A stretch of 64,000 nucleotides of DNA from Pristiophorus japonicus (lineage: Eukaryota). This document shows, in pieces, positions 1 to 64,000 of the stretch (the first letter of the stretch is position 1; each line of letters begins with the position of its first letter). The notes under the pieces are model-generated. The model made no database searches. It saw only the letters and a list, made by a program, of their open reading frames with translations, and was not told the DNA's origin. The stretch is from the NCBI RefSeq assembly GCF_044704955.1, contig NC_091989.1:111352001-111416000 (forward strand), read 5' to 3'. The position numbers and the translations under genes are program-made.

Positions 1-1805
1 ATACAGGCCCAATTGATCCAGTCTCTCCTCATATGTCAGTCCTGCCATCCCGGAAATCAGTCTGGTGAACCTTCGCTGCACTCCCTCAATAGCAAGAACG
101 TCCTTCCTCAGATTAGGAAACCAAAACTGAACACAATATTCCAGGTGAGGCCTCACCAAGGCCCTGTACAACTGCAGTAAGACCTCCCTGCTCCAATACT
201 CAAATCCCCTAGCTATGAAGGCCAACATACCATTTGCCTTCTTTACCGCCTGCTGTACCTGCATGCCAACTTTTAATGACTGATGTCCCATGACACCCAG
301 GTCTCGTTGCACCTCCCCTTTTCCTAATCTGCTGCCATTCAGATAATATTCTGCCTTCGTGTTTTTGGCACCAAAGTAGATAACCTTACATCCACATTAT
401 ACTGCATCTGCCCACTCACCTAACCTGTCCAAGGCACCCTGCAGCCTCTGAGCATCCTCCTCACAGCTCACACTGCCACCCAGTGTCATCTGCAAACTTG
501 GAGATATTACACTCATTTCTTTCATCTAAATCATTAATGCATATTGTAAATAGCTGGGGTCCCAGCACTGAGTCCTGCGACACCCCACGAGTCACTGCCT
601 GCCATTCTGAAAAGGACCCGTTTATCCCGACTCTCTGCTTCCTGTCTGCCAACCAGTTCTCTATCCACGTCAGTACATTACCCCCAATACCATCTGCTTT
701 AATTTTGCACACCAATCTCTTGTGTGGGACCTTGTCAAAAGCTTTTTGAAAGCCCAAATACACCACATCCACTGGTTCTCCCTTGTCCACTCTTAGTTAC
801 ATCCTCAAAAATGTTTCGAAGATTTGTCAAGCATGATTTCCCTTTGAAAATCCATGCTGACTTGGCCCAATCCTGTCACTGCTTTACAAATGCGCTGCAA
901 TTTCATCTTTAATAATTGATTCCAACATTTTCCCCACTACTGATGCCAGGCTAACTGGTCTATAATTACCTGTTTTCTCTCTCCCTTTTTTAAAAAGTGA
1001 AAAGTGGTGTTACATTAGCTACCATCCAGTCCATAGGAACTGATCCAGAGTCGATAGACTGTTGGAAAATGATCACCAATGTATCCACTATTTCGAGGGC
1101 CACTTCCTTAAGTACTCTGGGATGCAGACTATCAGGCTCCGGGGATTTATCGGCCTTCAATCCCATCAATTTCCCTGACACAATTTCTCGCCTAATAAGG
1201 ATTTCCTTCAGTTCTTCCTTCTCACTAGACCCTCGGTCCCTTAGTACATCCGGAAGGTTATTTGTGTTTTCCTTCGTGAAGACAGAACCAAAGTATTTGT
1301 TCAACTGGTCGACCATTTCTTTGTTCCCCATTATAAATTCACCTGAATCTGACTGCAAGGGATTTACGTTTGTCTTCACTAATCTTTTTCTCTTCACATA
1401 CCTATAGAAGCTTTTGCAGTCAGTTTTTATGTTCCCATGCAAGCTTCCTCTCTTACTCTATTTCCCCCCTCCTAATTAAACTCTCTGTCCTCCTCTGCTG
1501 AATTCTAAATTTCTCCTAGTTCTCAGGTTTGCTGCTTTTTCTGGCCAATTTATAGGCCTCTTCCTTGGATTTAACACTATCCTTAATTTCCCTTGTTAGA
1601 CACGGTTATGCCACCTTTCCCGTTTTATTTTTACTCCAGACAGTGATGTACAATTGTTGTAGTTCATCCATGTGATCTTTAAATGTTTGCCATTGCCTAG
1701 CCACCGTCAACCCTTTTAAGTATCATTCGCCAGTCTATTCTAGCCAATTCACATCTCATACCATCGAAGTTACCTTTCCTTAAGTTCAGGACCCTAGTCT
1801 CTGAA
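1..1805 (-). mobile_element. CR1/HER1-like LINE, degenerate ORF2 (RT) fragment; runs off the window edge and continues at 4229-4740
   Basis: ORF fragments carry CR1 RT motifs (VDVVYLGFQKAFDKVPH, SVLGPQLF, KFADDT). The sequence ...accctagtctctgaa (1805) rejoins taactgtgtcac at about 4229, as in the uninterrupted copy near 26570. Confidence 0.92.
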
Positions 1806-4228
1806 TAGAAACATAGAAAATAGGTGCAGGAGTAGGCCATTCGGCCCTTCTAGCCTGCACCGCCATTCAATGAGTTCATGGCTGAACATGCAACTTCAGT
1901 ACCCCATTCCTGCTTTCTCACCATACCCCTTGATCCCCCGAGTAGTAAGGACTTCATATAACTCCTTTTTGAATATATTTAGTGAATTGGCCTCAACAAC
2001 TTTCTGTCATAGAGAATTCCACAGGTTCACCACTCTCTGGGTGAAGAAATTCCTCCTCATCTCGGTCCTAAATGGCTTACCCCTTATCCTTAGACTGTGT
2101 CCCCTGGTTCTGGACTGCCCCAACATTGGGAACATTCTTCCTGCATCTAACCTGTCTAAACCCATCAGAATTTTAAACGTTTCTATGAGGTCCCCTCTCA
2201 TTCTTCTGAACTCCAGTGAATACAAGCCCAGTTGATCCAGTCTTTCTTGATAGGTCAGTCCCACCATCCCGGGAATCAGTCTGGTGAACCTTCGCTGCAC
2301 TCCCTCAATAGCAAGAATGTCCTTCCTCAGGTTAGGAGACCAAAACTGTACACAATACTCCAGGTGTGGCCTCACCAAGGCCCTGTACAACTGTAGCAAC
2401 ACCTCCCTGCCCCTGTACTCAAATCCCCTCGCTATGAAGGCCAACATGCCATTTGCTTTCTTAACTGCCTGCTGTACCTGCATGCCAACCTCCTCCTTAC
2501 TAGACCCTCCGACCCCTTTTATATCCGGAAGGTTGTTTGTGTCCTCCTCAGTGAATACCGAACCAATTGGTCCGCCATTTCTTTGTTCCCTGTTATGACT
2601 TCCCCTGATTCTGACTGCAGGGGACCTATGTTTGTCTTTACTAACCTTTTTCTCTTTACATATCTATATAAACTTTTGCAATCCGTCTTAATGTTCCCTG
2701 CAAGCTTCTTCTCGTACTCCATTTTCCCTGCCCTAATCAAACCCTTTGTCCTCCTCTGCTGAGTTCTAAATTTCTCCCAGTCCCCGGGTTCGCTGCTATT
2801 TCTGGCCAATTTGTATGCCACTTCCTTGGCTTTAATACTATCTCTGATTTCCCTTGATAGCCACAGTTGAGCCACCTTCCCTTTTTTATTTTTACGCCAG
2901 ACAGGAATGTACAATTTTTGTAGTTCATCCATGCGGTCTCTAAATGTCTGCCATTGCCCATCCACAGTCAACCCCTTCAGTATCATTCGCCAATCTATCC
3001 TAGCCAATTCACGCCTCATACCTTCAAAGTTACCCTTCTTTAAGTTCTGGATCATGGTCTCTGAATTAACTGTTTCATTCTCCATCCTAATGCAGAATTC
3101 CACCATATTATGGTCACTCTTCCCCAAGGGGCCTGGCACAATGAGATTGCTAATTAATCCTCTCATTACACAACACCCAGTCTAAGATGGCCTCCCCCCT
3201 AGTTGGTTCCTCAACATATTGGTCTAAAAAACCATCCCTTATGCACTCCAGGAAATACTCCTCCACCGTATTGCTTCCAGTTTGGTTAACCCAATCTATG
3301 TGCATATTAAAGTCACCCATTATAACTGCTGCACCTTTATTGCATGCACCCCTAATTTCATGTTTGATGCCCTCCCCAACATCACTACTACTGTTTGGAG
3401 GTCTGTACACAACTCCCACTAACGTTTTTTGCCCTTTGGTATTCTGCAGCTCTACCCATATAGATTCCACATCATCCAAGCTAATGTCTTTCCTAACTAT
3501 TGCATTAATCTCCTCTTTAATCAGCAATGCTACCCCACCTCCTTTTCCTTTTATTCTATCCTTCCTGAATGTTGAATACCCCTGGATGTTGAGTTCCCAG
3601 CCCTGATCATCCTGGAGCCACGTCTCCGTAATCCGAATCACATCATATTTGTTAACACCTATTTGCACAGTTAATTCATCCACCTTATTGCGGATACTCC
3701 TTGCATTAAGACACAAAGCCTTCAGGCTTGTTTTTTTAACACCCTTTGTCCTTTTAGAATTTTGCTGTACAATGGCCCTTTTTGTTCTTTGCCTTCGGTT
3801 TCTCTGCCCTCCACTTTTCCTCATCTCCTTTCTGTCTTTTGCTTTTGCCTCCTTTTTGTTTCCCTCTGTCTCCCTGCATTGGTTCCCATCCCCCTGCCAT
3901 ATTAGTTTAAATCCTCCCCAACAGCACTAGCAAACACTCCCCCCTAGGACATTGGTTCCGGTCCTGCCCAGGTGCAGACCGTCCGGTTTGTTCTGGTCCC
4001 ACCTCCCCCAGAACCGGTTCCAATGCCCCAGGAATTTGAATCCCTCCCTGCTGCACCACTGCTCAAGCCACGTATTCATCTGCGCTATCCTGCGATTCCT
4101 ACTCTGACTATCACGTGGCACTGGTAGCAATCCCGAGATTACTGCTTTTGAGGTCCTACTTTTTAATTTAGCTCCTAGCTCCTTAAATTCGTTTCGTAGG
4201 ACCTCATCCCTTTTTTTAACCTATGTTG
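1806..4228 (-). mobile_element. Younger CR1/HER1-like LINE nested in the previous copy: ORF1 esterase 3' part, APE endonuclease, internal deletion removing most of the RT, intact 3' tail
   Basis: (TTTCTATG)-type tail at 1806-1825. Endonuclease ORF 3150-3824 (LNARSI, ITETWL, MGDFN). ORF1 SGNH-like remnant (DGLHL) at 3927-4130. Junction at about 2490 skips the RT core. Confidence 0.9.
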
Positions 4229-4740
4229 TAACTGTGTCACTCTCCATCTCAATAAAGAATTCTACCATATTATGGGCACTCTTCCCCAAGGGGCCTCGCA
4301 CAAGATTGCTAATTAGTCCTTTCTCATTACACATCACCCAGTCGAGGATGGCCAGCCCTCTAGTTGGTTCCTTGACATATTGGTTTAGAAAACCATCCCT
4401 AATATACTCCAGGAAATTCTCCTCCACCGTATTGCTATCAGTTTGGTTAGCCCAATCTATATGTAGATTAAATTCGCCCATGATAACTGCTGTACCTTTA
4501 TTGCACGCATCCCTAATTTCTTATTTGATGCTGTCCCCAACCTCACTACTACTTTTGGTGGTCTGCATACAACTCCCACTAGCGTTTTCTGCCCTTTGGT
4601 ATTCCGCAGCTCCACCCATACGGATTCCAAGCTAATGTCCTTCCTTACTATTGCATTAATTTCCTCTTTTAGCCAGCAATGCTACCCCACCTTTTCCTTT
4701 CTGTCTATCCTTTCTGAATGTTGAACACCCCTGGATGTTT
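4229..4740 (-). mobile_element. 5' remainder (endonuclease region) of the CR1 LINE at 1-1805
   Basis: ORF 4221-4481 MGEFNLHIDW...PTRGLAILDW is CR1 APE; colinear with the copy at 26570-27100. Confidence 0.88.
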
Positions 4741-5967
4741 CTGAATTTGCAAGCACCAGTGGCAGAAATCCAGTACTGCAATAGTTAAAAATGAAAGTCA
4801 AGTAAAATTTGAATTTTGTTTCTAATTTGAGCTAATTTACCTTGTAAAATCCCCTAGCTCATGGTACCTGTTGTAAAATCCTCAAAATAGAGCAATGCTA
4901 CTCAATTTCTGGGAATGCTTTATTACTATAGAATAGGTTAACAAATTAAAAATTCATCTTTTTATACATTATAAATACTGAAAAAATTCGCCTCTACCAC
5001 CAATATTTTCTTCAGCTGGGATGCTCATCTTCCCAAAAAAAAAAAAAAAAAATTCTGATTGGGATAAAAGCAGTTCTGACACCGATTTTCAGTGAATGAC
5101 TAAGTGCAGGTTTGAACTGATTGTATCATTGGAGTGCCCAGACTAAACAGCTGACTGTATCCTGTGAACATGTCGGCACTCCTGCCATTTGACCAGTTAA
5201 CTTGTTGCTGCAGAAGTAAATAATTGTGTTGGTGATGCTGGAAAGTTACAGTGGTGTGTGTTGCAGCCTGATAATAAACCTGGGACAGGTGGGGAAGTGT
5301 GGTTATTGTTAAAGCATCTAATTGTAATACTGTCGGCATCTTTTATAATAATCGGCTAAGTAAAGTGGAGAAGGCTGCACTACAGTTTGTGGTAAAATTG
5401 GCTGTCAGCAATGCAAAGATCATAAAGGAGCAATGTTCATACTTTTTCTCCAAGCATTTTGGTACAAACCGTGGCGCCCCACTGTTTCACCTAAAGTTTA
5501 AATGATTATTCCTATTAATTTGCATATATTGTAAACTGCTGACGGGAACAGATCTTGGTGTTGAGCTGCTGCTAAAGTGTTCAAAAAATGCTCAATTTTA
5601 TTTTTGATGTCCTCTACAATCCTCTGATGAATTGCCAGCTCATACTACATACTGTTGTATCTGACATACAACAATTTTTAGTTACTGCCATCCAAGTTTT
5701 TATTAGTTGAGAGTCATCTAACTTGGGTTTTGGTGTGCAAGTCTTTACCAGTCCCCCATATGCCATGTCGAATTTTGTGTCCAGTAAGGTATAGATATCA
5801 GAAATAGTTTATATGGCCATAATAAAATGAACTCCGAAACTAAAACCCAAAACTAAACGGCTTAAAAGAACCACAAATGTGACAGTTTTCACAATTTGGA
5901 GATTCTATTGTCAAATAACAGTAATGGAGTTTTGTGAGTTTTAATTTTCTTGAGCTGAACTTCTGAC

Positions 5968-6648
5968 CCCATATTATCTCCCATCACTATGGCCGCCTAC
6001 TTCCACCTCTAACATTTCCCGCATCTGTCTCAGCTCATGTACTGCTGAAACCCTCATCCGTGCCTTTGCTACCTCTCTACTCGACTATTCCAGTGCTCTC
6101 CTTGCTGGCCCATCACCATACACCCTCCGTAAACTTGAGCTCATACAAAACTCTGCTGCCTGTATCCTAACTTGTACCAAGTCCCATTCACCCATTATCC
6201 CTGTTCTCACAGACCTACATTGGTTCCTAGTCCAGCAATGCCTTGCTTTTATATATTTTTAAAAATGTATCCCTGTTTTCAAATTCCTCCATGATCTCGC
6301 CTCTCCAAATCTCTAACATCCTCCAGACCTAAAACCTTTCAGATCTCTGTGCTTCTCCAAGGCTGGCCTCTTGCGCATCCCTGATTTTTATTGCTCCACC
6401 ATGGACAGCCATGTCATCAGCTGCCTTGGCCCCAAGTTCTGGAATTCCCTCCCTAAACCTCTCCACCTTTCTATCTCTCGCTTCCTTTAAGGTGCTCCTT
6501 AAAACCTTCCTCTTTGACTAAGCTTTTGGTCACCTGTCCTAATGTATTCTTCTGGGGCTCAATATTAACTTTTGTTTGATAACACTCCTGTGAAGCACCT
6601 TGGGATGTTTTACTACGTTAAAAGTGCTATATAAATGCAAGTTGTTGT
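5968..6648 (+). mobile_element. L2-clade LINE 3' fragment
   Basis: Degenerate L2 C-terminal coding (ETLIRAF..SLLDYS..LLAG; PITPVL.DLHW) and 3' end tgtgaagcaccttgggatgttttactacgttaaaagtgctatataaatgcaagttgttg. Confidence 0.8.
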
Positions 6649-7074
6649 AATTGGGTAGTTAAATCCCTCCGGAATCCACTGTGTGCTCCTGTACTATTCA
6701 TAAGATTGGCCCACATCCTCAACAAATATAATGGGAATGTCTAGGCAGATGAGAGTTGGATGAGAAATATTTGGAGACCTGCAACCATTTAGCAACTGGA
6801 TAGATGAGCAATAAATGGCATTGGAAACGGTGATGGTGATTACACAGTGATGGCCTTTTACAACTTTCAGCACTCCAAACATTTGCCGGAAAAGCATCCA
6901 TTGAGCAAAGTGCCTGGAATTTGCAATTTAAGTATCGTTTCCATGGCAATATTCCTTTACATCTAGCATTCAACAATTTTGTTGTCTATATTTTAAAAAT
7001 CAGTAATCTTCTTGATTATTTTTCACAGGCTGAATGAATGAATGGTTTTATTTTTAATTGAGACACAGTGTCGT

Positions 7075-7908
7075 AAAATATAGGAGGACGTCTAAAAGAC
7101 ACCAATGACATAGGTAAGTCGGTAAGTAACTACAAGTGTTATTTGAAAACAGTACAGCAGTATGAAAACGGGCCGGTGTTTGGATCAGTGTCGCCACATT
7201 TAGAATGCAACAGTTGCAAAGGCAGTTAGAATGTTGCAGTTTCTTAACAGAGCTGCAGGTTATAATCCAGAGGGTAATCAACACTGAAACCATGGCGTAG
7301 TTTGTCCAAATTTGATTACTGTCCTTTTGGAAAGGCTTAGACAGTTGGGGAAAAGAATCATTAAGCTTTGAAAAAAGGTAAACCTAATTGCATTGTAAAA
7401 AAAAATAGAGGAAGCTTGTTGCCTTATTAACAACATTGAAAGGAATGGTATTGGGATTTTTTTGGGGGGGGAAACAATTGGTCTGATTGTGAACGGAGTG
7501 AAGCTCAAATTAAACACACTATACTCTGAAATGTTACAACCAACTCTCCACCCCTGAAAGTATCTAGCATGTTGTTCCAGCTAAATTGAGAGTTGAGTTT
7601 TCATAGTACTTATTCTACTTGGGGTCAGCATCACTGGCCACCACCATTAAGATGTAAACAACAGCTGTATTTGTTTAGCATTGTGCAGGAATGTAAACAG
7701 TACTTGGTACAACCTGCTTACAGTAATTACAATCTTTACAGTATTCATCAGAATACCAAAGCAACAAAAACGCATCTCTTGTACTACCTTTCAACGTAAA
7801 ACTGATCCTTGCTCACTTTATACGCAGTGAAAGGCTGCCACTGAGCCAGATTTAGCTCATTCTCTCGGCTTGCTTTAGAGGTTAAGTTGGCTTTGGGTAT
7901 ATCATTAA
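7075..7908. repeat. Copy A (5' part) of a diverged local duplication; partner at 14415-15350
   Basis: Colinear shared blocks: aaatataggaggacgtctaaaag/aaatataggaagaagtctaaaag, gtgtttggatcagtgt, taatccagag, aaccatgg, ctgattgtgaacg, tacagtaattacaa, ccaaagcaacaa, tgatccttgctcactt. Confidence 0.75.
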
Positions 7909-8713
7909 ACATAGAATCACATGGTGCAATATCGGAACAGGTCATTCGGTCCAACCTGTCCGTGTCGGCGTTTACCCTCCAAATGAACCAATAGCCCTAA
8001 TTACATTGGCCCACCCTTTTCACTTTTTTTCTTTCATCTACCTATCCAATTTAATCTTGACTGCTGACATAGGTTGATTTTCTAGGGGTCAGCAGGCGCG
8101 ATCGGTGGCGGGTCGGGTGGAAAAGGTTTTTGTGGCAGCACCTTTCCCAATGTTGGGTCTGTCCATGCTGAGCTGACCCGACTGGCAACAGCAGGGATCC
8201 ATTTACAATGATTAGCATCTAGTTGTCAGATGTGCAGCAGCCTTTTTTCACTTGCCTTTTGTCTTTAACTTCATGACCACGGGATCCCCGCTGTTTGCAG
8301 ACCACGGCTGTCAAGCTGAGGCGTGAGTTCAGTAGCCATTGCTCCAGCTGATTACTTAACAGCTTCAAATGTATAGTAAAAGCTCCCACCTGACACTCAC
8401 TTTCCTCAGGCAGAAGCTTTTTCTCACTCCACAGATACTGCAGGCTTCCCACTTTCCACTCTTCATCCAGTATCACCTCTTTGGAACAATTCTCTCATCA
8501 TTGACAGAATGCTTCTTTCAACTCTACTTCACCTGCCGTCTATTCGATCAACATCGGTGCCCTTTATACTCTCTCACCTTGGTCCTCAGAATCCCATCAC
8601 GATCATCCCAAACACTAGTTGCACTAGGCAAACCAGCAGTGCCAACAACAACCAACCTTCTCTGCAATCAACTGATGCTACACAGGATAGAGGACATCAG
8701 CACCCGATCACCC

Positions 8714-10908
8714 GAGGCGTGAATTGGCTAGGATAGATTGGCGAATGATACTTGAGGGGTTGACTGTGGATGGGCAATGGCAGACATTTAGAGACCGCAT
8801 GGATGAATTACAACAATTTTACATTCCTGTCTGGCGTAAAAATAAAAAAGGGAAGGTGGCTCAACCGTGGCTAGCTAGGGAAATCAGGGATAGTATTAAA
8901 GCCAAGGAAGTGGCATACAAATTGGCCAGAAATAGCAGCGAACCCGGGGACTGGGAGAAATTTAGAACTCAGCAGAGGAGGACAAAGGGTTTGATTAGGG
9001 CAGGGAAAATGGAGTACGAGAAGAAGCTTGCAGGGAACATTAAGGCGGATTGCAAAAGTTTCTATAGGTATGTAAAGAGAAAAAGGTTAGTAAAGACAAA
9101 CGTAGGTCCCCTGCAGTCAGAATCAGGGGAAGTCATAACGGGGAACAAAGAAATGGCAGACCAATTGAACAAGTACTTTGGTTCGGTATTCACTAAGGGG
9201 GACACAAACAACCTTCCGGATATAAAAGGGGTCAGAGGGTCTAGTAAGGAGGAGGAACTGAGGGAAATCTTTATTAGTCGGGAAATTGTGTTGGGGAAAT
9301 TGATGGGATTGAAGGCCGATAAATCCCCAGGGCCTGATGGACTGCATCCCAGAGTACGTAAGGAGGTGGCCTTGGAAATAGCGGATGCATTGACGGTCAT
9401 TTTCCAACATTCCATTGACTCTGGATCAGTTCCTATGGAGTGGAGGGTAGCCAATGTAACCCCACTTTTTAAAAAAGGAGGGAGAGAGAAAACAGGGAAT
9501 TATAGACCGGTCAGCCTGACCTCAGTAGTGGGTAAAATGATGGAATCAATTATTAAGGATGTCATAGCAGCGCATCTGGAAAATGGTGACATGATAGGTC
9601 CAAGTCAGCATGGATTTGTGAAAGGGAAATCATGCTTGACAAATCTTCTGGAATTTTTTGAGGATGTTTCCAGTAAGGTGGACAAAGGAGAACCAGTTGA
9701 TGTGGTATATTTGGACTTTCAGAAGGCTTTCGACAAGGTCCCACACAAGAGATTAATGTGCAAAGTTAAAGCACATGGGATTGGGGGTAGTGTGCTGACG
9801 TGGATTGAGAACTGATTGTCAGACAGGAAGCAAAGAGTAGGAGTAAATGGGTACTTTTCAGAATGGCAGGCAGTGACTAGTGGGGTACCGCAAGGTTCTG
9901 TGCTGGGGCCCCAGCTGTTTACATTGTACATTAATGATTTAGACGAGGGGATTAAATGTAGTATCTCCAAATTTGCGGATGACACTAAGTTGGATGGCAG
10001 TGTGAGCTGCGAGGAGGATGCTATGAGGCTGCAGAGTGACTTGGATAGGTTAGGTGAGTGGGCAAATGCATGGCAGATGAAGTATAATGTGGATAAATGT
10101 GAGGTTATCCACTTTGGTGGTAAAAACAGACACAGACTATTATCTGAATGGTGACAGATTAGGAAAAGGGAAGGTGCAACGAGACCTGGGTGTCATGGTA
10201 CATCAGTCATTGAAGGTTGGCATGCAGGTACAGCAGGCGGTTAAGAAAGCAAATGGCATGTTGGCCTTCATAGCGAGGGAATTTGAGTACAGGGGCAGGG
10301 AGGTGTTGCTACAGTTGTACAGGGCCTTGGTGAGGCCACACCTGGAGTATTGTATACAGTTTTGGTCTCCTAACTTGAGGAAGGACATTCTTGCTATTGA
10401 GGGAGTGCAGCGAAGATTCACCAGACTGATTCCCGGGATGGCGGGACTGACCTATCAAGAAAGACTGGATCAACTGGGCTTGTATTCACTGGAGTTCAGA
10501 AGAATGAGAGGGGGCCTCATAGAAACGTTTAAAATTCTGACGGGTTTAGACAGGTTAGATGCAGGAAGAATGTTCCCAATGTTGGGGAAGTCCAGAACCA
10601 GGGGTCACAGCCTAAGGATAAGGGGTAAGCCATTTAGGACCGAGATGAGGAGAAACTTCTTCACCCAGGGAGTGGTGAACCTGTGGAATTCTCTGCCACA
10701 GAAAGTAGTTGAGGCCAATTCACTAAATATATTCAAAAGGGAGTTAGATGAAGTCCTTGCTACTCGGGGGATCAAGGGGTATGGTGAGAAAGCAGGAAGG
10801 GGGTACTGAAGTTTCATGTTCAGCCATGAACTCATTGAATGGCGGTGCAGGCTAGAAGGGCTGAATGGACTGCTCCTGCACCTATTTTCTGTGTTTCTAT
10901 GTTTCTAT
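8714..10908 (+). mobile_element. Young 5'-truncated CR1/HER1-like LINE; RT broken by one stop (9813-9815) and one frameshift (about 10125)
   Basis: ORFs 8724-9815, 9816-10154 and 10087-10809 give near-continuous CR1 RT (NYRPVSLTS, QHGF, YLDFQKAFDKV, GVPQGSVLGP, FADDTK, RPHLEYC); tttctatg tail. Confidence 0.95.
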
Positions 10909-11329
10909 CACATTGCTGCCAGGGATGTCTTCCCCATGGCCAGATTTACTTCACTTGATGCTGTACACCCTGGCTGCCACATGATGCACCAGGTTGGCAC
11001 CACTCCACACCAACACCATAAAGCATCCCTACAATGTCCAAGCCATTTCTTTCACACTCTCCCCCTGCATTGGTGGTAACGTTATGTCTCACTATTCACT
11101 GCAACTCACTGAGTCACTTCCAAAGGTGCATACAAATCTGTCCAAGAACGCAAAGTGTTGAAAATAAAGGTTTTAACGTGTGACACCACATTAACAGAAA
11201 CTTTACATGAACATTGCATAAAACACCCAAGTGTCTACCCTTGTGTGTTGTTAATTGATATGATTGCACTAGGATGAGTGTGCTGGGTGGCTCATGAGAT
11301 GGGGATGTGATAATATAGATAGCGAAGAA

Positions 11330-11790
11330 TAATAACTTTTATTTATATAGCACATTTAATGTAGTAAAATGTCCCAAGGCGCTTCACAACAGTGTCACGG
11401 ACAAACAGATAAATTTGACACCAAGCCACAGAAGAAATTAAGGCAGATTATCGAAAGCTGGTTTAAAGAAGAAGGTTTTAACGAATGTCTTAAAGGAGGA
11501 AAGAGAGGTAGAGGTTTAGGGAGGGAGTTCCAGAGCTTAGGGCCCAGGCAGCTGAAACCACGTCCACCTATGGTTGAGCAGTTATAATGAGGGATGTTCA
11601 AGAGGCCAGAATTTGAGGAGTGCAGAAATCTTGTGGGATTGTGAGACTGAAAAAGATTAGAGATCGGGAGGGGCAAGTCCATGGAGTGATTTGTAAACAA
11701 GGATGAGGATTTTGAAATCGAGGCATTGTTTAACTGGGAACCAATATAGGTCAGAAAGCTCAGGGGTGATGGTTGATCTTGACATGGTGC
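11330..11790 (-). mobile_element. L2-clade LINE 3' fragment
   Basis: Reverse complement of the same 3' end seen at 6200-6648 (tatatagcacatttaatgtagtaaaatgtcccaaggcgcttcac). Confidence 0.78.
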
Positions 11791-11899
11791 GGGTGGAGGA
11801 GCGAGGTAAGTTAGCGTGAGTAAGGATGTGTAGGGTAGGGAAGACCGTGAAGAAGATGTGATGAGAGGCACAGCAGAATGAGAGTACAAAGCCACACTC

Positions 11900-12130
11900 G
11901 ATAACGGTTCATGATCTACTGAGATCATTGAAACGTTTGTGGCACTACACCCAGGTTCTCCTGACCACATCCCCGCTTGTGTTCTCCTGTGCAATGTGCA
12001 ACCAGGCTGTGTTGATCTCCTGGGAGGTCTCTTCTGCCCATGGGAAGGAAAGAGGACAACCCTGTTTGCTGCGACTCCCTCCATAAGCATAAGAAGAGAG
12101 TCATGGAGAGCCTGGGTGCAGTGGTGCACC
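11900..12130 (-). pseudogene. Myb/SANT-like DNA-binding protein remnant of the Harbinger element
   Basis: MEGVAANRVVLFPSHGQKRPP, then after a frameshift AWLHIAQENTSGDVVRRTWV*CHKRFNDL; the W..C.KRFNDL pattern is typical of Harbinger Myb/SANT proteins. Confidence 0.65.
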
Positions 12131-12934
12131 TTTGTGCAGTGTTTGCAGAACCTCAGTGCTGTTGAGCACTGACCGCACAACTTTCAAAATGGACACTTTA
12201 AGGAAACCGACTGGTGATGCGCATCAAATGATGTCATCGGACCTGCTTCCTCTAATTGGCCAGGAAACACGCTAGGCAGTCTTAGCAAGCCTAATCAAGG
12301 GAAATTCATTTCACAAAGCAGCCTGGCGCCAGCAGCGGGGTCGGACCCGCCACCAGCGTTGCCCACCATGGACCCGCTGAGGTGAGCAAAATCCCAGCTA
12401 TAATTTCTGCCTCAACCGCTAACCCTGGATTTCAGTTCCACAGCCTCACAACTCTGGAAAAGTTTTACTTGCTCTGTTCTAAATCTCATATTTAATCTTG
12501 TACCTATGCCCCCTCATTCTAGATGCCTCAACCACTGGAAACAGTCTGGTTCTCTCTACCCTGCAGCATTCTTAATTTTAAACGTTCCTATCATATATCC
12601 CATAAACTGCATTATTTTAATGAAAATTATCCTTTCCTTTGTATTATTTGTACTTCCTCACACAAGGCACACAGCATCCCAGTAAATCTACATTGTACTC
12701 TCAAACCTCAATGTTGTTCTTATAGTGTGGACCCCAGTACTTCATATGGTACTCTTAAGATCTGCATGTTTTATATAGGGTTATCATTACCTCTTGTCTT
12801 TAAATTCTATATTTTTTGTGATGATGCCTAGAATTTATTTAGCTTTTTTAAAGTCATGTCAATTTGAGGTGCTATCTTTTTAATTCCCTGTCAAACCCTA
12901 CCTCTCTATCCCTAGCTCTTTCACAGTTCTGAGC

Positions 12935-13335
12935 TTGTATCTTAGCTCAGTGATAGAGCTCTTGCTTCTGAATCATAAGGTTGTGGGTTCAAGTCCCACT
13001 TGAGCATAATATCTAGGCTGACGCTTCAGTGCAGTGTAGTATTGAGGGAAGCTGCACTGACAGATGTGCCATCGTTGGGATAAGTTGTTAAACCGAGGCC
13101 CCCTTTGCCCCCTCAGTGGATGTAAAAATTCCTTGGCACTATTTGACGAAGAGCAGGTGAATTCTCCTAGTTTCCTGGCAACCATTATCCCTCAACCAAT
13201 ATCACTATAGCAAATTATCTGGTCATTTATCTCCTTGCTGCACACATTGGCTGCCACATTTCTCTATATTACAGCAACTGTACTTCATTGGCTGTAATGT
13301 CACGAGGTAGTGAAAGGCATTGCAAGTTTTTCTTG
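12935..13335 (+). mobile_element. tRNA-derived SINE, SacSINE1/DeuSINE-like
   Basis: A box tagctcagtg, B box ggttcaagtcc, core gagggaagctgcactg...aaaccgaggcccc and an L2-like tail. Confidence 0.75.
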
Positions 13336-13384
13336 TATATTGAAAGAATGGTAGATGTGTGTATCGCATAATTACTCTGGGTCA

Positions 13385-13570
13385 GTAACCAATGTCCACC
13401 CAAATACATCTGACATTGTGGTAAAGCTCAAAATACATCTCTCTGCCCATCTGTAGCCAACCAAAGTGTCAAGCTGACCAAATTGAATAGTGAGGTGACC
13501 TGTTTCTCGAGCAGTTCATCTGATGTGACCCTCTAATGTCTCGTGTAGTTTGCAGAAAGAGTCAGCAGCA
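13385..13570. repeat. Copy A (3' part) of the local duplication; partner about 15450-15640
   Basis: cccaaatacatctgacattgtggtaaagctcaaaa matches cccaaatacacttgatattgtagtaaagctcaaaa; gtgaccctc is shared. Confidence 0.65.
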
Positions 13571-14414
13571 GTCAGTGTAGGGTGATCTATGGCATGCACG
13601 CGAGGGAATCAAGACCTAGTTCAGTCTTCAGGGCAAGTGAGCTTGGAGAACAAGGATAATTGGACCAGGGCGAGGAAGGACTGTAACGCTGAAGGCCAGG
13701 ATGTTGGTGAGAGGCATAGAGGAAGGAGAAATCGATAGCTGGTGCAGAATGCCTTTTTTCCCCCACTAATTTCTCTATCGCGATAGTACGAATGGAAGAG
13801 GCCACTGAATGTGCCACAACTAATTCGTATCTCTGCCGTTCAGGTACGCTATTTCAAAATAAATGGAATATTTATTAATACTTGATTTTTATTTTTCCCC
13901 ACCTCTGGCATGTTTTATTTTGGTAAATGTGCTATTAAAAGTGCAAGTGTGAATTGTAGCACTCTCCGTGCCAACCCAGCCAAGATCAGCGAACTCGCGC
14001 TGTCCCAGAATCAAAACTGAGATCCTCCGATCTGCACGACTGTCCCATACTGTCTTTGCCAAATGAGCTGTCGAGTTATGTAGAGATTTATCAGCAAATT
14101 AAAGTGACCCCGATTACAACCTTAAACATACACAAATGTGCATTTTGAGGCATGATATTCATTCACATATGCTTTTGAGTCACTCTCCATGAAAAAGGTA
14201 TAATACCTCAGTGAAATATCGTCTAATGAGTGCACAACAATGAGCATTGTTTCCACGGCAATTTCCCTTGACGTATAGCAATCGAGGCAATTTTTTCTAT
14301 AATATATACATATATCTTGAGATTTGTTTTCACACCTGAATTGTTTATTTTTAATTGAGCCACTTGGTATCGTGCGATGGCACATAATACAGGATGGCTG
14401 AGCAGTGGCAGTTC

Positions 14415-15640
14415 TGAAATATAGGAAGAAGTCTAAAAGGGAGCAAACGCTGAGCTAAGGTGGTGTTGACCACTGGTATTTTAAAATAATCTAACATTAG
14501 GAGAAAGGTATGGGTGTGTTTGGATCAGTGTTGTTACAACTGCCAGGGCAACTAGAAAGTTGCAGCTTCAAAGCAGAGCTGGGGTTTGTAATCCAGAGCG
14601 TCCTACAGACACTGCAAAACACTGCAGGAACCATGGTGTACTTTGACCAGACTTGGATGTCATTTTTGGGGGAATGACATTGGGAAGAAGAGGTCATTGA
14701 GATACTAAGGTAAGTGAACAAAATCTAACTGAGTAAATGATATTTTCAAAATATTGAAAGAAAGAAATGGTATGGATATTTGGAGAAAACAACTGAACTG
14801 ATTGTGAACGTGAAATGCAATACCCTGTCAAGTCACCAGCCCCAGACATGTCCAAACCTGTAACTCAGTCAAAATTGAGTTTTGGAGTTTTTATGCTCGG
14901 TATATTACTTGGGTTCAACATTGATGACTACTCCATGAGCAGTCTTCATGTCTCCTCCAAATCAGTGTGTGTCTTTATCTGCCCAATATCTGGGTAAATG
15001 TAGTGAGACCCTGGGATTGAATAGAGTATCCTGCTCTGTACTCTGACTTACTGAAATATTGCACATAACCACCTTATCTTTTGTAAGTCGATGATTTATA
15101 GACTGAGGGTCAGACTATAAGCCAACAGACAAATACATTTACCATTGTACTCACTGTAATCTATTTACAGTAATTACAAACTTTACTATTCCCCTCAAAT
15201 GCCAAAGCAACAACAATGGTTCTCTCGTAATGTAACATTGATCCTTGCTCACTTGTTATGTGATGAAAGGCCACATGGAGCCACATCTAGCTCATTCTCA
15301 TTTTAATCTCTCTGGCTGACTAAGGTAAAGTGAACTTCAGCTATATCGTTGAACATCCTTTGAAGATATACTGAAACCAGGAGCATTTGACAATTGTGCA
15401 TCTTACAATTTAAATCAGCGGCCATTTATAGGTTATCAAATACACAATGTTTGTCTACCCAAATACACTTGATATTGTAGTAAAGCTCAAAAGACTGCTC
15501 TCAGCCTGTCTGAATAGAATGATTTGTAAGCAGCAAGGGGTTAAAAAGTGTCACTTTAGAGTGACTTTGAAGTGACCCTCCTGCATCCAGACCATAATGT
15601 ATACTTGTGCAGTTAGCAAAATCCAGTATTACAGCTGTGT
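14415..15640. repeat. Copy B (uninterrupted) of the diverged local duplication
   Basis: Colinear with 7075-7908 followed by 13385-13570. Confidence 0.72.
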
Positions 15641-16239
15641 TTGTATTGTCTTGCAATAAAAAAACACAGATGATCTAACCGACAAAGAAAAACATTTTTG
15701 TCAAGAGTCACAGCAAGAAAACAAAAATAGAACTTCACCTGCCTAAAGTTCATTGTAGCAGTCCCTTCCTACACTACAGGCAATTCTAACATTACTGCAA
15801 TGAACGGACCGAGGCCAAACTTTATATGTATTGCAAAGCCATCAAAGTTAAAGTAGTTGTATCATTCTCTGGTTAAACAAATTACAAACAGTAATTTAAT
15901 AAGACTTCATGTATAAAGTAATGATTTGCTGGAAGTGAGTTATAGGCTGTAATCTAATCACGGGGCTTAGCTGCTGTATCTTGGAACTGTATGATTAGGT
16001 TAGAACCAATAACTGGCATTAAGTTTAGAGTGCAAGTAATATACAACTCATTTAAGCACCCAAAATATTCCAATCTTCACTCTGTTTTTGTTTCAGCAGC
16101 GACTCAGTGTGACGGCAGTTTTCTTTGCTCATAAAATCTACAATCAGTGCTCGAACTGTCATCCTCCTGTGCTCTAGAATGTTGTTAAACTCCTACACCC
16201 TGCTTCATCTCTCCCTACTTTCAAAAGCCTCAGAAAATA

Positions 16240-16490
16240 AAATAATTGGCAAAAGAACCCGAGAGGAGATGTACAGCGAGTTGTTGTGATTTGGAATGAC
16301 CTGCAGAAAGCGTGGTGGAAGCAGATTCAATAGTCATTTTCAAAAGGGAATTAGATATATTCTTGAAAAGGAAAATATTGCAGGGTTATGGGGGGAAAGA
16401 GCAGAGGAGAGTGGGACTAATTGGATAGCTCTTTCAAAGAGCTGGCATAGGCACGGTGGGCTGAATGGCTGCCTCCTGTGCCGTAAGATT
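16240..16490 (+). mobile_element. Old CR1 3' fragment
   Basis: gtggtggaagcagattcaata...gcagggttatggggg..agagcag..gggactaattggatagctctttcaaagagctggca; the same family occurs in reverse at 58470-58640. Confidence 0.65.
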
Positions 16491-17447
16491 CAATGAAAAT
16501 GTATTTCATCCACCACCTCTTCAATGCTGTTTTCACTCAGACTCAATTGGTGAAGGCCAAGGCCCGCCCAAAGGACTGCCGATGGCCACCGAGAGATCGA
16601 GCAGTACTTTGCCTGGAAGATTCCTCTAAAAGACCGCCCGGCGGCCAAGTAACAGCTTACGCCGTCAATCTGGGCGGCAGCGGGCGGAAGCTCTCAATCT
16701 CGGCGGCACTTGGCAAACAAAAAAACCCGCTGGAACACCTTCAGGGGACCCCATCTGGATAAGTCGCTGTTTTTTAAAAAAAAAAAAATTGAAAACAAAT
16801 GTAAATATGGTCATCAACAATTTTATTCCATTCTTCATACTTACCGTCGGGATTAGAACAGCCTCCATGCAGCAATCCTTTCCCCTGCTGGCGCTGACTT
16901 CCGCCCGCACCAATCTGGCAGCTCGGTGGGTGGGAGGCCACTTATGCTACTTGGCCGCCAGAGGACATCAGCGAGCAGTTCCCAGCTGTATTCCCTTCCC
17001 GCCTGCTCCAGCCCAAGTGGAAAATGGCAAAGAGGAAAATGGCAGGAAAACTCGGCGGCAGTGGGCGGTAAGGCCACCAATATCGGGGCCACTGTCCTCA
17101 ATCAGTCTGATGCATGAAAGCAGACGAGGACCCTTCCATTGCCTTTAAGAGTAATGATTTCTGGTGTAGAAATCTTGCAAAACAACCCAACTTTTTCCCT
17201 CCTTTCTTTTCTTGGTGTCTAATTCCATTGTGAGGTGCCTTGGGAGTTTCATTATGCTGCTATAAGAAGTGAGGATTACAGCACATTGATGTATAATAAT
17301 ATTAACCCAGCAAGATTAAAGCCTTTTATAACTTGAGTTTAATTAAACAAAAGCTTACAGCTGATTTAGTGGGGAATACAATGAGCACTCAGCATTACCA
17401 GTAGGTGCAAGTACTCCTTTTCTGCAGTTGGCCTGACCTGAGGGCAT

Positions 17448-17485
17448 TGAGTCAGACTGAAACTGAGTGAGTTTGGGGAAATTCC
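17448..17485 (+). promoter_or_regulatory. AICE1 (AP-1 + IRF) element followed by an NF-kB site, distal copy
   Basis: TGAGTCA-gact-GAAA (17448-17462) and GGGAAATTCC (17476-17485). Confidence 0.55.
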
Positions 17486-17873
17486 AAGCAAAGGAAACCC
17501 AGAATTATTGATCTAAATGTTTGACACTCAAAATAATCTTAAAGCAACCAAACTTATTGCTCTATTCCAATCAGTCTGTGTATGTATCCCACAAGATCCT
17601 AAAATAATCTTGTTGAACACTTTGCTTAAATGCCAGAGGAAGTTTGTGCTGTGGCAAGTTTTGGTTGTACCTAATTTTGATTATTAGTTACTTGGTGTTT
17701 TACAGTTCGAAGTGGTAGTCACTATCAGCTAAATAATGGCATGCTATGAAATTACAGATTTATTTTGTTCACGATCTTAGTGGGATATTCTGCACGATCC
17801 CTACATCAGGCAACAGTTTCCCTTTAAATGCAGGGAAAGTACTCCGTGCCAGCTATCATGATATCGAAAGCAT

Positions 17874-17922
17874 TGAGTCAGAATGAAACTGCAAAGAAAT
17901 GTAAGTGAGTTCGGGGAAATTG
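17874..17922 (+). promoter_or_regulatory. AICE1/ISRE-like element plus degenerate kB site, proximal copy, 50-100 bp upstream of the predicted ATG
   Basis: TGAGTCA-gaat-GAAACT (17874-17890) and GGGGAAATTG (17913-17922). Confidence 0.55.
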
Positions 17923-17972
17923 AAGTAGTGACGACTGAAGCAGCATTTTAAATTCGGAGCAATACCAAGAGG

Positions 17973-18042
17973 ATGGAAATCATCGTTTATGAAACAGCTT
18001 GGAAAAGATTTCAGTTTGTCACTGCAGCGAGTTTGGAGACAG
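17973..18042 (+). CDS. RBR-like E3 ligase gene, predicted coding exon 1 (MEIIVYETAWKRFQFVTAASLET-G)
   Basis: ATG in aggATGG context, open 70 nt, donor AG|GTAAAA in phase 1, matching the phase-1 acceptor at 24112. Confidence 0.55.
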
Positions 18043-18224
18043 GTAAAAATCTCATGGTCTAGAACTGAGTTACTAACTAAGATTTGTCTTGTATTTTTTT
18101 GTGACAGCTGGTAAGATATATATTAAATATTCCACAGACTTGCCTGCAACAAGAATGGCAGACAACAGACTGATGGCAGGCAACATCACCCCACAAAATG
18201 GGGTAGGGAAAAAACTGAACGATA

Positions 18225-19702
18225 GATCAGCGGATTGGAAAGCAGCTAATGTAACTCCTCTGTTTAAAAAAGGGGGCAGACAAAAGGCAGGTAACTATAG
18301 GCCGGATAGTTTAACATCTGTAGTGGGGAGAATGCTTGAAACTATCATTAAGGAAGAAATAGCGGGACATCTAGATAGGAATAGTGCAATCAAGCAGACG
18401 CAGCATGGATTCATGAAGGGGAAATTGTGTTTAACTAATTTACTGGAATTCTTTGAGGATATAACGAGCATGGTGGATAGAGGTGTACCGATGGATGTGG
18501 TGTATTTAGATTTCCAAAAGGCATTCGATACGGTGCCACACAAAAGGTTACTGCAGAAGATAAAGGTACACAGAGTCAGAGGAAATGTATTAGCATGGAT
18601 AGAGAATTGGCTGGCTAACAGAAAGCAGAGAGTCAGGATAAATGGGTCCTTTTTGGGTTGGAAATCAGTGGTTAGTGGTGTGCCACAGGGATCGGTGCTA
18701 GGACCACAACTGTTTACAATATACACAGATGACCTGGAAGAGGGGTCGGAGTGTAGTGTAACACAATTTGCAGATGACACAAAGATTAGTGGGAAAGCGG
18801 GTTGTGTAGAGGACTCAGAGAGGCTGCAAAGAGATTTGGATAGGTTAAGCGAATGGGCTAAGGTTTGGCAGATGGAATACAGTGTCGGAAAGTGTGAGGT
18901 CATCCACCTTGGGGGGGAAAAAAACTGTAAAAGGGAATATTATTTGAATGGGGAGAAATTACAACATGCTCGGTGCAGAGGGACCTGGGGGTCCTTGTGC
19001 ATGAATCCAAAAAAGTTAGTTTGCAGGTGCAGCAGGTAATCAGGAAGGCGAATGGAATGTTGGCCTTCATTGCGAGAGGGATGGAGTACAAAAGCAGGGA
19101 GGTCCTGCTGCAACTATAGGGTATTGGTGAGGCCACACCTGGAGTACTGCGTGCAGTTTTGGTCACCTTACTTAAGGAAGGATATACTAGCTTTGGAGGG
19201 GGTACAGAGACGATTCACTAGGCTGATTCCGGAGATGAGGGGGTTACCTTATGATGATAGATTGAGTAGACTGGGTCTTTACTCGTTGGAGTTCAGAAGG
19301 ATGAGGGGTGATCTTATGGAACCATTTAAAATAATGAAAGGAATAGACAGGATAGAGGCAGAGAGATTGTTTCCACTGGTCGGGGAGACTGGAACTAGGA
19401 GGCACAGCCTCAAAATATGGGGGAGCCAATTTAAAACCGAGTTGAGAAGGAATTTTTTCTCCCAGAGGGTTGTGAATCTGTGGAATTCTCTGCCCAAGGA
19501 AGCAGTTGAGGCTAGCTCATTGAATGTATTCAAGTCACAGATAGATAGATTTTTAACCAATAAGGGAATTAAATGTTACGGGGAGCGGGCGGGTAAGTGG
19601 AGCTGAGTCCACGGCCAGATCAGCCATGATCTTGTTGAATGGCGGAGCAGGCTCGAGGGGCTAGATGGCCTACTCCTTTTCCTAATTCTTATGTTCTTAT
19701 GT
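18225..19702 (+). mobile_element. 5'-truncated CR1 LINE, second family with (TTCTTATG)n tail
   Basis: RT ORFs (DWKAANVTPLFKKG, QHGF, FADDTK, RPHLEYC); very similar to 62277-63945. Confidence 0.93.
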
Positions 19703-20739
19703 AGACCTGTAACTCATTTGAAAACAAAGCCCATATCTGCGTATTTTGAAAGGTAGTTATTTACATCAAAATAATCGTTCATTATGTGATAAGTGCACTC
19801 CTTTCCTGGTGTAGCATAGTTAGCTCATTAAACCTTAGTGCCATTTAAGAACATAAGAAATAGGAGCAGGAGTCGGCCATTTGACCCCTCAAGCCTGTTC
19901 AGATAGCATGGATGGATATAAGCCCTGTGCTGCTTAGTTCCCAACCTAAGCTATATTGGGTGGGGTTGTGTTGTGCAGAGGTTGTAGTGAGCCTTAATGG
20001 TAGAGCTTGAGAGGCAAGAGAGAGAGATATAATTGAAAGGAAGAATTCTGTTTTGACTGTCCTTGGTACCTCCTAATAGCAGGTATGAGATAGCATTGGG
20101 GCAATCTGGCAGCAAGCTCTGTGCTCGTCCTTTTGGTTGCAAGTTAGTCAACCAGATGCTTGGAATAAACTTACAGGAATGGGACTTAATCAAAAATATC
20201 TCCCTGGAAAGGAAAAAGTTTAAAATAAGTACATCCAGCTTATGATGGATGATGATAGTGCTGGTTTTATTTCTCCATAACAGATGTGACTCATTTCTAA
20301 CTTCCAGCCTGATCCGGCATAATTTCTTTGAAAATATTTAGAGAGATATCTTTGCTTGGTAACATGATGTGCTGTGCAGAGGTTGTGAAGGAGGCAGAGT
20401 GCAGTAACGTGGTGATCTATTCTACATCACTGTGGCATGATGTACGTTGCCTTGTTCACAAGATGCGCAATCAGACTGATCAACTGTATTCATTATAGAG
20501 GATATACAGCTTCAGATACAGGGAGCCCTGAAGAAGGAGCTTTTAACTCTGGGATTTTACTTTGCACCACAATCTCCATAAATAGCTGCATCAATCTCTG
20601 GGACTGTCTCTCCATCTTCCTCCACACAGTCTCTCTTTCCCTCACTCTCTCTGTATAAAATCTCAGTTGGATTGAGTGGAGAGGTGTTGACCCAATAATT
20701 AGCAACACTGGGAGCCTCACTTCCTGTTCCCTGAAGACT

Positions 20740-21350
20740 CCCGAAAGACCCTAAAGCCCCTCTATGCCAGCATCCAATTGCTTCTTAAATGAATTCCAAG
20801 GCGCTCTCTGGTAGTCCTTTCCAAGTGCTGATCACCTTTTTGTATAAAGAACATTCTGATCGGTTCTAAATTTACTAATTTGAACCTCCTGGCTCTTTAT
20901 CCTATCCTCAATTTAGTTTAAAATTATATGCTAAACATATCTTTTCTATTCCATTAAATATTTTGTCCGCCGGTTAAAAATCAATTCTCAGAAGTCTCCT
21001 CAGGGACTGAAAAGCCCAGGATTCTCCAGACTCTCCTCATTAGCTCAGACCTTCGATGCTAGGTATCAGACCCTTGGCTCTTTTTCTGCACTGAGTCCAG
21101 TCCTTGAATGTCTCTCTTGCATCTCACTAACCAAAACGGTACCGTTTAATCATAACTTTTTGTCTTGTATTCTACTGGGTTTTTTTCTGTGGTTCAACAT
21201 CCTATTTATTGGCTTTGTTGCTTGCTGCTCTGCATTGGTTGGACATGTTGAGCATCAAGTCTGTAAGATTCCTGTGTTTCTTTCAGTTTCACCCATCGCT
21301 ATTTCAAAACCATTCCTGCTGTACATGTCACACCCATTTCCCCTTCTGTG
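20740..21350 (-). mobile_element. Old degraded CR1 3' fragment
   Basis: Degenerate similarity to CR1 C-terminal and 3' sequence (ccaattgcttcttaaatga, tgaaaagccc..ttctccag, caacatcctatt). Confidence 0.45.
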
Positions 21351-21359
21351 TAGCAGTAT

Positions 21360-21608
21360 TAGGCAGTCCCTCGTGTCGAGGATGACCCACTTCCACAGCA
21401 AAAAAATGAATTCTCAGGTGTTTCCATGAGGCACCTGACATTCTAGGTTCCGAACTACATCTTGAAGGGTGGAAGATACCTGTACGTGAATTATTTTAAT
21501 GTGGGTTGGCCACCAACCACCCCACTGGGTTGACAGAGCAAGGTCTTGGTCTATTGGTAACGGTTAACCAAGACGACTGGAGACCAAGCTCCGCTGTATG
21601 GGCCTAGT
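21360..21608 (-). mobile_element. RTE-tailed non-autonomous element, interrupted by a CR1; continues at about 22670-22710
   Basis: Close match to 41221-41480 (aggcagtccctcg..gaggatgac, ccgaactacatcttgaagggtggaagat, taaccaagacgactggagacca). Confidence 0.75.
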
Positions 21609-22640
21609 AAACATAGAAACATAGAAAATAGGTGCAGGAGCAGGCCATTCAGCCCTTCTAGCCTGCACCGCCATTGGCTGAACATGAAACTTCAGTACCC
21701 CCTTCCTGCTTTCTCGCCATACCCCTTGATCCCCCGAGTAGTAAGGACTTCATCTAACTCCCTTTTGAATATATTTAGTGAATTGGCCTCAACTACTTTC
21801 TGTGGTAGAGAATTCCACAGGTTCACCACTCTCTGGGTGAAGAAGTTTCTCCTCATCTCGGTCCTAAATGGCTTACCCCTCATCCTTAGACTGTGACCCC
21901 TGGTTCTGGACTTCCCCAACATTGGGAACATTCTTCCTGCATCTAACCTGTCTAAACCCGTCAGAATTTTAAACGTTTCTATGAGGTCCCCTCTCATTCT
22001 TCTGAATTCCAGTGAATACAAGCCCAGTTGATCCAGTCTTTCTTGATAGGTCAGTCCCGCCATCCCGGGAATCAGTCTGGTGAATCTTCGCTGCACTCCC
22101 TCAATAGCAAGAATGTCCTTCCTCAAGTTAGGAGACCAAAACTGTACACAATACTCCAGGTGTGGCCTCACCAAGGCCCTGTACAACTGTAGCAACACCT
22201 CCCTGCCCCTGTACTCAAATCCCCTCGCTATGAAGGCCAACATGCCATTTGCTTTCTTAACCACCTGCATGCCAACCTTCAATGACTGATGTACCATGAC
22301 ACCCAGGTCTCGTTGCACCTTCCCTTTTCCTAATCTGTCACCATTCAGATAATAGTCTGTGTCTCTGTTTTTAACCACCAAAGTGGATAACCTCACATTT
22401 ATCCACATTATACTTCATCTGCCATGCATTTGCCCACTCACCTAACCTATCCAAGTCACTCTGCAGCCTCATAGCATCCTCCTCGCAGCTCACACTGCCA
22501 CCCAACTTAGTGTCATCCGCAAATTTGGAGATACTACATTTAATCCCCTCGTCTAAATCATTAATGTACAATGTAAACAGCTGGGGCCCCAGCACAGAAC
22601 CTTGCGGTACCCCACTAGTCACTGCCTGCCATTCTGAAAA
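21609..22640 (-). mobile_element. Young 5'-truncated CR1/HER1-like LINE
   Basis: ORFs 21692-22408 and 22371-22622 are nearly identical to the 3' half of the copy at 8714-10908; tail present. Confidence 0.95.
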
Positions 22641-22889
22641 CCCACATATTCCTATTGTCCTTGGTATTCATAGGTCGCAGTGTGGGCCTCGCTGCCGGCC
22701 CGTGCTGCACCTTCCCTGAATACACTCGTGTGCATTAAATTCTTTCTGCCATTGTGCTGCCCACATGCTTGTTTTCCCCAATTCATTTCATTTCTGACTG
22801 CCTCCTCCATTTTCAGTGCTTTCTATGTTGAATCAGCTCCAAATCTAGTCAATTTGCATTGAGTTTCTGAATCAGTGATTGATGCAAAT

Positions 22890-23695
22890 TACAAAGTATT
22901 TACAGCACAGAAACAGGCCATTCGTCCCACCAGGTCCGTGCCGGTGTTTATTCTCCACACAAGCCTCCTCCCACCATTCTTCATCTGACCCCATCAACAT
23001 ATTCTTCCATTCCTGTCTCCTTCATGTGCTTATCTAACTTTCTCTTGAATGCATCTATATTAATTTGCCTCAACTACTCCCTGTGGTAGTGCGGTCCACA
23101 TTATAACCTTTATCTGGGTAAAGAAGTTTCTCCTGAATTCCCGATTGGATTTTATTAGTGACTATCTTATATTTATGACCCCTAATTCTGGTCTCGATTG
23201 CAAGTGGAGACATCTTCTCTACATTATCCCTATCAAACCCTTTCATAATCTTGAAGACCTCCATCAGGTCATCCCTCAATCTTCTCTTTTCTAGAGAAAA
23301 AAGCCCCAGCCTGTTCAATCTTTCCTTATAGGTATAACACCTCAGTTCTGATATTCTAGTAAATCTTTTTTGCAACTTCTCCAGTGTCTTCATATCCTTT
23401 TTATAATATGGAGACCAGAATTTTTCACAGTACCCCAAGTATGGTCTAATCAAGGTTCTATACAAGTTTAACGCAGCTCTGCTTTTCAACACTCTCTCTC
23501 GAAATGAACCACAGTGCTTTGATTGCTATTTTATGGCCTATTAACCAGTGTCGCTACTTTTAGTGATCTGTGTAGCTGTACCCCCAGATCTTTGTTTATC
23601 TACTCCATTTAGACACTTATTTTCTAAGGAGTATGTGATCTCCTTTTTCTTCCTACGAAAATATATTACCTTGCATTTATCTATGTTAAAGTTCA
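22890..23695 (-). mobile_element. Older CR1 3' fragment
   Basis: ORF 23070-23492 (LYRTLIRPYLGYC..FWSP, LFSLEKRRLRDDL). Confidence 0.85.
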
Positions 23696-24111
23696 TGAAT
23701 TCAAAATGGTAGTGGTCCCAATACCAAGCCTGTATTTTCCCTCCCCACCACTGGCAACTGAAAAATACAAGCTGCAATTTAGTAGGGATGTGCTGACTGG
23801 AGACTGCACTGGGCTTCCATAATGAGAGGTGGGGAAGATCCAATCTTGGCTCTCTATGGTACCATCGAGTGGCCCCAAGTAAAGACAGCCAACATATCCA
23901 AATAGTGACATTGTTTAGGAAGGGTTTGCAATGAGACTGGTTAAGTCAGAGGACCTGTGGATGTCTGAGTACATCAGAATGAAATTAATTTTACTATTTT
24001 CAGTTTAGCAGCTTCCAGCTGATCTTGCTTGGAAGTACAGTGCTCAGATTTTCAAGCGTTTGAATTCATTGTGAATTATTTGTTTCAAGCTATGCCTGTT
24101 CTCTCTTGTAG

Positions 24112-24188
24112 GAGGGCATGAAGCATCCTGTGGTCATATGGTGATGTCCAAGGGTCTGAAGGAATGGTGTAAGGCACTTCTAGATGAG
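24112..24188 (+). CDS. RBR-like E3 ligase gene, coding exon 2 (GHEASCGHMVMSKGLKEWCKALLDE; RING1-like part)
   Basis: Acceptor ttctctcttgtag, donor GAG|GTGAGT, phase 1 in and 0 out; SCGH....W.C..LL pattern. Confidence 0.85.
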
Positions 24189-24362
24189 GTGAGTTCACAG
24201 CTGGTCAGAATTATCTTCAAGTGCTGGGCACATGAACTTTCAGCTTCAGGGCTGGTCTGTTATAGTGGAGGGAGATGGATGATAGGGCAAAACAGTTGTT
24301 TTCTCTTCTATTTCAGCAGTGGGAATTTCTTCACGTCCCCATCCAGTCATCTTTATGGCTTG

Positions 24363-27300
24363 GAAACATAGAAAATAGGTGCAGGAGTAGGCCATTCGGC
24401 CCTTCGAGCCTGCACCACCATTCAATAAGATCATGGCTGATCATTCCCGCAGTTCCCCTTTCCTGCTTTCTCTCCATACCCCTTGATCTCTTTAGCTGTA
24501 AGGGCCATATCTAACTCCCTCTTGAATATATCCAATGAACTGGCATCAACAACTCTCTGCGGCAGGGAATTCCACAGGTTAACAACTCTGAGTGAAGAAG
24601 TTTCTCCTTATCTCAATCCTAAATGGTCTACCCCATATCCTAAGACTATATCCCCTGGTTCTGGATTTCCCCCAACATCGGGAACATTCTTCCCGCATCC
24701 AACCTGTCCAGTCCTGTCAGAATCTTATACATTTCTATGAGATCCCCTCTCATCATTCTAAACTCCAGTGAATAAAGGCCCAGTTGAACCAGTCTCTCTC
24801 TTCATATGTCAGTCCAGCCATCCCTGGAATCAGTCTGGTGAACCTTTGCTGCACTCCCTCAATAGCAAGAACATCCTTCCTCAGATTAGGAGACCAAAAC
24901 TGAACACAATATTCCAGGTGAGGCCTTGTACAACTGCAGCAAGGCCTCCCTGCTCCTTTCTCAAATCCGCTAACTATGAAGGCCAACATACCATTTGCCT
25001 TTTTCACCGCCTGCTGTACCTGCATGCCAACTTTCAACGACTGATGAACCATGGCACCTAGGTTTCGTTACACTTCCTCTTTTCCTAATCTGCCGCCATT
25101 CAGATAATATTCTGCCTTCATGTTTTTGCACCCTAAATGGATAACCTCACATTTATCCACATGATACTGCATCTGCCATGCATTTGCCCACTCACCTAAC
25201 CTGTCCAAGTCACCCTGCAGCCTCTTAGTGTCCTCCTCACAGCTCACACCGCCACCCAGTTTAGTGTCATCTGCAAACTTGGAGATATTACACTCAATTC
25301 CTTCATCTAAATCATTAATCTATATTGTAAAGAGCTGGGGTCCCAGCACTGAGCCCTGCGGCACTCCACTAGTCACTGCCTGTCATTCTGAAAATGACCC
25401 GTTTATCCTGACTCTCTGCTTCCTGTCTGCCAACCAGTTCTCTATCCACGTCAGTATATTACCCCCAATACCATGTGCTTTGATTTTGCACATCAATCTC
25501 TTGTGCGGGACCTTGTCAAAAGCCATTTGAAAGTCCAAATACACCACATTCACTAGTTCTCCCTTGTCCACTCTGCTTGTTACATCCTCAAAGAAATTCT
25601 GGAAGATTCGTCAAGCATGATTTCCCTTTCATAAATCCATGCTGACTTGGACCGATATTGTCACTTCTTTCCAAATGCGCTGCTATTTCATCCTTAATTA
25701 TTGATTCCAACATTTTTCCCACTACTGATGTCAGGCTAACCGGTCTATAATTACCCGTTTTCTCTCTCCCTCCTTTTTTTAAAAGTGGTGTTACATTAGC
25801 TACCCTCCAGTCCATAGGAACTGATCCAGAGTCGATAGACTGTTGCAAAATGATCGCCAATGCATCCACTATTTCTAGGGCCACTTCCTTAAGTACTCTG
25901 GATGTACACTATCAGGCCCCGGGGATTTATCGGCCTTCAATCCCATCAATTTCCCTAACACAATTTCCCACCTAATAAGGATTTTCTTCAGTTCCTCCTT
26001 CTCCCTAGACCCACTGTCCCCTAGTACATTCGGAAGGTTATTTGTGTCTTCCTTAGTGAAGACAGAGCCGAAGTATTTGTTCAATTGGTCTGCCATTTCT
26101 TTGTTCCCCATTATAAATTCACCTGAATCCGACTGCAAGGGACCTACGTTTGTCTTCACTAATCTCTTTCTCTTCACGTATTTATAGAAGCTTTTACAGT
26201 CAGTTTTTATGTTCCCTGCAAGATTCTTCTCGTACTCTATTTTCTCCCTCTTAATTAAAACCTTAGTCCTTCTCTGAATTCTAAATTTCTTGCAGTCCTC
26301 AGGTTTGTTGCTTTTCCTAGTCAATTTATATGCCTCTTCCTTGGTTTTAACACTCTCCATAATTTCCTTTGTTAGCCACGATTGAGCCATCTTCCCCGTT
26401 TTATTTTTACTCCAGAAAGGGATGTACAATTGCTGAAGTTCATCCATGTGATCTTTAAATGTTTGCCATTGCTTATCCACCGTCAACCCTTTAATTATCC
26501 TTTGTTAGTCTATTCTAGCCAGTTCACACCTCATACCGTCGAAGTTACCTTTCCTTAAGTTCAGGACCCTAGTTTCCGAATTAACTGTGTCACACTCCAT
26601 CTTAATAAAGAATTCTACCATATTATGGTCACTCTTCCCAAGGGGCCTCGCACAACAAGATTGCTAATTAGTCCCTTCTCATTACACATCACCCTGTCTA
26701 GGATGGCCAGCTCTCTAGTTGGTTCCTCGACATATTAGTCTAGAAAACCATCCCTAATACACTCCAGGAAATCCTCCTCCACCGCATTGCTACCAGTTTG
26801 GTTAGCCCAGTCAATATGTAGATTAAAAGCGCCCATGATAACTACTGTACTTTATTGCACACATCCCTTATTTCTTGTTTGATGCTGTCTCCAACTTCAC
26901 TACTACTGTTTGGTGGTCTGTACACAACTCCCACGAGCGTTTTCTGCCCTTTGGTATTCCGCAGCTCCACCCATACATATTCCACATCATCCAGGCTAAT
27001 GTCCCTCCTTACTATTGCATTAATTTCCTCTTTAACCAGCAATGCCACCCGCCTCCTTTTCCTCTCTGTCTATCCTTCCTAAATGTTTAATACCCCTGGA
27101 TGTTGAGTTCCCAGCCTTGGTCATCCTGGAGCCATGTCTCCGTGATGCCAATTATATCATATCCATTAACTGCTGTCTGCGCCGTTAATTTGTCCACCTT
27201 ATTCCGAAGACTCCTCGCATTGAGGCACAGAGTCTTCAGGCTTGTCTTTTTAACACATTTTGCCATTTTAGAATTTTGCTGTAATGTGGCTCTTTTTGTT

Positions 27301-28531
27301 TTTTGCCTTGGGTTTCTCTGCCCTCCACTTTTACTATTCTCCTTTCTATCCTTTTTCTTCTGCCTCCATTTTATTTTCCTCTGTCTCCCTGCATAGGTTC
27401 CCATTCCCCTGCCATGTTAGTTTAACTCCTCCCCAACAGCACTAGCAAACACTCCCCCGAGGACCTTGGTTCTGGCCCTGACCAGGTGCAGACTGTCCAG
27501 TTTGTACTGGTCCCTCCTCCCCCAGAACCGGTTCCAATGTCCCAGGAATTTGAATTGCTCCCTCTTGCACCACTCCTCAAGCCACGTATTCATCTGAGCT
27601 ATCCTGCGATTCCTACTCTATCATGTGGCACTGGTAGCAATCCTGAGATTACTATTTTTGAGGTCCTACTTTTTAATTTGGCTCCTAGCTCCCTAAATTT
27701 GTCTCGTAGGACCTCATCCCGTTTTTTACCTATATTGTTGGTACCTATATGCACCACGACAACTGGCTGTTCACCCTCCCTTTTCGGAATGTCCTGCACT
27801 TGCTCCGAGACATCCTTGACCCTTGCAGCCGCAGAAACACCTATCTATTCCCCTTACAGTCGAATCCCCTATCGCTATAGCTCTCCCACTCTTTCCTGCC
27901 CTCCTGTGCAGCAGAGCCACCCACGGTGCCATGAACTTGGCTGCTGCTGCCTTCCCCTGGTGAGTCATCCCCCTTCACAGTACCCAAAGCGGTGTATCTG
28001 TTTTGCAGAGGGATGACACTACCTACCTTCCACTGCTCTTCCTATTGGTCACCCATCTCTTATCTGGCTGTGTACCTTTAACCTGCGGTAAGACCAACTC
28101 GCTAAACGTGCTATTCACATCATTCTCAGCATCTTGGATGCTCCAGAGTGAATCCATCCACAGCTCCAGTGCCGCAAGTGGTCCGTCAGGAGCTGGAGGC
28201 GGATACACTTCCCGCACACGTAGTCGTCAGGGACATCGGAAGCGTCCCTGACTTCCCACATAGTACAGGAGGAGCATAACACATGTCCGAGCTGTCCTGC
28301 CATGTCTTAACCCTTAGATTAACTTAATTTGGCGGCAACAATGCTAAAAGGTTACTTACTGATGAAGAAAAGAAAAAAGAAAAACTACTTACCAATCACT
28401 TACCCCATTGGCTGTGACGTCACCTTTCGATTTCTTTCTACTTTTTTGCCTCCCTGCTGCAGCTGCACCGGCTGGCCTTTATAGGCCTCTGGCTGCTCGA
28501 TCTCCCGTCTCTCCGACGCACCTCGAACTCC
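24363..28531 (-). mobile_element. Near full-length CR1/HER1-like LINE (5' UTR, ORF1 zinc finger plus esterase, ORF2 APE-RT), degenerate, in intron 2 of the RBR gene
   Basis: ORF1 start MAGQLGHVLCSSCTMWE..CGKC (28303), VVVHIGTN esterase block, LNARS endonuclease, RT fragments, tail at 24363. Confidence 0.93.
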
Positions 28532-28611
28532 CCTATAAAGGCCAGGAGTCAGGGAGTTCGAGGTGCGTTGGTGAGGCGGGAGATCGAGCAGCCAGAAGCC
28601 TGTAAAGGCCA
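28472..28611. repeat. About 60-bp inverted repeat at the LINE 5' end
   Basis: The reverse complement of 28472-28531 matches 28550-28611 with about 6 mismatches; the spacer contains ctataaaggccag. Confidence 0.9.
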
Positions 28612-29456
28612 CCAGTCGGGAATAAATTACCAAGTATGGGAGAGATCAGAGGCACGGATTAGAGGGGGAATGGGTCAAGTATCTAGTTTCATTCAGTCCA
28701 ATATTTTCAAAGTTGCGTCCTGGTGATGCACTTCAGCTGCAGGATAACTGCAATGAATGCAACATTGTTATAAAACTATCGCACAGTGTGGTGCCAAGAT
28801 ATTAAGTGTACGCACATTCACAAAACAAGGTGAGCGGGTACTTTCAATATACAACCTGTGGGACTGCAAGGCATTTGCTAGACTTCTGAAGCTTTGCTGG
28901 GCTCCTCATTGTCGGTGTATTTTTGCATTCGTCCCCAGTATTACACCATAGAAAGGCCAGTCACTGCAACAAGATTGGTAACTTCCAAAGACATGAAGGA
29001 TGTGATTTAAATGCAAGTTCATTCATCGTCGTTTCAAATATGCATCCACATTGCCCAGCGATGATTAGCAATCATATATTGGCAGCAAAATTATGACTGC
29101 AGTAGGAAATATGCCATGAGATGTTCTTGCCTTTTTTATATATGTAAGGGCTCTGAATACCTCTTAAATTACACCTCCTGATGTACATTCTATATATAAA
29201 TTGTCAAACACACGTCATTAGATTCCAACCTGTAACTCGCACCCAAGGATTCCATTGTTCTGTATATTAAAAAAATAGAGACTCTCGATTAGTTGAGTGT
29301 GCATGTTACCCCCTGGCATATTCATTATTGATATCTCTCTCTAAGTGGTGCACAGTAGATATTTACAAGAATTTGAGTTCCATTTTTGACTGGGTAGTGG
29401 ACGAGCTCAGAACGATTGGTTGCAGCAGCTTTATTACAACAGTTGATTCTCTGTAG

Positions 29457-29606
29457 GGTCGCCTCACGTTTAACTGCCCCAAGTGTGCAAAGGAGTGGCC
29501 CTGGCAGGAGGTGCGGCAACTTTCCCAGTTGACGCAGGAGGAATGCGGACCCTATGAAGAGCAGCTTGGCAGGATAATGACACAAAAGGCTGAGTCATAC
29601 CGAAAG
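29457..29606 (+). CDS. RBR-like E3 ligase gene, coding exon 3 (GRLTFNCPKCAKEWPWQEVR...AESYRK)
   Basis: Acceptor ttctctgtag, donor AAG|GTAACT, 150 nt, phase 0-0, CPKC..EW motif. Confidence 0.88.
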
Positions 29607-29883
29607 GTAACTGTCATGTGTTTTAGGATTTTTTATCTTTTTTTTCAAATAAATGATTCAACGTTGAGCAATGATTGTGTTTTGACACCAAATGTATTCG
29701 GAGGTTTAAATTTTTTAAAGCTGCTGACGTTGTAGCTGTTTGTTAAAGCTTGACGAGCCAGTTTGTGACCTACAGTATACATCACATTGGGACAATGAGG
29801 TCAGTTGTCTTGTCCCAGGCCCATTCAGCCAGGCTGAATTCTATTCATGTTTTCTTTTGATCCATACCCAGAGGAGAGGGAGC

Positions 29884-32800
29884 TGATCATAGTTACTGGG
29901 AAATAAGTGTGACCGTAGTCCTTTATTACAGATCTGAGTGCTCTGTGAGGCCTCCTTATATACAGGTGCTCTCAAGGGATTGTGGGATCTCTAGGGAATA
30001 AGCCCTCTGGTGGTTAGACATGGTAATGACAGGTTTACATACATAACACTTCCCCCACCCCCCCCCCCTGCCAAACCCCGGCCCCCAAAGTCAATAGTGT
30101 AACCATTTACAATGAGTCGATACTTTCCCTGGTTGATCGTCTCGGTGCAAATGCTAGTGTGGGTGAGTCATTTGTTGGGCCTTCACTGGGCTGCTGCACA
30201 GCTGGTCTTGCTGGACTGCTGGGGGTAGTGAGCCTTGCTGGGCTGCTGCGGGTGATGGGTTCTGCTTCGTGGTCAACCGCTGGGTCGGTTGTCACTTGTG
30301 CGTGTGTTGGAGGGTCGAAAAAGGTAGTCTGTTGTGGGTTGTTCTGGATAGTCTGTAAACCTGAGTTTGGTTTGGTCCAAGTGTTTTCTACAGGTGAGTC
30401 CATTTACGAGTTGATTACAAACACCCTACTCCCCTCTTTGGCCAAAACAGTGCCAGCAATCCACTTGGGACCTTCTCCATAGTTCAACACAAATACAGGA
30501 TCATTTACTTCAATTTCGCATGACAGATTTGCGCGATCATGATATGTATTTTGTTGAAGCCGCATGCTCTCTACCTGTTCATGTAGATCAGGGTGGACTA
30601 ACAAGAGCCTTGTCTTAAGTGCCCTTTTCATGAGCAGTTCAGTGGGAGGGACCCCAGTGAGTGAGTGGGGTCTTGTGCAGTAACTAAACTCGGGATAAGC
30701 GAGTCTGCAGTGAGCCATCAGTTACCCTGTTCAAGCTCTGCTTGATTGTTTGAACTGCTCGTTCTGCCTGACTATTGGACGCTGACTTAAATAGAGCAGA
30801 CGTGACATGTTTGACCCCATTGTGGGTCATGAATTCCTTGAATTCAGCACTGGTAAAACAGGGTCCATTGTCACTTACAAGGACAATCAGGCAGGCCGTG
30901 TGTGGCAAACATGGGCCCGAAGGCTTTCAATGGTGGCAGTGGACATTCTTGCCGACATTATCTCACATTCAATCCATTTGGAGTACGCATCCTACAACCA
31001 GTAAAATATTTTTCCCAAGAATGGGCCTGCATAGTCGACATAAACCCTAGACCACGGTTTGGAGGGCCAAGGCCATCAACTTAGTGGCACCTCCCTGGGT
31101 GCATTGTTTAACTGGGAGCATGTTTTACATTTGTGCACAAAGGACTCTAAATCTGCACTGATACCGGGCCACCACATGTGGGATCTGGCTATCGCTTTCG
31201 TCATTACAATGCCTGGGTGGGTACTGTGGAGATCACTAATGAAAGTGTACCTGCCCTTTTTTGGCACAACTACCCGATTACCCGATAGGAGGCAGTCTGC
31301 CTGTATGGACATTTCACCTTTGCGCCGCTGTTATAGCTTTATTTCTTCCTGCATCTCGAACGGGACACTAGACCAACTCCCGTGGAGCACACTTTTTTTT
31401 TTTAGCTCGTCCAAGTTCTAATCTGTCGGGCGGTAACAGGTGATTGCTCTCTCTCGAATGCTTCCATTACCGTAACTAAATCTGCAGGCTTAGGCGGTGT
31501 CATGTGGTGGGCAATGGTAGCCTACTGAGAGCATCAGCACAGTTTTCTGTGGCGGATGGTATAGTTGTATGCGGACAACATGAGCGCCCATCTCTGGATG
31601 CGGGCTGATGCATTCGTATTTATCCCTTATTTTCAGAAGAGAGAGATTTAAGCGACTTATGGTCTGTTTCCAATTCAAATTTGAGCCCGAACAGATATTG
31701 ATGCATTTTCTTTACCCCTTAAACACACGAACGCTTCTTTTTCGATCATACTGTAGGCTCTCTCGGCCTTGGACAGACTTCTGGATGCATAAGTACCAGT
31801 TTCAATTTCCGAAATTCATTAGCTTGTTGCAATACACACCTGACCCCGTACAACGATGCATCACATGCTAGTACCAAATGTTTACATGGATCGTACAACA
31901 CAAGCAATTTGTTTGAACATAACAGCTTTCTAGCTTTCTCAAAGGCATTTTCTTGGCTTTTACCCCATACCCATTCATCTCCTTTATGCAGTAAAGAGTG
32001 CAGGGGTTTTAACAACATGCCAAGACCCGGTAAGAAGTTACCAAAATAGTTCAGGAGTCTTAGAAACGACCGCAGCTCTATTACGTTCTGTAGTCTTGGT
32101 GCATTTTTGATTGCTTCCGTCTTCGAATCGGTAGGCCTGATGCCGTCCGCCACGATTCTTCTCCACTTCAGGCGCCAGGAAAACGCACTTCGAGCATTTT
32201 AGCCTGAGCCTCACACGATTAAGTCGACTAAGAACCTCCTCCAGGTTCTGCAGGTGCTCGACGGTGTCCTGACCTGTACCCAAGATGTCATCCTGGAAGA
32301 CCACGGTGCGTGGGACCGACTTCAACAAGCTTTCCATGTTCCTCTGGAATATTGCCGTGGCCAATTGAATCCCAAACGGGCATCTGTTGTAAACGAAAAG
32401 ACCTTTGTGCGTGTTGATGCAGGTGAGGCCTTTCGAAGATTCCTCCAGCTCCTGCGTCATGTAGGCCGAGGTCAAGTCCAGCTTTGTGAGCGTTTTCCCT
32501 GCCGCCAGCATTACAAATAGGCCCGTCTGCCTTTGGTAGCAGGTATTGATCCTGCAGTGAGAAACGATTGATAGTTACTTTGTAATCACCGCAGGTTCTG
32601 GCGGTGCCATCTCCCTTGAGGACTGGAACAATCGGACTGACCCACTCATTGAATGCGAAATTATGCCCTCTCATTGTAGCCTGTCCAGCTCGATCTCCAT
32701 CCTCATCATGTAAGGTACCGCTCTCGCCTTGTGATGGGTCACACCCCCGAAATCAAATGGATCTGCACTTTTGCTCCTTGGAACTTCCCGATGCGTGGAT

Positions 32801-35800
32801 TGAACAGCGAGGGGAACTTGCTTAGGACCTGGGCACATGAGGTGATGGCGACGGACGAAAGCGCTTTGACGTCGTCCCAGTCCCAGCGTATCTTTCCCAA
32901 CCAACTCCTGCTGAACAGCGTGGGGCCATTGCCCAGTACCACCCAGAGTGGTAAATCGTGCCCTGCTCCATCGTAGGAGACCTTTACGGTAGCACTGCCA
33001 ATCAGATCCTTTGTGTAGGTTCTAAGTTTAATGCGAATGGGGGTCAGGACTGTCCTTGAAGCCTTGTTGCACCACAACTTATCAAAAGTTTTTTTACTCG
33101 TTATAGACTGACTTGCGCCCGTGTCCAGTTCCATGGACATCGGGAGTCCATTTAATTCAACCTTCAGCATTATCGGGGGACACTTTGTGGTAGATGTGTG
33201 CACCCCATATACCTCTGCCTCCTTGGTCTGAGGCTCTGGTTCATCATGATCCACCGTGGATCTGTCCTCCTCTGCAACATGGTGGTTTGCAGGGTTTGCA
33301 GCTCGCCTCCACATACGTTAGAGGTGTCCCATTGTTCCACAGCCCTTGCAAACGTATCCTTTGAAGCACCATGAATGGAATCAGTGATCACACCTGCAGC
33401 GCCAACAAGGTGTTAATGGCCTTGTATTCACCACGCTTAATGGCGGACTCTGAGTCATCTGCGGCCGTGCAGCTACAGGCGTGTAAGTCCTGCCATGTAC
33501 ATTTTGATTTGAAAACAACGTTACTTTGTTCACAGTACTTGCAACAGCACTAGTGTGCTGGGAAATTTGTTTGGTATTGTCACTGGTGGAGATAAATGCC
33601 TGGGCTATCGCTATGGCTTTACTCCAGGTTGGGGTCGCTACAGTCAAAAGTTTGCGAAGTATTACTTCATGGCCAATGCCAAGTACAAAGAAGTCCCTGA
33701 GCATGTGCTCCAAGTGTCCTTCAAATTCGCAATCTCCTTTAGCTCGGCGACATAGCTCGCCACTTCCTGACCTTCAGACCTCTTGTATGTGTAGAACCGA
33801 TACCTTGCCATCCGAACACTTTCCTTCAGGTTTAGATGCTCCCGGATCAGTGTGCACAACTCATCGTATGACTTGTCTATGGGTTTTGCTGGAGCGAGCA
33901 GGTTTTTCATGAGGCAATACGTTGGTGCCCCGCAAACGGTGAGGAGGATCGCCCTTCATTTGGCAGCGTTCCCTTCTCCTTCCAGCTAATTGGCCACAAA
34001 GTATTGGTCAAGTAGCTCCACAAAGGTTTCCCAATCATCTCCCTCTGAAAATTTCTCCAGGATGCCCACAGTTCTCTCCAATGCCCTACAGGGTCCTGAA
34101 CTTAAAGAAAGGTAACTTCGATGGTATGAGGCGTGAATTGGCTAGGATAGACTGGCAAATGATACTTACAGGGTTGACAGTGGATAGGCAATGGCAGACA
34201 TTTATAGATTACATGGATGAACTTCAACAATTATACATCCCTGTCTGGAGTAAAAATAAAGAGGGAAGGTAGCTCTACCATGGCTAACAATGGAAATTAG
34301 GAATAGTGTTAAATCCAAAGAAGAGGCATATAAATGTACCAGAAAAAGCAGCAAACCTGAGGACTGGGAGAAATTTAGAATTCAGCAGAGGAGGACAAAG
34401 AATCTAATTAGGAGGGGGAAAATAAAGTATGAGAGGAAGTTTGCAGGGATCATAAGAACTGACTGCAAAAAGCTTATATAGATATATGAAGAGAAAAAGA
34501 TTACTGAAGACCAACATATAGGTCCTTTGCAGTCAGAATCAGGTGAATTTATAATGGGGAACAAAGAAATTGCAGATCCAATCGAACAAATACTTTGGAT
34601 AGGAAGACACAAATAACCTTCCAGAAATACTAGGGGTTCGAGGGTCTAGTGAAAAGGAGGAACTGAAGGAAATCCTTATTGGTCAGAAAATTGTGTTAGG
34701 GAAATTGATGGGATTGAAGGGCGATAAATCTCCAGGGCCTGATAGGCTGCATCCCAGAATACTTAATGAAGTGGCCCTAGAAATAGTGGATGCATTGGTG
34801 ATCATTTTCCAACATTCTATTGACTCTCGATCAGTTCCTATGGACTGGAGGATAGCTAATGTAACACCACTTTTTAAAAAAGGTGGGAGAGAGAAAACAG
34901 GGAATTATAGACCAATTAGCCTAACATCGGTGGTGGGGAAAATGTTGGAATCAATTATTAAAGGTGAAATAGCAGCGCATTTGGAAAGCACTAACAGGAT
35001 TGGTCCAAATCAGCATGGATTTATAAAAGGGAAATCATGCTTGACAAATCTTCTAGAATTTTTTGAGGATGTAATTAGTAGAGTGGACAAGGGAGAACCA
35101 GTGGATGTGGTATATTTGGATTTTCAAAAGGCTTTTGGCAAGGTCCCACACAAGAGATTGGTGTGTAAATTTAAAGCACATGGTATTGGGGGTAATGTAT
35201 TGACATGGATAGAGAACAGGTTGGCAGACAGGAAGCAGAGAGAATGAATGGGTCCTTTTCAGAATGGCAGGCAGTGACCAGTAGGGTGCCGCAGGGTTCA
35301 GTGCTGGGACCCAAGCTATTTACAATATACATCAATGATATAGATGAAGGAATTGAATGTAATATCTCCAAGTTTGCAGATGACACTAAGCTGGGTGGCG
35401 GTGTGAGCTGTGAGGAAGATGCTAAGAGGCTGCAGGGTGACTTGGAAGGTTAGGTGAGTGGGCAAATGCATGGCAGATGCAGTGTAATGTGGATAAATGT
35501 GAGGCTATCCACTTTGGTGGCAAAATCAAGAAGACAGAATATTATCTGAATGGTGACAGATTAGGAAAAAGGAAGGTGCTGCAACAAGACCTGGGTATCA
35601 TGGTATATCAGTCATTGAAGTTTGGCATGCAGGTACAGCAGGAGGTGAAGAAGGCAAATGGCATGTTGGCCTTAATAGCTAGGGGATTTGAGTATAGGAG
35701 CAGGGAGGTCTTAATGCAGTTGTACAGAGCCTTGAGGAGGCCACACCTGGAATATTGTGTTCAATTTTGGTCTCCTAATCTGAGGATGGACATTCTTGCT

Positions 35801-36520
35801 ATTGAGGGAGTACAGTGAAGGTTCACCAGATTGATTCCTGGGATGGCAGGACTGACATATGAGGAGAGACTGGATCAACTTGACTTGTATCCACTGGAGT
35901 TTAGAGGAATGCGAGGGGATCTCATAGAAACATATAAAATTTTGACCGGATTGGACAGATTAAAGGCAGGAAGAATGTTCCCGTTGCTGGGGAGTTCCAG
36001 AACCAGGGGTCACAGTCTAAGAATAAGGGGTAAGCCATTTAGGACCGAAATGAGGAGAAACTTCTTCATTCAGAGTGGTTAACCTGTAGAATTCTCTACC
36101 GCAGAAAGTTGTTGAGGCCAGTTCGTTAAATATATTCAAAAGGGAGTTAGATATAGCCCTTGCGGCCAAAGGGATCAAGGGGTATGGAGAGAAAGCAGGA
36201 AAGGGGTACTGAGGTTGAATGATCAGCCATGATCATATTGAATGGCGGTGCAGGCTTGAAGGGCTGAATGGCCTGCTCCTGCACCTATTTTCTATGTTTG
36301 TTGCATTGGGATTCATCATCTGTATCTCGTTGCCAGTTGTTATCTCTTCGATAAAGTAAGTGTGACTGTAGTTCTTTATTACAGATCTCAGAGTACCTCT
36401 CCAGCCTGTGAGGCCTCCTAATATACAGGTGCTCCCAAGGGATTGTGGGATCCCTTGAGACTCCAGGGGATAAGCCATCTGGTGGTTAGACATGGTAATT
36501 ACAGGTTTATATACATAACA
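29884..36520 (-). mobile_element. Degenerate Ty3/Gypsy LTR retrotransposon, interrupted by a CR1 at 34081-36298
   Basis: Domain order gag, PR (MELDTGAS), RT (LDLTSAY, FQDD), RNase H (LACDAS), INT (LHSTHPG..C..C, SDNGP). LTRs at about 29884-30048 and 36338-36520. PBS TGGCAACGAG at 36326-36335 and polypurine tract at 30049-30068. Confidence 0.92.
34081..36298 (+). mobile_element. 5'-truncated CR1/HER1-like LINE inserted at the Gypsy gag start
   Basis: RT ORF fragments 34693-36082; tail cctattttctatg at about 36285-36296. Confidence 0.93.
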
Positions 36521-38299
36521 GAAAAGATGTTAGATGGACGATCCCTACTCACTGGCCAGCCGTATAGACTGAGAAAAGGACAAAGTGACGTGGGCAGTGA
36601 GTAAAACCAACTAGCTCTGAGGTGGGAGCCTGGCCTAGTGAGGTGGAATATACCTAACGCCAGCCCACAGCCAGTTAGAATCAGCAAGGCTAATCAGAAA
36701 AAGTCAAGTAAGCCCACTAATGTGGATTGTATGGGCCATTTCCTGTTCTTGTGGAGGGTTCTGCAGTTAGTTAAATCAAGGCAATATTCGAGTACATATG
36801 TTCTATATCTTCACTTACTGTCGGTAAAGCAGTTTAATGATTTGTATCTGGTCTTCTCTACAGTGTTGCTCAGTTTGAGCTCAAACATTGGAGAAGGGCA
36901 CACGGGTATGTGTGTGAAATGCACAATATCCAGTTCAGATCAGAAGGGGTCCTATATTTACCCACTCCGGTTTACGCTATCGTATAATTAAATATTGGGC
37001 AGTAGGGGCATACTCCTTAATGCAAGTTATTCAGACCACTTCTAGAAATGACCAGCACCACTGTACCCTAGAGAATATCTGAGGCAAACGTGTAACAGTG
37101 ACTATTAAAGATAAAGCCCCAGCAGTTATCATACTGGTTCAAATGTATTCCTTTTTGGTTAATTCCTCTCCACTTTACTAATTTCCCACTTGGCATCAGC
37201 ACTGTAACTTAAATGGGAGCGAAGGAAAAGTACTGCTCGACTTTTGCCAATGTAAAAACAAGATATACAAGAAGGTACAGTATCTTCTATTTCGACATCC
37301 AACATCACGTCGGTCTTGGCGATACCCTAATTTTTTTTCACAACCTCAATACATCACAAAAGGTAAAATCATTAATATTAATGTAAAGATGAAGAGGCAA
37401 GAAGGTTCAGGAGAGAAGAGAAGTGAAGAAAGTGGCCAGGAACAGGAAAGACCAAGTGGGAGACTGAGTGAGGTTGAGATGGAGGGAGATGCAGACTCAG
37501 TAAGCTGGTCGGTTAATGTTTTGGTGGGGCGGGGGAAGAGACGGGGATCTGAGTCTAGGCTAAAGGGTAAGAGAGAAAATCTAAAATGGGATAATTCCCA
37601 TGCAAAATTGCACCATTCTGCCTCACAGCTACTCTGACATTGTGCTTCAATAATAACTGGAAATTATGCAGGGGCCCATCAGATGGCCTCTGCATATAAT
37701 AATAACATTGCAAACAAAATGGGGACAAACTGAATAGAAACATTTTAAAACATTGAATAAGTAGCTTGTAGCCCTTTGCAGCTGTAAATAGAACACAAAA
37801 GGAACTGGCGGTTAATAGAAAATAAACGGCTCATTGTGGCTAGCGAACCCAGCCATTCGTCGTAGTGCTGGTGAATTTTGCAACTGACTATTGTGTGAGC
37901 TATTTCTGGAAACCTTCAGTCCCTTGCCTTCAGCCCTTCATATAAACATGTGCTCACAAAATCTGACAAGATTTCAAATTCCCTGGATTTAAAAAAAAAA
38001 ATTGATGTTAGATGGATAGATCCATCACTGTTGACTTTGAGTGCTAACTAACCAAACATTTGAACGTCAAACTTGTGTGGTAGCAATTACTAAGATGAAA
38101 AGATGTTCAGAGGTAGAAAGAGAATCTCCAAGCGATTCAGAAGTTATGTTGACTATAAAACAATGACGAGAACAGATTTGAATTGTGATCAGTTTTGGTC
38201 ATGAGATTTGAGAAAGAGAATAGGAGATACTGACCAGAGGTCAAAGGAGGACATTAAGCAACATACTCAGTCTTAAGCAGGTATGCTTGAAGTGTTAAA

Positions 38300-38540
38300 G
38301 AATGGCAAACTGTTCTAATTGGAATAGAAATCTGGAATTCTCCCTCCCAAAAGGCTGTGGATGCTGGCACAATTAGAGCTTTCAGGACTGAGATTGATTG
38401 ATTTTTGTTAGGTATGTGTATCAAGGGATATGGAGCTGAGATGGGTAAATTGAGTTGAGCTACAGAGCAGCCATGATCTAATTGAATGATGGAGCAGGCT
38501 CGAGGGGCTGAATGGCCCACTCCTATTCCTATGTCCCTAT
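38300..38540 (+). mobile_element. Old CR1 3' end fragment
   Basis: tctggaattctccctcccaaaaggctgtggatgct...ggagcaggctcgaggggctgaatggcccactcct. Confidence 0.75.
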
Positions 38541-38783
38541 CAATAATTAGCACAATGGCAGAGAAATCTGCAATCCAAGATGCAAAAATCAGGAACAGGA
38601 TCAGTGGGCTAATGTTGGAGTAGCTCTGTGTGATGAAACAGGAGATACCAAGCCAAAATGTAAATGATACAGTTCTACATTTTTCAGTTCTAATTTCATT
38701 CCTCGCTCCCCAACCCCCCATTCAAATCCCTAACATAAATAGATACATTTGTCACTAATTCCTTTTCTCATTTTGTCTTTCAG

Positions 38784-39383
38784 TGTCCAGACTGCAGTCT
38801 CTATGTACAGAGAATGGATATGGAGAAGCTATGTGTTCAGTGTCCGCCTTGCTCCAAGAGATCAAAGAAAGTCTTTCAGTTCTGCTGGGACTGTCTGAGG
38901 GAGTGGAAGAATGCTGATATGCAGAATGACAGCTGCGGTAATGAATCCTGCAGTGTGACAGCACTGCTTCTGGGCTGCAGTACAATCGAAGACATGGCTA
39001 GTGCAGTGTATGGATGCCCTAAAGTACGGGCCTGCCCCAACTGTGAGGCATTAGCAGAGCATTGCATGAGAGGTTGTCCAAGTGTATTGTGTCCCAATTG
39101 CAGGCACCTATTTTGTTACCGGTGCCTTGAGTTAAATGGATGTCATAGAGAAAGACAAGCTGGTTTAATATGTTGCCCTATAGCTGAAAGGCAAAAGCTG
39201 ACTGGCAAAAAGGTCTATAGTAAAAACGCACACCTGCAGGATTTGGATGCATTTATAAGACTGCATTTATTAGCAGAAAGAGATGCCATTCGCCAAGAGC
39301 GGCAAAGAAACATCCAGCCAGGAAGCTTGCATCTACAGCAGCTGAGGAATGAACAGCCCAATAGCTCGTGTGTCATTTCCTAA
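38784..39383 (+). CDS. RBR-like E3 ligase gene, last coding exon: IBR, RING2/Rcat and C-terminal CaaX (CVIS)
   Basis: Acceptor ttttgtctttcag, phase 0. CPDC..CPPC..FCWDC..C..C (IBR) and RACPNC...GC....CPNC...FCYRC (RING2). Ends NSSCVIS*. Confidence 0.9.
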   Translation, partial: CPDCSLYVQRMDMEKLCVQCPPCSKRSKKVFQFCWDCLREWKNADMQNDSCGNESCSVTALLLGCSTIEDMASAVYGCPKVRACPNCEALAEHCMRGCPSVLCPNCRHLFCYRCLELNGCHRERQAGLICCPIAERQKLTGKKVYSKNAHLQDLDAFIRLHLLAERDAIRQERQRNIQPGSLHLQQLRNEQPNSSCVIS

Positions 39384-41215
39384 ACCTCATATTTGGGAAG
39401 TTCCTGTTTAACATCTGTATTGATAGAGTAGCAACTTCATCATATAATATATGATATGATATGATATGACCGCTAGGAATAATCTTTATCCCTTGCTACC
39501 TTTTATAGGGAGAAATTTTTTTTTTTAAACATACCCCCATCCCGAAGCTCTTGCTGGGATACCTTTCCCGCTGATGCCAGCAGCCCGTCATGCTCCCTCT
39601 CGTAAGTGGCCATTCCTCATTGATAGGGCGAAACAGAAAAAAAGGGGGCAGATAGCCTTCCCCCATCTGTCACTGAGTGTGCTAGAAAGGAAGTCCAGTA
39701 GGCTGCTTTGCCAAAAGTCCACACACAATGATCACAGTTAAGCTGTTGGTGGTGAATACGCCCGCTACGTTGCTTGGACCTTGGATGTCTAGAACATCAA
39801 GGTGGTCCACACCATACAAGCTGCAACTGTATAGATCTTTCCACTATGCTGAAAGCTGATGTCCATAGTACATCCAGGACTCGATGTCTACCATGAGTGG
39901 GTTATAGGGAGGCCTGCAGCTGCTGCTAAAGCTCCATATCTCTAACTAGTGGTAAACCACTATTCAGAGCAGTGTGATGTGTGTCCTGGTCAAGAGGATG
40001 GTGACAATGCACTTGCACATTTTATGGTGAGATGTCCTGCTCACCATGCTGCTCGTGAGGAATTTCTTTTCCCTGCTGTCCACCTTGTCTCGTGATACCT
40101 ATTGAGCATCCGTAGGAGGAAGGGAAAGAGGTAAGAAGGGTCTCTGGGGTCAGAAGGGCTCCAGATGACCTGCCTGGAGATAGATGTTCAGAACCAGAGT
40201 GGGCAGTCCATATTGGGCAAACAGAAATTGTATCTGTGTGGATTTCTCGGCAGCTTTGTTTGGAGATTTAAACAGGCTGACCAAAAGCAAGCTGAACTCC
40301 AGTCTCTGCAGCTCTTCCATTCCATTCCTTTGTTGCTTGCTTTTCTTTCATATTCTAAGGCTTTCTTTTTTTAAATTCAATTGAAAAGAATTCTTCCCCC
40401 TCTTTTAATTCTGACCCCTCCAAAAATAGATTCTCAGCAAATAATTTGGATGAACATGCTGGAATTTCATTGTGCTGCTTTAGATTTCACTTTGTGGAAC
40501 TTTTCCTAAGCCTGTTAAGCAAGGTAGAGTTCATGATGGTGCAAATCATATGTGATGTATAGAAGTTGCGAGCTGGATCAACTTTTCTATTATGTTCTCT
40601 TCTGTTTTCAGAAACTTTTGCTAGTTTTATTGACATTGCAAAAATCTTTTTCTAATACCCATTTTATCTTTTAATTTTCACCAGTTTCTTTTCTGTCACT
40701 TATGAAGTTTTCTCTTCGTGTCCCCTACTGGAATTGAGTTAAACTGGGACAAGCACTTGGTACATTTAATGTCTAACTCTCCCAAACTGTTTTTTGGTTA
40801 CAGACACCAACTCAGTGGGGATAATTTTGACTTCAGTAAAAATAAAAATCGTGAGAGATGTAAAATGGGCTGCCAATTCACTATCACCTGTTTTATACTG
40901 TCGTACAAAGTCAAAAAACCCCATTGAGTCTTAAGAGGTCAAAATGATTCCAATTTGAGAGAGCAACATTGTGAAAGTGAAAGGGGGAGAATGGCAGAGA
41001 GATGCCTCTGGCATTGTGACATGTTAGAAACTTGAGATGAAAATCAATCACAGCATCTGATCCACTGTAAATAATAATTTCTATAGTGAATGCTACACAA
41101 TGAAAACAGTCAGGCCCTGGGAATTGTGGACACAAGCAAGAATGTGCTTCACAAGCACATTGTGACTGGCTCCTGCAAGAGAACACCACAATCACATTTT
41201 ATGTAGATAGAATGT

Positions 41216-41765
41216 TATCATAGGCAGTCCCTCGAAATGAGGATGACTTTCTTCCATGCAGAAAAGGGATGAGTTCACAGGTGTTTCAATGAAGGACCTA
41301 ATATTCCGGATCCCGAACTACATCTTGAAGGGTGGAAGATGCCCGTGCGTGGATTTTTTTTAATGTGTGGTGGCCATTGCACACCAGCCACTACACAGGC
41401 TTGACAGAGCTAGGTCTTGGTCCAGTGGCAAGGATTAACCAAGACGACTGGAGACCAGCTCTGCTGCATGGACCAAGTGCTCACACACATCGCAGTGTGG
41501 GCTGACCCATGCTGCTCCTGGGCCCCAATCACATCCCTCTGCGAACTCTTGCCGCTCCTTCGCCCCAACCTCGCCACTCCTGCTGTACCTGCCTGCATTG
41601 CAACCAGCCATTGCCCGCCTGCAGCAGCATGCACTGCTCTCTGCAGTGGCATGCTGCTCCCTCTAATGGCCCCGGCCTGCTGATGGTCTTGCAGGCCGGG
41701 ACTGCACCGATTTCTGGGCTGGGCCCGCTGCACGCTGCTCCCTCTAATGACCTCGGCCTGCTACA
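41216..41765 (-). mobile_element. Non-autonomous element with an RTE-derived 3' tail
   Basis: Terminal roughly 70 nt resemble the RTE 3' end at 48236-48300; second copy at 21360; GC-rich non-coding body. Confidence 0.7.
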
Positions 41766-42531
41766 GGCACATTGTGAACAGCAATGAAGTAACATTATAT
41801 GTCACTTTCAATATGAAGAACTATGAGCAGATGATGAACATTGTGATGGGTTAGTACATAAATGATGCACAACAGGAGAGCTGATTTTACCATGAAGGTT
41901 CATAATGGTCCAGAGTGAGAAAAAGCCCAACTGGCTTACCCTATAGTTTATATTGGAGTTCAAGAGCCTCTTGGACCTGCTTTATCATCCTCTTGTCTTT
42001 GTGCCAAATCCATACCCCTCTAGACATTAGGCATTTGTGTAGTGGAGTGGGTTCAGAGAAAAACAAATAAGATCTTTGGGGGATTCAATATTAAGATGCG
42101 AGGGGATGCTAAAGAATTGGAGTTACCTTAACTGGCGAATTAATTGAGGAGACATAAACCAAGTCATTAACATGCTAAAAGCCCACAAATAAAGTAAATG
42201 TTAGCACATTTCATAGAACAAGAAATCACGAGAACAAAGTTAATGAGCTTCTAGTGAGACTGGAAATGGTGTGGTCACCCCCCACTCCCCCTTCTAGTAT
42301 TGCAGATACATTAATTGATTTCTATAAAAAGCAGTTTGCTGATTACTCAAACTCATATGGTTTATGTGACTGTGGAATACAATTGGTCATGGTTTAATGC
42401 AGATTGTAGCACTGGACTGATATACAATATGAATTTTAGTGGCTATGGTCTATGGAAATAATATGCCTTCTCATTCACATTTTATGTGAATCAGGGATTC
42501 CATCTATAACTCTTCTGATTCTGATTCCAGC

Positions 42532-42995
42532 CATGATTCCCGGGATGGCTGGACTGACATATGAGGAGAGACTCGATCAACTGGGCCTTTATACATTGGA
42601 ATTTAGAAGGATGAGGGGGGATCTCATAGAAACATAAGATTCTGACGAGACGGGACAGGTTAGATGTGGGTAGAATGTTCTCTTGGGGAAGTCCAGAACC
42701 AGGGGACATAGTCTTAGAATAAGGGGTAGGCAATTTAGGACTGAGCTGAGGAGAAACTTCTTCACTCGGAGAGTTGTTAACCTGTGGAATTCCCTACCGT
42801 AGAGTGTTGTTGATGCCAGTTCATTGGATATATTCAAGAGGGAGTTAGATATGGCCCTTACGGCCAAGAGGATCAAGGGGTATGGAGAGAAAGCAGGAAA
42901 AGGGTACTGAGGGAATGATCAGCCATGATCTTATTGAATGGTGGTGCAGGCTCGAAGGGCCGAATGGCTTACTCCTGCACCTATTTTCTATGTAT
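42532..42995 (+). mobile_element. CR1/HER1-like LINE 3' fragment
   Basis: MIPGMAGLTYEERLDQLGLYTLEFRRMRGDLIET followed by the 3' UTR and tail. Confidence 0.9.
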
Positions 42996-43794
42996 GGAGG
43001 CACTGCCATGCTAACAAGGGTAGGTTTTTGACTTTTGCCAGTTCCTGTCTTTGGTCACTTTTGAATAACGAAGGCTAGCTTCAGGGTAGAATGAGGAGGA
43101 GATGTACAACATAGTTTCCCTTTGGCTTGATGGAAAGGAGTATTTTGTGCAATTTGTTATGGGTACCCAGTCACTGAAATAAAGTGAAAATGTATCCGAT
43201 ACTTTGGTAAAGGCCTGACTGGCCTCAATCCAGTACAGGTTGAATACAAAAGCCAATCTTACAAAAATCTGACCCCCTGAAATTAAATATCTCCCAGCTC
43301 CACAAACCACTCCTCTTCCAATTCCTCTAACTCTCCCTCTTCAAATTCATCCTTCGAATCTCACCCTTGCTTTATTGTATAACTCGTAGAAGCAGATACG
43401 TTTGTTCATGTTCGCTCACCCAGTAGCACCTTCCGATTAATTGAAATTAATTTGAAAATTGCAATAATTTTCTATCTTTAGCGATAATTGTGTTCCCTCA
43501 GTTCTTTATATTATGGGCCATTAACTTGCCCCAGTTAGTAAATAGATATTTAGATGGGGTACATTTCCTCAAAGTATTCTATTTTCCCACATGATCTTGT
43601 CTCATTGCAGCATTCTATTTACACATTTTCTGCTAAGGTCCTTTTTATCCCAGGACTAAGTTGAAAGATTCTCCTGGTTAGTCATGTTGATGACTAGCTT
43701 CTGTTTCCTATTGGTCAACTAATTAGCATATTTTGATCTCCATAAGCTTTCACTTTTAATTTGACATAATGCTTTCTGAATGTTGCAATATTTT

Positions 43795-44550
43795 GGTCCA
43801 GAATTTACAGTTGTAATGACAGTGAAACTGTCAGCATTCGACGTCATTACTGTGCAAAACTGACGGCAACTTCTCACGTCCGCACATGCGCAATTAAAAG
43901 CAGAAATCCAGAAGCTGCTGTCAGTGATACTGTGCTGCTCCACTGGGTGCACTGTTGCAGTGTTCGCAGATGAAATCAATTACAAATCAGTGCGTAAAAA
44001 GTTGAAGTTCATGTCAAATCACTTTTCACGCACTATTCTCACTATAAAAGCCATTGAACAAGTTGAGCCTTATTAAATAAGGTGTCATCGAGTTTTTAAT
44101 GGCATACTAAGTCATAATTACTGCTGAACAACATTTCAGGCTCTAACAAAACACATTTTATATATATGGAGTGTCATTCTTTGCATTCCATGATAAAAAT
44201 TCCAGAGATTTTTAAAATAATTTTTTAACATTTGTTTCTGATATATCAGCTTTTACCTTAATCCCATGTTTATGTCCCAAACTTTATTTCATATTCTGTA
44301 AAATGATTAAAAAGTAAATGATAAAACTTGCTTTTTGCTTCCTGGTTTGCGATCTATGATAATTCTTCATGAGATTGGCTGCTCAGCCTGCTTGATGACT
44401 GTTGCTGGACGCCACAATGCCCTAAAGCTTGAAAGTCACGTTGGGAAAGGGGAAATCGATGCAATAGAGTCCGCTAAAACTTTGTAGACAACTTTTTTCG
44501 AGGTCATCGGTAAGAGTCGTCACTTCGCCGCTAACCGCAAAATCTAGGAA
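43795..44550. mobile_element. Possible non-autonomous DNA transposon (Harbinger-type MITE)
   Basis: Weak inverted termini (ggtccagaatttacagtt / aaccgcaaaatctagga), CpG-containing subterminal regions around an AT-rich core. Confidence 0.35.
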
Positions 44551-44761
44551 ATATCTACTAACTTGTGGCATTCTCCAGCGCCAGCCTAGGAAATCATGGG
44601 TGTGGGAGCGGGGTGCTAGGGTTGCGTTGGGTGAGGGGTTAAGTGCAGGGGAGATCAAATTTTTTACACTGGTTCAATAATGAATTTTCTTAGTGGCTCA
44701 GTAAATTTATCCAATGAGTAGCTGGACCAGGAAAGTCCCAGGCTTCATTCATGTTTATAGT

Positions 44762-45118
44762 GAAAGAAAGAAAGACTTACATTTATATAATGCCTTTCAT
44801 GACCACTGGATGTCCCACAATGCTTTACAGCCAATCAAGTTCTTTATGAAGTGGAGTCACTGATGCAATGTAGGAATTGCGGCAGCCAATTTGCACACAG
44901 CAAACTCACTCAAACTGCAGTATGACAATGACAGACAATCTGTTTTAGTGATAAATATTGGCCAGGACACCGGGATAACACCCCTGCTCTTCAAAATAGT
45001 GCCATGGGATCTTTTATGTCCACCTGAGAGGGCAGACAGGGCCTCAGTTTAATGTCGCATCCAAAAGCCGGCACCTCTGTCAGTGCAGCACTCTACTCAG
45101 CACTGCACTGGAATGTTG
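44762..45118 (-). mobile_element. SacSINE1/DeuSINE-like SINE
   Basis: Reverse complement of the core and tail seen at 12935-13335 (gccatgggatctttta.gtccacctgagag, cagtgcagcactc), with an (AAAG)n tail on the + strand. Confidence 0.75.
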
Positions 45119-46039
45119 GTGAATTACTTTAGACCTCAGTGCCTTTGATTGGGGAAGGGGAAATCAATTTGTGCTAATGCTTCTAGTTGCTATCCAGTGT
45201 GCTTCCATGGTGGAAGTGTGCTTCTGTAGACTGACAAAAATATACCTTTTGTCTGCATTAAAGTATTGATTTTGATTTGTTTATGGCTAGAATCAGTATG
45301 TGCGAGGTCATTTCAGGGTATTTTCTCAACAGTAAAGCTGTCTGTCGGAGTTCTGGCAAGTTGGTTGCATGGGTTTCACAGGGTACAAGTTTCTACAGCA
45401 ATCACAATGTAATGCCCAAGGAGCCTACAAGTCGTCATGTTCAATGCTTGGCATTCACTATTGATGATGAAGCTTTCTGTGGATGGCGGTTGATCTAAAG
45501 TAATTGTGAATGATAAAGTCGTCCATTGCCTTTTGTTTCAGTAAAACTATTTCTATGGATAACCTTGCCTGGAAATAAACATTCCACAGTCAGTTACAAT
45601 TTTACACCCAGAGAGCTCTGTATGTAACTTTCTGACCAGCATCTTTCATGGTTTTAAATTCTATGTTTAGAGAGAGAAATTAAGTGATTTCTTTTATGTA
45701 TCTAGAAGAGTGGAGCACTGTAAGATTCACTATTTTGGATGGTCTACTGTTCATTCACTTGTCTAAACTAAATAAAGTTACCTATTGTTTCAAAGCCAGA
45801 GTCTTGGTCTGATAAAACTGCATCTTCAATCTGCTTTTTGAGGAAAGGAGAATCTTGCTATTGTTTACCTACATACTGGACAGAAAATGAAAGAGACTGC
45901 ATAACAGGGAGCTCAAGGTCCAATTGTGGGAGTAGCCAGCGCCACTGAACACGAGAATATTTCTAGTGTTGAATAAGATGGTGCCAGGTTCTTTCCAGAG
46001 TCGAATACCATAGTCTCATGCAATAATAATGGCCACTTA

Positions 46040-47545
46040 CGAACATGGGAACAGGATTAGGCCATTCAGCACCTCAAGCCTGTTCAGTCATTCAATTCGA
46101 TCATGGCTGATCTGCAATCTAACTCCATATACCCGCCTTTGGCCCAAATCCCTCAATATCTTTGGTTAACATGAAGCTATCAATCTCATTTAAAATTAAC
46201 AATTAATCTAGCATCAATTGCTGTTTGTGGAAGTGAATTCAAAACTCCTAGAACATAAGAAATACAATCAGGAGTAGGCCATCTGGCCTCTCGATCCTGC
46301 TCCACCATTCAATAAGATCATGGCTGATCTGATCTTGGCCTCAACTCCACTTCCCTGCCCTCTCCCTGTAACCCTTGACTCCCTTATCTCTCGAAAATCT
46401 ATCTATCTATCTCCACCTTAAATCTAGTCAATGACCCAGCCTCATGACCCTCAGAAGAAATTCCTCCTCATTTCCAGTTTAAATGGGCAGCCCCTTTTTC
46501 TGAGACTATGCCACCTAGTTCTAGAATCCCCTGAGAGAGGAAACATCCTCTCTGCATCCACCCTGTCAATCCCCCTCAGAATCTTATATGTTTTAATAAG
46601 ATCACCTCTGTCTTCTAAACTCCAATGACGGCTCAACCTTTCTTCATATGAAAATCCCTTCATCGCGAATCAAGCACATGAACCTTCTCTGAACAGCCTC
46701 CAATGCAAGTAATTCCTTCCTTAAATAAGGAGATCAATACTGTATCCGGTACTCCAGGTGTGGCCTCACCAATGCCCTGTACAGTTGTAGCAGGATGTCC
46801 TTACTTTTATACTCCATCCCTTTTGCAATAAAGGCCAACATTCCATTTGCTTTCCTAATTACTTGCTGTACCTGCATGCTAACTTTTTGAGTTTCATGTA
46901 CACGGACTCTCAGATCCCTCTGTATCGGAGCATTTTGTAATCTTTCCCCATTTAAATAATAATTTGCTTTTTTATTTTTCTTATCAAAGTGGATAACCCC
47001 ACTTTTTCCCACATTATATTCCAGCTGCCAAATTTTTGCCCACTCACTTAGCTCATCTACATCCCTTTGCACATTCTTTGCCTCCTCTACCACCCTTTGT
47101 GTGTAGAAGTGTTTCCTAATTTCACTCCTGAAAGGTCTAGTTCTAATTTTAGACTATGCCCTCCACCCCAGTCCTAGAAACCTCAACCATCAGAAATAGG
47201 TTCTATCTACCCTATCATCTTGAAAACTTTGATCAGATCACCGCTTAACCTATTAAAATCTAGGGAATACAACCCTAATTTGTATAATTTCTCTTTGTAA
47301 CTTAACCCTTGAAATCCGGGTATCATTCTGGTAAACCTACGCTGCACTCCCTCCATGGCCACTGTATCATTCTTAAAGTGTGACCAGAACTGCTCTCAGT
47401 ACTCCAGGTGTGGTATAACCAGGGTTTTGCATAGCTGCAGCATTGCTTCTACCCCCTTGTATTCTAGTCCTTGAGATATAAAAGCCAGCAAGTCTCTTTG
47501 GACATCCACTGTTTTTAGCTTTTCACCATTTATAAAGTACTCTGT
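46040..47545 (-). mobile_element. Cluster of nested CR1 3' fragments
   Basis: Two 3' tails (46040, 46250) and RT C-terminal ORFs 46451-46663, 46734-47093 and 47396-47578. Confidence 0.85.
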
Positions 47546-48235
47546 TGTAGGAAATTGGCATGATGGAAATTCAATCAAGAAAGTTGTGTGGGAAATACTG
47601 ATCCAGTTGCAGAACGCAGACAGGATACTGATCTAAGTAACGAACTGCCATTGTCGCTATTTAAGATAACGGTTCAAGAATGTGAAGTCAGGTGGATTAA
47701 AAGCAAGCAAAGAACCTTCGACTATCGATAAATATGCAACTATAATATAATCAAGGAGAAAGCATATGAGCCACCCCCAGGGGCACAGGGACCAAGAAAG
47801 GTATTCTGCAGAGTGCTCCATCTCGAACTGGCGAGAGAGGCTCTCCGTGCATATGCTCGAGAAATAAAGACCTGATGTGAATGAAGACCTAGCTGACTCA
47901 ACTCATTAGAAGAACAGAGGTGGTCTCGGTTGAAAAGTAACTGAGAGAGCACGGGTGCATTTCACCCAGTTGAGGTCCGGTCTCTGAAATGTTACCTCAA
48001 AATTGTTCTATCCTTTTTGGGTCCAAAGTGAATGATCACACATTTGCTTACATTGGAATGCAATTGCCACAGCTTTGCCCATTCACTTAATCTGTCTATC
48101 ACTTTGTAATTTTATGCTTGTTGAGGTGAGGGACCAGAGAATAACCCATGACCAAGGGATTGTTCCTCAGCAAGGGGTCAATGCCTTGTGGAGGAGAGAG
48201 AAATCAGCGGGAAAATGACTGATTTCGATCAAATA

Positions 48236-49105
48236 ATCATCTTCGGTAGTCCCCCATCAAGGATGACTTGCTTCCACACTAAAATGAGTTCTAAGGTGAG
48301 TGATGAGACCAATGCGGGATCTACAGTCTCTGTCACAGGTGAGGCAGACAGCAGTTGGAAGGACGGGTGGGTGGGGTGCTTGATTTGTCGTACGCTCCTT
48401 CCGCTGTTTGTACTTGGCTTCCATTTGCTCCCGGCGAAGAGACTCGAAGTGTTCTTTGCCTTCCTGGATGCTTCTCCTCCACTTTGAGCGGTCTTGGGCC
48501 AGGAATTCCCAAGAGTTGGTGGGAATGTTAAATTTTTTCAAGGCGGCTTTGAGGGTGTCCTTGAAGCATTTTCTCTGCCCTCCTGGGACTTGCCTGCTGT
48601 GACGTAGCTTGGAGTAGAGTGCTTGTTACGGGAGTCTAGTATCGGGCATGCGGATAATGTGAACCATCCATCGGAGCTGATTAAGTGTGGTCAATGTCTC
48701 GATGCTGGGGATGTTGGCCTGAGAGAGAACGCTGATGTTGGTGCGCCTATCCTGTGAATGAATTTGTAGGATTTTGCAGAGGCAGCGTTGGTGGTACTTC
48801 ACCAGTGCTTTGAGGTGCCTACTGTACATAGTCAATGTCTCTGCAGCATATAGGAGGGCAGGTATCACTACTGCTCTGTAGACCATGAGCTTGGTGCTGG
48901 GTTTGAGATCCTGGTCTTCGAAGACTCTTTTCCTCAGTTGCCTGAAGGCTGCACTGGTACACTGAAGGCTGTATTGGAATTTGTCATCGATGTCTGTCCT
49001 TGCTGATAGTAGGCTCCCAAGCTATGTTCTATCTTGTCCAAGGTCTCGTCATGGATCTTGATAGTCGTGGAGCAATACTGTGGGGTGGGGCTGGTTGATA
49101 GAGAA
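48236..49105 (-). mobile_element. RTE-clade LINE 3' fragment
   Basis: VYRAVVIPALLYAAET..YHQRCL.KIL...QLRW..HIIRMPDTRLP and WEFLAQDRSKWR...CLTCDRDCRSRIGLITH are RTE C-terminal motifs. Confidence 0.9.
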
Positions 49106-52100
49106 CTCCTTCCTGGCTGGTTTCCACCCTTTGGGGGTGGGGGGAGACGGAGTTAAGGATTCCGAGTGTGCATAAACGCAAGAGTCATCTGTATATTGTA
49201 ATTAAATGACAGGTTGGAACAACCGTGGATCTAGACTGGAGGCATCGGAGGTTGAACAATTTCCCGCTTGTCCTGTAGATTAACTCCACTCACTCCAGCG
49301 GGGAGCTTGTTAAAGGTGAGATGAAGCATTGCAGCGCGAAAGATTGAGATTTGATAAAATACCAGTTCAAAATATATCAGTGAAAATCTTGATCCTCTTT
49401 CTGCGTCACTTCTACTTTGGGGTATAGCGTGACTCATACTGACAGGCCTGCCATCTCTCCGTGACTTCCTGGCCTCCTTCCAAGTGTTGGAGCGGGCCAG
49501 AATCAGTTGATGTTCGGTTCACCGCGGAGCGGGCCCCCACAGACTGCCTGCCGGCTCGCACCGGCTCCACTAAAGGAACTAAAGAGAGTGAGACATCGCA
49601 AACCTCTTTAAACAGGCAGTCTGTGTAGTCTTGCAATTTGATGCAGCTTAAATTATGTTTTTTAGCCGCTTTCAATGAGTGAATTTTAGCAGGTTCATTC
49701 ACAGTTGAAAGAAAATGATTGATGAAATCTCGTGAGTAAATGACTGTACCTCCTTCACACTGCTGGGTAAGACGATTGAGGCAGAACTTCCCTATCCGTT
49801 CCGCTGTTGTATTATCCACTTGGTGGTGCTCTGCACAAACTAAGATCACTTGTGAGTGTTGACTATGAGCACGACAGCAGTTACTGCAAACTAAGGGAAG
49901 GAGGTTTGATGAAACGGAGAAATTACATGTCTAAGAAGCAGCACGGATAAGAAGCGTGGTGGAATGCCAATATTTGGAATTACTGTAGATAAACGCATGA
50001 TGCAGGTTCAACCTCCCATTCGGCTGAACAGCCAGATTATTCACTGAGGTCACCGGACGTGGGAATAAATGGTGTAAAAAGTAAATGTATTTCACAGATT
50101 AGTGGCACCAACTGTGGTCACTAAGCCCCTAAATTGGGCACAATCAACTCAACTGAAAGCATTTTTTCAAATTTACCAACAAAGTGGAAATGAGTCAACT
50201 TACACCTGTTCAAATGAGCTGTTGTTTTGCTGGTAATGGGCAACGGACAGAAATAAAACGGGACTGTGAGTCCTGTTGAGAAAGGGCAGAAAAATGTAGC
50301 AATCTTTCTTTGGCAGAAAAATGTTACCGACCATAAAAGGACGGCGAAAAGTATTTGAGGTGTTGCTGCCAACAATCAGCATTTCGATTCATGTCAACTT
50401 GTCAGCATTTTTTTTAATACAGCTTTTCCCCACTATGATTGGCTGATTCTGACTCTTTCCAATCATAATTTGGAAGGAGAAACGAGAGGCGGTCAGAAGC
50501 AGCTTGACTGGCGTGCAGCATTGAAATATGTTTCTTTCTCCGGTTGTGTATTGAGCACAAACGGGAGGCAGAAAAATATAAAATGAGCCGATGGGTTCTC
50601 AGAGGCACGGTTATGGGATATGTTTAGTGCTTGCCTCCCATATGCAGTATGTAGCAAGTTGCTTAATTGAATTAACATATTAGCTCAGATTAAAATCATG
50701 CAAACATATATTTTGCAGTTTTAGTGAAATTGCTCAATTTGAACACTATAATTTGATTTTTTTGAGCAAAAGGAAACTTGACCAAGTTAAAATTAACTTT
50801 TAAATCTATTTTTATTTTAAAACTTGTTTTTATTTTCCTCAAAGCAAAGTCTTGTCTTTCGTGAAAGTTTATTTGCAGCTGGTTTTGTGAGATAATGCGG
50901 GTGTTCGCAGGTGTGAATTTGTTTGTTAACGGATTTTATTTGTCAATTCATGTCACTGTATTTGTGAAATTGCCATGGTTTGGAAATAAAATAAAGCGTG
51001 GGGTTGGAGTGCTGATGAATTTGACTTGAGTTAAAAGATTATTACAGATTCACTCAGAATTACAACAGGATGCAAATTGTAATTGCTGCTAACTTTATTT
51101 TGGTGTATTGCAATAAAATGATGGAATGACGAGTTTGTGTCCCATTACACTCTCTGTCTCACTTCTTGTCTTCACATATCATAGGTCTATATTTCAGAAC
51201 TGTTTTTCACCTTTGGTGCTTTCATCATTTTCTGAAGTGATCACCTTTCGCTAGTTTTATAGATATGTATGGAAAATGTTAGGAATTTAGAACAATGACA
51301 AGAACTGCAGAAGACTGTTGCAAAGAATGGTCTAAAAAGGGCTGCAAGAGCTAAAATACAACACCGTAGGAAACTGCACCTAGGAAATATCTTGCATTTT
51401 CAGGTTATACCCAACTACAGCTCCAAAGGCAACAAGGACAGCATCTCCACACGAGGCTGCAGTTGAATCTGGTAAGTGACCTTTCCTGTCTGATGCCTGT
51501 TTTCATTAGAAATATATATTACCGTAGCAATCATCACAAATCCCGCTTTAATATGTGTGTGAGCATTTAGAGAAGTCCTTCTTTGATACCTGCGCCCTCA
51601 GAACACTAACAATTGGTACTTGTTTTTGTTCAGCAGTCTCATTGTAAAATCATGGACAATTCACGCATCCAAAATCCAGTATTCAACACGGTTTCTCATT
51701 GCTCAAACGGAGCCCCATCAGCATTTTGGAGAAGGTGCAGATGCAGGTATTAAATGGATAAATTGCAGCCCACAAAGATACAGGATCCAGGGTTAGCATG
51801 GGTGACCGTGGCAGTTAATGGCAGGATTCTGCACTCTGGCTTGTACCATAGAAATCAGAGGGTACAGCACGCAAATCTCTGGACTGGTCAACACAACTGG
51901 TTAGTGCTGAACTTGCCAGGAGTTTGGAACACGCACGGAGCAACGCACTGAGTGAGACCATTCGCCTGACTCGTGAATCAGTACAATATGTTAATTCCAA
52001 TCTGGATTTACCAATGTACACAGTGCCGTGGCTATTACAGAAGTTGTTTGGGACTGTCAATGAAGCTTCATCAGCAGATGGTGAGGTTAACTGCCTCCCA

Positions 52101-52810
52101 CAGGATTAACTGTAGGCAAGAGTCTGATGCGGGGTATGTAAACTGCCTATACAGCTTTCTGTAGACAGGCTCCTCGATCAATTTGTTCACTGGTTTCTAA
52201 ATGAGAATTATATAAGACGGGAGTTACGGTGAATACTTGAGAAGCTTGATTTTTAAGACGTCTTCTGAACACCAACAGACTTTAAACAATCATTTTAATA
52301 TTTACACAAATAAAATTTCAGTTTTAAGAAAGTTTATGTATAAAAGCAGGTGAATGAATTTAATGCGTGTCTATCGAGTCTGTCATGTGACTTAAACACA
52401 AATAATATTGTACTCCAGCTACAGAAATATAAGCCTTTATTTTACTGATAACGAGTTTACAGTGTAGAGATATTCATCATATAAAATATACCCATTGCAT
52501 TCTAGAATTGCACAGGACATACTGAACTATCACGAAAACCATTGACTTTGATCTCTCAGTTCTGATAAATTTATCTTCCACAATCTCAACGTTAAAACCA
52601 AATGATTGGGTTTATTTTTTTTTCTAGGCACTGTTGTAACTTCTGTTCCAGCTGGCTGGGGATTGCTCTTGTGGCATAAACCATTCTCTTTTTTAAAACA
52701 ATAAAGCCCCAAACCAGTGCCATGACCATAATGTCAATCATACTTGTATAGGAGGCTCCATTTCTGTCTGCAGGGATGGTGCCCCCCACCAATGCACCGA
52801 GGTTGTGGTT

Positions 52811-53441
52811 AGAAACATAGAAACATAGAAAATAGGTACAGGAGTAGGCCATTTGGCCCTTCGAGCCTGCACCGCCATTCAATGAGTTCATGGCTGAACA
52901 TGCAACTTCAGTACCCCATTCCTGCTTTCTCGCCATACCCCTTGATCCCCCTAGTAGTAAGGACTACATCTAACTCCTTTTTGAATATATTTAGTGAATT
53001 GGCCTCAACAACTTTCTGGGTAGAGAATTCCACAGGTTCACCACTCTCTGGGTGAAGAGGTTTCTCCTCATCTTGGTCCTAAATGGCTTACCCCTTATCC
53101 TTGGACTGTGACCCCTGGTTCTGGACTTCCCCAACATTGGGAACATTCTTCCTGCATCTAACTTGTCTAAATCTGTCAGAATTTTAAACGTTTCTATGAG
53201 ATACCCTCTCATTCTTCTGAACTCCAGTGAATACAAGCCCAGTTGATTCAATCTTTCTTGATATGTCAGTCCCGCCATCCCGGAATCAGTCTGGTGAACC
53301 TTCGCTGCACTCCCTCAATAGCAAGAATGTCCTTCCTCAAGTTAGGAGACCAAAACTGTACACAATACTCCAGGTGTGGCCTCACCAAGGCCCTATACAA
53401 CTGTGGTAACACCTCCCTGCCCCTGTACTCAAATCCCTTCC
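52811..53441 (-). mobile_element. Young CR1/HER1-like LINE 3' fragment
   Basis: Near-identical to 1806-2430; tail present. Confidence 0.93.
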
Positions 53442-54454
53442 ATTAAGCTGGATTGTTATCTCCCCCTCACCATCGAAAATCAACAACAATGACAGTACAT
53501 GTAATTAGCTGCTGGTGCACACCATCAGGATACATGAGCTTCAGTGGGAGCTGTCTAATAATTTGAGGTATGAACCAAGTCATAAACTAGTAACTTAACT
53601 AGCAGTGTAAATTAAAGTGCTCAATTGATCTGATGTTTTGCTAGGTTAGACTATGGTCTTGGCTATTCATTTCTACCAGGAGATTAAATATATCATAGTG
53701 AAAACTGTACATGGTCTGTGGAAGGATTGATCCACATGGCACTTTCTCATTTCATGCTCTGGTCTGCGCTCTCTGTGTGAAGAGGTTGCTTGTTAAATTT
53801 AGCTGATAACTTTATTTGCTTTATAATCTTGTCTGCTGGCTCCATCAAAATGCCTTTCTACATCCATAATACTAGTTTCTTTTTATTAGTTGAAAACTCT
53901 CATCCTTGTCCTTCCACCTTATTGTTCAGACAGAAGATTTCAATCCCTTAGCGACCAGTACTGCACACAGGGCCACACAAGTGAGCAGAGCAAAATGATA
54001 AACTGATCCTGTGGGTGTGCAGTGCAAGTTTTGATTTCTGGTGTACTTTGTGCTCCAAGATTATAGTGCTTGGGGGTTGGGGAGTGTGGGTGGGGGGGGG
54101 GGGGGCGGCGGCGGTGGTGGTGGTGTCATTTTTCTTGTAATTTAATATTAATCCAATTTCAGTTTCTAGGACTTTTCATTCATGTTGGCCCCACACTTTG
54201 CCAGTGTTCCTTTACAGTATTACGAGGTTTGCAGGCTGCTACGGGTAAACAATTGCTGCCTAACACTAATGAAGCTATTGTCATTAACATAAGTTGCTAT
54301 CATGTTATTTATCATATTCATTACATAAAGCTTGTTACGTAGCACATTCATGAAGGGACAGAGTAAGAAAATATATACTGAAGAGATTTATAGTTTGATG
54401 AACCATTTAAAAAGTGCTCTTAGCATCTATTTTGAACTGCTAATTCAGGACCAG

Positions 54455-54659
54455 CTAAGACTGGAGAACAAACTTCTTGTCAGTAACTGATTTGTTATTG
54501 TTGGGTTCAGGTGCACAGGGGCCCATCTTTCTGCCCTGGTGCGGTTTGAATTGTGGTACTGCATAAATAACCTTGCCAGCTCTCTGCTGGTTTCTCGGTG
54601 GCACGTGGGGGCATGCTGGTCTCTTGTCTGCGTGCTGCGGCTTCATCTCTCTTGCAGGT
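54455..54659 (-). CDS. IgSF receptor, predicted last cytoplasmic exon (...RAGKVIYAVPQF...FVLQS*)
   Basis: Acceptor gattttaccag; open in phase 2 to TAG at 54455. The reading frame depends on upstream exon choice. Confidence 0.45.
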
Positions 54660-55214
54660 CTGGTAAAATCATCAGCAGTACATGCCATCCTGTAATTAGC
54701 TGGTCTCTGCATATGCCGCAAGATAATAGGATAAAAGAGATTGACAAGATGTTGACTTTTAGACAACATCAAAATCCCCAGAGACAATAAGGTTGATTAT
54801 GATTGCCTTTGCCTTGCATGAACAGGGTAGTAATGGCCTCAGAATAGGGTCAGTGGCTTTAATGGCACAGTAACACTGGCGATGCGACCAGCACCATATT
54901 AAAAGGGGCCAACTGCTGGCTGTCCAGAGTGCCCACCTGTTTCAGTTGAAATACATCCTTTAATACTTAAACTGGGTCTTTTACTAGGCCCCCGAAAGCA
55001 ATTTTAGGCAGGAACATTGCCAGAGCCTGCACAGTGTAGGGTTCGACCAGTTCCATGAGCGATGGAAGAGAAGAGGCCCAGCAAAGGGAAGTCGAATTAT
55101 TTTTATGGCCCTTGGAAGAGCAGGAGTCCATCTCCAGGGACCATAAAAATAACTTGGGTCACTGTCACCCGGGACCCCCACCCTCTGCGATTCTGGTAAC
55201 CTCACCTCCCCACA

Positions 55215-55495
55215 CGAATTACCTCAAAGCCACCATCTGCACGGCACAAGTCAGGCGTGTGATGGAATACTTTCCACTTGCCTGGATGAGTGCAGCTCCA
55301 ACAACACTCAAGACGCTCGACACCATCCAAGACAAAGCAGCCACCTGATTGGCACCCCATCCACCACCTTAAACATTCAATCCCTCCACCACCGGCACAC
55401 CGTGGCTGCAGTGTGTACCATCTACAAGATACACTGCAGCAACTCGCCAAGGCTTTTTCAGCAGCACCTCACAAACCCACCACCTCTACCACCTA
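55215..55495 (+). mobile_element. Non-LTR retrotransposon 3' RT fragment (RTE-X-like)
   Basis: ATICTAQVRRVMEYFPLAWMSAAPTTLKTLDTIQDKA. Confidence 0.65.
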
Positions 55496-55545
55496 TTTAA
55501 ACTTATTTCAGAGCAGCTGATAAAAAAGGATTATAGTGAACGTAC

Positions 55546-55589
55546 CTGCTTTTCCTGAACACTTCTTTCCTCTGCTTTGCTCCCTTTGG
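55546..55589 (-). CDS. IgSF receptor, short cytoplasmic exon (44 nt)
   Basis: Acceptor tttattctgtaccag, donor CAG|GTACGT; purine-rich and open in the relevant frames. Confidence 0.55.
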
Positions 55590-55827
55590 CTGGTACAGAA
55601 TAAATTGATAGTAAATAACATGACCTTAAATACATTCTCTGGCAGATAAGAAATGGTTGCCTTTTAATGTCTGTTTGCATTTGACCTACACCAATTAATG
55701 GAAATATCTCAATTTCACAATCTAATAGAACCCTATTATCAATGTAAATGACACTGCCATATGTTTGATATAATTTAATAGATCCTAATGACTCATTTGA
55801 GTAAATAAAATATTTTAATTTGCAAAC

Positions 55828-55868
55828 CTGATGCATACTAGAGGCATAAATATAATCAGAATTTCTTA
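55828..55868 (-). CDS. IgSF receptor, candidate cytoplasmic exon (VRNSDYIYASSMHQ)
   Basis: Phase 1 to 0, donor CAG|GTTTGC, weak acceptor (gattggcag). Including it puts downstream exons in the VIYAV frame. Confidence 0.35.
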
Positions 55869-56129
55869 CTGCCAATCATTTCTCATCACCTGCTCACTCA
55901 GAAACCAGATCTACAGGACAATTCAGAAACATCTGACTAATAACAGTCGGCAATCAAATGAATTTCATAATAATTATTATAGTCAGTCGCAGCTATTGGT
56001 CAATGTAACTGGTCTCAGTTATGAATTAACTAGCTTTTGTTATTTACTAACTTGCCTTGATAGGTAAACAATCAAATTAGCTTCAACGTAATCTGTTAAT
56101 CTCATATCTAGTTTGTATGGAGAGGTGAA

Positions 56130-56290
56130 AATGATCCCCAATATCTAGATCATGAGGGGAGGTGAGTGATCCCTAATATCTAGAATGTGAGGGGAGGTGA
56201 GAGTGAACTCCAATACCTATATTGTGAGGAAAGGGAAGAGTAGTACCCAATATCTAGATTAAGGGGGGGTGGGAGTGATCCCAATATCGA
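56130..56290. repeat. Degenerate tandem repeat, about 35-40 bp x4
   Basis: Recurrent cccaatatctagat..gaggggaggtgag units. Confidence 0.7.
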
Positions 56291-57018
56291 GGAGGATACG
56301 ATCCCTTAACTAGGTTATGAGCTAATATAGTCCATGGTCTTTAGATAAAGGGTGGACATTTAACCTGGTGCAGTCTATGTATCTTGGATAGATAATAAGG
56401 TTCCTCTTTGGCCATTGCTGCTATTGATAAAATTCAGCAAATAGACTTTTAAACTGCTTTTTAGAAAATCTAACATGACTTAAACACTGCTGATGTAATG
56501 GGGCGATAGCAAATCTTATCTGTAGACCTGCAAGGGAATTGCAGGGTCCCAGGGCAGCACAACGTACCACTCCTTGCATTATTCATACATACCACTCTAC
56601 TCCATCGCATCTACCAGTAACGGGACAGAGCTAGACTGCAGTACTGCAGTGAGGAAACTATTATTAGGATAGTCGATGCAATACATGGTGTAAATGTCTG
56701 TGGCAGTGATCCAGTCTTTTGCCTCTCTTGTAATAACTGAGATATTACAATATTTACTCCATTCACATGTCAAACCAACAACTGAAGAGGTTGTCTAGTG
56801 AGGTGTAGTAAATTACTCGCCACAGAAAATATCAACGTTCCCCAACGTGTTATGATGCTCTCCTCAGTGTTCACTGAACTCATTGTTTAAATCCATGAGT
56901 ACAGTCAAATATAATTCACTTACAATATCACTTCAGTTCATTGCAACTTGTGCTTTTATAAATAAAGTATATTGAAATTTCTAAATTTAAACCATTTAGC
57001 AAAATATGGCATGCTTAC

Positions 57019-57120
57019 CTCTGCATTCACAGAATTTACAAAGTATTGGTATAATAATCAGGAGCAGCAGAAGGAACGCTCCACACCCTGTCCAGATATA
57101 GATCCACCAGTGCGGAACAT
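57019..57120 (-). CDS. IgSF receptor, transmembrane exon (DVPHWWIYIWTGCGAFLLLLLIIIPILCKFCECR)
   Basis: 102 nt, phase 1-1 (an alternative acceptor at 57132 gives 114 nt), donor GAG|GTAAGC, hydrophobic uncharged TM segment. Confidence 0.8.
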
Positions 57121-57521
57121 CTGATACGCTCTCTGTAATGTTACAAAGTGCAAATACATAACTCAAATTAATAGTTATATCACACCACATTGTGAGAACA
57201 ATGCAACACATTCATGTTTTAGCACTAATTCAAACACTGATATACAAAGTAACAATGTGATCAATCTGACAATACCACATCCTGGTTAGTAAACATGTTG
57301 GTTGCAAATAATAATGGTTGAAACATATATATGTATGTTTGTAAAATTAAGTCAGGGAGATCATGTGGCAATGGGTAGAGGAGAAATATTTCAATTTACC
57401 TTCTCCACCCTCTCCTATTCCAGCCAAGCCCTCATTCACTGCATAAAGCTGCCCTTCTCTGTGACTGACCTGTACGCCCTCCCACTGACGGACTGGAGAA
57501 TCTCACCGTTACTGTCAGCCC

Positions 57522-57825
57522 CTCTCCGTTACAGACCTGCATTCACTGTTACTCTCCGTTACAGATCTGCACTCACTGTTACTCTCCGTTATAGATCTGC
57601 ACTCACTGTTACTCTCTCCATTACAGATCTGCACTCACTGTTACTCTCCGTTATAGATCTGCACTCACTGTTACTCTCTGTTACAGATCTGCACTCACTG
57701 TTACTCTCCGTTATAGATCTGCACTCACGGTCACTCTCCGTTACAGATCTGCAGTCACGGTCACTCTCTGTTACAGACCTGCACTCACTGTCGCTCTCTG
57801 TTACAGACCTGTACTAACTGTCACC
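57522..57825. repeat. 30-bp minisatellite, about 10 copies (CTCTCCGTTACAGATCTGCACTCACTGTTA)
   Basis: Directly visible tandem array, intronic. Confidence 0.95.
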
Positions 57826-58469
57826 GTTGCTATCCAAATTTGTCAATGTTATTTAAAGTTGAACAGATTCTACTTCAATTTCAGAACAGATTGACAGGAG
57901 TTCTTTGAATTGTAAAAATATTGCTTCCTGAAAGGGATTCCATGAGAAGGCATTTGGTAAAATATTTATTTATTTACCTGAAGCAGCCCCACGAATCATA
58001 TTGAAGTACATGACTGTGTCAATCCCAAATCATATTGTCGCAGCAAAAAATATGCTTTTGTGTCCTCGCCCTCCAATAAAAACAGGTGTGCTTAACACTT
58101 TCTCATGAAAACCATGCACCTTTAAGATGAAGGCCTTTGCCACCCAAGTGAATTTGGATTAAGGTGACTGTTAGGACTGTGATCCTTTTTGTTATGATAC
58201 AATGCACAGGTTGTATCTTAATTTGCCTGTTCACCGGCAGTGGCGCTGGCAGTGTGACTGAGTGAGACTGCCCGCTAAACTAACCCTTCGGAATTGTGAC
58301 GGGTCAGTCTCATTTCAATACCTTCAGCACGCTCCTGCCCTGGGAGCTCTCTTCAGTGTGGGGTGGGTGGGAAATGGTCGTTGCTGATTATTCTAATGAT
58401 TAAGGGCACTATCTCAGAGGTTTTCCATTAGCTGCTTGCACTCAGAGAGGGAAATGCCACTGGTATATT

Positions 58470-58640
58470 ATAGCATCATACAGCACGGGAGGAGGCCTAT
58501 TCCGGCTCATTGAAAGAGCCATCCAATTAGTCCCACTCTCCTCTTTCCTCAGAGCCCTGGATTGTTTATTCTTTTTCAAAATATATCCAAATCCCTTTTA
58601 AAATTACTATTTCACCACCCTTTCAGGCAGTGCGTTCCAG
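58470..58640 (-). mobile_element. Old CR1 3' fragment
   Basis: Reverse complement of the family at 16240-16490 (gaaagagccatccaattagtcccactc). Confidence 0.6.
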
Positions 58641-59007
58641 GTGGAAGGTAGCTTGCTCCTCAAGTTACTGCCATAAGCATTTAACCTTCCCTCCACATTT
58701 CTCGTCACCGAGTAAGGCTGGGTGGCAGCTGAACGCGAGTGTCAGTCTTGTCCAGTGTGACTGAGGCGGGATATCGCCTTTGATTTCACTTCGTTTCATT
58801 TAAATAACCAGCATGGATTTGAACATTCCCGCTCCGGTACCACTGGCAAAAGTGTGTTAAACCAGGAGATATTCCCACCCAGCGTTTCTTAAATTGTCTT
58901 CCAGAAAAATCCAATGTGATATAAATTCAATGTAACATATCTTGTGTACATTAGACCAAATGTGCAAGTCTAGAGCAATGTTTGAGAATCGGTGGAAATG
59001 ACTGTAC

Positions 59008-59313
59008 CTTCAGAACTGGAAATGTAGGTGTAAAGGGTTTGAACCTGGTTGTCCAGGTAGGAGACACGACAGGTGTAAACTGTCCCATTCTGAGCGGGCT
59101 GCACTTGCTCCAAATAGCCGGAAATCTGGAAGAGCCCTCCTGGCCGTTGCTGAATGTCACTGCGGGTCCCTTTTACAATCTCGGTGCCGTTCGCAAACCA
59201 TTTGATGCTCAACTCCTTGGAGCGAACGCCGCCAGTGGTACAGACAAGTCTGAGGAAAGCCGACGACTCTTTTCCAAACAGGGTGGGGACAATCTGCGGA
59301 GGATCGAAGAGAG
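59008..59313 (-). CDS. IgSF receptor, C1-set immunoglobulin domain exon
   Basis: 306 nt, phase 1-1, acceptor ctctttctctcgtttgtcccaaag, donor AAG|GTACAG. Translation LFDPPQI...LRLVCTTGG....LSIKWFANG.....GLFQISGYL.....GTVYTCRVSY has the B-strand Cys, C-strand Trp and YTCxV. Confidence 0.88.
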
Positions 59314-60384
59314 CTTTGGGACAAACGAGAGAAAGAGTTATGTCGCTTTTAAATAAAAATGAATCCGAATTTATTCAATTCCAGGTTTGGTCATTTTCTC
59401 GATCTTATTTTACATTGCAATACTCATTCGATTTACTCTGTTTTTGTTAATCTGTTCCTACCATCCTATTTACACTGTCATGTTTGGCCATTTTCTCCCG
59501 ACCCTAGTTTGCATTGTCATATCGGGTTTTACACAGGACGCCAAAGTCAGAGCCATTTCTCCCGGGTTTCCGCCGAAGTTACGACGAGAGAACCACACTG
59601 AAATTCTAGCCCTCTGTTTGGAAACTCGGACAGTGGAAGTTCCCGGCTCTGCTGGGATCAGTCGTTGTTTCCCAACTCTGAGAATCGCAACATTGACCGG
59701 TGTAAAATCAATGTGCACCCCTTCCTGTGCAACATCCATTCTCAGGGCACTTGTCGAGATATGTGTGAGTTTTACTCAATTCCTTATATCCACTGCCGGT
59801 GAAATGTACAAAAAGCCGCTTTATGTGTACGTTATGCTTTTCATCGAGATAAACCACAGACATATATATGATAGATGTATAGTGAATAAATGCAGATCCA
59901 TTGAGAATTACTTGGGTTAATTCACTAATTCCAGTCTCACATCAATCTCACACCGAGAGCCCAGACTTGTGATAAATGAATGGAATAATATTGGTCAGTA
60001 TACTGTTGACGGCGGCTCTAGGAAAGGCGGGATGAGTGGGGTAACCTCACGCCGTCCTCAGCCGCCACCTTCCCTTTTCTGGGACACAACCGTTCTGTTG
60101 TTGTGGAGGCGTTGGACTGAGTTACCTCCCGCCCCATCAAACCGGCTCAGAGTGAAAGGCCCGGAATACTCTGAATACTATGGGAGCTCATACCCGGCAT
60201 AGTAATGTCGCTGTTTCTATATAAATTCGGAGTAACTATTTGTACTAAGTCTCCTTTCTGCCTATACAGAAGCGGGAGTTAGGACAAATATCACCGACTA
60301 CACCCCGCCAGCGCAATTCCTGCTAATCCTTTTCTCCGCATGCGTCCAACACCAAATTGCCTCCACTGAGCAATCCTGAGCGCT

Positions 60385-60725
60385 CCCCCCCACACAGCCC
60401 GAGCCCCCCCCCCACCACAGTCCCGAGCCCCCCCACAGCCCGAGCCCCCACCCCCACAGCCCCGAGCCCCCCCCCCGCCCCACAGCCCGAGCCTCCCACA
60501 GCCCCGAGCCCTCCCCACAGCCATGAACCCCTCACAGCCCCGAGCCCCCCTCCCCCACAGCGTCAAGCCCCCCCCCACAGCCCCGATCCCCTCAGAGCCC
60601 CGAGGCCCCCCCCCCCACAGCCCCAAGCCCCACACAGCCCCAAGCCCCCCCCCCCACAGTCCCGAGCCCCTCACAGCCCCGAGCCCCGCACAGCTCCGAG
60701 CCCCCTCACAGCCCCACGCCCCCAC
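60385..60725. repeat. C-rich minisatellite (CACAGCCCCGAGCCCCC variants, about 17-20 bp unit)
   Basis: Directly visible, with variable-length C runs. Confidence 0.92.
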
Positions 60726-60726
60726 T

Positions 60727-61050
60727 CATTGGGGAAACTAAAACTAGAGGGCATAGTCTCAGAATAAGGGGCTGCCCATTTAAAACTGAGACGAGGAGGA
60801 ATTTCTTCTCTCAGAGGGCTGTAAATCTGTGGAATTCTCTGCCCCAGAGAGCCATGGAGGCTGGTTCTTTGAATATATTTAAGGCGGAGATAGACAGATT
60901 TTTGAGCGATAAGGGAGTAAAGGGTTCTGGGGAGTGGGCAGGGAAGTGGAACTGAGTCCATGATCAGATCAGCCATATCTTATTGAATGGTGGAGCAGGC
61001 TCGATGGGCCAACTGGCCTAACCCTGCTCCTATTTCTTATGTTCTTATGT
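60727..61050 (+). mobile_element. CR1 3' fragment with (TTCTTATG) tail
   Basis: aactagagggcatagtctcagaataagggg...cctatttcttatgttcttatg. Confidence 0.85.
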
Positions 61051-62276
61051 TTTCTAGTGCTTGGTTTGCTTTTTTATGGCTTTGCATCACACTTTTAGCA
61101 ATTCGTGTATTTGTCCTCCAAGATCCCTTTGTTCCTCTACCTCACCTAGATTCTCACCTTCCAAGTAATAAGTGACTTCCCTATTCTTCCTACCAAAATG
61201 TAATACCTCACATTTATCTGTGTTGAATTTCATTTGCCAATTATCTGCCCATTCTGCAAGTTTATTAATATCCTCCTGTAATTTGTTGCCGTCCTACTCC
61301 TATTGTCTATTGCCCCCAATAGTCTACACATTTAGAAGTTGTATTTTTGATTCCAAGTCTCAATCATTAATGTATATTCTGAACAACAGTGGTCCCAGTG
61401 ATCCTTGTGGAATACCATTCTCCACCCTCTGCCACTGTGAAAAACTATCCTTTATCCCTACTCTCTGCTTTCTGTCTTGAAACCAGCGAGCTATCCATTC
61501 TGCTACTTGTCCCCTGACTCTGCATTCTCTGACCTTGTTCATCAGTCTATTATGGGGTAACTTATCAAAGGACTTGAAAATCTAAATTAATTACATCTAC
61601 TACATTACCATTGTCTACTCTCTGTTACCTCTTCATATAATTCAATGAGGTTGGTCAAGCAGGACTTTCCCATTTGAAATCCATGCTGACTATTCATTGT
61701 TATATTTTTTGTTTCTAGATATTCTTCTGTTTTCTCCTTTAGTAGCATTCCATTATTTTTTCTACCACCAATGTTAAGCTGACTGGTCCATAATTGCCTC
61801 GACATGTTCTATCCCCCTTCTTAAATATAGATATTATGTTAGATATCTGCCAGTCCTCTGCCACTACATCTTTTTCTAACGAATTATTAAATAGGTGTAG
61901 TAATGCCTCTGCTATCTCTTCCTAGATTAAAAGAAATACATGGATGCAATCCATTCAGACCAGGGGTTTTTATCCTAATTGAGGTTGATTTATTTAATAT
62001 ATTCCCTTTTTATTTTAAATGTACTTATCTCATTACTAATCTCATCATCCAATGTCATGTCCACCTCTTCTATCTCCCTGGTGAATATTGAAGCAAAATA
62101 ATTACTTAATATTTCTGCCATCTCTCTATCATTACCTGTGGTATTATCCTGTCTATCCCTCAATGGCCCTATTCCATCCCAACCTTTCTTTTTTATTGAT
62201 GTGCCTGTAAAATATTTTACTATTTTGTTTTATGTCCCTTGATAATTTAATTTCATAGTTCCTCTTTGCCTTCCAA
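61051..62276 (-). mobile_element. Old degraded CR1 RT fragment
   Basis: QHGFQMGKSCLTNL and GIPQGSLGPLLF..YIND remnants. Confidence 0.8.
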
Positions 62277-63945
62277 GGGAGGACCTTGAGATGATCACTA
62301 TCACTAGGGAGGTAGTGCTGGACAGACTAATGGGATTGAAGGTAGACAAGTCCCCTGGTCCTGATGAAATGCATCCCAGGGTATTAAAAGAGATGGCAGA
62401 AGTTATAGCAGATGCATTTGTTATAATCTACCAAAATTCTCTGGCATCTGGGGAGGTACCAGCGGATTGGAGAGCAGCTAAAGTAACGCCTCTGTTTAAA
62501 AAAGGGGGCAGGCAAAAGGCAGGTAACTATAGGCCGGTTAGTTTAACATCTGTAGTGGGGAAAATGCTTGAAACTATCATTAAGGAAGAAATAGCGGAAC
62601 ATCTGGATAGGAATAGTGCAATCAAGCAGACGCAGCATGGATTCATGAAAGGGAAATCATGTTTAACTAACTTACTGGAATTCTTTGAGGATATAACGAG
62701 CATGGTGGATAGAGGTGCACCGATGGATGTGGTGTATTTAGATTTCCAAAAGGCATTCGATAAGGTGCCACACAAAAGGTTACTGCAGAAGATAAAGGTA
62801 CGCGGAGTCAGAGGAAATGTATTAGCATGGATAGAGAATTGGCTGGTGAACAGAAAGCAGAGAGTCGGGATAAATGGGTCCTTTTCCGGTTGGAAATCAG
62901 TGGTTAGTGGTGTGCCACAGGGATCAGTGCTGGGACCACAGCTGTTTACAATATACATAGATGACCTAGAGGAGGGGACAGAGTGTAGTGCAACAAAATT
63001 TGCAGATGACACTAAGATTAGTGGGAAAGCGGGTTGTGTAGAGGACTCAGAGAGGCTACAAGGAGATTTGGATAGGTTAAGCGAATGGGCTAAGGTTTGG
63101 CAGATGGAATACAATGTCGGAAAGTGTGAGGTCATCCACCTTGGGGAAAAAAAACAGTAAAAGGGAATATTATTTGAATGGGGAGAAATTACAACATGCT
63201 GTGGTGCAGAGGCACCTGGGGGTCCTTGTGCATGAATCCCAAAAGGTTAGTTTGCAGGTGCAGCAGGTAATCAGGAAGGCAAATGGAATGTTGGCCTTCA
63301 TTGCGAAAGGGATGGAGTACAAAAGCAGGGAGGTGTTGCTGCAACTGTATAAGGTATTGGTAAGGCCGCACCTGGAGTACTGCGTGGAGTTTTGGTCACC
63401 TTACTTAAGGAAGGATATACTAGCTTTGGAAGGGGTACAGAGACGATTCACTAGGCTGATTCGAGAAATGAGGGGGTTAACTTATGATGATAGATTGAGT
63501 AGACTGGGTCTTTACTCCTTGGAGTTCAGAAGGATGAGGGGTGATCTTATAGAAACATTTAAAATCATGAAAGGGATAGACAAGATAGAGGCAGAGAGGT
63601 TGTTTCCATTGGTGGGGGAGACTAGAACTAGGGGGCACAGCCTCAAAATACGGAGGAGCCAATTTAAAACCGAGTTGAGAAAGAATTTCTTCTCCCAGAG
63701 GGTTGTGAATCTGTGGAATTCGCTGCCCAAGGAAGCAGTTAAGGCTGGCTCATTGAATGTTTTCAAGTCAAAGATAGATAGATTTTTAAGCAATAAGGGA
63801 AGTAAGGGTTACGGGGAGAGGGCGGGTAAGTGGAGCTGAGTCCACGACCAGATCTTGTTGAACATGGTCTTATTGAATGGCGGAGCAGGCTCGAGGGGCT
63901 AGATGGCCTACTCCTGTTCCTAATTCTTATGTTCTTATGTTCTTG
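62277..63945 (+). mobile_element. Young 5'-truncated CR1 LINE (second family); one frameshift in a G/A run at about 63145
   Basis: ORFs 62291-63160 and 63114-63839 cover the RT and C-terminus; (TTCTTATG)n tail. Confidence 0.95.
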
Positions 63946-64000
63946 TGTTCCTAATTGTTTTTTTGACTTCTCTCCTAATCTTTTCATTTTCTCCCTTTTC

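What the first reader, a model, noticed from the sequence alone, without database searches (positions are those of the whole stretch)
17448..39383. Candidate immune-inducible, prenylated (CaaX) RBR ubiquitin ligase
Seen in the sequence: four phase-compatible exons (17973-18042, 24112-24188, 29457-29606, 38784-39383) give a roughly 298-aa Cys-rich RING1-like/IBR/RING2 protein with no TM segment. After RING2 there is an extension of about 60 aa that ends SSCVIS-stop, and AP-1/IRF and NF-kB motifs lie just upstream. Established: CaaX with X=Ser is a farnesylation signal; human ZAP-L ends in CVIS and GBP1 in CTIS, both prenylated innate-defence proteins. The membrane-bound mammalian RBRs (RNF144A/B, RNF217, RNF19) use TM anchors instead. 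Inference: this may be a lipid-anchored, infection-induced E3 ligase acting at pathogen-associated membranes, a combination I do not know from mammalian RBRs.
Basis: partly seen in the sequence, partly recalled or inferred. Interest (0 to 1): 0.8.

Follow-up and report, generated by a model that had tools for sequence, protein, structure and literature searches.

The report
Shark RBR ubiquitin ligase with lipid-anchor tail
This is a real, expressed sawshark gene for a small RBR-type ubiquitin ligase that ends in a lipid-attachment (CaaX) signal where its mammalian cousins carry a membrane-spanning helix; whether infection switches it on is untested.

Summary
The four exons have AG/GT borders and fitting phases. 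They encode exactly the 298-aa database protein P0001 of Pristiophorus japonicus. RNA-derived contigs of the same species start at the last-exon acceptor, run through CVIS-stop into the 3'UTR and leave the intron uncovered.

The protein is an RBR ligase. The Pfam IBR families pass their cut-offs. Cys197 aligns with the Cys of the ARIH2/CUL9 RING2 'GGC/EGC' motif. The AlphaFold model (pLDDT 86.6) matches only RBR ligases among the listed hits. RING1 is degenerate: one zinc site, RING1-like fold. There is no TM segment.

The CaaX box is present in 5 of 9 informative orthologue species, from sharks to coelacanth, and absent in 4. It recurs in the wider family: Cys at -4 in 13 of 150 representatives, against 1-4 at neighbouring positions.

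Immune inducibility rests only on a duplicated AP-1/GAAA plus NF-kB-like promoter module. Orthologue promoters could not be fetched.

Three literature searches found no prenylated RBR. Verdict: a new variant of a known kind, with prenylation likely but unproven.

The parts
17444..17483 (+). Distal copy of the promoter module: TGAGTCA-N4-GAAA (17448-17462) followed by the NF-kB consensus GGGAAATTCC (17476-17485)
17870..17921 (+). Proximal copy of the same module, with a 12-nt insertion and an imperfect kB-like GGGGAAATTG; lies 52-103 nt upstream of the ATG
17973..18042 (+). Coding exon 1 (residues 1-23 plus one base); N-terminal beta-hairpin of the RING1-like domain
24112..24188 (+). Coding exon 2 (residues 24-49); holds C30-G-H32 of the single RING1 zinc site
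29457..29606 (+). Coding exon 3 (residues 50-99); holds C56-x2-C59 and the helix leading to the IBR
38784..39383 (+). Last coding exon (residues 100-298 plus stop): IBR, RING2, tail helix, CaaX
38784..38951 (+). IBR domain (residues 100-155)
   Evidence: model 94-153 aligns to IBR/RING2-type modules of HOIP, HHARI and parkin
39033..39176 (+). RING2/Rcat (residues 183-230)
39075..39077 (+). Codon of Cys197, the candidate catalytic cysteine; invariant in A1 and present in at least 90% of A2 rows
39222..39314 (+). Predicted long helix of the C-terminal extension (residues 246-276)
39369..39380 (+). CaaX box C295-V-I-S298, followed by the stop at 39381-39383
39384..39804 (+). 3'UTR covered by an RNA-derived contig of the same species. 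It may run on to the first + strand AATAAA at 40841-40846; contigs also lie at 39907-41177

Best explanation
The locus is an intact, spliced and expressed four-exon gene of the Japanese sawshark. It encodes a compact (298 aa) RBR-type E3 ubiquitin ligase. The RING1-like domain has lost one of its two zinc sites but is predicted to keep the RING1 fold. It presumably docks an E2~ubiquitin (inferred). Ubiquitin would pass to Cys197 of RING2 and then to a substrate, as in other RBRs (inferred from homology). After RING2 come a roughly 30-residue helix and a disordered linker ending in CVIS, a CaaX box of the farnesyltransferase type. The most likely role of this tail is to lipidate the protein and hold it on cytoplasmic faces of endomembranes. 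That would make it a lipid-anchored counterpart of the TM-anchored minimal RBRs RNF144A/B. The gene belongs to a large, mostly unnamed animal family of small RBRs in which CaaX tails have been gained or lost many times. Shown: gene model, expression, RBR homology, presence and partial conservation of CaaX. Inferred: prenylation, membrane localisation, ligase activity. Unsupported beyond motifs: induction by infection.
For: Gene model: splice sites and phases; identity to P0001. Expression and splicing: run X7 contig 29 (529 nt, 0 differences) lies with 230 nt at 38782-39011. Its other 299 nt lie on nothing in the laid stretch, which fits exons 1-3 (297 nt) by length. X7 has no depth at 38604-38704. 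Contig 30 (792 nt, 4 differences) covers 39013-39804, including CVIS-stop. A 1258-nt contig of a related species (X1) is cut at the same acceptor and reads to 39524. RBR: Pfam IBR_1 32.7 bits (cut-off 27) and IBR 27.3 bits (cut-off 24.3) on P0001. The profile against PDB hits CUL9 at 5.3e-5 and ARIH2 at 1.3e-3, with Cys197 on the Cys of their 'EGC/GGC' motif. AlphaFold gives pLDDT 86.6 and pTM 0.74. Foldseek gives 25 hits at E<=0.001, and all listed ones are RBR ligases. Model residues 1-93 align to HOIL-1L, RNF216 and parkin (Z 5.4-5.8, rmsd 2.9-3.2 over 78-81 residues). CaaX in orthologues: CVIS in Pristiophorus, CVTF in Heptranchias, CVIF in two Chiloscyllium species, CIVS in Latimeria. CaaX in the family: Cys at -4 in 13 of 150 representatives, against 1-4 of 150 at positions -1 to -3 and -5 to -8. 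Ten of 150 carry a canonical C-a-a-X, among them a stingray (CTIL) and a caecilian (CTIL/CTIS). The tail is disordered in the model (pLDDT <50 at 283-291), as expected of a prenylation substrate. The same tetrapeptide CVIS is farnesylated in ZAP-L and relocates ZAP-S to membranes when appended (PMC8568172, passages).
Against: No prenylation or localisation data exist. Four of 9 informative orthologue species lack the CaaX: Heterodontus (3 isoforms), Scyliorhinus canicula (2 isoforms), Stegostoma, and Callorhinchus (6 sequences). The tail is therefore dispensable in some lineages. None of the 12 CaaX members examined has a polybasic stretch or a second Cys near the box, so membrane binding may be weak or transient. 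RING1 lacks the first CxxC pair and gets no Pfam RING hit, so E2 binding is uncertain. The VIA Z scores of 5-6 are in the range the tool calls 'middling'. His at +2 of the catalytic Cys, present in the aligned ARIH2/CUL9 motif, is absent here. One of the ten canonical CaaX representatives (P0122) lacks RING2 and may be a mis-joined model.
Confidence: 0.62

Rival explanations
1. It is the reader's full model: an infection- or interferon-induced, farnesylated RBR ligase. AP-1/IRF and NF-kB drive it through the duplicated upstream module, and it acts on pathogen-associated membranes.
For: TGAGTCA-N4-GAAA occurs twice within 530 nt upstream of the ATG; the window holds 3 matches against 0.10 expected. 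A perfect GGGAAATTCC sits at 17476-17485. The roughly 90-nt module is duplicated. Prenylated innate-defence proteins such as ZAP-L exist. A trout infection table lists automatically named 'RNF144A-like' ligases as up-regulated, but their kinship to this family was not checked.
Against: The two composite sites are copies of one duplication, so they count as one event. The NF-kB consensus is not enriched (2 found, 8.8 expected) and the proximal copy is imperfect. No GAAANNGAAAS element lies in 17000-17972. The transcription start is unknown, and the proximal module may lie in the 5'UTR. No stimulation data exist, and promoter conservation could not be tested.
Confidence: 0.25
2. It is a soluble cytosolic RBR ligase whose terminal CVIS is not used. 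On this view the CaaX-like ending is a tolerated accident of a fast-evolving tail.
For: Four of 9 orthologue species lack it. The tail is poorly conserved: the tail-only search found only the protein itself. Three nonsynonymous differences lie within 43 nt of the tail between the reference and the RNA contig. There is no second membrane signal.
Against: The Cys stays exactly at -4 with aliphatic a1 and a2 in sharks of two superorders and in a coelacanth, although the linker diverges. Cys at -4 is 3-13 times commoner than at neighbouring positions across 150 representatives. Nine further family members end in C-a-a-L.
Confidence: 0.2
3. It is a catalytically weak or inactive RBR-like adaptor. 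The half-RING1 can no longer recruit an E2, and the protein works as a membrane-tethered scaffold or ubiquitin binder.
For: The first RING1 zinc site is missing in the whole family. No Pfam RING match.
Against: The candidate catalytic Cys197 and the RING2 and IBR zinc ligands are invariant or nearly so across 143 sequences. This is hard to explain without catalysis. The predicted N-terminal fold still superposes on RING1 of HOIL-1L, RNF216 and parkin.
Confidence: 0.12

Closest known systems
RNF144A / RNF144B (minimal TM-anchored RBR ligases)
   Same: About 300 aa. Only an RBR core followed by a C-terminal membrane anchor (PMC7458406, passage). NCBI's automatic names for the orthologues are 'RNF144A-like' or 'RNF144A-A'.
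   Different: The anchor would be a prenyl group on CVIS, not a TM helix (maximum hydropathy 1.21). RING1 has one zinc site instead of a full C3HC4. Kinship was not shown: no solved RNF144 chain appeared in the PDB profile search at E<=0.01.
Ariadne-type RBRs (ARIH1/HHARI, ARIH2, CUL9)
   Same: They are the best sequence matches among solved structures, over RING2 including the active-site Cys. ARIH2 is the best Foldseek match (1.5e-6).
   Different: No Ariadne domain, no acidic or UBA-like N-terminus, a degenerate RING1, and no His at +2 of the catalytic Cys. The match is weak (20-25 bits).
ZAP-L (PARP13.1), GBP1 and OAS1 p46: prenylated innate-defence proteins
   Same: The tetrapeptide CVIS is identical to that of ZAP-L. 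There it is S-farnesylated and is enough to move ZAP-S to endomembranes (PMC8568172). As in ZAP-L, no polybasic second signal stands nearby (for ZAP-L this is recalled).
   Different: The catalytic and effector domains are unrelated. This is a resemblance in targeting logic only. Immune function is not shown for the shark protein.
FBXL2 (geranylgeranylated F-box protein) as a prenylated E3 component
   Same: A ubiquitin-ligase component that is membrane-targeted by a CaaX box. This is recalled; PMC7729025 appeared in the listing, and only the title and the start of the abstract were seen.
   Different: It is a substrate receptor of an SCF RING ligase, not an RBR with its own catalytic cysteine.

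Membership tests
RBR (RING1-IBR-RING2) E3 ligases | IBR domain | tested here: met
   Pfam IBR 27.3 bits (cut-off 24.3) at residues 84-142 of P0001. Model residues 94-153 align to IBR/RING2-type modules of HOIP, HHARI and parkin.
RBR (RING1-IBR-RING2) E3 ligases | RING2/Rcat with a catalytic cysteine | tested here: met
   Pfam IBR_1 32.7 bits (cut-off 27) at residues 179-215. Cys197 aligns to the Cys of 'EGC' in CUL9 and 'GGC' in ARIH2. That this is the catalytic Cys of those proteins is recalled. It is invariant in A1.
RBR (RING1-IBR-RING2) E3 ligases | Canonical C3HC4 RING1 with two zinc sites | tested here: not met
   Only C30-x-H32 and C56-x2-C59 are present, with no first CxxC pair. No Pfam RING family at E<=0.01 on P0001, nor at E<=1 on the exon 1-3 peptides. 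The fold is still RING1-like in the model (Z 5.4-5.8).
RBR (RING1-IBR-RING2) E3 ligases | E2-dependent thioester-mediated ubiquitin transfer | not testable with these tools
   Needs an in vitro assay.
RNF144 subfamily | C-terminal transmembrane helix | tested here: not met
   Maximum 19-residue Kyte-Doolittle mean is 1.21, inside the linker between IBR and RING2. The tail is a charged helix plus a disordered stretch.
RNF144 subfamily | Orthology to vertebrate RNF144A/B | not tested
   Only automatic names point there. No RNF144 sequence was held for a tree.
CaaX-prenylated proteins | Cys at -4, aliphatic a1 and a2, and an X that selects the transferase, at the true C-terminus | tested here: met
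   C-V-I-S-stop at 39369-39383. The RNA contig covers it. That X=Ser selects the farnesyltransferase is established knowledge, and ZAP-L CVIS is an example.
CaaX-prenylated proteins | Accessible, flexible C-terminus | tested here: met
   pLDDT <50 at residues 283-291 and about 56 over the last block. This is a prediction only.
CaaX-prenylated proteins | Actual attachment of farnesyl or geranylgeranyl | not testable with these tools
   Needs metabolic labelling or mass spectrometry.
Interferon- or infection-induced genes | Induction on stimulation, or a conserved ISRE/kB promoter | tested here: inconclusive
   AP-1/GAAA composite twice and one kB consensus. No GAAANNGAAAS in 17000-17972. No stimulation data.

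The most novel reading that the evidence does not exclude
An old animal family of minimal RBR ligases with a one-zinc RING1 switches between soluble and lipid-anchored forms by repeated gain and loss of a C-terminal CaaX box. In the shark-coelacanth clade the prenylated form has been kept since before the split of cartilaginous and bony vertebrates. If so, it is a prenyl-anchored RBR class that mammals lack. It would be a functional analogue of TM-anchored RNF144 and possibly part of membrane-associated cell-autonomous defence.
Probability: 0.35. Interest if true: 0.7.

Novelty: new variant of a known kind. Interest (0 to 1): 0.55.

Why it matters
RBR ligases are few and intensively studied. 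Their known membrane-bound members use TM helices. A natural RBR with a CaaX anchor would be a new way of placing a thioester-forming E3 on membranes. It would be reversible, controlled by the prenylation pathway and easy to switch off in evolution. That this family gained or lost the box many times offers natural paired comparisons of anchored and soluble paralogues. The one-zinc RING1 that the whole family shares also raises a testable question: how little of RING1 does an RBR need to engage an E2? If the immune link proved true, it would add an E3 to the short list of prenylated cell-autonomous defence proteins (ZAP-L, GBPs, OAS1 p46) and date that strategy to early vertebrates.

Tried and rejected
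Pfam on exon 4 alone stayed below the gathering scores (IBR_1 24.9 against 27; IBR 20.5 against 24.3). The whole database protein passes.

phmmer of exon 4 against PDB gave only a chance-level hit (0.14). The profile of 11 relatives was needed.

The alignment-based word search returned 21 proteins and nothing new. The tail-only search found only the protein itself. Neither widened the set of orthologues.

The IQ-TREE 'quick' tree did not finish in 288 s and the script stopped. I used FastTree instead, so its stars deserve less trust.

Literature:
- 'RING-between-RING' + 'CAAX' gave 5 papers, none on a natively prenylated RBR by title or abstract start.
- 'RBR/prenylation/ubiquitin ligase/IBR' gave 743 papers holding at least 3 of the 4 terms. 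Of the 15 listed, none is on a prenylated RBR by title.
- 'DDB_G0292642' gave 0 papers.
- Automatic names gave 8 papers, none about this family; one table passage was read.
- The Atlas lead 'si:ch211-212k18' gave 2 papers about a neighbouring CD68-like gene, which is irrelevant.

Earlier scan notes by words: nothing.

Considered and rejected:
- A missing upstream exon that would complete RING1. Rejected because the MEII... start is shared by shark and chimaera models. The same-species contig also holds only about 4 nt more than the coding exons (by length).
- A pseudogene. Rejected because the frame is intact, the gene is expressed and the ligands are conserved.
- A TM anchor. Rejected.

Not seen: whether the related-species contig (X1) keeps the CaaX, because 111 differences were not shown. 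Supplements of papers were not opened.


Full report
1. The observation

Exon 1 starts with ATG at 17973 and exon 4 ends TGT GTC ATT TCC TAA at 39369-39383. The phases fit: 70+77+150+600 nt give 298 codons plus a stop. I searched the exons apart and did not join them.

The search with exon 4 alone returned 14 proteins at E<=0.001 among 21 candidates. The best, P0001, is a 298-aa UniRef entry of Pristiophorus japonicus ('E3 ubiquitin-protein ligase DDB_G0292642-like', 100% identity). Its sequence lies by tblastn on exactly the four blocks. Orthologues from Heptranchias, Chiloscyllium and Stegostoma break at the same borders.

2. Expression

No run on record as RNA holds the stretch, but one coded run (X7) holds 0.83 of its words. 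The following comes from laying it on 38200-41200.

- A 529-nt contig with 0 differences lies with only 230 nt on 38782-39011. Its other 299 nt lie on nothing in the stretch.
- X7 has zero depth in the intron at 38604-38704.
- Allowing for the two ambiguous 'AG' letters at the junction, the unplaced part is 301 nt. That is the 297 nt of exons 1-3 plus 4 nt. This is an inference from length, because the letters were not shown.
- A second contig (792 nt, 4 differences) covers 39013-39804. It therefore spans RING2, the tail, CVIS, the stop and 3'UTR without a joint.
- Contigs of two other coded organisms are cut at the same acceptor. X1 is 1258 nt, placed at 38782-39524 from its position 320. X5 is 620 nt.

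So the transcript is spliced as modelled and keeps CVIS. Contigs cannot give level, strand or ends. The X1 letters at the CaaX were not displayed.

3. What the protein is

Domains and active site:
- P0001 passes the Pfam gathering scores for IBR_1 (32.7 against 27, residues 179-215) and IBR (27.3 against 24.3, residues 84-142). No RING family appears.
- A profile of 11 relatives hits six distinct sequences among solved structures at E<=0.01: two of CUL9 (5.3e-5), three of ARIH2 (1.3e-3) and the Ariadne-1 RING2 (7.6e-3).
- In those alignments Cys197 falls on the Cys of 'EGC'/'GGC'. That this is the active-site Cys of those proteins is recalled, not tested.
- Cys197 is invariant among the 11 relatives and present in at least 90% of 143 family members. 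Nearly all IBR and RING2 ligands, and His192, are equally conserved.

Predicted structure:
- AlphaFold2 on that alignment gives mean pLDDT 86.6 and pTM 0.74.
- Foldseek finds 25 PDB chains at E<=0.001. All listed are RBR ligases: ARIH2, HOIP, HHARI, parkin and others.
- The N-terminal 93 residues superpose on HOIL-1L 279-364, RNF216 513-596 and parkin 236-326 (Z 5.4-5.8, rmsd 2.9-3.2 A over 78-81 residues). I recall these as their RING1 regions. The tool warns that Z under 8 is middling.

RING1: only C30-x-H32 and C56-x2-C59 remain, and a beta-hairpin (residues 2-17) stands where the first CxxC would be. This holds for the whole family. 'RING1-like' is thus apt, but it is a one-zinc variant.

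Tail and membrane: the C-terminal extension is a helix (246-276) followed by a low-confidence tail. No TM-like segment exists.

4. The CaaX box

Within the orthologue clade (sharks, chimaera and coelacanth; 9 rows, support 92):

Species with the box:
- Pristiophorus: CVIS
- Heptranchias: CVTF
- Chiloscyllium punctatum and C. plagiosum: CVIF
- Latimeria: CIVS

Species without it:
- Heterodontus (3 isoforms)
- Scyliorhinus canicula (2 isoforms)
- Stegostoma
- Callorhinchus (6 sequences). One is an NP_ record, which I take to be mRNA-based by RefSeq convention (recalled).

The S. torazame fragment is uninformative. That makes 5 of 9 informative species. In Heterodontus the protein still aligns into the same exon (to 39275), so its short end looks like a truncation of the same tail.

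In the wider family:
- The profile search of 1.84 billion representatives gave 874 hits at E<=0.001, 511 at 1e-10 and 104 at 1e-30.
- Among the 150 listed, Cys stands at -4 in 13, against 1-4 at each of positions -1 to -3 and -5 to -8.
- Ten of the 150 have a canonical C-a-a-X, nine of them ending in L and one in F.
- Named ones are a stingray (Hypanus, CTIL), a caecilian (Microcaecilia, CTIL, with CTIS in a second copy) and a teleost model. The teleost model lacks RING2 and may be mis-joined.
- In these proteins a long low-complexity linker separates the RBR core from the box.

Tree:
- I built a FastTree tree of 143 of the 182 proteins then held. I left out those outside 200-400 aa and ids above P0166.
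- The 16 CaaX rows need 12 changes, of which 10 are forced by starred branches. The shuffled mean is 15.4, and 1 of 500 shuffles is as low.
- The box is therefore scattered: gained or lost many times, and clustered only through near-copies.

Recurrence at exactly -4, on a disordered tail whose sequence otherwise drifts, is what a used prenylation signal would look like. None of the 12 CaaX members examined has a polybasic or Cys second signal, so binding may be weak or reversible. S as X predicts farnesyl; L predicts geranylgeranyl; F can go either way (established knowledge, recalled).

5. The family

Names in the 30 clusters looked up are automatic: RNF144A-like, RNF19B-like, RNF217-like, DDB_G0292642-like. 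The taxa are sharks, rays, chimaera, coelacanth, lungfish, paddlefish, teleosts, a caecilian, turtles, a bivalve and a sponge (there fused to a kinase). No mammal or bird was among them, but only 30 clusters were looked up, so absence is not shown. Some members carry a ubiquitin-like domain. The Atlas places the protein among chordate IBR clusters.

6. The immune claim

A block of roughly 90 nt is present twice, at 17444-17483 and 17870-17921. It consists of AAGTACTCC, then GCATTGAGTCAGAnTGAAACTG, then AGTGAGTTyGGGGAAATT.

- TGASTCA-N4-GAAA has 3 matches in the window against 0.10 expected. Two of them are these copies, so they are one event. The third is in exon 3.
- The kB consensus has 2 matches against 8.8 expected. 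Only the distal copy is perfect.
- No GAAANNGAAAS lies in 17000-17972.
- The transcription start is unknown.

The motifs are real. Inducibility is an untested guess. The scan's other note on this window (s1-879459) describes the same module.

7. Comparison and novelty

RNF144A/B are described as an RBR core plus a C-terminal TM domain (PMC7458406, passage). The shark protein has the same layout with a CaaX in place of the helix. ZAP-L ends in the same CVIS; it is farnesylated and is enough to relocate ZAP-S (PMC8568172, passages). Searches for a prenylated RBR found none (titles and abstract starts only), and the gene's automatic name occurs in no paper. The gene is already predicted in public databases, but the family, its one-zinc RING1 and its recurrent CaaX appear undescribed in the literature I could search. 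Subscription journals and supplements were not covered.

8. Verdict

My best reading is a farnesyl-anchored minimal RBR ligase (confidence about 0.6). It is a new variant of a known kind, of moderate interest (0.55).

Noticed in passing
window 38327-38540: A very high-copy repeat lies about 250 nt upstream of the last exon. The summed contig depth is about 1e5 in all four runs, including those of other species, with many internal joints. It is probably a SINE-like element shared among sharks.
   Followed up: no
window 39249, 39255, 39291: The same-species RNA contig differs from the reference at three sites within 43 nt of the tail helix. By my codon count all are nonsynonymous (A->T, I->L, R->C). 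Two of them are shared with the contigs of related species, so the reference may carry derived alleles in a fast-evolving tail.
   Followed up: partly
window 31746-33314, minus strand (intron 3): Fragments of an LTR-retroelement pol lie here: an aspartyl protease below the Pfam cut-off, and an RNase H-like domain at 44.1 bits. They are broken into several ORFs. I described them only.
   Followed up: partly
window 990-4600, 8724-10809, 18089-19606, 21692-22408, 25875-26486, 34693-35818, 62291-63839: Many LINE copies with an endonuclease and reverse-transcriptase ORFs, on both strands, fill the flanks and introns (Pfam RVT_1 56.7 bits, Exo_endo_phos 47.2 bits on two samples). One lies directly after exon 1 (18089-19606).
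   Followed up: partly
window 57522-57821 and 60385-60723: A 30-nt minisatellite (9.9 copies, 90% matches) and a C-rich array of 17/60-nt units.
   Followed up: no
family members P0029, P0067, P0122, P0074: Some relatives carry extra domains. A loach and a bivalve have an N-terminal ubiquitin-like domain, a parkin-like layout. One teleost model has a C-terminal ubiquitin domain ending LRGG plus a tail with CRIL. A sponge member has a protein kinase domain.
   Followed up: partly
P0008, P0010-P0013 (paralogue group, including a second Pristiophorus gene not in this window): A sister group of shark RBRs has an acidic insert (ELSDDDDT...) inside the end of RING2 and no CaaX. Its tails end ...QGFI or QGFIWR.
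   Followed up: no
residue His192 (window 39060-39062): A His five residues before the candidate catalytic Cys is present in at least 90% of 143 family members. It has no counterpart in the aligned ARIH2/CUL9 motif. It may be a family-specific catalytic or zinc residue.
   Followed up: no
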